A DNA stretch of 64,000 nt from Hemiscyllium ocellatum (lineage: Eukaryota). Within the stretch, counting starts at the first letter, position 1. Every line of letters starts with the position of its first letter. The stretch covers positions 248,001 through 312,000 of the forward strand of contig NW_026869095.1 in assembly GCF_020745735.1 (NCBI RefSeq), given 5' to 3'. Below, in pieces: positions 1-64,000 of the stretch. The translations under genes were made by a program, and so were the position numbers. A model generated the notes under the pieces. The model worked only from the letters and a program-made list of their open reading frames with translations. It was not told the origin of the DNA and searched no databases.

Positions 1-1288
1 TCTCTCTATAAGTGCTCAGGGTATTTAACTCAGTAATTACCCAGCAGCGGTCTCTCTCTATCAATGCAAAAGTTATTTAACTCAGTAATTGCCCAGCAAC
101 AGACTCCCTTTATAAGGACTCAGTGTATTCAATACAGCAAATACCCAGCAGCGGTCCCCCTTTATAGGTGCTCAGGGTATTTAATACGGTAATTACCCTG
201 CAGCAGTACCCCTTTATAAGTGCTGAGGATATTTAATACAGTAATTACCCAGCAGCGGTCCCCCTTCATAAGTGCTCAGGGTATTTAATTCAGTAATTAC
301 CCAGCAGCGGTCTCTCTGTATAAGTGCTCAGGGTATTTGATACAGTAATTACCCAGCAGTGGTCTCTCTCTATAAGTGCTAAGGGTATTTAATTCAGTAA
401 TTACCCAACAGCGATCTCTCTCAATAAGTGATCAGGGTATTTAATACAGTAATTACCCAACAGCGGTCTCTCTCAATAAGTGCTCAGGGTATTTAATTCA
501 GTAATTACCCAACAGCGGTCTCTCTCAATAAGTGATCAGGGTATTTAATACAGTAATTACCCAACAGCGGTCTCTCTCAATAAGTGCTCAGGGTATTTAA
601 TACAGTAATTACCCAGCAGCGGTCTTTCTCTCTCTATAAGTGCTCAGGGTGTTTAACTCAGTAATTACCCAGCAACAGACTCCCTTTATAAGGACTCAGT
701 GTATTCAATACAGCAAATACCCAGCAGCGGTCCCCCTTTATAAGTGCTCAGGGTATTTAATACGGTAATTACCCAGCAGCAGTACCCCTTTATAAGTGCT
801 GAGGATATTTAATACAGTAATTACCCAGCAGCGGTCTCTCTCTATAAGTGCTCAGGGCATTTAATTCAGTAATTACCCAGCAGTGGTCTCTCTCTTTTAG
901 TGCTCAGGGTATTTAATACAGTAATTACCCAGCAGCGGTCTCTCTCTATAAGTGCTCAGGGTATTTAATACAGTAATTACCCAGCAGCAGTCTCTCTCTA
1001 TAAGTGCTCAGGGTATTTAATTCAGTAATTACTCAGCAGTGGTCTCCCTTTATAAGAGCTCAGGGTATTTAATTCAGTAATTACCCTACAGCGGTCTCCC
1101 TTTATAAGTGTTCAGGGTATTTAATACAGTAATTACCCAGCAGCGGTCTCTCTGTATAAGTGCTCAGAGTATGTAATACAGTAATTACCCAGCAGTGGTC
1201 TCTCTCTATAAGTGCTCAGGGTATTTAATTCAGTAATTACCCAGCAGCGGTATCTCTCTATAAGTGCTCAGGGTATTTAATTTAGTAA
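1..1288 (+). repeat. 52-bp satellite array (runs off the left edge)
   Basis: Tandem unit ATAAGTGCTCAGGGTATTTAATACAGTAATTACCCAGCAGCGGTCTCTCTCT, period 52 bp. Confidence 0.97.
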
Positions 1289-1668
1289 CACCAACAATAA
1301 CTCCCTCCTTTAAGAAGTGTATTTTCTTTCTATGATGCGAGGTTTTAAGGCAGTGTTGAAGAGCAGGTACCAGAACCACGTTTGAGATTTTTAAAGAATG
1401 GGTTGTAACAACAGATGCAGCCTGGCTGGGTGTGGTGAAATTCCCATTGGATCAAGGATTTTTAGATTTGGCTTTTGAGGTCTTGAAGAGGTAGAAGACA
1501 TTGTTTTCCCCTCTCTCTCGCTCTCTTTCTCTCAAATGCAGCTGAAACCTATTTTCCACATTAACCTGTTAATGGGATCTTACTACATCGGAAACAGTAC
1601 AGCTCCGATGGGCCAAAGAGCCTTCTCTGTGCTTTAGATCTCCACCTTTCTACTGCATTGAGGAAGAC

Positions 1669-1850
1669 AGACTACTGCTGGCTGTTGTTGAATTGACTAT
1701 CCAGAGCACTTATAAGGAAGGACTGCTGCTTGGGGGTTAATTGTTAAATTGAATATCTCGAGTACTTAGAACAGTTCCCTAGCAGCAGCCTCTCTTTATG
1801 TGAACTATTTAAAGCATTTACAAAGAGAGATTGTTGCTGTGGGATTGTCG
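1669..1850 (-). repeat. Diverged, mostly reverse-oriented monomers of the 52-bp satellite
   Basis: AGACTACTGCTGGCTGTTGTTGAATTGACTATCCAGAGCACTTATAA aligns by eye to the reverse complement AGACCGCTGCTGGGTAATTACTGAATTAAATACCCTGAGCACTTATAA. Confidence 0.7.
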
Positions 1851-2294
1851 CATTGTTAAGTCACAGCGATGACCCATTCTGTTAATAAACCAAGCAGCCA
1901 GAAAAGCCGACCTTGCCTTGTAATTGTAAAAGTTGTGAGTGATAGAGAACTCCCCAAATTCTACTATTTGAAGAAAATATCAATTTAATTCCTTAACTCG
2001 AAAAGTGAACATTAAGCAACAACTATTCAGACCTCTAAGCCGCCCCCCCGCCTTTCTCTGAACTGCTCTATAACAATATGCTGTTCCAGTAAAAGACTTA
2101 TTAAAATTACATCGACTTAATTTCAAAACCACTCAGCTGCTGTTGTCTTTGCTGTTTATCTTCTCCTGCCTGAAGATCCTCTTCCTACTTTTTACTGCAA
2201 ATATATGAAAAGATGCCTTTGAGAGAGAGGGTTTCCTAATTTCCTGGGTCTCTCTATCTCTCTCTCTCTCTCTCGGAGGCCATGACTTGGAGAC

Positions 2295-3100
2295 GCCGGT
2301 GTTGGACTGGGGTGTACAAAGTTAAAAATCACACAACACCAGGTTATAGTCCAACAGGTTTAATTGGAAGCACTAGCTTTCGGAGCGCTGCCCCTTCATC
2401 AGGTGGTTGAGGAATACACGATTGTAAGACACAGAATTTATAGCAAAAATGTACAGTGTGATGGAGCTGAAATTATACATTGAAAAATATCTTGGTTGTT
2501 TGTTAAGTCTGTCATCTGTTAGAATGACCATGTTAGTTTCACTTCTTTCATGTGTAATTCACAAAACTTTTTTTAAAAGTTACATTCTCAGGTTCACTTT
2601 AACAATTGGTGATAGTCCAGATAATGTGTTGAAGGTGTTAGCTCCACTGTGTGCTGTTGTCTGTGCTGTAATGTCTAGACTGATTCTAATCTAAAAAGTG
2701 AGTTAACAGAGACTTACATGGATTCGTGCAGGTTTTGAGCAAAGTATAATGTAACTCAGCAAGGACAAATTCACCCCACACCAACGTATATGTGTATGTG
2801 TGAATGTGTGAGTGTGAATGTCTGGGTGTGTGTGTGGGTGAGTGTGAGTATGGGTGTGTGGGTGTGTTTGTGTGAGTGTGAGTGTTTGTGTGTGGATGTG
2901 TGTGTGGGTGCATGTATGAGTGTGTGGGTGTGTGAGAGTGTGGGTGTGAGCGTGTGTGCCTAAGGTGCAGGGTTGTGAGTGTCTGTGAGGGAGAGTGTAT
3001 ATGTGTGTGTGTGTGTGAGAGAGAGAGAGTGTAAAGGGGTCTAAGTCTGTGGGAGGGTGCATGTGTGAGTGTGTGTGTCTGTAGGAGTGTGTATGTGTGT
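2295..3100 (-). mobile_element. Penelope-like element terminal region (boundaries approximate)
   Basis: Contains a minimal hammerhead motif typical of Penelope pseudo-LTRs, followed by a TG-rich expansion. Confidence 0.6.
2371..2405 (-). ncRNA. Minimal type I hammerhead ribozyme motif
   Basis: Minus strand CAC-CTGATGA-A-GGGGC-AGC-GCTCC-GAAA-GC-TA-GTG: core boxes, 5-bp stem II, 3-bp stem I, palindromic AGCT in stem III. Confidence 0.75.
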
Positions 3101-4045
3101 TTGTGTGTGTGTGTGGCTGTGAGTGTGTTTGTGTGAGTGTATGGGTGTGTATGTGTGTCCGTGTGTGTGTGAGTGTCTGAGTGGGTGTGAGTGTGTGGGT
3201 GTGTGTGGTTGTGTGTGTGTCTGTGTAGATGTGTGTGTGTCTGTGAGTGTCTGTGTGGTTGTGTGTGTGTCTGTGTAGATGTGTGTGTGTGTCTGTCTGT
3301 GTAGATGTGTGTGTGTGTGTCTGTGTGTCTGTGTAGATGTGTGTGTGTGTCTGTGTAGATGTGTGTGTGTGTGTCTGTGTAGATGTGTGAGTGTGTGTGT
3401 GGATGTGTGTGTGTGTGTCTGTGTAGATGTGTGAGTGTGTGTGAGTGTCTGTGTGGTTATGTGTGTGTCTGTGTAGATGTGTGTGGATGTGTGTGTGAGT
3501 GTCTGTGTGGTTGTGTGTGTGTCTGTGTAGATGTGTGTGTGTGTCTGTGTANNNNNNNNNNNNNNNNNNNNNNNNNNNNNNNNNNNNNNNNNNNNNNNNN
3601 NNNNNNNNNNNNNNNNNNNNNNNNNNNNNNNNNNNNNNNNNNNNNNNNNNNNNNNNNNNNNNNNNNNNNNNNNNNNNNNNNNNNNNNNNNNNNNNNNNNN
3701 NNNNNNNNNNNNNNNNNNNNNNNTGTCTGTGTAGATGTGTGAGTGTCTGTGTGGTTGTGTGTGNNNNNNNNNNNNNNNNNNNNNNNNNNNNNNNNNNNNN
3801 NNNNNNNNNNNNNNNNNNNNNNNNNNNNNNNNNNNNNNNNNNNNNNNNNNNNNNNNNNNNNNNNNNNNNNNNNNNNNNNNNNNNNNNNNNNNNNNNNNNN
3901 NNNNNNNNNNNNNNNNNNNNNNNNNNNNNNNNNNNNNNNNNNNNNNNNNNNNNNNNNNNNNNNNNNNNNNNNNNNNNNNNNNNNNNNNNNNNNNNNNNNN
4001 NNNNNNNNNNNNNNNNNNNNNNNNNNNNNNNNGTGTGTGGATGTC
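2785..4045. repeat. (TG)n-rich compound microsatellite with N-runs
   Basis: Direct inspection. Confidence 0.95.
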
Positions 4046-4289
4046 TGGGGCGGGGTTTCTCTCCATAGCAATTGCTCTGTCGCCAATTTTCAAAATGTCT
4101 TACTTTTTTATATCCCCAACATTGGATCGTGTCATTTGTTCAAGGTTGGCAAAACAATAAATTCAAACTCATTGGGTTTTAGTATCCTGGGGCATAATTT
4201 AAACTGGTTGGTTAAATTCAAATTGTTGTCAAAACAGCAACCAGAACTCAGGTCTCCATTTCATAGCCAAGTGCCCATTTAAAGTTGGT

Positions 4290-4791
4290 GAGTATACTAC
4301 TGTTGCAGACGGTGCGTTCCACGCCCCCTCCTACTCTCTGAGTAAAGAAACTCCCTCTGCCATCTGTCCGATATCTATCACCCCCTCAGTTTATAGCTGT
4401 GTTCCCTCATGCAAGCCATCACCATCCGAGGGAAAAGGCTGTCACTGTCCACCCTATCTAACCCTCGGATTATCTTCCATGTCTCTAGGGGTAGGGCATA
4501 TAGGGCGTAGGTTTAGGGTGAGAGGAGAAAGATATAAAAGAGACCTAAGGGGCAACTTTTTCACGCAGATGGTGGTACGTGTATAGAATGAGCTGCCAGA
4601 GGAAGTGGTGGAGGTTGGTACAATTGTAACATTTAAGAGGCATTTGGAGGGGTATATGAATAGGAAGGGTTTGGAGGGAGATGGGCCGGGTTCTGGCAGG
4701 TGGGACGAGATTGGGTTGGGATATCTGGGTCGGTATGAACGGGTTGGACCGAAGGGTCTGTTTCTGTGCTGTACATCTCTATGACTCTATG
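4290..4791. mobile_element. CR1 LINE 3' fragments (about 4290-4485 minus, 4486-4791 plus)
   Basis: CR1-type 3' sequence (AGGGGCAACTTTTTCACGCAG; GAATGAGCTGCCAGAGG) ending in a CTCTATGA tail. Confidence 0.8.
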
Positions 4792-4976
4792 ATTTACAAA
4801 GAGAGGTTGTTGCTGGGGGATGGTTAAATTGACCATCTCGAGTACCTATAAAGAGGGAGGTGGGGGTGAGGGTGTTAAGTTGGCCATCTGGAGACTTCCG
4901 AGCATCCAGAGGAGAGGTCCTGGTGGGAGCGGCCGAGTCAAATTGTCACACAAGACGGGTCCACCGATCCAGAGAG

Positions 4977-6059
4977 CTACAGGCCTGAGGTCTTTGTCTT
5001 CTCGTTGACCGTCGGTAGTGTGGGCTTGGGCTGAGTGGAGTCCAGGGAGCTTTCCTCCTCGAAGGCGCCCTCCAGCAGCCCCCTCAGGCCTCTGCGGAGC
5101 TGCCCACGGCCCTGGCGCCCGGCGAAGGCGTACAGGAAGGGGTTGAGGCAGCTGTTGAGGTAGGCCAGGCTGGTGGTGGCGGGGTCGACCGTCCGGGCCC
5201 AGTGCTGGAGCCGCCAGTCGCCGGACAGGAGGAGCAGGCCCACCACATGGTAGGGGGTCCAGCACAGGAAGAAACCCAGCAGCACCACCAGCAGGAGGCG
5301 GCAGGGCCTCCGGCTCTGAGGCTGGGAGAAGCGGGAGGCCCAGAGGCTGTGGGCGATGAGGCCGTTGCTGGCGGCGATGACCACCAGGGGGAGCAGGAAG
5401 GCGAAGACGAAGCGGGTCAGGCTGACGGCGCGCTGCCTAGGCCCCAGCTCCTCCCCGTAGTCGGCGACGCACCGGACGGGGAACCCGGCAGCGAACTGCA
5501 CCGTCCTCCGGTACAGGAGGCTGGGGAGGGACATCAGCAGGGCCAGGCCCCAGGCTGAGGCGCAGGAGAGCCGGGCCCGGCCCAGAGAGCGCTGCCTGCG
5601 GAACCAGAGAGGCAGCAGCGCCGCCAGGCAGCGGTCCACCGAGATGCCGGTCAGTACGAAGACGCTGGCGTACATGCTGAGCACGGTGAGCCAGGGCAGC
5701 AGCTTGCAGAGGAAGGGGCCGAAGGGCCACTGGTAGTCCACGGCCAACTGGGTGAGCAGGAAGGGCAGGGTGAGGCACAGCAGGAGGTCGGCCACCGCGA
5801 GGTTGAGGAACCAGACGGTGACTGGGCGCCTGGCCATCAGGAAACCCACGATCCACAACACGGCGATGTTGCCGGGGACGCCCAGGGCAAAGATGGCAGC
5901 GTAGGCCACCATGGACACGACGGTGAGGGACTTCCTGATGGGCTCGGTGTGGTTCAACAGCGCCTCCTCCTGGTGGTCACGGTAGTCCTCTTCCTCCTCC
6001 TTCCCCCAGTCCTCGTCCCAAAGGCTCCAGTTGCCCAGCAGAGTGCCATTGACGTCCAT
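4977..6059 (-). CDS. Anaphylatoxin chemotactic receptor-like class A GPCR (C5aR1/C3aR family), copy 1, 360 aa
   Basis: 7TM with GVPGN, WFLNLAVAD, WPFG, MYASVF, DRC, CWTPYH, NSCLNPFLY; acidic N-terminus with Tyr (EEEEDY); short ECL2; ATG at 6059 three nt after acceptor TTTGTCTCCTTTCAG; DHX34 nearby as at human C5AR1/C5AR2. Confidence 0.92.
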   Translation of the reverse strand: MDVNGTLLGNWSLWDEDWGKEEEEDYRDHQEEALLNHTEPIRKSLTVVSMVAYAAIFALGVPGNIAVLWIVGFLMARRPVTVWFLNLAVADLLLCLTLPFLLTQLAVDYQWPFGPFLCKLLPWLTVLSMYASVFVLTGISVDRCLAALLPLWFRRQRSLGRARLSCASAWGLALLMSLPSLLYRRTVQFAAGFPVRCVADYGEELGPRQRAVSLTRFVFAFLLPLVVIAASNGLIAHSLWASRFSQPQSRRPCRLLLVVLLGFFLCWTPYHVVGLLLLSGDWRLQHWARTVDPATTSLAYLNSCLNPFLYAFAGRQGRGQLRRGLRGLLEGAFEEESSLDSTQPKPTLPTVNEKTKTSGL

Positions 6060-6109
6060 CACCTGAAAGGAGACAAACTGGGCAGGGTTCAACCAATCAG
6101 CTGGCACCC

Positions 6110-7330
6110 CGCAGCGCTGACCCTCCCACAGCACCCACTCCCTCAGCGCTGACCCTCCCACAGCGCCCACTCCCTCAGCACTGACCCTCCCACAGCACCC
6201 ACTCCCTCAGCACTGACCCTCTCACAGCGCCCACTCCCTCAGCGCTGACCCTCCCACAGCACCCACTCCCTCAGCACTGACCCTCTCACAGCGCCCGCTC
6301 CCTCAGCACTGACCCTCCCACCCCACCCGCTCCCTCAGCACTGACCCTCCCACAGCACCCACTCCCTCAGCACTGACCCTCCCACAGCACCCACTCCCTC
6401 AGCACTGACCCTCCCACAGCGCCCGCTCCCTCAGCACTGACCCTCCCTCAGCACTGACCCTCCCACAGCACCCACTCCCTCAGCACTGACCCTCCCACAG
6501 CACCCGCTCCCTCAGCGCTGACCCTCCCACAGCGCCCACTCCCTCAGCACTGACCCTCCCTCAGCGCCCACTCCCTCAGCACTGACCCTCCCACAGCGCT
6601 CACTCCCTCAGCACTGACCCTCCCACAGCACCCACTCCCTCAGCACTGACCCTCCCACAGCACCCACTCCCTCAGCACTGACCCTCTCACAGCACCCACT
6701 CCCTCAGCACTGACCCTCCCACAGCACCCACTCCCTCAGCACTGACACTCCCACAGCGCCCACTCCCTCAGCACTGACCCTCCCACAGCACTGACCCTCC
6801 CACAGCACCCGCCCCCTCAGCACTGACCCTCCCACAGCACCCACTCCCTCAGCACTGACCCTCCCACAGTGCCCACTCCCTCAGCACTGACCCTCCCACA
6901 GCAATGACCCTCCCACAGTGCCCACTCCCTCAGCACTGACCCTCCCACAGCACTGACCCTCCCACAGCACCCGCTCCGTCGGCACTGACCCTCCCATAGT
7001 GCCCACTCCCTCAGCACTGACCCTCCCACAGCACCAGCTCCCTCAGCACTGACCCTCCCACAGTGCACACTCCCTCAGCACTGACCCTCCCACAGTGCAC
7101 ACTCCCTCAGCGCTGACCCTCCCGCAGCACCCACTCCCTCAGCACTGACCCTCCCGCAGCACCCGCACCCTCAGCACTGACCCTTCCACAGCACCCACTC
7201 CCTCAGCGCTGACCCTCACTCAGCACCGGCTCCCTCAGCACTGACCCTCCCACAGTGCACACTCCCTCAGCGCTGACCCTCCCACAGCACCCACTCCCTC
7301 AGCACTGACCCTCCCACAGCGCCCGCCCCC
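6110..7330. repeat. 32-bp minisatellite (CCCTCAGCACTGACCCTCCCACAGCACCCACT) in the presumed GPCR intron
   Basis: About 38 tandem units, C-rich on plus. Confidence 0.95.
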
Positions 7331-7646
7331 TCCACTATCTCTCTGTCCTACCTGACCCACGGGACGGAAGAAAGGGTGTCACTCTCAGCCAGGCCTGTGT
7401 GGGAATTTGGTTTGTCTTTGGGATCTTGCTGTTCCTCCCTCTCCCTCCGTTCGCAATGCTCCCCGTCGTCCGGAGTGATGACCTTAAACACTCTCTTCCC
7501 CTTCCCCACACCCCTCCCTTTCCTGTGCAAGGCCTCGGCTCCCTTTGGTCACTCTCACACCTCGCGCGCCCCCAATCCCCCACCCCCACTGCTCCCCTCG
7601 TTGTGAGGCCACTGGGGTGGGCCTGTGAGTCCTGGGGCAGGGGCGC

Positions 7647-7765
7647 ACTCACTGGAACGTCAATCCGCGTCCTCCCCAGGACTCAGGCATCAGGAGGAAA
7701 TGAATCACAGAGCCCTTGGGAGGCTGTGTCATGACTGACAATTGCAACAGTTTCCTGAACTAAAA
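7647..7765 (-). promoter_or_regulatory. Candidate upstream exon 1, splice donor and proximal promoter of GPCR copy 1
   Basis: Minus-strand CA|GTGAGT donor at 7652; nearby GAGGAAATGAA (ETS/PU.1-like) and ATTGCAAC (C/EBP-like); this receptor family usually has a small first exon. Confidence 0.45.
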
Positions 7766-8107
7766 AGCTGTCGCAGACAGAAAAGCAAATGTGAACGACA
7801 GAGGATACTCTGAGGGGAGACGCCGAACCACGAGAGGGATCCACCTTTTAGAGTAGGCCCCGCCGGGCCTAGTGTCTCTCCCTGAGGCCTGTGGCCCAGG
7901 AGTTAGCCTCTTGCCTGTTCGGAAGGTTGAGGCCTCGCCTCAGTGACCAACTCAAGGGCTTCCGTTGCATCTCAATTGGGATGTCATTGCCCCCTGGGGT
8001 AAGAGTTCAGGAAAGGACCGGTCAAGAGAGCGGCCTCCGCCGTTGCTAACGAACATCCACACCGAGCGGAGAATGGGCTCGGCGCACAGACACACCCAGG
8101 ATCGCAC

Positions 8108-11100
8108 TCTCTATAAGTGCTCAGGGTATTTAATACAGTAATTTCCCAATAGCGGTCTCTCTGTATCCATGCTCAGGGTATTTAATTCAGTAATTACCCA
8201 GCAGCGGTCTCTCTCTATGAGTGCTAAGTGTATTTAATTCATTAATTACCCAGCAGCGGTCTCTCTCTATAAGTTCTTAGGGTATTTAATACAGTAATTA
8301 CCCAGCAGCGGTCTCTCTCTATTTGTGCTCAGGGTATTTAATTCAGTTATTACCCAGCAGCGGTCTCTATAAGTGCTCAGGTTATTTAATTCAGTAGTTA
8401 CCCAGCATCAGTCTCCCTCTATAAGTGCTCAGGGTATTTAATTACAGGAATTACCCAGCAGCCTCTCTCTCTATTTGTGCTCAGGGTATTTAATTCAGTT
8501 ATTACCCAACAGCGGTCTCTCTCTATAAGTGCTCAGGATATTTAATTACAGTAATTACCCAGCAGCCTCTGTCTCTATTAGTGCTCAGGGTATTTAATTC
8601 AGTTATTACCCAGCAGCGGTCTCACTCTATAAGTGCTCAGGGTATTTAACTCAGTAATTACCCAGCAGCGGTCTCCCTTTATAAGTGCTCAGGGTATTTT
8701 ACTCAGTAATTACCCAGCAGCAGTTTCTCTATATAAGTGCTCAGGGTATTGAATACAGTAATTACACAGCAGCGGTCTCTCTATGTGTGCTCAATGTATT
8801 TATCACAGTAATTACCCAGCAGCGGTCTGCCGTTATAAGTGCTCAGGGTATTTAACTCAGTAAGTACGCAGCAGCAGTCTCACTTTGTAAGTGCTCAGGG
8901 TATTTAATACAGTAATTACCTAGCAGCGGTCTCTCACTATAAGTGCTCAAGGTATTTAATTCAGTAATTACCCACTAGCTGTCTCTCTCTATGAGTGCTC
9001 AGGGTATTTAATACAGTAATTACCCAGCAGCGGTCTCTGTCTATAAGTGCTCAGGGTATTTAATTCATTAATTACCCAGCAGCGGTCTCACTCTATATGT
9101 GCTCAGGGTATTTATTTCAGTAATTAACCAGCAGCGGACTCCCATTATAAGTGCTCAGGGTATTTAATACAGTATTTACCCAGCAGCTGTCTCTCTCTGT
9201 AAGTGCTCAGGGTATCTCATACAGTAATTACCCAGCAGCAGTCTCTCTCTATAAGTGTTCAGGGTATTTAACTCAGTAATTACCAAGCAGCGGTCTCTCT
9301 CTATTAGCACTCAGGGTATTTAATTCAGTAATTACCCAGCAGCGGTCTCACTCTATAAGTGCTCAGGGTATTTAACTCAGTAATTACTCAGCAGCAGGCT
9401 CCCTTTAGAAGTGCTCAGGTATTTACCTCAGAAATTACCCAGCAGCAGTCTCTCTCTATTTGTGCTCAGGGTATTTAATTCAGTAATTACCCAGCAGCGG
9501 TCTCTCTCTATGAGTGCTAAGTGTATTTAATTCATTAATTACCCAGCAGCGGTCTCTCTCTATAAGTTCTTAGGGTATTTAATACAGTAATTACCCAGCA
9601 GCGGTCTCTCTCTATTTGTGCTCAGGGTATTTAATTCAGTTATTACCCAGCAGCGGTCTCTATAAGTGCTCAGGTTATTTAATTCAGTAGTTACCCAGCA
9701 TCAGTCTCCCTCTATAAGTGCTCAGGGTATTTAATTACAGGAATTACCCAGCAGCCTCTCTCTCTATTTGTGCTCAGGGTATTTAATTCAGTTATTACCC
9801 AACAGCGGTCTCTCTCTATAAGTGCTCAGGGTATTTAATTACAGTAATTACCCAGCAGCCTCTGTCTCTATTAGTGCTCAGGGTATTTAATTCAGTTATT
9901 ACCCAGCAGCGGTCTCACTCTATAAGTGCTCAGGGTATTTAACTCAGTAATTACCCAGCAGCGGTCTCCCTTTATAAGTGCTCAGGGTATTTTACTCAGT
10001 AATTACCCAGCAGCAGTTTCTCTATATAAGTGCTCAGGGTATTGAATACAGTAATTACACAGCAGCGGTCTCTCTATGTGTGCTCAATGTATTTATCTCA
10101 GTAATTACCCACCAGCGGTCTACCGTTATAAGTGCTCAGGGTATTTAACTCAGTAAGTACGCAGCAGCAGTCTCACTTTGTAAGTGCTCAGGGTATTTAA
10201 TACAGTAATTACCTAGCAGCGGTCTCTCACTATAAGTGCTCAAGGTATTTAATTCAGTAATTACCCACTAGCTGTCTCTCTCTATGAGTGCTCAGGGTAT
10301 TTAATACAGTAATTACCCAGCAGCGGTCTCTGTCTATAAGTGCTCAGGGTATTTAATTCATTAATTACCCAGCAGCGGTCTCACTCTATATGTGCTCAGG
10401 GTATTTATTTCAGTAATTAACCAGCAGCGGACTCCCATTATAAGTGCTCAGGGTATTTAATACAGTATTTACCCAGCAGCTGTCTCTCTCTGTAAGTGCT
10501 CAGGGTATCTCATACAGTAATTACCCAGCAGCAGTCTCTCTCTATAAGTGTTCAGGGTATTTAACTCAGTAATTACCAAGCAGCGGTCTCTCTCTATTAG
10601 CACTCAGGGTATTTAATTCAGTAATTACCCAGCAGCGGTCTCACTCTATAAGTGCTCAGGGTATTTAACTCAGTAATTACTCAGCAGCAGGCTCCCTTTA
10701 GAAGTGCTCAGGTATTTACCTCAGAAATTACCCAGCAGCAGTCTCTCTCTATCAGTGCTCAGGGTATTTAATACAGTAATTACCCAGCAGCAGTCTCTCT
10801 CTATAGGTGTTCAGGGTATTTAATACAGTAATTACCCAGCAGCGGTCTCTCTCCATAAGTGCTCAGGGTATTTAATACAGTAATTACCCAGCAGCGGTCT
10901 CTCTCTATAAGTGCTCAGGGTATTTAATACAGTAATTACCCAGCAGCGGTCTCCCTTTATTTGTGCTCAGGATATTTAATTCAGTAATTACCCAGCAGCA
11001 GTCTCTCCCTCTGAGTTCTCAGGGAATTTAATTCAGTAATTACCCAGCAGTGATCTCTCTCTATAAGTGTTACGGGTATTTAATTCATTAATTACCCAGC

Positions 11101-14100
11101 AGTGCTCTCTCTCCATAAGTGCTCTGGATATTTGATTCAGTAATTACCCAGCAGCGGTCTTTCTCTATAAGTGCTCAGGGTACTTAATTTTGTAATTACC
11201 CAACAGCGATCTCTCTCCATAAGTGCTCAGGGTATTTAATTCAGTTATTTCCCAGCAGCGGTCTCTCTCTACAAGTGGTCAGTGCATTTAATACAGTATT
11301 TACCCAGTAGTGGTCTCCCTTTATAAGTGCTCAGGGTATTTTACTCAGTAATTACCCAGCAGCAGTTTCTCTATATAAGTGCTCAGGGTATTGAATACAG
11401 TAATTACACAGCAGCGGTCTCTCTATGTGTGCTCAATGTATTTATCTCAGTAATTACCCACCAGCGGTCTACCGTTATAAGTGCTCAGGGTATTTAACTC
11501 AGTAAGTACGCAGCAGCAGTCTCACTTTGTAAGTGCTCAGGGTATTTAATACAGTAATTACCTAGCAGCGGTCTCTCACTATAAGTGCTCAAGGTATTTA
11601 ATTCAGTAATTACCCACTAGCTGTCTCTCTCTATGAGTGCTCAGGGTATTTAATACAGTATTTACCCAGCAGCGGTCTCTGTCTATAAGTGCTCAGGGTA
11701 TTTAATTCATTAATTACCCAGCAGCGGTCTCACTCTATATGTGCTCAGGGTATTTATTTCAGTAATTAACCAGCAGCGGACTCCCATTATAAGTGCTCAG
11801 GGTATTTAATACAGTAATTACCCAGCAGCTGTCTCTCTCTGTAAGTGCTCAGGGTATCTCATACAGTAATTACCCAGCAGCAGTCTCTCTCTATAGGTGT
11901 TCAGGGTATTTTACTCAGTAATTACCAAGCAGCGGTCTCTCTCTATTAGCACTCAGGGTATTTAATTCAGTAATTACCCAGCAGCGGTCTCACTCTATAA
12001 GTGCTCAGGGTATTTAACTCAGTAATTACGCAGCAGCGGTTTCTCTCTCTTTAAGTGCTCAGGGTTTTTAGTACAGTAATTTCCCAACAGTGGTCTGTCT
12101 CTATAAGTGCTCTGGCTATTTAATTCAGTAAATACCCAGCAGATGTCTCACTTTGTAAGTGCTCAGGGTATTTAATACAGTAATTACCTAGCAGCGGTCT
12201 CTCACTATAAGTGCTCAAGGTATTTAATTCAGTAATTACCCACTAGCTGTCTCTCTCTATGAGTGCTCAGGGTATTTAATACAGTAGTTACCCAGCAGCG
12301 GTCTCTCTGTATAAGTGCTCAGGGTATTTAATACAGTAATCACTCAACAGCATTCTCTCACTATTAGTGCTCAGGGTATTTAATTCAGTAATTTCCCACT
12401 AGCGGTCTCTCTCTATGAGTACTCAGGGTATTTAATTCAGTAATTACCCAGCCGCGGTCTCTCTGTATCCATGCTCAGGGTATTTAATTCAGTGATTACC
12501 CAGCAGCGGTCTCGCTCTATAAGTGCTCAGGGTATTTAACTCAGTAATTACCCAGCAGCGGTTTCTCTCTCTATAAGTGCTCAGGGTTTTTAATACAGTA
12601 ATTTCCCAACAGTGGTCTGTCTCTATAAGTGCTCAGGGTATTTAATTCAGTTATTACCCAGCAGCGGTCTCACTCTATAAGTGCTCAGGGTATTTAACTC
12701 AGTAATTACTCAGCAGCAGACTCCCTTTAGAAGTGCTCAGGTATTTACCTCAGAAATTACCCAGCAGCAGTCTCTCTCTATAAGTGCTCAGGGTATTTAA
12801 TACAGTAATTACCCAGCAGCAGTCTCTCTCTATAGGTGTTCAGGGTATTTAATACAGTAATTACCCAGCAGCGGTCTCTCTCTATAAGTGCTCAGGGTAT
12901 TTAATACAGTAATTACCCAACAGCGGTCTCCCTTTATTTGTGCTCAGGATATTTAATTCAGTAATTACCCAGCAGCGGTCTCTCCCTCTGAGTTCTCAGG
13001 GAATTTAATTCAGTAATTACCCAGCAGCAGTCTCTCTCTATAAGTGCTCAGGTTATTTAATTCAGTAGTTACCCAGCATCAGTCTCCCTCTATAAGTGCT
13101 CAGGGTATTTAATTACAGTAATTACCCAGCAGCCTCTCTCTCTATTTGTGCTCAGGGTACTTAATTTTGTAATTACCCAACAGCGGTCTCTCTCTATAAG
13201 TGCTCAGGATATTTAATTACAGTAATTACCCAGCAGCCTCTGTCTCTATTAGTGCTCAGGGTATTTAACTCAGTTATTACTCAGCAGCAGACTCCCTTTA
13301 GAAGTGCTCAGGTATTTACCTCAGTAATTACCCAGCAACAGTCTCTCTCTATAAGTGCTCAGGGTATTTAATTCAGTAGTTACCCAGCATCAGTCTCCCT
13401 CTATAAGTGCTCAGGGTATTTAATACAGTAATTACCCAGCAGTGGTCTCCCTTCATAAGTGCTCAGGGCATTTAATACAGGAATTACCCAGCAGCGGTCT
13501 CTCTGTATAAGTGCTCAGGGTACTTAATTTTGTAATTACCCAGCAGTGGTCACTCTCTATAAGTGCTCAGGGTATTTAATACAGTAATTACCCAACAGTG
13601 GTCTCCATTTATTCGTGCTCAGGGTATTTAATTCAGTAATTACCCAGCAGCAGTCTCTCCCTATGAGTTCTCAGGGTATTTAATTCAGTAATTACCCAGC
13701 AGCAGTCTTTCTCTATAAGTGCTCAGGGTACTTAATTTTGTAATTACCCAACAGCGATCTCTCTCCATAAGTGCTCAGGGTATTTAATTCAGTTATTTCC
13801 CAGCAGCGGTCTCTCTCTATAAGTGGTCAGTGCATTTAATACAGTATTTACCCAGCAGCGGTCTCCCTTTATAAGTGCTCAGGGTATTTTACTCAGTAAT
13901 TACGCAGCAGCGGTCTCTCTCTATTAGCACTAAGGGTATTTAATTCAGTAATTACCCAGCAGCAGTCTCTCTCTATAAGTGCTCAGGGATTTTAATACAG
14001 TAATTTCCCAATAGCGGTCTCTCTCTATAAGTGCTCTGGGTATTTAATTCAAAATTACCCAGCAGCAGTCTCCCTTATTAAGTGCTCAGGGTATTTAATA

Positions 14101-15556
14101 CAGTAATTACCCACTAGCTGTCTCTCTCTATGAGTGCTCAGGGTATTTAATTCAGTAACTACCCAGCAGCTGTCTCTCTCTATAAGTGCTAAGGGTATTT
14201 AATTCATTAATTACCCAGCAGCAGTCTCAGTCTATATGTGCTCAGGGTATTTATTTCAGTAATTAACCAGCAGCGGACTTCCGTTATAAGTGCTCAGGGT
14301 ATTTCATACAGTAATTACCCAGCAGCAGTTTCACTCTATAGGTGCTCAGGGTATTTAATACAGTAATTACCCAGCAGCGGCCTCTCTGTATAAGTGCTCA
14401 GGGTATTTAATACAGTATTTACCCAGCAGCAGTCTCTCTGTATAAGTGCTCAGGGTATTTCATACAGTAATTACCCAGCAGCAGTCTCACTCTATAGGTG
14501 TTCAGGGTATTTAATGCAGTAATTACCCAACAGCGGTCTCCCTTTATTTGTTCTCAGGGTATTTAATTCAGTAATTACCCAGCAGCAGTCTCTCCCTATG
14601 AGTTCTCAGGGTATTTAATTCAGTAATTACCCAGCAGTGATCTCTCTCTATAAGTGCTAAGGGTATTTAATTCATTAATTACCCAGCAGTGCTCTCCCTC
14701 CATAAGTGCTCTGGGTATTTTATTCAGTAATTACCCAGCAGCGGTCTTTCTCTATAAGTGCTCAGGGTACTTAATTTTGTAATTACCCAACAGCGATCTC
14801 TCTTCATAAGTGCTCAGGGTATTTAATTCAGTTATTTCCCAGCAGCGGTCTCTCTCTATAAGTGGTCAGTGCATTTAATACAGTATTTACCCAGCAGCGG
14901 TCTCCCTTTATAAGTGCTCGGGGTATTTTACTCAGTAATTGCCCAGCAGCAGTTTCTCTATATAAGTGCTCAGGGTATTGAATACAGTAATTACACAGCA
15001 GCGGTCTCTCTATGTGTGCTCAATGTATTTATCTCAGTAATTACCCACCAGCGGTCTCCTGTTATAAGTGCTCAGGGTATTTAACTCAGTAATTACGCAG
15101 CAGCGGTCTCTCTCTATAAGTGCTCAGGGTATTTAATACAGTAATTTCCCAATAGCGGTCTCTCTCTATAAGTGCTCTGGGTATTTAATTTAGAAATTAC
15201 CCAGCAGCAGTCTCACTTTGTAAGTGGTCAGGGTATTTAATACAGTAATTACCCAGCAGCGGTCTCTCACTATAAGTGCTCAAGGTATTTAATTCAGTAA
15301 TTACCCACGAGCTGTCTCTCTCTGTGAGTGCTCAGGGTATTTAATACAGTAATTACCCAGCAGCGGTCTCTCTCTATAAGTGCTCAGGGTATTTAACTCA
15401 GTAATTACCGTGCAGCGGTCTCTCTCTCGAAGTGCTCAGGGTTTTTAATATAGTAATTTCCCAATAGCGGTCTCTCTCTATAAGTGCTCTGGGTATTTAA
15501 TTCAGAAATTACCCAGTGCATTTTATACAGTATTTAGCCAGCAGCGGTCTCCCTTT
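8108..15556 (+). repeat. 52-bp satellite array with higher-order repeats (about 1.3 kb period)
   Basis: Same unit; marker TATGTGTGCTCAATG at 8782, 10075, 11424, 15011. Confidence 0.97.
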
Positions 15557-15882
15557 TTTTAATAGATATTTTTATTAGAAATTTAACATTTTTGCAAGTT
15601 TATAAAAATAAACAGAACTCTCAAATACAAACATTGATGTACAATTATATCAAATATACAATAGTCAAAATTTAACAAAGGAAAGAAAAAAAAACCAAAA
15701 ACCAAAATAAAATAAAAAAAGACCCAAACTCAACTTTCTACTAATCTAACCTATAACTAACCAGAGTGTATACTTAAGTCTCTTACATGCTCGGAATGTA
15801 TTAACATCAAATGTAATAAACCCGTATTCGTGCGGGATTCCTCTCCCAAGGGGTCCCGGAGCAGCCAGGTTTGTAATCCACA

Positions 15883-18800
15883 CTAAATAAAGGCCCTTGT
15901 TAGGATGGCCGAAATATCTGCATTTATGTAATTCAAAAAGGGCTGCCATATTTTATAAAATAATTCAGTCTTTCGGTGCACCATATTTGTAAGGAAGTCA
16001 GGTGGAATATATTCCATAATTAATCTGTGCCAATTTGAAAGTCCAGGGGGGCCCTCAGCCACCCAGTTCACCAAAATACTTTTTCCTCGCACAGAAAGAG
16101 AGAATAGAAAATAGTCTCTTCCCGTGCGTATCCAGGGAGGGTAAGTTCGAAAAGTCCAAAAGGAGAGATACAGGGTCCACTCTAATTTCCGTTCCTAAAA
16201 TATCTGTCAGGGTACTTGCTACTTTAGTCCAATATCTACGGATCTTATGACAAGTCCATAGGCAATGTACAAGAGTGCCCACCTCTATTTTGCATTTGGG
16301 ACACATTGGAGATGCTCCTGCCTTAAATTTTGCCAATCGAGCCGGTGCTATATGGGCCCTATGAAGTATCTTCAGCTGGATAGCCTGGGTTCTGTTGCAG
16401 ATAGTAATTCTTCTAGCATTTTCCCAAATATCATTCCACGTTTCTATAGAGATTTCTAGTCCCAAATCCTGATCCCATGTTTTAAGCAGATTGTCCATAT
16501 CTCCCGATACTTCATCATGTAGTAAATGATAAATAGTACTAACGGAGGATACCCCTACTGGTCGTAGGACATTACATTCTCTATCTGATTTATAAAGACT
16601 ATCTATTAACGTAGTCTTCTTCTGTATATAATCTCGAATTTGGAAGTATCGAAAGAGGTCTCCATTGGGTAATCCGAATTTCTGACGCAGCTGTTCAAAG
16701 GACATCAGGACCCCATCTTTAAATAGGTCCCCTAAACATGAGATACCTCTGGATCTCCAGAGTTTAAAAGTGGCATCTGTAAACCCCGGTTGGAATCCCC
16801 ATGCCACTACTATCGGTGCATGGGGTGATGTTTTATGTAAATTACCCTCATTTTGCCGTATTATATTCCAGGCCTGAACTGATATTTTCTAAAGTCTGGG
16901 AAATCCAGTCCTCCCCTTGCCTGTGGAAGCTGTAGCTTCTTCAGCTTAATAAGGGGCCGTCTATGATTCCAAATAAAGGAACCCAGCCAGCCATATAATT
17001 TACATAGGGCCATACTTGGCAGCATCACCGGGAGCATTCTCATAGGATATAGGAGACAGGGCAGAACATTCATTTTAATTAGTGCTATTCTACCCAACCA
17101 GGAAATCGGAAGGTCTCCCCATCGCTGGAGGTCCTGCCTTATCCTTTCCAGTAATTGCACAAAATTAGCCCTATACAACTGACCAAATACTGGAGTAATA
17201 AAAATACCTAAATATAAGAAGCCCTCCAGGGACCAACGAAAGGGAAAAAAGGATCCGTCCACTAAGTGGGGTGTCATAGCCAGGCCACCCATTGGCATAG
17301 CCTCTGATTTTGAAAAATTAATTTTATAGCCTGAGAATGCACTAAATGTATTAATAACTTGAATCAGAGGATTATTGAGGAATAAAAGAATATCATCTGC
17401 ATAAAGAGTAATTTTGTGTTTACCTGTACCAATCCTCGGGGCCGTTATATTAGGATTAGTCCGTATAGCTTCTGCTAGTGGTTCAATTATTAGCGTAAAT
17501 AACAATGGCGAGAGAGGACATCCTTGACGGCAGCCCCTACCCACACTGAAGTTATCCGATCTTAACCCATTGGTAATAACAACTGCTTTGGGATCACTAT
17601 ACAATGTTGAGACCCATTCGGTAAACACCTGTCCAACGCTAAACCTTTCCAATGTGTAAAACAAATATGACCAGTCAACCCTGTCGAATGCCTTTTCCGC
17701 ATCCAGTGAAATTACTACTCCTGGTATCTTTCCCTGATGACAGGCTTGGATCATATTCAAGACCCTTCTAATATTATTGGATGATCTACAGCCCTTAATA
17801 AATCCCGTCTGATCCTCCTTTATAATATGTGGCAGTACCCTTTCTAGTCTCAGTGCTGACATTTTAGAGAGGATTTTAAAATCTACATTTAGCGAGGATA
17901 TTGGTCTATAAGATGTACAGTCTTCTGGGTCTTTTCCTTTTTTAAGGATAAGAGAGATATTTGCCTCTTTCAGCGAAGGCGGGAGACAGCCCTGACTATA
18001 TGCAAAGTTATACATGTCCATAAGTGGATCAGCCAATATTTCTGTAAATTCTTTATAGAATTCAGCTTGAAAACCATCTGGGCCCGGTGCCTTTCCGCTC
18101 TGGAGTTGCCTAATTGCATCAAGTATTTCTTGGACTGTTAGAGGAGTATTTAGGGCCGATACCTGTTCCGGAGTCAAGCCCGGAAAGGTCAAATTTTTAA
18201 AAAATGACTGCATCCTCCTAGTCCTATCTTCACAATCCTGCGATTTATATAACTCAGAATAAAATTCTCTAAAGATCGCATTAATCTTTTTATGATCATG
18301 AGTCAAGGTACCTGTACTTTCCTTGATAGACGTAATAGTCTGAGGGGCCTTGTTTTTCTTTGCAAGAAATGCTAAGTATCTACCCAGTTTGTCGCCATAT
18401 TCATATAATCTTTGTTTTGCAAATAATATTTCCCTCTTAGCCGTTTGAGTAAGCATAGTGTTTAGAGCTGTCCTAAGAGCCGTAATCCTTTGCAACTTTA
18501 TAATAGAAGGTCTATCAGCGTATGCTGTTTTAGCTGCTTTTAAGCGAGCTTCGAGCAGACGCTGTTGCTCTCCCTTCAGTTTTTTCTGGGTCGCTGAGTA
18601 GGAGATGATCAAACTTCGTGCATAAGCTTTGATGGTCTCCCACATCATTGATGGGTTGCTAGCCGTACCTGAATTAATTTCTAAAAAAAGTTTTAAATTC
18701 TTGGGAGAAGTACTTTACAAATTTACTATCTTTTATCAGGAAGGGGTCCATACGCCAATGCCGAGCGGATGTCCCATTGTTCCTTGCCTTAGTTTCCATA

Positions 18801-19485
18801 TATACAGCGGAGTGGTCGGAAATCGCTATAGTACCTATTTTACAGGATAATATAGAATTTTTAAAAATCGATGGGGCAAAAAACATATCAATTGTTGTAT
18901 GACATTTATGTGGATTAGAGTAGAAAGAAAAATCTCTACCCTGTGGATGAAGACATCTCCATACATATTCAGATCCGCCAATTGTCTAGATCTGGGAGAT
19001 ACTCCGGCAGCTCTCTTGGGAATCCTATCTATTTCCGGATCCATAATACAATTAAAGTCTCCCCCTATAATTGTATGACGGGCAGCAAAGGCCATCAATT
19101 TTGAAAAAGCTTCCATTATAAATTTAGAGGGGTGTGCCGGGGGGCAGTACAAATTTAGAATCCCATATTCCTCTCCATCTACGAGAGCTTTAATCAAAAT
19201 ATATCGTCCAAATTCGTCTTTTATCTGATTTAGAATTTTGAAAGGGAAATTCTTCCGAACAAGAATAACAACTCCCCTGCTTTTTGAGCTAAAAGAAGAG
19301 GAAAAGGCCTGATCAAATCCGCCCTGTCGTAATTTTAAGTGTTCTTTATCCGACAGGTGTGTCTCCTGTAGGAGAGCTATATCAACTCTCTCTTTCTTAA
19401 GATTTGATAATATTTTCTTCCTTTTGACTGGCGAATTACTCCCCTTGACATTCCAGGTGCACCACTTAACCGACTGATCAACCAT
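15883..19485 (-). pseudogene. L1 ORF2 (endonuclease, reverse transcriptase, zinc knuckle), frameshifted
   Basis: Split over ORFs 18835-19485, 18674-18886, 16861-18648, 16055-16807 and 15883-16092. Confidence 0.93.
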
Positions 19486-20201
19486 AATCATCTGGGCAGG
19501 TCCGAGACCCCTCAGGAGGGGAAACCCTATCTGGAACATCCCGAGCACGGAGCATATAAAATTTACAAAAATAAAGGCTCTCTATTACACTCACAACAAT
19601 ATAATAAAAAACTATTTCTAAATAAAAAAACGTTAAAACGTACCTAAATGGAGATTTTCCCCCTTGTTCCCAGGGAGCGTCACTTCCTCTCCCACAGTCC
19701 ATCTTATCCTCTCTCAACCAATGCCCCACCCTTGACCCAGGTGCTCCTCAATAAAATGAGGAGAATTCAAATATAATACAAAGCTAGAGTTAACAGTGAG
19801 CACCCTACCCCCGCCCACACCAACACCTGGATATATTTGGGAATGTTAATACCATATATAAATATATAACTATAAAATTATCTCAACAAGTAATAATTAA
19901 ATATAATAATACAAAATAACAGGGGAAAAACAACCCCGCTCCTAAAGACAGAGGTAAAATAGAATAATGTAACCACCTCCCCCCACCAACATTAACCAAT
20001 CGCCCCAACATATATATACATGCATACATACCCACATATATACATAAAGTAATAAAAGAAAACAAACCAAGCGGGGGGGGGGAGAAAATCAAATCCCTCT
20101 CCCCGCCCCCCCATGATAATATTAAACACTGAGGTAAAAAAAGGGGGGAATATAGACCAAAGTGGGGGGAAGGCAAACCAACATCCACAATCTCTTACAG
20201 T

Positions 20202-21030
20202 TTATTTAAGAGAGTCCAAGAATTCCTTTGCCTTCTCTGGTGAACCGAAGTTATATATGGATCCTTTGTGGTTAAAATGTAGCGTCGCTGGATAGCGTAA
20301 AGAGTACTGAGTATTTAAGTCCCTTAAAAGCTTCTTCACCTCATCGAACGCCTTCCTCTTTCGGACCAGAGCTGGGGAAAAATCCTGAAATAGCATGATC
20401 TTGGATCCTTTATAGATCATGGCTTGGGGGTCTTTTCCAAGATTTCTTGAGGCTTCTAGGAGCATCTGCCTCTCCCTATAACTCTGCAGCTGGAACAGGA
20501 CCGGGCGTGGGCGCTGGTTCGAGCCGGGCCCACGTATTGCGACCCGGTAGGCCCATTCCACCCTTATCTGGCCTGATCCAGCATGCAGATTCAAAAGCTG
20601 TGGCAGCCACTGCTCCAGGAATGCTGTGAGCTGGCCTTCCTCTTCCCGTTCGGGAAGGCCCAGCAACCGAATATTTTTTCGACGACCTCAATTATCGAGA
20701 TCGTCAATATGATTTTCTAAGGCCCGGACTCGCTGCTCGAGAGTCCGGACCTGATCCGCGGCCGATTGAGCTGCAGTTTCGGAGGTCGCGGCCTTTAACT
20801 CTGCCCCTCCGACTCGGCGCTCCAGTTCCTGGATGTCTCGGCCGTGCTTCTGCAGCTCGGCCGAGAGTGATTCCCAGCGATTTCGGGACTCCTCGATGAA
20901 GGCATCGATCTTAGCGTCCAGCTTGGTGATCATCTCCACAAGGCTTGTTACCGTCGGTAAGTCCCCCGGGGCGGCTGTGGACGCCTCTGCTGCAGCTGAA
21001 GAGGGAGAGGGTGGGGGAGGGGGTCCCCCA
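20202..21030 (-). pseudogene. L1 ORF1 with premature stop
   Basis: Coiled coil then IDDLDN*GRRKNIRLLGLPE; TGA at 20688-20690 is likely CGA>TGA; QDFS and LRYPA motifs; no clear start codon. Confidence 0.88.
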
Positions 21031-21160
21031 CTATTTAAATTTAACAGCTATTATGAATGATTTGGTGAGTGTGGTGGGGGTGGGTGACCCACTTTACCCA
21101 AGTCTTGGGAAGAGCACTATAGACTCAGACTTGCTGGGTCGCCGCCACCTTGGATTCCCC

Positions 21161-23288
21161 GTGCTCAGGGTATTTACCTCAGTAATTATCCAGCAGTCGT
21201 CTCTCTGTCTATAAGTGCTCAGGGAATTTAATACAGTAATTACCCAGCAGCGGTCTTCTTTTATAAGTGCTTAGGGTATTTAATTCAGTAATTACCCAAA
21301 AGCGGTCTATCTGTATAAGTGCTCAGGGTATTTAATTCAGTAATTACCCAGCAGCGGTCTCTCTCTACAAGTGATCTGGGTATTTAATACAGTAATAACC
21401 CAGCAACGTTCTCTCTCAATAAGTGCCCTGGGTATTTAATTCAGTAATTACCCAGTGGCAGACTCCCGTTATAAGTGCTCAGGGCATTTAATACAGTAAT
21501 TACCCAGCAGTGGTCTCTCTCAATAAGTGCCCTGGGTATTTAATTCAGTAATTACCCAGCAGCAGTCTCCATTTATAAGTGCTCAGGGTATTTAATAAAT
21601 TAATTACCCAGCAGCAGTCTCTCTGTATAAGTGCTCAGGGTATTTAATACAGTAATTACCCAACAGCGGTCTCCATTTATTTGTGCTCAGGTTATTTAAT
21701 TCAGTAATTACCCAACAGCGGTCTCTCTCTATAAGTGCTCAGGGTATTTAATTCAGTAATTACGCAGCAGTGGTCTCTCTCTATAAGTGCTAAGGGTATT
21801 TAATTCATTAATTAACCAGCAGCGGTCTCTCTCTATAAGTGATCAGGGTATTTATTTCAGTAATTGCCCAGCAGTGGTGTCTCTCTCTCTATAAGTGTTC
21901 TGTGTATTAAATTCAGTAATTACCCAGCAGCAGTCTCCCTTTATTAGTGCTCAGGGTATTTAACTCAGTAATTACCCAGCAGCGGTCTTTCTCTATAAGT
22001 GCTCAGGGTATTTAATTCACTTATTTCCCAACAGCGGTGTCTCTCTATAACTGCTCAGGGTATTTAACTCAGTAATTACCCAGCAGCGGTCTCTCTCTAT
22101 AAGTGCTCAGGGTATTTAACTCAGTAATTACCCAGCAGCAGTCTCTCTCTATAAGTGCTCAGGGTATTTAATTCAGTAACTACCCAGCAGCGGTCTCCCT
22201 TAAGAAGTGCTCAGGGTATTTAATTCAGTAACTACCCAGCAGCAGACTCCCGTTATAAGTGCTCAGGGTATTAATCTCAGTAATTATCCAGCAGCGGTCT
22301 CTCTCTCTATAAGTGTTCAGGGTATTCAATTCTGTAATTACCCAGCAGCGGTCTCCCGTTATAAATGCTCAGGGTATTTAATGCAGTAATTACCCAGCAG
22401 TGGTCTCTCTCTATAAGTGCTCAGGGTATTTAATACAGTAATTACCCAGCAGGGTCTCCCTCTATAAGTGCTCAGGGTATTTAATGCAGTAAATACCCAG
22501 CAGCGGTCTCTCTCTATTTGGGCTCAGGATATTTAATTCAGTTATTACCCAGCAGCGGTCTCCCTTTATAAGTGCTCAGGCTATTTAACTCAGTAATTAC
22601 TCAGCAGCAGACTCCCTTTAGAAGTGCTCAGGTATTTACCTCAGTAAGTACGCAGCAGCGGTCTCTCTCTATAAGTGCTCAGGGTATTTAATACAGTAAT
22701 TACCCAACAGCGGTCTCCTTTCATAAGTGCTCAGGGTATTTAATACAGGAATTACCCAGCACCCGTCTCTCTCTATATGCGCTCAGGGTATTTAATACAG
22801 TAATTACCCAACAGCGGTCTCCCTTTATAAGTGCTCAGGGTATTTAATACTGTAAGTACCCAGCAGCAGGTTCTCTCTATAAGTGCTCAGGTTATTTAAT
22901 TCAGTAATTACCCAGCAGCCGTCTGTCTGTATAAGTGCTCAGGGTATTTAATACAGGAATTACCCAGCAGCAGTCTCTCTCTATAAGTGCTCAGGGTATT
23001 TAACTCAGTAATTACCCAGCAGCGGTCTCTCTCTATAAGTGCTCAGGGTATTTAATACAGTAATTACCCAGCAGCGGTCTGTCTGTATAAGTGCTCAGGG
23101 TATTTAATACAGGAATTACCCAGCAGCAGTCTCTCTCTATAAGTGCTCAGGGTATTTAACTCAGTAATTACCCAGCAGCGGTCTGTCTGTATAAGTGCTC
23201 AGGGTATTTAACTCAGTAATTACCCAGCAGCGGTCTGTCTGTATAAGTGCTCAGGGTATTTAATACAGGAATTACCCAGCAGCAGACT
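21161..23288 (+). repeat. 52-bp satellite array (continues after the L1)
   Basis: Resumes in register at GTGCTCAGGG. Confidence 0.97.
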
Positions 23289-23289
23289 G

Positions 23290-23700
23290 ACTGCAGGAGA
23301 CTGAAGGATCGCGCAGCGTCACCCTCAGCCCGCACGAGCTCGGGCCTTTTCAAACCGCCAACGGCCGGTGCGCGAGCACAAATGCGACGCTGTGATTGGC
23401 GGGCGTCTCTCCTTGCGGATTCTTTGGGGGGGGGGGGGGGGGGGGGGGGGGGCGGGGGATCGGGACTGGCCGCGAGACGCCGGACATTGGGAGTTTAAAT
23501 CCCAACAGCAGGCAGGATCGCGAGCAGCAAAGCGAGGCTGTGATTGGGCGGGGCCACCCCGCAAGGCTGTGATTGGGCAGAGCCGCCCCGCTTTCGGGGG
23601 AGGGGCGGCCTTGTGGCGCGAGAGATTGCGTGTTTAAATCGCAACGGCCGGAGCCGAGCAGCAAAGCGAGGCTGTGATTGGCGGGTTCGTGGTGTTGGCG
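23290..23700. promoter_or_regulatory. CpG-rich promoter-like module of three ~140-bp degenerate units
   Basis: High CpG; four CTGTGATTGG (reverse CCAAT) boxes, GGCGGG, CAACGG/CAACAG, TTTAAA/TTCAAA, long G-run. Confidence 0.5.
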
Positions 23701-23851
23701 CTGAAGATGAAGCGATGCCCAAGTTGCTGTCATCGAGTGAACTCAATAACCCCCAAAAGCCGTGCAGTTCAGTCCAGTTTAAAATCTGATTGAAGATTTG
23801 TAGCTCGGGTATCCGTTGTTGTGGTTCTGCTCGCCGAGCTGGACGTTTTTG

Positions 23852-23895
23852 CTGCAAACGTTTCGTTCCCTGGCTAGGGAACATCATCAGTGCTG
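23852..23895 (-). ncRNA. Hammerhead ribozyme motif (left arm)
   Basis: CAGCA-CTGATGA-T-GTTCCCT-AGCC-AGGGAAC-GAAA-CGTT-TGCAG, 7-bp stem II. Confidence 0.72.
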
Positions 23896-24519
23896 TTGGA
23901 GCTTCCTGTGAAGCGCTGCTTTGATGTTTCTTCCGGTATTTATAGTGGTTTGTTCTTGCCTCTTCCGGGTGTCAGTTTCAGATGCAGTGATTTGTATGTG
24001 GGGTCCAGGTCGATGTGTCTGTTGATGGATGTTCTTGCCGTTTCTGGGTGTCAGTTTCAGCTGTAGTGGTTTGTATATGGTGTCCAGGTCAATATGTCTG
24101 TTGATGGAGTTTGGGGATGAATGCCATGCTTCTAAGAATTCTCTGGCTGTTCTCTGTCTGGCTTGTCCTATGATAGTGGTGTTTTCCCAGTCAAATTCAT
24201 GTTGCTGGTTGTCTGAGTGTTTGACTGGGAAAACACCACTATCATAGGACAAGCCAGACAGAGAACAGCCAGAGAATTCTTAGAAGCATGGCATTCATCC
24301 CCAAACTCCATCAACAGACACATTGACCTGGACACCATATACAAACCACTACAGCTGAAACTGACACCCGGAAACGGCAAGAACATCCATCAACAGACAC
24401 ATCGACCTGGACCCCACATACAAATCACTGCAGCTGAAACTGACACCCGGAAGCGGCAAGAACAAACCAATATAAATACCGGAAGAAACATCAAAGCAGC
24501 GCTTCACACGAGGCTCCAA

Positions 24520-24563
24520 CAGCACTGATGATGTTCCCTAGCCAGGGAACGAAACGTTTGCAG
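24520..24563 (+). ncRNA. Hammerhead ribozyme motif (right arm)
   Basis: Same motif on the plus strand; CTGATGA at 24525-24531, GAAA at 24551-24554. Confidence 0.72.
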
Positions 24564-24639
24564 CAAAAACTTCCAGCTCGGCGAGCAGAACCACAACACC
24601 AGTTTAAAATCCTGGATTCATTTAGGGGGAGAGCAAAGA

Positions 24640-25170
24640 AGAGAAGTATTTTCTTATTCTTCTAATCAATGATGTAAAAGAATTACGATTTTTGAGAGAA
24701 ACTGAAACCAATCAGTCCCCAATGCTGGATGATGATGCAAGTGGATTTCCAGAGGAATCAGTGAAAGGGAAATATAAATTGGAGGTTTACACTGGTCCCA
24801 TCATGGAGAGCTGGATTGAAGAATGACTTAGCAAACGTTGAGATGTTGGAATTGGAACAGTGTACCAACAGTGAAGAGAAGGAATTGATTTTATCCTAGT
24901 CCATGACCTGTTAGGTTCAAAAATGTTCCCCTCAGGGAGGGTGGTGCAGTGACCAGTACCAGTAAAAGCAATTGAGATGCTACAGGAGGAATATTCTGGG
25001 CTGTTTTCTGACTGTGTTGTGATTAGACCTCAGTCTCTCAGATTCAGAGAGAAAGAGGAGTCAATGAAAGATGTCATGGAAACGACGTTCCAAGTTGCAA
25101 TTTTTGAAAACTTATACAATAGGGTCAAAGGTGAAGAGAATGAGGCTGACATATTTGGACCACCTTCTTG
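24640..25170 (+). mobile_element. Decayed Gypsy (Gmr1-like) LTR retrotransposon protease region
   Basis: Broken frames read LRFLRETETNQSPML (like ILRDTGASQSL), EGIDFILVHDLLGSK (like GIDFILGNDLAG) and EEYSGLFSDCVV. Confidence 0.55.
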
Positions 25171-25574
25171 AAATGCGACAAAATGGGCGGTCATTCACTG
25201 GGTGGTCATTCTGTGTGAGTATTGGAACAATATTTTACACGTGACTCAAAATTCCAATAACCAGTGAAGATGCAAACTAAAATAACAAAACATTTTTATT
25301 TTGCCAGACGTTCCTTACAGGTCACGTAGAAGTCGAACCCCAACCACCAATACACCTGCATCTTTAATTGTGATACCAGCTTTTGAAAAACTGTCCGGCA
25401 GGCTCTTAACAAATTGTGGAATGTGCTGTGTCAGGAACATTTGGTGAATTTCTGCAGTGCATCTTGTAGTTGGTACACACTGCTGCTACTGTACATCATT
25501 GACGCAGCTGCAATGTGGTGTCAACCAAGTGTTTTACTGAGTCCTGGATTCTTGAGGGTCACTGGTGTTACACT

Positions 25575-26090
25575 TGTCAGAGCGATGGTGCAGCTGAACA
25601 AATCTCTGGTGCGGCCGCACTTGGGGTATTGCGTACAATTCTGGTCACTGCATTACTGGAAGGGTGTGGAAGCCGAGGAAAGGGTGCAGAGAAGATTTAC
25701 CATGATGTTTCCTGTTATGGAGGGAAGGTCTTCTCAGGAAAGGCTGAGGGACCTGAGGCTGTTTTTGTTGGAGAGAATGTTGAGAGGTGACTTAATTTAG
25801 ACATATAAGATAATCAGAGGGTTAGATAAGGTGGATAGTGAGAACTATTTTCCTTGGATGGTGATGGCTAGCATAGGGGAGATCACTTTAAATTGAGGGG
25901 TGATAGATAAAGGACAGATGTCAGACGTAGTTTCTTTACTCAGACTAGTAAGGGCGCGGAACATCCTGTCTGCAACAGTTGTAGACACGCCAACTTTAAG
26001 GGCATTTAAATGGGCATTGGATAGGCATATGGACGAGAATGAAGTAGTGTAGGTTAGATGGGCTTCAGATTGGTTTCACAGATTGGCCTC
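25575..26090 (+). mobile_element. CR1 LINE 3' fragment
   Basis: KSLVRPHLGYCVQFWS...ERVQRRFT...LRGDLI peptide typical of the CR1 ORF2 C-terminus. Confidence 0.85.
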
Positions 26091-26269
26091 AGATGTTCCA
26101 TTGGGTTTTGTATGGCTTCCTGATATACCTTATTCGCTTTCAGACGGCTTTAAGTTTACCCCACCAATCTTCACCCCTTACTTCGAGGTTTCCAGATATT
26201 CTACTAGGCCGCACCCCTAGATTAAAATAAATTTGTATTTCATTCTACTCAGTCCGACTCGGCCTAGAA

Positions 26270-26548
26270 TAGCGTGGTACAGTGGTAAGCCTCGCAGTGC
26301 CAGGGATTCGGGTTCAGTTGCAGCCTTGGGAGACTCTCTCTCTCTGAGGTTTGCACATTCCCCACATGTCTGCCTGCCTGGGTTTCCTCCGAGTGTTTCA
26401 GTTTGCTCCCATACTCTGAAAATGTGCTCAACGCTAAACTGTACTGTGGTGTACAGTTTACCTGGGTTAGCAATGATAATGGGGATAGAATAAGATGCTA
26501 TTCTGAGTGGCCCACTTCTGCACTGTAATGATTCTATAATTCTATGAG
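26270..26548 (+). mobile_element. Decayed tRNA-derived V-SINE (HE1-like)
   Basis: A/B-box remnants, TTTGCACATTCCCC...GGGTTTCCTCCG V-domain, ATTCTAT tail. Confidence 0.7.
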
Positions 26549-27439
26549 TCCTTTGGTACCACAACTTACACTCAATAACTACACGGTTATCCCCTCTAAC
26601 TATGGGCAGTGAAGTGAATGTACTCACCACATATCCACTCACCACCCTGCTCATAGCCCCAACTGCTCGGAGGTTTTCAGTCCCAAGTTGCTCTTAAGAA
26701 CACGTACTATGTTTTTGTGGGAGATCCTCAAAGTCTGGCTCAGAGACGTTTTGCAAGTTCCAGTCCAGAGCAGCATATTTATACATTTTTGAGTTACAAT
26801 GGTTACATGCAACATCACTATAAATTAAGCACCATGTCAATCAATTTCTTGTCAATTCCCAATTGTGGTTTTCATGTTTTCACCAGATGTTCCGATTCCC
26901 TTCTTTGCATGGCTAATCTGTTTTCCCCATTTGTCCTCCATGTCCTGTATTCCTGTTCCTAACTGACTGTACTGTGTGATGCCAATAACCCATGGGTCCA
27001 GGGATCAATATAGCATGACCATCTTGCCCAACACAAATAACAGCTACTCCTTCAGTTAGATCGTTCTCTTTTTCTGCCCCTGCAGTCACTTAGTGCATGC
27101 TTTGACAATCTATTTCCTTATATGAATATATTTCACTCAGCACTACCACCTACTGCTTACACAAGTTTATTTTCTATTCTGCTACTTTCCTGGGGTTTTC
27201 CCTTTTTATTCTCTTTCAGGATGTTTTAAAAGAGTCTCGGATATATATTTGAAAGTGATGAATTTAGAGAGCTGCAGGAGTAGGGCTGGAGAATGGGAAC
27301 AGCACCGGGTTGAATGTCCCCTGTATTGTAACATTACATGATTCTATACACGTACAACATTAATGTGTTCCATCACCAGGAAACCACTCATTTAAATGGC
27401 AGGCATTCCAGTGCTCCTTCTACAGTGATGGTTAAAATT

Positions 27440-28830
27440 AAAAGATCATTGGAAATAAGAGCAGGAGAAGGACATTTGCCTCCTTGAGCCAGCTCCACTT
27501 TTCGATAAGGTCGTGGTTGACCTGGTGGTGGGCTCAGCATTGCTTTCCTTTCTGTCGGGCACAACTCCCAACTCCTTCAATGAAAACTCTGTCCAACTCA
27601 GCCTTGAATGTGCTCGGCGGCCCAATCTCCACTGCTTTCTGGGAGAGAGAATTCCACAGACTCATCATCCTCACTCCATGATGAAATTCATCCTTACCTT
27701 CAACTTAAATAGACAGACACCTCAGTTTTAAGCTGTGATCCCCTAGGAGAGTCAAACGTCTTCTGACCATCAGTCGATACTGCCAAAGCCCCTTCAGAAT
27801 TTTTTGTGAAGATCATCACTCATTCTTCTAAATTTCAATCCATAAGGTGTTTAATCTTTCTTCAGAACTAAACTCCCCTCATCACAGGAATCAGCTGAGT
27901 GAACCTTCTCTGCATGGCCCCAACTGCAAGTCCATCCCTCCCGATATGAGGAGATCAAGTTGTGCACAGTACTCCAGGTGTGGTCTCACCAATGTTCTGT
28001 ACAGTCATTGCAAAATGTCTCTGTTTTTACACTTCATCTCCTTGGCAATTAAAAAAACAACAACTTTCCAGTTCCTGTCCAGTCACTTTGTATGCTTACA
28101 TGCTGACTTTATTGTGATTCATGCGCAAGGAAGCATAGTTCACAAGGTGGAACATGTATTGGTGAAGGTAAGAAATGCCAAGGGTTAGAAAATATCGGTG
28201 CCTGCAACCTATAGGACCCCTTCCAGTCCCAGAAATGTAAAGGAAGACATTCAGCATGAAATGAGAGATACATACAACAAGGAACAACTGTAATTACGGT
28301 CCACTCAAATTGACATGTAGATTGGACAAATCAAATTAGCAATGATATTGTGAGGGAGGATTTCCTGGAATGAGTATGTTGAGGGATTAACTCGAGATCA
28401 GGTTTTTCTAAACTGGGTATTGTCCAGAGAGAAAGAAATAATTAATAACCTTTGTTGCACAGGATCTCTTCGGGAAGAGAACCATAATACAATTAATGTG
28501 GAAAGTAAAGTAGTCGAATCTGAAACTATGGTCCTGATTCTAAATTGAAGTGAAATACAAGGGTATAAATTGCAAACTGTCAAGAACAGATTGAAGAACT
28601 TTACTGAAAGGTTTGACAGTGGACAATTAATGATGAATATTTAAACATCTTGTGCATGAATTACAATAATCATCCATTCCTGTCTGGCACAAAAATGAGA
28701 GAGAAAAGACAGCTCAGCCATAGCTTCCACAAGAAATGAGGGTCAGTATTCGATCCAGAGAGGAATCATATAAAATGACCTGAAAAAGCAGCAACCTGAG
28801 GATTGGTAGCTTTTAGCAATCAGCAAAAAA
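27440..28830. mobile_element. Old CR1 LINE fragments (about 27440-28130 minus, 28300-28830 plus)
   Basis: CACAGTACTCCAGGTGTGGTCTCACC (reverse of VRPHLEYCA) and decayed ORF2-like sequence. Confidence 0.6.
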
Positions 28831-28834
28831 GTTG

Positions 28835-29325
28835 GAGCCCCAGTGTCATTTCAATACAACAGCATGTTCCCACACCAACATTTCTGCCACAGGCCTGCTG
28901 CAGTGTACCAGTGACCCTCAGTGCCAGCTCAACAAACAACAAGTCATTTTCTACTAGCACTCAACACGGAGTTGAATAACTTTAGAGTCTGATTTTGTCC
29001 TTCCATGCTTTCTACCCATCTCCACCCCCTGGTCCTGTCATGACACGGGCTGTTTTCAGCACAGCCTACCCATTCTTTCCTGCTCTCAGCTCTCATTATC
29101 ACTTATTCAGCTCCCTTCTGTCTTGGCCTACTGTCGATAATCCCCTTCTCTCTCTACCCCTTTCATATCTCTCTCTTTCTCTCTCTGGTCTACATCTCCA
29201 CTGACCGGCTTACCTCTCCCTTCCACTAACCCCGCCTCTTTTTCAGCATAAATCCCATTTTTTCCACAGCATTGTCTGTTGTAATGAAGAGCTTCTGATC
29301 TGCAAAGGGTAACTGTAAAGGGCAG
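28835..29325 (+). mobile_element. Decayed Penelope-like 3' end
   Basis: GLLQC...LNTELNNFR-like GIY-YIG C-terminal remnant, CT-rich tract, degenerate hammerhead-like end. Confidence 0.45.
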
Positions 29326-30040
29326 CTACATAAAAATTGTGGCTACAACAGAATTTCTTTGGCAAGAACCCTGCAATTAGTTTCCAAACATTACAAACTC
29401 CACCACTCTGAAAAAAAGGGAGCAACAGCTACTGAGGAACACCACAACCTGCAAGTTTCACTCTCTGTCACTGACCATGGTTATTTGGAATTATATCACT
29501 GTTCCTCCATAGTGGTGGGGTTAAAATCCTGAAACTACGACCCCAATACCTCTGTGGGTGCTGCATTTGTGGCTGTTCATAATTTCCCAGGAGAAGGTGA
29601 TAGTGAGCTGCCTTATTGAAATGCTGTCGTCCATTTGGTGTACCTTGGTAGACCATGGCATTGGGGAGGGGATTTTTAAGACTTTGACCCAGCAACAGTG
29701 AAGAAATATGTGTGAGGACGGTGTGTGGGTTGAATGGGTTCTTATAGGTGATAGTATTCCCATGTACCAGCAGGCCATTTCCTTTTCATGGTGGTTATCA
29801 TGAATTTGGAAGACAGGGACTGATCGGGCCCTACCTATGATAGGGCCATAGGTAGTGTTTTAGAACAGAGAGACTTTGGGGTTCAGGTACATAAGTCTTT
29901 GAAATTTGTATCACAGATAAACGAGGCTATTAAGAAGATATTTAGTACCTTTGCCTTCATTGTTCAGACGTTTGAGTATCAGAGATGGAACATTTTGTTG
30001 AGGTAGTGTAGAACATTGGTGAGGCCTCTTCTGGAGTAGT

Positions 30041-30252
30041 TGCAAATGTGTTGCTGGTCAAAGCACAGCAGGCCAGGCAGCATCTCAGGAATAGAGAATT
30101 CGACGTTTCGAGCATAAGCCCTTCATCAGGAATGCTCTATTATGCTCGAAACGTCGAATTCTCTATTCCTGAGATGCTGCCTGGCCTGCTGTGCTTTGAC
30201 CAGCAACACATTTGCAGCTGTGATCTCCAGCATCTGCAGACCTCATTTTTTA
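30041..30252. mobile_element. Short non-autonomous Penelope-type fold-back element with hammerhead
   Basis: 77-bp inverted arms 30041-30117 and 30140-30216; 15-bp TSD CTCTTCTGGAGTAGT at 30026-30040 and 30253-30267. Confidence 0.85.
30098..30133 (-). ncRNA. Minimal hammerhead ribozyme motif
   Basis: ATTC-CTGATGA-A-GGGC-TTAT-GCTC-GAAA-CG-TC-GAAT: 4-bp stem I, stem II, GUC cleavage triplet. Confidence 0.8.
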
Positions 30253-30751
30253 CTCTTCTGGAGTAGTGTCCATTTCTGATCGTTCATTTGCAGGAATGAC
30301 ATCATTCAACTGGAGAGGGGTCATAAAAGATTGACCAGGATTTTGCCAAGAATTGAGGGTTGAGACTGGAAAGGCTTGGATATTTTTTCCCACTGGAGCA
30401 GAGGGGGTTTAGGGTGACCTTCTTAAGGTTTATAAAATCATGAGGGACATAGATAAGGTGAATGACAAGGGTCTTTTCTCTCGGTTGGTGTTGTTCAAAA
30501 CTAGCAGGCGTATTTTTAATTCGAGAGGAGAAAGATTTAAAGAGGATATGAAGGGCAACATTTTTACACAGAGAATGATTTGTCTGTGAAATGAACTGCC
30601 TGCGAAAGTGCTGTATAAGGATACAGTGATGTCATTTAAGAGACATTTGGCTAAGCGAATGAATAAGAAAGGTTTGGAGGGATAATGGGCCAAGCACAAG
30701 CAGGTGGGGCTGGTTTAGTTTAGCAACTTGCTTGACATGGACTAGTTGTAC

Positions 30752-30943
30752 TGATGATGCCCTCAGCGCATCCCATCCACTTCCTGCAACTCCGCCCTCA
30801 AAACCCACCTCTTCAACTGATGAAGGGCTCTTGCCTGAAACATCAATACTCCTGCTGCACGGATGCTGCCTGACCTGCTGTGCTTTTCCAACACCATACT
30901 CTTGACTCTGATCTCCAGCATCTGCAGTCCTCACTTTCTCCTT
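30752..30943 (+). mobile_element. Related short Penelope-type element with degenerate hammerhead (30817-30845)
   Basis: CTGATGAAGGGCTCTTGCCTGAAACATC; shares GATGCTGCCTG and ATCTCCAGCATCTGCAG with the 30041 element; 7-bp TSD GTTGTAC. Confidence 0.7.
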
Positions 30944-31059
30944 GTTGTACCAAAGAGTCTGTTTCCATGCTGTATGACTCTTAGTAAGTACAAGACAGAC
31001 GATGAAAGAATGAAAAAAGAGGGGTAACTCAGGAGACATTATTAGAGATGTTGGAAATC

Positions 31060-33160
31060 CTGGGTGTGTGAAAACTATCATGAGGGCACTTTACCCAAAT
31101 GTTCGTAGCATTTTTAACAAGGTTGATGGGTTAACAACACAAATAATCCGGAATGAATATGATTTAGTCGCCATGACGGAGACATGGTGACAGGATGGTT
31201 ACAACTGGGAGTTAAATACCCAGGTATCAGACTATTTGGAAGGACAGGCAGGAAGGTAAGGGAGGTGGTATAGCTCTGATATTCAAGGACAGCATCAGGG
31301 CGGTGCTGAGAGGTGACATAGGTTCTATGGAGAAGAAGGTTGAATCCATTTGGGTGGAAATTACAAATTCTAAGAAGAAAACGTCACTGATAGGCGTAGA
31401 CTATAGGCCACTAAATAATAACACCACATTTGGTCAGGCAGTATAAAAGAACTAACTCATGCATGTAAAAATGTTATGGCAGTTACCGTGGGGGATTTTA
31501 ATCTACATGTTAATTGGTCGAACCAGCTCAGTTAGGGTAGCCTTGAGAAGGAGTTCATGGAGTGCATCCGCAATAGTCTTCTTGAACAGTATGTAATGAA
31601 ACCGATGAGGGAACAAGCTATCCTAGGTGCTGTGTGATGAGACAGGAATAATTAATGACCCCATCGTTGGGGATCCTCTTAGCAGGAGCAATCACAGTAT
31701 GGTTGAAGTTAGAATAGAGAGTGTGAAGATAAAACTCAAGAACAGGGTCCTGTGCTTAAACAAGGGAGACTACAATAGGATGAGGGAGGCCTTGGCTAAA
31801 GTGGACATGGAAACAAAGACTTTATGGTGGGAAGGTTGACAAGCAGTGGAGGACTTTCAAAGCAATTTTTCAAAGTGCTCAGCAAAAGTATATTCTAGTG
31901 AAAAGGAAGGACTGTAAGAAAAGGGGTTATCTACCATGGGTGTCTCAGGAATTAAGGGAGGCTATCAAATTGAAAGGAAAGGAATACAAAGTGGCCAAGA
32001 TCAGCGGGAAACTAGAACATTGGGAAAACTTTAAAGATGAATAGAAAGTCACAAAAAAAGGTGTGATAGAACACGAGAAAAAAAAACTTGCACAGAATAT
32101 AAAGATAGATAGCAAAAGTTTCTATAAATATATAAAACAAAAAAGAGTGGCTAAAGTAAACATTGGCTCTTTAGAGGATGAGAAGAGGTTTTTAGTTATG
32201 GGATATGATGAAATGGCCAAGGCATTGAATAGGTTTTTGTGTCAGTCTTCACAGTGGAGGACACAAATAACATGCCAGTAACTGACAAACAGACGAAGGT
32301 AGGTGAGGACTGGGAAACCATCAGTATTACAGAAGAGGTCGTGGTGGGAAAGCTATGGAATGCATCCAGTGGAACTAAGGATAAACAAGTCTCCTGACCC
32401 TGATGGAATGCACCCCAGGATACTAAACGAGATGGTGGGAGAAATAACAAGTGCACTTGGGGTAATTTTCCAGATTCGCTGGACTTGATAGTTTCAGCGG
32501 ATTGGAAAACAGCAAATGTGACACCACTGTTTAAAAAGGGAGGTAGACAAAAAATGGGGAATTATACTCAGTTAGCATAACGTCTGTAGTGGGCAAGATG
32601 CTTGAATCTATTATCAAGGAAGAAATAGCAAGGCATCTGGATAGAAATTGTCTCACTGGGCAGACGCAACATGGTTCATGAAGGGCAGGTTAACTATTCT
32701 TTCGGAATTCTATGAAGACATTATGAGCAAGGTGGGTAAGATGTCACACATGAGGCTACTCCATAAGATAAAGATGCATGGCATTCCAGGTAAAGTATTA
32801 GCATGGATAGAGGATTGGTTGACTAACAGGAAGCAAAGAGTGGGAATAAATGAATGCTATTCTGGTTGGCAATCAGTAACTAGTGGTGTGTGTCAGGGAT
32901 CAGTGTTGGGACCGTAATTATTTACAATTTATATAGGTGATTTGGAGTTGAGGACCACATGTAGTGTGTCAAAGTTGCAGATGACATGAGGATGAGTGGC
33001 AGAGCAACGCGTGCAGAGGACTGTGAAACATTACAGACGAACATAGATACTTTAAGTAAATGGGTAAAGGTCTGGCAGATGTAATACAATGTTAATAAAT
33101 GTGAAGTCATCTATTTTGGTCAGAGTAACAGTAAAAACGACTTACTTGAATGGTTAAAAA
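31060..33160 (+). mobile_element. Decayed CR1 LINE ORF2 (endonuclease to RT), truncated at the satellite
   Basis: TETW, YRP, GDFN, KSPDPDGMHPRIL, WIEDWLTNRKQRVGIN, QGSVLGP and VADD remnants with stops and frameshifts. Confidence 0.88.
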
Positions 33161-33163
33161 GTA

Positions 33164-36100
33164 TTACCCAGTTATTACCCAGCAGCTGTCTCCCTTTATA
33201 AGTTCTCAGGGTATTTAACTCAGTAATTACCCAGCAGCGGTCTCTCTGTATAAGTGCTCAGGGTATTTAATTCAGTAATTACCCAGCAGCGGTCCCCCTT
33301 CATAAGTGCTCTGTGTATTTAATACAGTAATTACCCAGTAGCAGACTCTCTCTATAAGTGTTCAGGGTATTTAACTCAATAATTACTCAGCAGCGGTCTC
33401 TCTGTATAAGTGCTCAGGGTATTTATCTCAGTAATTACCCAGCAGCGGTCTCTCTGTATAAGTGCTCAGGGTATTTAATTCATTTATTTCCCAGCAGCGT
33501 TCTCTCTCTACAAGTGCTCAGGGTATTTAACTCAGTAATTACCCAGCAGCGGTCTCCCTTTATAAGTGCTCAGGGCATTTAATTCAGTAATTACCCAGCA
33601 GCGGTCTCTTTCTATAAGAGCTCAGGGTATTTAACTCAGTAATTACCCAGCAGCAGTCTGTCTCTATAAGTCCTTGGGGTATTTACTACAGTAATTACCC
33701 AGCAGCGGTCCCCGTTTATAAGTGCTCAGGGTATTTACTACAGTAATTACCCAGCAGCGGTCCCCATTTATAAGTGCTCAGGGTATTTAATACAGTAATT
33801 ACCCAGCAGTGGTCTCTCTGTGTAAGCGCTCAGGGTATTTAATTCAGTAATTACCCAGCAGCGGTCTCTCTCTATAAGTGCTCAGGGTACTTAATACACT
33901 AATTACCCAGCAACAGTCTCTCTCTATAAGTGCTCAGGGTATTGAATTCAGTAATTACCCAGCAGCAGACTCCCTTTATAAGTGCTCAGGGTATTTAAGA
34001 CAGGAATTACCCAGCAGCGGTCTATCTCTATTAGTGCTCAGGGTATTTATTACTGTAATTACCCAGCAATGGTCTGTATTTATTAGTGATCAGGGTATTT
34101 AATTCAGTAATTACCCAGCAGCAGTCTCTCTGTGTAAAGTGCTCAGGGTATTCAATACAGTAATTACCCAGCAGCGGTCTATCTCTATAAGTGCTCAGGG
34201 TATTTAATACAGTAATTACCCAGCAGCGGTCTCCCTTTATAAGTGCTCAGGGTATTTAATACAGTAATTACCCAGCAGCGGTCTCCCTTTATAAGTGCTC
34301 AGGGTATTTAATTCAGTAATTACCCAGCAGCGGTCCCTCTTTATAAGTGCTCAGGGTATTTAATACAGTAATTACCCTGCAGCAGTCTCTCTCTATAAGT
34401 GCTCAGGGTATGTAACTCAGTAATTACCCAGCAGCGATCTCTCTCCATAAGTGCTCAGGGTATTTAATTCAGTTATTTCCCAGCAGCGTTCTCTCCCTAC
34501 AAGTGCTCAGGGTATTTAATTCAGTTATTTCCCAGCAGCGTTCTCTCCATACAAGTGCTCAGTGTATTTAATACAGTATTTACCCAGCAGCAGTCTCTCT
34601 CTATAAGTGCTCAGGGTATTTAATACAGTAATTAGCCAGCAGCAGTCTCCTACTATAAGAGCTCAGGGTATTTAATCCAGTAATTACCCAGCAGCGGTCT
34701 CTCTGTATAAGTGCTCTGGGTATTTAATACAGTAATTACCCAGCAGCGGTCTCTCTCTATAAGTGCTCAGGGTATTTAATACAGTAATCAGCCAGCAGCA
34801 GTCCCCCTTTATAAGTGCTGAGGATATTTAATACAGAAATTGCCCAGCAGCAGTCTCCCTTAATAAGTTCTCAGGGTATTTAATTCAGTAATTACCCAGC
34901 ATTGATCTCTCTCTATAAGTGCTCAGGGTATTTAACTCAGTAATTACCCAGCAGCGGTCTCCCTTTATAAGTGCTCAGGGCATTTTATTCAGTAATTATC
35001 CAGCAGCAGTCTCCCTCTATAAGTGCTCAGGGTATTTAATACAGTAATTACCCAGCAGCGGTCTCCCTCTATTAGTGCTCAGGATATTTAATCCAGTAAT
35101 TACCCAGCAGCAGTCTCCCTCTATAAGTGCTCAGGGTATTTAATACAGTAATTACCCAGCAGCAGTCTCTCTGTATAAGTGCTCTGGGTATTTAATTCAG
35201 TAATTACCCAGCAGCGGTCTCTCTGTATAAGTGCTCAGTGTATTTAATACAGTAATTACCCAGCAGCAGTCCCCCTTTATAAGTGCTGAGGATATTTAAT
35301 ACAGAAATTGCCCAGCAGCGGTCTCCCTTGATAAGTTCTCAGGGTATTTAATACAGTAATTACCCAGCATTGGTCTCTCTCTATAAGTGCTCAGGGTATT
35401 TAATTCAGTAATTACCCAGCATTGGTCTCTCTCTATAAGTGCTCAGGGTATTTAACTCAGTAATTACCCAGCAGCGGTCTCCCTTTATATGTGCTCAGGG
35501 TATTTTATTCAGTAATTACCCAGCAGTGGTCTCTCTCTATAAGTGCTCAGGGTATTTAATACAGGAATTACCCAGCAGCGGTCTCTCTCTATAAGTGCTC
35601 AGGGTATTTAATACAGTAATTACCCAGTAGCGGTCTCTCTCTATAAGTGCTCAGGGTATTTAATACAGGAATTACCCAGCAGCGGTCTCTCTCTATTAGT
35701 GCTCAGGGTATTTAATACAGTAATTACCCAGCAGCGGACCCCCTTCATAAGTGCTCAGGGTATTTAACTCAGTAATTACCCAGCAGCGATTTCTCTCCAT
35801 AAGTGCTCAGGGTATTTAATTCAGTTATTTCCCAGCAGCGTTCTCTCTCTACAAGTGCTCAGTGTATTTAATACAGTATTTACCCAGCAGCAGTCTCTCT
35901 CTATAAGTGCTCAAGGTATTTATCTCAGTAATTACCTAGCAGCGGTCTCTGTCTCTATAATTGCTCAGGGTATTTAGTACAGTAATTACCCAGCAGCAGT
36001 CTCCCTTTATAAGTGCTCAGGGTATTTAATACAGTAATTATCCAGCAGCCGTCTCTCTCTATAAGTGCTCAGAGTATTTAACTCAGTAATTACCTAGCAG

Positions 36101-39100
36101 CAGTCTCTCTCTATAAGTCCTCGGGGTATTTAATATAGTAATTCCCCAGCAGCAGTCTCTCTCTATAAGTGCTCAGAGTATTTAACTCACCAATTACCTA
36201 GCAGCGGTCTCTCACTATAACTGCTCAGGGTATTTAATACAGTAATTACCCAGCAGCAGTCTCCCTTCATAAGTGCTCAGGGTATTTAAGACAGGAATTA
36301 CCCAGCAGTGGTCTCTCTGTATTAGTGCTCAGGGTATTTAATACAATAATTACCCAGCAGCGGTCTCTCTCTATAAGTGCTCAGGGTATTTAATACAGTA
36401 ATTAACCAGCAGCTGTCTCTCTGTATAAGTGCTCAGGGTATTTAATTCAGTAATTACCTAGCAGCAGTTTCTCTCTATAAGTGCTCAGAGTATTTAATAC
36501 AGTAATTACCCAGCAGCTGTCCCCTTTTATAAGTGCTCAGGGTATTTAATACAGTAATTACCCAGCAGCGGACCCCCTTCATAAGTGCTCATGGTATCAA
36601 ATTCAGTTATTTCCCAGCAGCGTTCTCTCTCTATAAGTGCTCAGAGTATTTAACTCAGTAATTACCCACTAGCGGTCTCTCTCTATGAGTGCTCAGGGTA
36701 TTCAATACAGTATTTACTCAGCAGCAGTCTCTCTCTGTAAGTGCTCAGGGTATTTATCTCAGTAATTACCCAGCAGCGGTCTCTCTGTATAAGTGCTCAG
36801 GGTATTTAATTCATTTATTTCCCAGCAGCGTTCTCTCTCTACAAGTGCTCAGGGTATTTAACTCAGTAATTACCCAGCAGCGGTCTCCCTTTATAAGTGC
36901 TCAGGGCATTTAATTCAGTAATTACCCAGCAGCGGTCTCTTTCTATAAGAGCTCAGGGTATTTAACTCAGTAATTACCCAGCAGCAGTCTGTCTCTATAA
37001 GTCCTTGGGGTATTTACTACAGTAATTACCCAGCAGCGGTCCCCGTTTATAAGTGCTCAGGGTATTTACTACAGTAATTACCCAGCAGCGGTCCCCGTTT
37101 ATAAGTGCTCAGGGTATTTAATACAGTAATTACCCAGCAGTGGTCTCTCTGTGTAAGCGCTCAGGGTATTTAATTCAGTAATTACCCAGCAGCGGTCTGT
37201 CTTTATATATGGTCAGGGTATTTAATTCAGTAATTACCCAGCAGGGGTCCCCCTTCATAAGTGCTCAGGGTATTTAATACAGTAATTACCCAGCAGCGGT
37301 CTCTCTGTGTAAGTGCTCAGAGTATTTAACTCAGTAATTACCCAGCCGCGGGCTCTCTGTGTAAGTGCTCAGGGTATTTAATACAGCAATCACCCCGCAG
37401 CGGTATCTCTCTATAAGTGCTCAGGGTATTTAATTCAGTAATTACCCAGCAGTGATCCCCCTTCATAAGTGCTGAGGGTATTTCATACAGTAATTACCCA
37501 GCAGCGGTCTCTCTGTGTAAGTGCTCAGTGTATTTAATACAGTAATTACCCAACAGCGGTCTCTCTCTATTAGTGCTCAGGGTATTTAATTCAGTAACTA
37601 CCCAGCAGCGGTCCCCCTTCATAAGTGCGCAGGGTGTTTAATACAGTAATTACCCAGCAGCGGTCTCCCTTTATAAGTGCTCAGGGTATTTAACTCAGTA
37701 ATTACCCAGCAGCGGTCTCCCTTTATAATTGCTCAGGGTATTTAATACAGTAATTACCCAGCAGCAGTCTCTCTCTATAAGTGCTCAGGGTATGTAACTC
37801 AGTAATTACCCAGCAGCTGTCTGTCTCTATAAGTGCTCAGGGTATTTAATACAGTAATTACCCAGCAGCGGTCTGTCTCTATAAGTGTTCAGGGTATTTA
37901 AGTCAGTAATTATCCAGCAGTGGTCTCCCGTTATAAGTGCTCAGGGTATTTAATTCAGTAATTACCCAGCAGCGATCCCCCTTCATAAGTGCTGAGGGTA
38001 TTTCATACAGTAATTACCCAGCAGCGGTCTCTCTGTGTAAGTGCTCAGTGTATTTAATACAGTAATTACCCAACAGCGGTCTCTCTCTATTAGTGCTCAG
38101 GGTATTTAATTCAGTAACTACCCAGCAGCGGTCCCCCTTCATAAGTGCGCAGGGTGTTTAATACAGTAATTACCCAGCAGCGGTCTCCCTTTATAAGTGC
38201 TCAGGGTATTTAATTCAGTAATTACCCAGCAGCGGTCCCTCTTTATAAGTGCTCAGGGTATTTAATACAGTAATTACCCTGCAGCAGTCTCTCTCTATAA
38301 GTGCTCAGGGTATGTAACTCAGTAATTACCCAGCAGCGATCTCTCTCCATAAGTGCTCAGGGTATTTAATTCAGTTATTTCCCAGCAGCGTTCTCTCCCT
38401 ACAAGTGCTCAGGGTATTTAATTCAGTTATTTCCCAGCAGCGTTCTCTCCATACAAGTGCTCAGTGTATTTAATACAGTATTTACCCAGCAGCGGTCTCT
38501 CTCTATAAGTGCTCAGGGTATTTAATACAGTAATTAGCCAGCAGCAGTCTCCTACTATAAGAGCTCAGGGTATTTAATCCAGTAATTACCCAGCAGCGGT
38601 CTCTCTGTATAAGTGCTCTGGGTATTTAATACAGTAATTACCCAGCAGCGGTCTCTCTCTATAAGTGCTCAGGGTATTTAATACAGTAATCAGCCAGCAG
38701 CAGTCCCCCTTTATAAGTGCTGAGGATATTTAATACAGAAATTGCCCAGCAGCAGTCTCCCTTAATAAGTTCTCAGGGTATTTAATTCAGTAATTACCCA
38801 GCATTGGTCTCTCTCTATAAGTGCTCAGGGTATTTAACTCAGTAATTACCCAGCAGCGGTCTCCCTTTATAAGTGCTCAGGGCATTTTATTCAGTAATTA
38901 CCCAGCAGCAGTCTCCCTCTATAAGTGCTCAGGGTATTTAATACAGTAATTACCCGCAGCGGTCTCCCTCTATTAGTGCTCAGGATATTTAATCCAGTAA
39001 TTACCCAGCAGCAGTCTCCCTCTATAAGTGCTCAGGGTATTTAATACAGTAATTACCCAGCAGCAGTCTCTCTGTATAAGTGCTCTGGGTATTTAATTCA

Positions 39101-42100
39101 GTAATTACCCAGCAGCGGTCTCTCTCTATAAGTGCTCAGTGTATTTAATACAGTAATTACCCAGCAGCAGTCCCCCTTTATAAGTGCTGAGGATATTTAA
39201 TACAGAAATTGTCCAGCAGAGGTCTCCCTTGATAAGTTCTCAGGGTATTTAATACAGTAATTACCCAGCATTGGTCTCTCTCTATAAGTGCGCAGGGTAT
39301 TTAATTCAGTAATTACCCAGCATTGGTCTCTCTCTATAAGTGCTCAGGGTATTTAACTCAGTAATTACCCAGCAGCGGTCTCCCTTTATATGTGCTCAGG
39401 GTATTTTATTCAGTAATTACCCAGCAGTGGTCTCTCTCTATAAGTGCTCAGGGTATTTAATACAGGAATTACCCAGCAGCGGTCTCTCTCTATAAGTGCT
39501 CAGGGTATTTAATACAGTAATTACCCAGTAGCGGTCTCTCTCTATAAGTGCTCAGGGTATTTAATACAGGAATTACCCAGCAGCGGTCTCTCTCTATTAG
39601 TGCTCAGGGTATTTAATACAGTAATTACCCAGCAGCGGACCCCCTTCATAAGTGCTCAGGGTATTTAACTCAGTAATTACCCAGCAGCGATTTCTCTCCA
39701 TAAGTGCTCAGGGTATTTAATTCAGTTATTTCCCAGCAGCGTTCTCTCTCTACAAGTGCTCAGTGTATTTAATACAGTATTTACCCAGCAGCAGTCTCTC
39801 TCTATAAGTGCTCAAGGTATTTATCTCAGTAATTACCTAGCAGCGGTCTCTCTCTCTATAATTGCTCAGGGTATTTAGTACAGTAATTACCCAGCAGCAG
39901 TCTCCCTTTATAAGTGCTCAGGGTATTTAATACAGTAATTATCCAGCAGCCGTCTCTCTCTATAAGTGCTCAGAGTATTTAACTCAGTAATTACCTAGCA
40001 GCAGTCTCTCTCTATAAGTCCTCGGGGTATTTAATATAGTAATTCCCCAGCAGCAGTCTCTCTCTATAAGTGCTCAGAGTATTTAACTCACCAATTACCT
40101 AGCAGCGGTCTCTCACTATAACTGCTCAGGGTATTTAATACAGTAATTACCCAGCAGCAGTCTCCCTTCATAAATGCTCAGGGTATTTAAGACAGGAATT
40201 ACCCAGCAGTGGTCTCTCTGTATTAGTGCTCAGGGTATTTAATACAATAATTACCCAGCAGCGGTCTCTCTCTATAAGTGCTCAGGGTATTTAATACAGT
40301 AATTAACCAGCAGCTGTCTCTCTGTATAAGTGCTCAGGGTATTTAATTCAGTAATTACCTAGCAGCAGTTTCTCTCTATAAGTGCTCAGAGTATTTAATA
40401 CAGTAATTACCCAGCAGCTGTCCCCTTTTATAAGTGCTCAGGGTATTTAATACAGTAATTACCCAGCAGCGGACCCCCTTCATAAGTGCTCATGGTATCA
40501 AATTTAGTTATTTCCCAGCAGCGTTCTCTCTCTATAAGTGCTCAGAGTATTTAACTCAGTAATTACCCACTAGCGGTCTCTCTCTATGAGTGCTCAGGGT
40601 ATTCAATACAGTATTTACCCAGCAGCAGTCTCTCTCTATAAGTGCTCAGGGTATTTATCTCAGTAATTACCCAGCAGCGGTCTCTCTCTATAAGTGCTCA
40701 GGGTATTTAATACAGTAATTACCCAGCAGCGGTCTTTCTCTCTCTATAAGTGCTCAGGGTATTTAACTCAGTAATTACCCAGCAGCGGTCTCTCTCTATC
40801 AATGCAAAAGTTATTTAACTCAGTAATTGCCCAGCAACAGACTCCCTTTATAAGGACTCAGTGTATTCAATACAGCAAATACCCAGCAGCGGTCCCCCTT
40901 TATAAGTGCTCAGGGTATTTAATACGGTAATTACCCTGCAGCAGTACCCCTTTATAAGTGCTGAGGATATTTAATACAGTAATTACCCAGCAGCGGTCCC
41001 CCTTCATAAGTGCTCAGGGTATTTAATTCAGTTATTTCCCAGCAGCGTTCTCTCTCTATAAGTGCTCAGAGTATTTAACTCAGTAATTACCCACTAGCGG
41101 TCTCTCTCTATGAGTGCTCAGGGTATTCAATACAGTATTTACCCAGCAGCAGTCTCTCTCTATAAGTGCTCAGGGTATTTATCTCAGTAATTACCCAGCA
41201 GCGGTCTCTCTCTATAAGTGCTCAGGGTATTTAATACAGTAATTACCCAGCAGCGGTCTTTCTCTCTCTATAAGTGCTCAGGGTATTTAACTCAGTAATT
41301 ACCCAGCAGCGGTCTCTCTCTATCAATGCAAAAGTTATTTAACTCAGTAATTGCCCAGCAACAGACTCCCTTTATAAGGACTCAGTGTATTCAATACAGC
41401 AAATACCCAGCAGCGGTCCCCCTTTATAAGTGCTCAGGGTATTTAATACGGTAATTACCCTGCAGCAGTACCCCTTTATAAGTGCTGAGGATATTTAATA
41501 CAGTAATTACCCAGCAGCGGTCCCCCTTCATAAGTGCTCAGGGTATTTAATTCAGTAATTACCCAGCAGCGGTCTCTCTGTATAAGTGCTCAGGGTATTT
41601 GATACAGTAATTACCCAGCAGTGGTCTCTCTCTATAAGTGCTAAGGGTATTTAATTCAGTAATTACCCAACAGCGATCTCTCTCAATAAGTGATCAGGGT
41701 ATTTAATACAGTAATTACCCAACAGCGGTCTCTCTCAATAAGTGCTCAGGGTATTTAATTCAGTAATTACCCAACAGCGGTCTCTCTCAATAAGTGATCA
41801 GGGTATTTAATACAGTAATTACCCAACAGCGGTCTCTCTCAATAAGTGCTCAGGGTATTTAATACAGTAATTACCCAGCAGCGGTCTTTCTCTCTCTATA
41901 AGTGCTCAGGGTGTTTAACTCAGTAATTACCCAGCAACAGACTCCCTTTATAAGGACTCAGTGTATTCAATACAGCAAATACCCAGCAGCGGTCCCCCTT
42001 TATAAGTGCTCAGGGTATTTAATACGGTAATTACCCAGCAGCAGTACCCCTTTATAAGTGCTGAGGATATTTAATACAGTAATTACCCAGCAGCGGTCTC

Positions 42101-42550
42101 TCTCTATAAGTGCTCAGGGCATTTAATTCAGTAATTACCCAGCAGTGGTCTCTCTCTTTTAGTGCTCAGGGTATTTAATACAGTAATTACCCAGCAGCGG
42201 TCTCTCTCTATAAGTGCTCAGGGTATTTAATACAGTAATTACCCAGCAGCAGTCTCTCTCTATAAGTGCTCAGGGTATTTAATTCAGTAATTACTCAGCA
42301 GTGGTCTCCCTTTATAAGAGCTCAGGGTATTTAATTCAGTAATTACCCTACAGCGGTCTCCCTTTATAAGTGTTCAGGGTATTTAATACAGTAATTACCC
42401 AGCAGCGGTCTCTCTGTATAAGTGCTCAGAGTATGTAATACAGTAATTACCCAGCAGTGGTCTCTCTCTATAAGTGCTCAGGGTATTTAATTCAGTAATT
42501 ACCCAGCAGCGGTATCTCTCTATAAGTGCTCAGGGTATTTAATTTAGTAA
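33164..42550 (+). repeat. 52-bp satellite array, about 9.4 kb, with higher-order block duplications
   Basis: Markers recur at offsets of about 3901, 3331 and 524 bp. Confidence 0.97.
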
Positions 42551-43632
42551 CACCAACAATAACTCCCTCCTTTAAGAAGTGTATTTTCTTTCTATGATGC
42601 GAGGTTTTAAGGCAGTGTTGAAGAGCAGGTACCAGAACCACGTTTGAGATTTTTAAAGAATGGGTTGTAACAACAGATGCAGCCTGGCTGGGTGTGGTGA
42701 AATTCCCATTGGATCAAGGATTTTTAGATTTGGCTTTTGAGGTCTTGAAGAGGTAGAAGACATTGTTTTCCCCTCTCTCTCGCTCTCTTTCTCTCAAATG
42801 CAGCTGAAACCTATTTTCCACATTAACCTGTTAATGGGATCTTACTACATCGGAAACAGTACAGCTCCGATGGGCCAAAGAGCCTTCTCTGTGCTTTAGA
42901 TCTCCACCTTTCTACTGCATTGAGGAAGACAGACTACTGCTGGCTGTTGTTGAATTGACTATCCAGAGCACTTATAAGGAAGGACTGCTGCTTGGGGGTT
43001 AATTGTTAAATTGAATATCTCGAGTACTTAGAACAGTTCCCTAGCAGCAGCCTCTCTTTATGTGAACTATTTAAAGCATTTACAAAGAGAGATTGTTGCT
43101 GTGGGATTGTCGCATTGTTAAGTCACAGCGATGACCCATTCTGTTAATAAACCAAGCAGCCAGAAAAGCCGACCTTGCCTTGTAATTGTAAAAGTTGTGA
43201 GTGATAGAGAACTCCCCAAATTCTACTATTTGAAGAAAATATCAATTTAATTCCTTAACTCGAAAAGTGAACATTAAGCAACAACTATTCAGACCTCTAA
43301 GCCGCCCCCCCGCCTTTCTCTGAACTGCTCTATAACAATATGCTGTTCCAGTAAAAGACTTATTAAAATTACATCGACTTAATTTCAAAACCACTCAGCT
43401 GCTGTTGTCTTTGCTGTTTATCTTCTCCTGCCTGAAGATCCTCTTCCTACTTTTTACTGCAAATATATGAAAAGATGCCTTTGAGAGAGAGGGTTTCCTA
43501 ATTTCCTGGGTCTCTCTATCTCTCTCTCTCTCTCTCGGAGGCCATGACTTGGAGACGCCGGTGTTGGACTGGGGTGTACAAAGTTAAAAATCACACAACA
43601 CCAGGTTATAGTCCAACAGGTTTAATTGGAAG

Positions 43633-43667
43633 CACTAGCTTTCGGAGCGCTGCCCCTTCATCAGGTG
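43633..43667 (-). ncRNA. Minimal hammerhead motif (duplicate of 2371-2405) in a Penelope-like end
   Basis: Identical to copy 1. Confidence 0.75.
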
Positions 43668-46240
43668 GTTGAGGAATACACGATTGTAAGACACAGAATT
43701 TATAGCAAAAATGTACAGTGTGATGGAGCTGAAATTATACATTGAAAAATATCTTGGTTGTTTGTTAAGTCTGTCATCTGTTAGAATGACCATGTTAGTT
43801 TCACTTCTTTCATGTGTAATTCACAAAACTTTTTTTAAAAGTTACATTCTCAGGTTCACTTTAACAATTGGTGATAGTCCAGATAATGTGTTGAAGGTGT
43901 TAGCTCCACTGTGTGCTGTTGTCTGTGCTGTAATGTCTAGACTGATTCTAATCTAAAAAGTGAGTTAACAGAGACTTACATGGATTCGTGCAGGTTTTGA
44001 GCAAAGTATAATGTAACTCAGCAAGGACAAATTCACCCCACACCAACGTATATGTGTATGTGTGAATGTGTGAGTGTGAATGTCTGGGTGTGTGTGTGGG
44101 TGAGTGTGAGTATGGGTGTGTGGGTGTGTTTGTGTGAGTGTGAGTGTTTGTGTGTGGATGTGTGTGTGGGTGCATGTATGAGTGTGTGGGTGTGTGAGAG
44201 TGTGGGTGTGAGCGTGTGTGCCTAAGGTGCAGGGTTGTGAGTGTCTGTGAGGGAGAGTGTATATGTGTGTGTGTGTGTGAGAGAGAGAGAGTGTAAAGGG
44301 GTCTAAGTCTGTGGGAGGGTGCATGTGTGAGTGTGTGTGTCTGTAGGAGTGTGTATGTGTGTTTGTGTGTGTGTGTGGCTGTGAGTGTGTTTGTGTGAGT
44401 GTATGGGTGTGTATGTGTGTCCGTGTGTGTGTGAGTGTCTGAGTGGGTGTGAGTGTGTGGGTGTGTGTGGTTGTGTGTGTGTCTGTGTAGATGTGTGTGT
44501 GTCTGTGAGTGTCTGTGTGGTTGTGTGTGTGTCTGTGTAGATGTGTGTGTGTGTCTGTCTGTGTAGATGTGTGTGTGTGTCTGTGTGTCTGTGTAGATGT
44601 GTGTGTGTGTCTGTGTAGATGTGTGTGTGTGTGTCTGTGTAGATGTGTGAGTGTGTGTGTGGATGTGTGTGTGTGTGTCTGTGTAGATGTGTGAGTGTGT
44701 GTGAGTGTCTGTGTGGTTATGTGTGTGTCTGTGTAGATGTGTGTGGATGTGTGTGTGTGTGTGAGTGTCTGTGTGGTTGTGTGTGTGTCTGTGTAGATGT
44801 GTGTGTGTGTCTGTGTANNNNNNNNNNNNNNNNNNNNNNNNNNNNNNNNNNNNNNNNNNNNNNNNNNNNNNNNNNNNNNNNNNNNNNNNNNNNNNNNNNN
44901 NNNNNNNNNNNNNNNNNNNNNNNNNNNNNNNNNNNNNNNNNNNNNNNNNNNNNNNNNNNNNNNNNNNNNNNNNNNNNNNNNNNNNNNTGTCTGTGTAGAT
45001 GTGTGAGTGTCTGTGTGGTTGTGTGTGNNNNNNNNNNNNNNNNNNNNNNNNNNNNNNNNNNNNNNNNNNNNNNNNNNNNNNNNNNNNNNNNNNNNNNNNN
45101 NNNNNNNNNNNNNNNNNNNNNNNNNNNNNNNNNNNNNNNNNNNNNNNNNNNNNNNNNNNNNNNNNNNNNNNNNNNNNNNNNNNNNNNNNNNNNNNNNNNN
45201 NNNNNNNNNNNNNNNNNNNNNNNNNNNNNNNNNNNNNNNNNNNNNNNNNNNNNNNNNNNNNNNNNNNNNNNNNNNNNNNNNNNNNNNNNNNNNNNNGTGT
45301 GTGGATGTCTGGGGCGGGGTTTCTCTCCATAGCAATTGCTCTGTCGCCAATTTTCAAAATGTCTTACTTTTTTATATCCCCAACATTGGATCGTGTCATT
45401 TGTTCAAGGTTGGCAAAACAATAAATTCAAACTCATTGGGTTTTAGTATCCTGGGGCATAATTTAAACTGGTTGGTTAAATTCAAATTGTTGTCAAAACA
45501 GCAACCAGAACTCAGGTCTCCATTTCATAGCCAAGTGCCCATTTAAAGTTGGTGAGTATACTACTGTTGCAGACGGTGCGTTCCACGCCCCCTCCTACTC
45601 TCTGAGTAAAGAAACTCCCTCTGCCATCTGTCCGATATCTATCACCCCCTCAGTTTATAGCTGTGTTCCCTCATGCAAGCCATCACCATCCGAGGGAAAA
45701 GGCTGTCACTGTCCACCCTATCTAACCCTCGGATTATCTTCCATGTCTCTAGGGGTAGGGCATATAGGGCGTAGGTTTAGGGTGAGAGGAGAAAGATATA
45801 AAAGAGACCTAAGGGGCAACTTTTTCACGCAGATGGTGGTACGTGTATAGAATGAGCTGCCAGAGGAAGTGGTGGAGGTTGGTACAATTGTAACATTTAA
45901 GAGGCATTTGGAGGGGTATATGAATAGGAAGGGTTTGGAGGGAGATGGGCCGGGTTCTGGCAGGTGGGACGAGATTGGGTTGGGATATCTGGGTCGGTAT
46001 GAACGGGTTGGACCGAAGGGTCTGTTTCTGTGCTGTACATCTCTATGACTCTATGATTTACAAAGAGAGGTTGTTGCTGGGGGATGGTTAAATTGACCAT
46101 CTCGAGTACCTATAAAGAGGGAGGTGGGGGTGAGGGTGTTAAGTTGGCCATCTGGAGACTTCCGAGCATCCAGAGGAGAGGTCCTGGTGGGAGCGGCCGA
46201 GTCAAATTGTCACACAAGACGGGTCCACCGATCCAGAGAG

Positions 46241-47323
46241 CTACAGGCCTGAGGTCTTTGTCTTCTCGTTGACCGTCGGTAGTGTGGGCTTGGGCTGAGT
46301 GGAGTCCAGGGAGCTTTCCTCCTCGAAGGCGCCCTCCAGCAGCCCCCTCAGGCCTCTGCGGAGCTGCCCACGGCCCTGGCGCCCGGCGAAGGCGTACAGG
46401 AAGGGGTTGAGGCAGCTGTTGAGGTAGGCCAGGCTGGTGGTGGCGGGGTCGACCGTCCGGGCCCAGTGCTGGAGCCGCCAGTCGCCGGACAGGAGGAGTA
46501 CGCTCACCACATGGTAGGGGGTCCAGCACAGGAAGAAACCCAGCAGCACCACCAGCAGGAGGCGGCAGGGCCTCCGGCTCTGAGGCTGGGAGAAGCGGGA
46601 GGCCCAGAGGCTGTGGGCGATGAGGCCGTTGCTGGCGGCGATGACCACCAGGGGGAGCAGGAAGGCGAAGACGAAGCGGGTCAGGCTGACGGCGCGCTGC
46701 CTAGGCCCCAGCTCCTCCCCGTAGTCGGCGACGCACCGGACGGGGAACCCGGCAGCGAACTGCACCGTCCTCCGGTACAGGAGGCTGGGGAGGGACATCA
46801 GCAGGGCCAGGCCCCAGGCTGAGGCGCAGGAGAGCCGGGCCCGGCCCAGAGAGCGCTGCCTGCGGAACCAGAGAGGCAGCAGCGCCGCCAGGCAGCGGTC
46901 CACCGAGATGCCGGTCAGTACGAAGACGCTGGCGTACATGCTGAGCACGGTGAGCCAGGGCAGCAGCTTGCAGAGGAAGGGGCCGAAGGGCCACTGGTAG
47001 TCCACGGCCAACTGGGTGAGCAGGAAGGGCAGGGTGAGGCACAGCAGGAGGTCGGCCACCGCGAGGTTGAGGAACCAGACGGTGACTGGGCGCCTGGCCA
47101 TCAGGAAACCCACGATCCACAACACGGCGATGTTGCCGGGGACGCCCAGGGCAAAGATGGCAGCGTAGGCCACCATGGACACGACGGTGAGGGACTTCCT
47201 GATGGGCTCGGTGTGGTTCAACAGCGCCTCCTCCTGGTGGTCACGGTAGTCCTCTTCCTCCTCCTTCCCCCAGTCCTCGTCCCAAAGGCTCCAGTTGCCC
47301 AGCAGAGTGCCATTGACGTCCAT
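46241..47323 (-). CDS. Anaphylatoxin chemotactic receptor-like GPCR (C5aR1/C3aR family), copy 2, 360 aa
   Basis: As copy 1 except YHVVSVLL instead of YHVVGLLL. Confidence 0.92.
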   Translation of the reverse strand: MDVNGTLLGNWSLWDEDWGKEEEEDYRDHQEEALLNHTEPIRKSLTVVSMVAYAAIFALGVPGNIAVLWIVGFLMARRPVTVWFLNLAVADLLLCLTLPFLLTQLAVDYQWPFGPFLCKLLPWLTVLSMYASVFVLTGISVDRCLAALLPLWFRRQRSLGRARLSCASAWGLALLMSLPSLLYRRTVQFAAGFPVRCVADYGEELGPRQRAVSLTRFVFAFLLPLVVIAASNGLIAHSLWASRFSQPQSRRPCRLLLVVLLGFFLCWTPYHVVSVLLLSGDWRLQHWARTVDPATTSLAYLNSCLNPFLYAFAGRQGRGQLRRGLRGLLEGAFEEESSLDSTQPKPTLPTVNEKTKTSGL

Positions 47324-47373
47324 CACCTGAAAGGAGACAAACTGGGCAGGGTTCAACCAATCAGCTGGCACCC

Positions 47374-48595
47374 CGCAGCGCTGACCCTCCCACAGCACCC
47401 ACTCCCTCAGCGCTGACCCTCCCACAGCGCCCACTCCCTCAGCACTGACCCTCCCACAGCACCCACTCCCTCAGCACTGACCCTCTCACAGCGCCCACTC
47501 CCTCAGCGCTGACCCTCCCACAGCACCCACTCCCTCAGCACTGACCCTCTCACAGCGCCCGCTCCCTCAGCACTGACCCTCCCACACCACCCGCTCCCTC
47601 AGCACTGACCCTCCCACAGCACCCACTCCCTCAGCACTGACCCTCCCACAGCACCCACTCCCTCAGCACTGACCCTCCCACAGCGCCCGCTCCCTCAGCA
47701 CTGACCCTCCCTCAGCACTGACCCTCCCACAGCACCCACTCCCTCAGCACTGACCCTCCCACAGCACCCGCTCCCTCAGCGCTGACCCTCCCACAGCGCC
47801 CACTCCCTCAGCACTGACCCTCCCTCAGCGCCCACTCCCTCAGCACTGACCCTCCCACAGCGCTCACTCCCTCAGCACTGACCCTCCCACAGCACCCACT
47901 CCCTCAGCACTGACCCTCCCACAGCACCCACTCCCTCAGCACTGACCCTCCCACAGCACCCACTCCCTCAGCACTGACCCTCCCACAGCACCCACTCCCT
48001 CAGCACTGACACTCCCACAGCGCCCACTCCCTCAGCACTGACCCTCCCACAGCACTGACCCTCCCACAGCACCCGCCCCCTCAGCACTGACCCTCCCACA
48101 GCACCCACTCCCTCAGCACTGACCCTCCCACAGTGCCCACTCCCTCAGCACTGACCCTCCCACAGCAATGACCCTCCCACAGTGCCCACTCCCTCAGCAC
48201 TGACCCTCCCACAGCACTGACCCTCCCACAGCACCCGCTCCGTCGGCACTGACCCTCCCATAGTGCCCACTCCCTCAGCACTGACCCTCCCACAGCACCA
48301 GCTCCCTCAGCACTGACCCTCCCACAGTGCACACTCCCTCAGCACTGACCCTCCCACAGCACCCACTCCCTCAGCACTGACCCTCCCGCAGCACCCGCAC
48401 CCTCAGCACTGACCCTTCCACAGCACCCACTCCCTCAGCGCTGACCCTCACTCAGCACCGGCTCCCTCAGCACTGACCCTCCCACAGTGCACACTCCCTC
48501 AGCGCTGACCCTCCCACAGCGCTGACCCTCCCACAGCACCCACTCCCTCAGCACTGACCCTCCCACAGCACTGACCCTCCCACAGCGCCCGCCCC
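47374..48595. repeat. 32-bp minisatellite in the presumed intron of GPCR copy 2
   Basis: Tandem units; unit order near the right end differs from copy 1. Confidence 0.95.
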
Positions 48596-48912
48596 CTCCA
48601 CTATCTCTCTGTCCTACCTGACCCACGGGACGGAAGAAAGGGTGTCACTCTCAGCCAGGCCTGTGTGGGAATTTGGTTTGTCTTTGGGATCTTGCTGTTC
48701 CTCCCTCTCCCTCCGTTCGCAATGCTCCCCGTCGTCCAGAGTGATGACCTTAAACACTCTCTTCCCCTTCCCCACACCCCTCCCTTTCCTGTGCAAGGCC
48801 TCGACTCCCTTTGGTCACTCTCACACCTCGCGCGCCCCCAATCCCCCACCCCCACTGCTCCCCTCGTTGTGAGGCCACTGGGGTGGGCCTGTGAGTCCTG
48901 GGGCAGGGGCGC

Positions 48913-49031
48913 ACTCACTGGAACGTCAATCCGCGTCCTCCCCAGGACTCAGGCATCAGGAGGAAATGAATCACAGAGCCCTTGGGAGGCTGTGTCATGA
49001 CTGACAATTGCAACAGTTTCCTGAACTAAAA
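48913..49031 (-). promoter_or_regulatory. Candidate exon 1, donor and promoter of GPCR copy 2
   Basis: GTGAGT donor at 48918; same motifs as copy 1. Confidence 0.45.
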
Positions 49032-60614: not shown

Positions 60615-62020
60615 CACCGTAGGAGGGTCAGTGCTGAGAGAGCGGGCGCTGTGGGAGGGTCAGTGCTGAGGGAGTGGGTCCTGTGGGAGGGTCAGTGCTG
60701 AGGGAGCGGGCGCTGTGGGAGGGTCAGTGCTGAGGGAGTGGGTGCTGTGGGAGGGTCAGCGCTGAGGGAGGGTCAGTGCTGAGGGAGTGGATGCTGTGGG
60801 AGGGTCAGTGCTGAGGGAGTGGGTCCTGTGGGAGGGTCAGTGCTGAGGGAGCGGGCGCTGTGGGAGGATCAGTGCTGAGGGAGTGGGTGCTGTGGGAGGG
60901 TCAGTGCTGAGGGAGCGGGCGATGTGGGAGGGTCAGTACTGAGGGTGTGGGTGCTGTGGGAGGGTCGGTGCTGAGGTAGTTGGTGCTGTGGGAGGGTCAG
61001 TGCTGAGGGAGCGGGCGCTGTGGGAGGGTCAGTGCTGAGGGAGTGGGTGCTGTGGGAGGGTCAGCGCTGAGGGAGCGGGCGATGTGAGAGGGTCAGTCCT
61101 GTGGGAGGGTCAGTGCTGATGGAGCGGGTGCTGTGAGGGTCAGCGCTGAGGGAGCGGACACTGTGGGACGGTCAGTGCTGAGGGAGCGGGCGCTGTGGGA
61201 GGGTCAGCGCTGAGGGAGCGGGTGCTGTGGGAGGGTCAGTGCTGAGGGAGCGGGTGCTGTGTGAGGGTCAGTGCTGAGGGAGTGGACGCTGTGGGAGGGT
61301 CAGTGCTGTGGGAGGGTCAGTGCTGAGGTAGTGGGTGCTGTGGGGGGGGGTCATCGCTGAAGGAGCGGGTGCTGTGGGAGGGTCAGCGCTGAGGGAACGG
61401 GTGCTGTGGGAGGGTCAGCGCTGATGGAGCGGGTGCTGTGAGGGTCAGCGCTGAGGGAGCAGACACTGTGGGACGGTCAGTGCTGAGGGAGCGGGCCCTG
61501 TGGGAGGGTCAGCGCTGAGGTAGCGGGCGCTGTGGGTCAGCGCTGAGGGAACGGGTGCTGTGGGAGGGTCAGCGCTGAGGGCACCGGCGCTGTGGGAGGG
61601 TCATTGCTGAGGGTGCGGGCGCTGTGGGAGGGTCAGCGCTGAGGGCACCGGCGCTGTGGGAGGGTCATTGCTGAGGGAGTGGGTGCTTTGGGAGGGTCAG
61701 CGCTGAGGGAGTGGGTGCTTTGGGAGGGTCAGCGCTGAGGGAGCGGGTGCTGTGGGAGGGTCAGTACTGAGGGAGTGGGTGCTGTGGGAGGGTCAGCGCT
61801 GAGGGAACGGGTGCTGTGGGAGGGTCAGCGCTGAGGGCACCGGCGCTGTGGGAGGGTCAGCGCTGAGGGAGTGGGTGCTTTGGGAGGGTCAGCGCTGAGG
61901 GAGTGGGTGCTTTGGGAGGGTCAGCGCTGAGGGAGCGGGTGCTGTGGGAGGGTCAGTGCTGAGGGAGTGGGTGCTGTGGGAGGGTCGGTGCTGTGGGAGG
62001 GTCAGCGCTGAGGGAGCGGG
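60615..62020. repeat. 32-bp minisatellite, reverse orientation (G-rich on plus), in a DHX34 intron
   Basis: GGGAGGGTCAGTGCTGAGGGAGTGGGTGCTGT units. Confidence 0.95.
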
Positions 62021-62164
62021 TGTTTTCTCTACCCTTCTTGGTCTTTGTGTGTGTCATTCCCACTGTCCCTGAATCATTTCCTTCCTCCCTTTGCTCGTCC
62101 CTGTGTCTCCGGGACGCTCGGTCCCTGGTGCACTGTTCCGATCTGATGTGTTCTCCTGTTACAG

Positions 62165-62276
62165 ATCTTTCACACCAGACATTTGCAAGGGGTCGTCCTC
62201 CACCCCAGCAGCATCTACAGCAGCAAGCCCTCTCTCCTTCACCCCAGACAGGACAAACACCGCAGGCAAGAGCAGG
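62165..62276 (+). CDS. DHX34: DHX34 internal exon
   Basis: TACAG|IFHTRHLQGVVLHPSSIYSSKP...|GTAAG; 112 bp, phase 0/1. Confidence 0.88.
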
Positions 62277-62476
62277 GTAAGACTGGGCACACCACGGTAC
62301 AACACAGGTATTCACACTGGGTCACCGCCAGCGACGTTCGATCCGTCAAACACTCCCAGGGACAGGGATCCCGCCCTTGGAGCTGCGGGCGTTGACACTG
62401 AGTCTGGCAGAGAGAGGGGGGCTGGTGGGCTGTGGTAACACCTTTCCTTCTACCCCCCCACCCTCGCCCATTCCAG

Positions 62477-62583
62477 GTTCAGAGGATGACGAGTGCCCCC
62501 AGCAACGGCTGCTTGCCTATGTGTCCCTGCTAGAGACCAACAAGCCCTACCTGGTGAACTGCGTCGACGTGCCTGCGCTGCAG
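62477..62583 (+). CDS. DHX34: DHX34 internal exon
   Basis: TCCAG|..[26 protein letters not shown]|GTGAGT; 107 bp, phase 1/0. Confidence 0.92.
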
Positions 62584-63003
62584 GTGAGTGTGCGCTCGCG
62601 CCACCCCCCTCCTCCTTCCGTCCCGAAACTGAGGGAGTGCCCCACTGAGAGAAAAGGCCATAGGGCGTCGGGTCCCTCGGTGTTACCCTCCCTTGCGACC
62701 GTTAAGGGCGAGAGCCAACTTGCAACGAGCGCTCAGCTGGGGGGGGAACGCACTGGTTGATGACGAGCGGTGGTTAACGGCCGAGCCCTGTTTGGGTTTG
62801 AGTCTCGCTCCCCAACCGGGGGGGGGGGGAAATCTCGTTTCTGCAGGGTGTGAGGGGGGAGATGCCCCGCTCCTGCAGGGAGAACGGGGGAGACTCACTC
62901 CCGCGGGGAGAGAGAGAGAGGGAGGGGAGAGCGGTGCAGGTAGCGGCATGCCTGTTTCAATCCTGGAAACGTAAGCCCGTGCTGTCCGGTCTCCCTCCCC
63001 CAG

Positions 63004-63249
63004 ACCCTGCTGCTGCTGGGCTGCTCAGTGGACACCAACGCCGACTGCTCCCGGATGGTGGTGGACAGCTGGCTGGAGGTGACCGTGCCCGAGCCTGCGG
63101 CAGGCACAACCTTGCTGACCACTGCCCGGAGACTCCGGGAGGCCTGGGAGCAGGCCCTGACCGAACAGCTGGAGGGGCGCGCCGAGACGGCGCTCGGGAG
63201 AGCCAGCGGGAAACTGCGCCGGGAGCTGGTGGGCTTCCTGGAGAGCCAG
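63004..63249 (+). CDS. DHX34: DHX34 internal exon
   Basis: CCCAG|TLLLLGCSVDTNADCSRMVVDSWLEV...FLESQ|GTGAG; 246 bp, phase 0/0. Confidence 0.9.
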
Positions 63250-63429
63250 GTGAGGGGGCGAGGGCTCAGTCCGAATGAAAGCACGATCGTGTGTGTGTGT
63301 GTGAGAGAGAGAGAGAGACCCTGCTGTTCTGGCATTATTCACAGAGAGAGAGAGAAACAGCCAGAGTTCAGGATCTTCGTGCCCCGACGCATTATTCCCC
63401 TCGACTTCACGAGGAAAAAAATATCCTCA

Positions 63430-64000
63430 GTCTCCTCACGGAAAGATGTTGTGAAAGGATTCAGGGAAGATTTACGAGGATGTTAGAGAGGGTTTGAGCT
63501 CCAGGGAGAGGCTGGATAGGCCGGGGGCTGTTTTCCCCGGAGCGTCGGGGGCTGAGGGGTGACCTTATAGAGGTTTATAAAATCATGAGGGGGTCATGGA
63601 TAGGGTAAATAGACAAGGTCTTTTCCCCCTGGGGTGGGGGAGCCCAGAACTAGAGGGTTATAAAATCATGAGGGGGTCATGGATAGGGTAAATAGACAAG
63701 GTCTTTTCCCCCTGGGGTGGGGGAGCCCAGAACTAGAGGTTTATAAAATCATGAGGGGGGGACATGGATAGGGTAAATAGACAAGGTCTTTTCCCTCTGG
63801 GGTGGGGGGAGCCCAGAACTAGAGGGCGTAGGTTTAGGGTGAGAGGGAAAAGATATAAAAGAGAGCTAAGGGGCAACTTTTCCCCCAGAGGGTGGTGCGT
63901 GTGTGGAACGAGCTGCCAGAGGAAGTGGTGGGGGCTGGTACAATGACAACATTTAAGAGGCATTTGGATGGGGATATGAATAGGAAGGGTTTGGAGGGAG
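63430..64000 (+). mobile_element. CR1 3' fragment with an internal 83-bp triplication
   Basis: LRGDLIEVYKIMRG motif; TATAAAATCATGAGG at 63576, 63659, 63742. Confidence 0.88.

What the first reader, a model, noticed from the sequence alone, without database searches (positions are those of the whole stretch)
4977..47323. Twin anaphylatoxin receptors differing only at the TM6 ligand-pocket rim (G6.55S, L6.56V)
Seen: the two 360-aa proteins are identical except for two adjacent residues. These come from three substitutions within 6 bp (5235/46499, 5237/46501, 5240/46504; GGC CTG vs AGC GTA). Knowledge: counting from P6.50 in CWTPYH these are positions 6.55 and 6.56. Position 6.55 faces the orthosteric pocket in class A peptide receptors and is Gly in human C5aR1, C5aR2 and C3aR as I recall them. 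Inference: a paralog pair homogenised by conversion, or duplicated recently, that keeps a difference only at a specificity site, as red/green opsins do. This could be a two-specificity complement-sensing system in a shark.
Basis: partly seen in the sequence, partly recalled or inferred. Interest (0 to 1): 0.72.

Follow-up and report, generated by a model that had tools for sequence, protein, structure and literature searches.

The report
Young shark anaphylatoxin-receptor gene array
A shark scaffold carries three almost identical copies of a complement-peptide (C3a/C5a-type) receptor gene in a satellite-flanked tandem array, and the newest copy differs from its neighbour by one 3-base mutation cluster at a conserved ligand-contact glycine; this looks like ordinary gene-family turnover, not a shown two-specificity system.

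Summary
Two intact 360-aa minus-strand ORFs (4977-6059 and 46241-47323) differ only at 5235/5237/5240, giving G274S and L275V at TM6 positions 6.55 and 6.56. The N runs lie about 940 bp 3' of the stop codon in a TG microsatellite, so neither ORF is affected.

The "twin" framing is wrong. The same 449-kb unplaced scaffold holds a third intact copy (A, 98% nt, Gly-Leu) 42 kb upstream, and a 47% paralogue a further 42 kb upstream.

Gly-Leu is ancestral: copy A, both Chiloscyllium orthologues and the paralogue all have it. Ser-Val is derived in copy C.

Copies B and C are otherwise identical across all unique sequence from 1289 to 7471. Three changes within 6 bp cannot be independent (P about 1e-4). 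The third change is not needed for the amino-acid change. No donor for the cluster exists in the assembly.

The best reading is one multinucleotide mutation in a very young duplicate. Gly6.55 is present in all 68 anaphylatoxin-type homologues found, and in human C5aR1 it contacts C5a Arg74, so a functional effect is plausible.

Selection, pharmacology and cis-phasing are untested.

The parts
4977..6059 (-). Copy B of the anaphylatoxin-type receptor gene. 360-aa intact ORF, stop included, with Gly274-Leu275 (6.55/6.56).
   Evidence: Pfam 7tm_1 E 1.2e-53. Best solved relatives are human C3aR (3e-67) and C5aR1 (7e-64).
46241..47323 (-). Copy C of the same gene. 360-aa intact ORF with derived Ser274-Val275.
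   Evidence: Identical to copy B except at CDS nt 820, 823 and 825.
5235..5240 (-). Ancestral state of the variant cluster in copy B (coding strand GGC CTG).
   Evidence: The same state is found in copy A, in Chiloscyllium punctatum and C. plagiosum, and in paralogue L004.
46499..46504 (-). Derived 3-base cluster in copy C (coding strand AGC GTA), giving G6.55S and L6.56V.
   Evidence: The 30-mer is unique in the 3.98-Gb assembly at up to 3 mismatches. No 8-mer spanning the three bases occurs elsewhere in the window.
1..8107 (.). Duplicated segment, B side. It begins 238 bp left of the window, inside the 52-bp satellite.
41263..49373 (.). Duplicated segment, C side. Homology to the A and B units ends at 49373, so this is a terminal partial unit of the array.
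7953..8107 (.). Divergence spike at the right edge of the duplication (49219-49373 in copy C). Nine C-specific substitutions lie where A and B are identical.
6108..7332 (.). 32-bp minisatellite (about 38 units) that begins 49 bp upstream of the ATG of copy B. Its counterpart at copy C is 47372-48598.
8107..15516 (.). 52-bp satellite array flanking the gene segment. Further arrays lie at 1-1288, 21161-23283 and 33169-42550. These are the likely substrate for unequal exchange.
   Evidence: The left boundary of the B-C tract lies inside such an array.
2791..4032 (.). TG microsatellite 3' of copy B, containing the two N masks. Its counterpart at copy C is 44053-45296.

Best explanation
The window covers the distal end of a young tandem array of anaphylatoxin-type chemoattractant GPCR genes on unplaced scaffold C1709.

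Layout of the array:
- a divergent paralogue, then copy A, then copy B, then copy C
- the period is about 41.3 kb
- the gene segments are flanked by 52-bp satellite arrays

Copies A and B diverged about 2% ago as whole 41-kb units.

Copies B and C share an 8.3-kb tract with no difference in any unique sequence from 1289 to 7471 apart from the cluster. This tract comes from a very recent satellite-mediated duplication, or from a long conversion or unequal exchange that overwrote an older distal copy.

After that, one complex (multinucleotide) mutation in copy C changed GGC CTG to AGC GTA. It replaced the family-invariant Gly6.55 with Ser and Leu6.56 with Val. Gly6.55 helps form the sub-pocket for the ligand's C-terminal arginine.

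Shown here: the anatomy of the array, the polarity of the change, that it is a single event, and that Gly6.55 is conserved.

Inferred: that the assembly is right about two loci in cis, and that G6.55S modestly retunes or weakens binding of the terminal Arg. There is no evidence that selection keeps the difference.
For: Anatomy of the array:
- Four receptor genes lie on C1709, at 168.9, 211.0, 253.0 and 294.2 kb, and nowhere else in the genome.
- The A and B units are 97.7% identical over 16.8 kb and colinear through the 41-kb period.
- The B-C tract runs from contig 247763 to 256107.

Site patterns from the three-way comparison, in 2801 unique bases:
- A against B=C: 68 sites
- C against A=B: 3 sites, which are the cluster
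- B against A=C: 0 sites

Polarity: Gly-Leu is found in copy A, two Chiloscyllium orthologues, six other elasmobranch homologues and paralogue L004.

A single event:
- Three of six substitutions within 6 bp has P about 1e-4.
- The CTG to GTA change includes one base that is not needed for Leu to Val.

No template: the 30-mer is unique in the genome at up to 3 mismatches, and there is no local 8-mer match.

The genes look functional:
- All ORFs are intact, and pN/pS between A and B is 0.35.
- R5.42 (R216), Y6.51 (Y270) and D7.35 (D292) align with the human C3aR residues named as the conserved Arg-binding triad.

The site matters:
- 6.55 is Gly in all 68 anaphylatoxin-type hits.
- C5aR1 Gly262(6.55) contacts C5a Arg74, and that contact is lost with C5a-desArg (PMC7615941).

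Against a simple haplotype artefact:
- Copy C has a different right flank from copy B.
- The B interval is a 2-5% diverged copy of the A interval, far more than the 0.1% between B and C.

Read-set words: runs X1, X25 and X26 hold 100% of the sampled 31-mers of copy C's CDS. This probably includes words that span the cluster, which is weak evidence against a consensus error.
Against:
- The scaffold is unplaced and rich in satellites, which is where assemblies err most.
- Three-substitution multinucleotide events are rare among mutations. Finding one among only about four B-C events, and at a ligand-contact residue, is a coincidence that selection or an unseen donor would explain more neatly.
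- The divergence spike at 7953-8076 shows that copy C has an older layer. The patch could therefore be a relic rather than a new mutation.
Confidence: 0.55

Rival explanations
1. Assembly or haplotype artefact. Ser-Val and Gly-Leu are alleles of one locus, or the array's copy number is mis-assembled. A switch between haplotypes inside the 9.4-kb 52-bp satellite would lay two alleles in tandem. Alternatively, the cluster is a consensus error.
For: - B-C divergence (about 0.1% plus microsatellite and minisatellite length differences) is in the range of allelic heterozygosity.
- The scaffold is an unplaced 449-kb piece dominated by satellites.
- Read evidence could not be obtained.
- Runs X4 and X5 hold 0.98 rather than 1.00 of copy C's sampled words. 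This could reflect absence of the Ser-Val words in some samples.
Against: - Sequence is continuous from copy B to copy C. The N runs are masks and do not lie between the unique interval and the genes.
- Copy C's right flank differs from copy B's.
- The B interval is 2-5% diverged from the A interval, so it is a real separate unit that needs a gene segment at each end.
- Three runs from two studies hold all sampled words of copy C's CDS.
- Three substitution errors within 6 bp, in sequence that is neither a homopolymer nor a repeat, are unusual for modern consensus.
Confidence: 0.2
2. Adaptive specificity difference. Concerted evolution keeps the copies identical, while selection preserves Ser-Val in copy C. 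The result would be two receptors with different ligand preference, for example a different dependence on the ligand's terminal Arg.
For: - The only coding difference falls on a residue that contacts C5a Arg74 in C5aR1 and is otherwise invariant Gly in the clade.
- Ser, Val, Ala and Thr occur at 6.55 in the sister chemerin-receptor-like family, so the fold tolerates the change.
- The edge spike suggests an older copy C overwritten by conversion.
- Copy A versus B/C also differs at pocket-facing 7.38 and 7.39.
Against: - This is one event in one copy. One of its three changes is silent in effect, and L6.56V is conservative.
- No comparative or population evidence supports it. No other elasmobranch homologue has Ser6.55.
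- Flanking non-coding DNA is as identical as the CDS, so the homogenisation or duplication is so recent that there has been almost no time for selection to be visible.
- pN/pS between B and C (0.70, from 3 bases) carries no information.
Confidence: 0.12
3. Relic patch. Copy C was an older, roughly 6% diverged copy. A long conversion from B overwrote it, and patchy mismatch repair left a 6-bp island of the old sequence.
For: - Nine C-specific differences lie in 155 bp at 7953-8107, where A and B are identical.
- Mismatch density also rises gradually at the left edge, inside the satellite.
Against: - Even at 6% divergence, 3 differences in a given 6 bp are unlikely (about 0.4%).
- A single island surviving among several hundred converted mismatches is hard to obtain without selection.
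- An 8-kb tract fits unequal exchange better than heteroduplex repair.
Confidence: 0.08

Closest known systems
Human C5aR1 (CD88)
   Same: - Class A GPCR that aligns in one stretch over residues 18-356 (E 7e-64).
- Short ECL2.
- Acidic N-terminus with a tyrosine (EEEEDY, residues 21-26). From my own knowledge, this resembles the C5aR1 'site 1'.
- R5.42, Y6.51, D7.35 and G6.55 are present.
   Different: - DRC rather than DRF at 3.49-3.51.
- The tree gives no orthology. The shark clade sits in a polytomy with tetrapod C5aR1 and C3aR.
- The ligand has not been tested.
Human C3aR
   Same: - Best solved relative by score (3e-67).
- Identical CWTPYH motif and DRC.
- NCBI names the shark orthologues 'C3a anaphylatoxin chemotactic receptor-like'.
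   Different: - Lacks the roughly 170-residue ECL2 of mammalian C3aR. The alignment splits into 39-186 and 210-354 around it.
- From my own knowledge (Boshra et al. 2005, cited in PMC7565592), trout and Xenopus C3aR also lack much of this loop. Its absence therefore does not exclude C3a as the ligand.
Tandem birth-and-death arrays of chemoattractant GPCRs, such as the FPR and chemokine-receptor clusters and the adjacent C5AR1/C5AR2 pair in mammals
   Same: - Several paralogues lie head-to-tail.
- There is a mix of old (47%) and very young (98-99.7%) copies.
- Repeats mediate the exchange.
- The few differences lie in extracellular or pocket positions.
   Different: - The youngest pair differs by one mutation cluster only.
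- No divergence of function has been shown.
Red/green opsin arrays
   Same: Tandem near-identical GPCR genes that are subject to gene conversion.
   Different: In opsins the retained differences are several spectral-tuning sites. They are shared across individuals and species and have measured phenotypes. Here a single derived event is seen in one assembly, with no comparative support.

Membership tests
Class A (rhodopsin-like) GPCR | 7tm_1 profile and hallmark motifs (D/ERx at 3.49-3.51, CWxP, NPxxY) | tested here: met
   Pfam PF00001 E 1.2e-53 over residues 63-310. DRC at 142-144, CWTPYH at 266-271 and NPFLY at 306-310.
Anaphylatoxin receptor group (C3aR/C5aR1/C5aR2) | Closest relatives by sequence and tree placement | tested here: met
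   The top solved relatives are C3aR, C5aR1 and C5aR2, ahead of CMKLR1 and the FPRs. In the tree the protein falls in a clade with tetrapod C3aR and C5aR1, apart from the chemerin-receptor-like proteins, with support 91/89.
Anaphylatoxin receptor group (C3aR/C5aR1/C5aR2) | Conserved pocket for the ligand's C-terminal Arg: R5.42, Y6.51 and D7.35 | tested here: met
   R216, Y270 and D292 align with C3aR R340, Y393 and D417 (alignment, positions). The triad is defined in bioRxiv 10.1101/2023.01.18.524551.
C3aR (mammalian type) | Very large second extracellular loop | tested here: not met
   The alignment to human C3aR skips about 170 receptor residues between query positions 186 and 210. The shark ECL2 is short.
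C5aR1 | Orthology to tetrapod C5aR1 | tested here: inconclusive
   The shark clade, the L004/ray clade, tetrapod C3aR and tetrapod C5aR1 form an unresolved polytomy. No C5aR2 sequences were in the tree.
Anaphylatoxin receptor group (C3aR/C5aR1/C5aR2) | Activation by C3a or C5a | not testable with these tools
   Needs a ligand assay.
Opsin-like 'conversion plus retained tuning site' system | The difference is maintained across individuals or species despite homogenisation of the flanks | tested here: not met
   Ser6.55 is absent from copy A, the Chiloscyllium orthologues and all other elasmobranch homologues retrieved. Individuals could not be compared.

The most novel reading that the evidence does not exclude
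Copy C's Ser6.55-Val6.56 is held by selection against ongoing homogenisation. If so, this shark would have two anaphylatoxin-type receptors that read the ligand's C-terminal arginine differently, for example intact versus desArg peptide, or C3a versus C5a. It would be a natural one-residue switch at the Arg74 sub-pocket.
Probability: 0.1. Interest if true: 0.55.

Novelty: new member of a known kind. Interest (0 to 1): 0.25.

Why it matters
If the array is real, it is a clean snapshot of how immune chemoattractant receptor families grow. Satellite arrays mediate the duplication, and the first coding change lands on a ligand-contact glycine. That offers a natural G6.55S variant for testing how anaphylatoxin receptors recognise the terminal arginine.

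It also shows that elasmobranchs have two anaphylatoxin-type receptor lineages side by side. Neither has a mammalian-type C3aR loop, which bears on when C3a and C5a sensing separated.

As it stands, it is ordinary gene-family turnover. The two-specificity idea has no support beyond the position of the change.

Tried and rejected
After that I sent none of those letters to any search tool. This covers the identical letters at 5124-5163 in copy B and CDS nt 897-936 (aa 299-312). It also ruled out exact-protein look-ups, structure prediction and fold searches of the full receptor. All listed runs were stored as Logan contigs anyway, so depth could not have been read.

2. Micro-conversion from a paralogue was rejected. 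The 30-mer around the cluster matches only the three copies at up to 3 mismatches, and the 47% paralogue has Gly-Leu.

3. Local template switching was rejected. No 8-mer or longer word spanning the three derived bases occurs on either strand of the window.

4. Independent point mutations were rejected (P about 1e-4).

5. A gap disrupting the gene was rejected. The N runs are masks about 940 bp 3' of the stop codon.

6. pN/pS between B and C is uninformative, because it rests on 3 bases.

7. The findings index held nothing on this gene beyond the edge-spike note.

8. A literature search for 'C5aR1 G262' gave nothing useful. 'Gly262' did.


Full report
**Observation**

The window holds two intact minus-strand ORFs, at 4977-6170 and 46241-47434. 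Taken from the first ATG, both encode 360 residues (4977-6059 and 46241-47323).

I aligned 1-3551 with 41263-44817 and 4033-8107 with 45297-49373. Inside the CDS there are exactly three substitutions: 5235/46499, 5237/46501 and 5240/46504. On the coding strand this is GGC CTG versus AGC GTA, giving G274S and L275V.

**Gap test**

The N runs sit in a TG microsatellite, 944 bp 3' of each stop codon. They have nearly the same lengths in both copies (172+269 and 170+269). A 40-base island separates the two runs in each copy. They therefore behave as masks, not scaffold joins. Neither ORF is touched, and the flanks stay colinear.

**Extent and pattern of the duplication**

At 97% identity or above, the only long self-matches in the window are the two halves of one 8.1-kb segment. 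At a fixed offset, the near-identity starts 238 bp left of the window, inside a 52-bp satellite. It ends at 8107/49373.

In unique sequence between 1289 and 6107, the three clustered bases are the only substitutions. Three singletons follow at 7472, 7538 and 7766, and then nine substitutions at 7953-8076. The remaining differences are unit-number changes in the TG microsatellite and in the 32-bp minisatellite. That minisatellite begins 49 bp upstream of the ATG.

**Not twins**

The window is G000:C1709:248001-312000, part of a 449-kb unplaced scaffold. A six-frame search of the whole 3.98-Gb assembly finds:
- a third intact copy (A) at 211009-212088, 98% identical in nucleotides and about 42 kb upstream of copy B
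- a 47% paralogue (L004) at 168855-169769, a further 42 kb upstream
- no other close copy anywhere

I fetched 160-248 kb of the scaffold. The entire 41-kb unit is repeated: the A unit matches the B unit at 97.7% over 16.8 kb and stays colinear through the satellites. Copy C is a terminal partial unit, and after 49373 its flank is unrelated to either.

**Polarity**

Copy A has Gly-Leu. So do the orthologues of Chiloscyllium punctatum and C. plagiosum (86% identity), six other elasmobranch homologues and paralogue L004. Ser-Val is therefore derived in copy C.

Three-way site patterns, in 2801 unique bases:
- A against B=C: 68 sites
- C against A=B: 3 sites, which are the cluster
- B against A=C: 0 sites

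At the right edge (7333-8107) the pattern is mosaic, with counts of 7, 10 and 2. Nine of the C-specific sites lie in the last 155 bp, where A and B are identical.

**Nature of the cluster**

Three of six substitutions falling within 6 bp by chance has P about 1e-4, so this is one event or an artefact. Of the three changes, the third-position G to A in CTG to GTA is not needed for Leu to Val. That argues for one complex mutation rather than stepwise selected changes.

I looked for a template and found none:
- The 30-mer is unique in the genome at up to 3 mismatches.
- The divergent paralogue has Gly-Leu.
- No 8-mer spanning the three bases occurs elsewhere in the window on either strand.

Multinucleotide mutations, and raised mutability of segmental duplications, are documented (PMC13102968).

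**What the gene is**

- Pfam 7tm_1 matches at E 1.2e-53.
- The best solved relatives are human C3aR (3e-67), C5aR1 (7e-64) and C5aR2 (4e-59), ahead of CMKLR1 and the FPRs.
- The alignment to C3aR skips its roughly 170-residue ECL2, whereas C5aR1 aligns end to end.
- R216(5.42), Y270(6.51) and D292(7.35) match the conserved triad that holds the ligand's terminal Arg.

A maximum-likelihood tree of 38 proteins places copies A, B and C with the Chiloscyllium proteins in a shark-only clade. That clade forms an unresolved polytomy with tetrapod C3aR, tetrapod C5aR1 and a second elasmobranch clade containing L004. Membership of the anaphylatoxin group is met. Assignment to C3aR or C5aR1 is not.

pN/pS between A and B is 0.35, and all ORFs are intact, so the genes look functional.

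**Does the site matter?**

Among 121 homologues, 6.55 is Gly in all 68 anaphylatoxin-type proteins. Ser, Val, Ala and Thr occur only in the chemerin-receptor-like fish proteins. Position 6.56 is Leu (63 proteins) or Val (44), and Gly-Val is the commonest pair and the human C3aR state.

Yadav et al. 2023 (PMC7615941) report that Thr261(6.54) and Gly262(6.55) of C5aR1 make contacts with C5a that are lost with C5a-desArg. G274S would therefore put a side chain into the terminal-Arg sub-pocket. An effect on potency or on dependence on the Arg is plausible, but this is inference.

**Artefact question**

I could not test the reads. I worked beside those places from then on.

Structural arguments against a simple haplotype duplication:
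- Copy C's right flank differs from copy B's.
- The B interval is 2-5% diverged from the A interval, while B and C differ by about 0.1%.

Weak support that the Ser-Val string is in real reads: three runs from two studies hold all sampled 31-mers of copy C's CDS.

An allelic or mis-assembled origin keeps about 20% probability.

**Verdict**

It is not supported as a two-specificity system.

The most likely account is one complex mutation in the youngest member of a three-copy, satellite-mediated tandem array. This is a new member of a known kind and of modest interest.

Noticed in passing
window 4977-4979 and 46241-46243; L003 (G000:C1709:211009-212130): Copies B and C share a derived GAG to TAG nonsense change at codon 361. 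It removes the last 13 residues, which copy A (373 aa) and both Chiloscyllium orthologues keep. The downstream codons in B and C still read the old tail.
   Followed up: partly
G000:C1709:211009-212130 (copy A) versus window 4977-6059: Copy A differs from B and C by 9 amino acids. Five cluster in TM1 (residues 46-61). Two lie at TM7 positions 7.38 and 7.39 (Ala-Ile in A and Chiloscyllium, Thr-Thr in B and C), and 7.39 usually faces the pocket in class A receptors.
   Followed up: partly
window 4499-4795 and 45763-46059: A SINE-like element of about 295 bp lies 3' of the gene. It is 93-95% identical to dozens of places across the genome and is not aligned at that position in copy A.
   Followed up: no
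window 16055-19548, minus strand: LINE remains in the inter-copy interval: ORFs with a reverse transcriptase domain (RVT_1, 4.7e-36) and an endonuclease domain (Exo_endo_phos, 4.5e-15).
   Followed up: no
window 6108-7332, 47372-48598, 57005-57976 and 60605-61999: A 32-bp minisatellite begins 49 bp upstream of each receptor ATG. It recurs in inverted orientation distal to copy C. A splice-acceptor-like tttcag sits 3 bases before the ATG, so an upstream leader exon is possible.
   Followed up: no
G000:C1709:168855-169769 (L004): A second elasmobranch anaphylatoxin-type receptor lineage (47% identity) lies next to the array. It groups with ray and sawfish proteins that are variously named C3aR-like and C5aR1-like. 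Neither lineage has the mammalian C3aR loop.
   Followed up: partly
window 51513-59183: Seven further N runs of irregular length (131-653) lie distal to copy C, among AG microsatellite and minisatellites.
   Followed up: no
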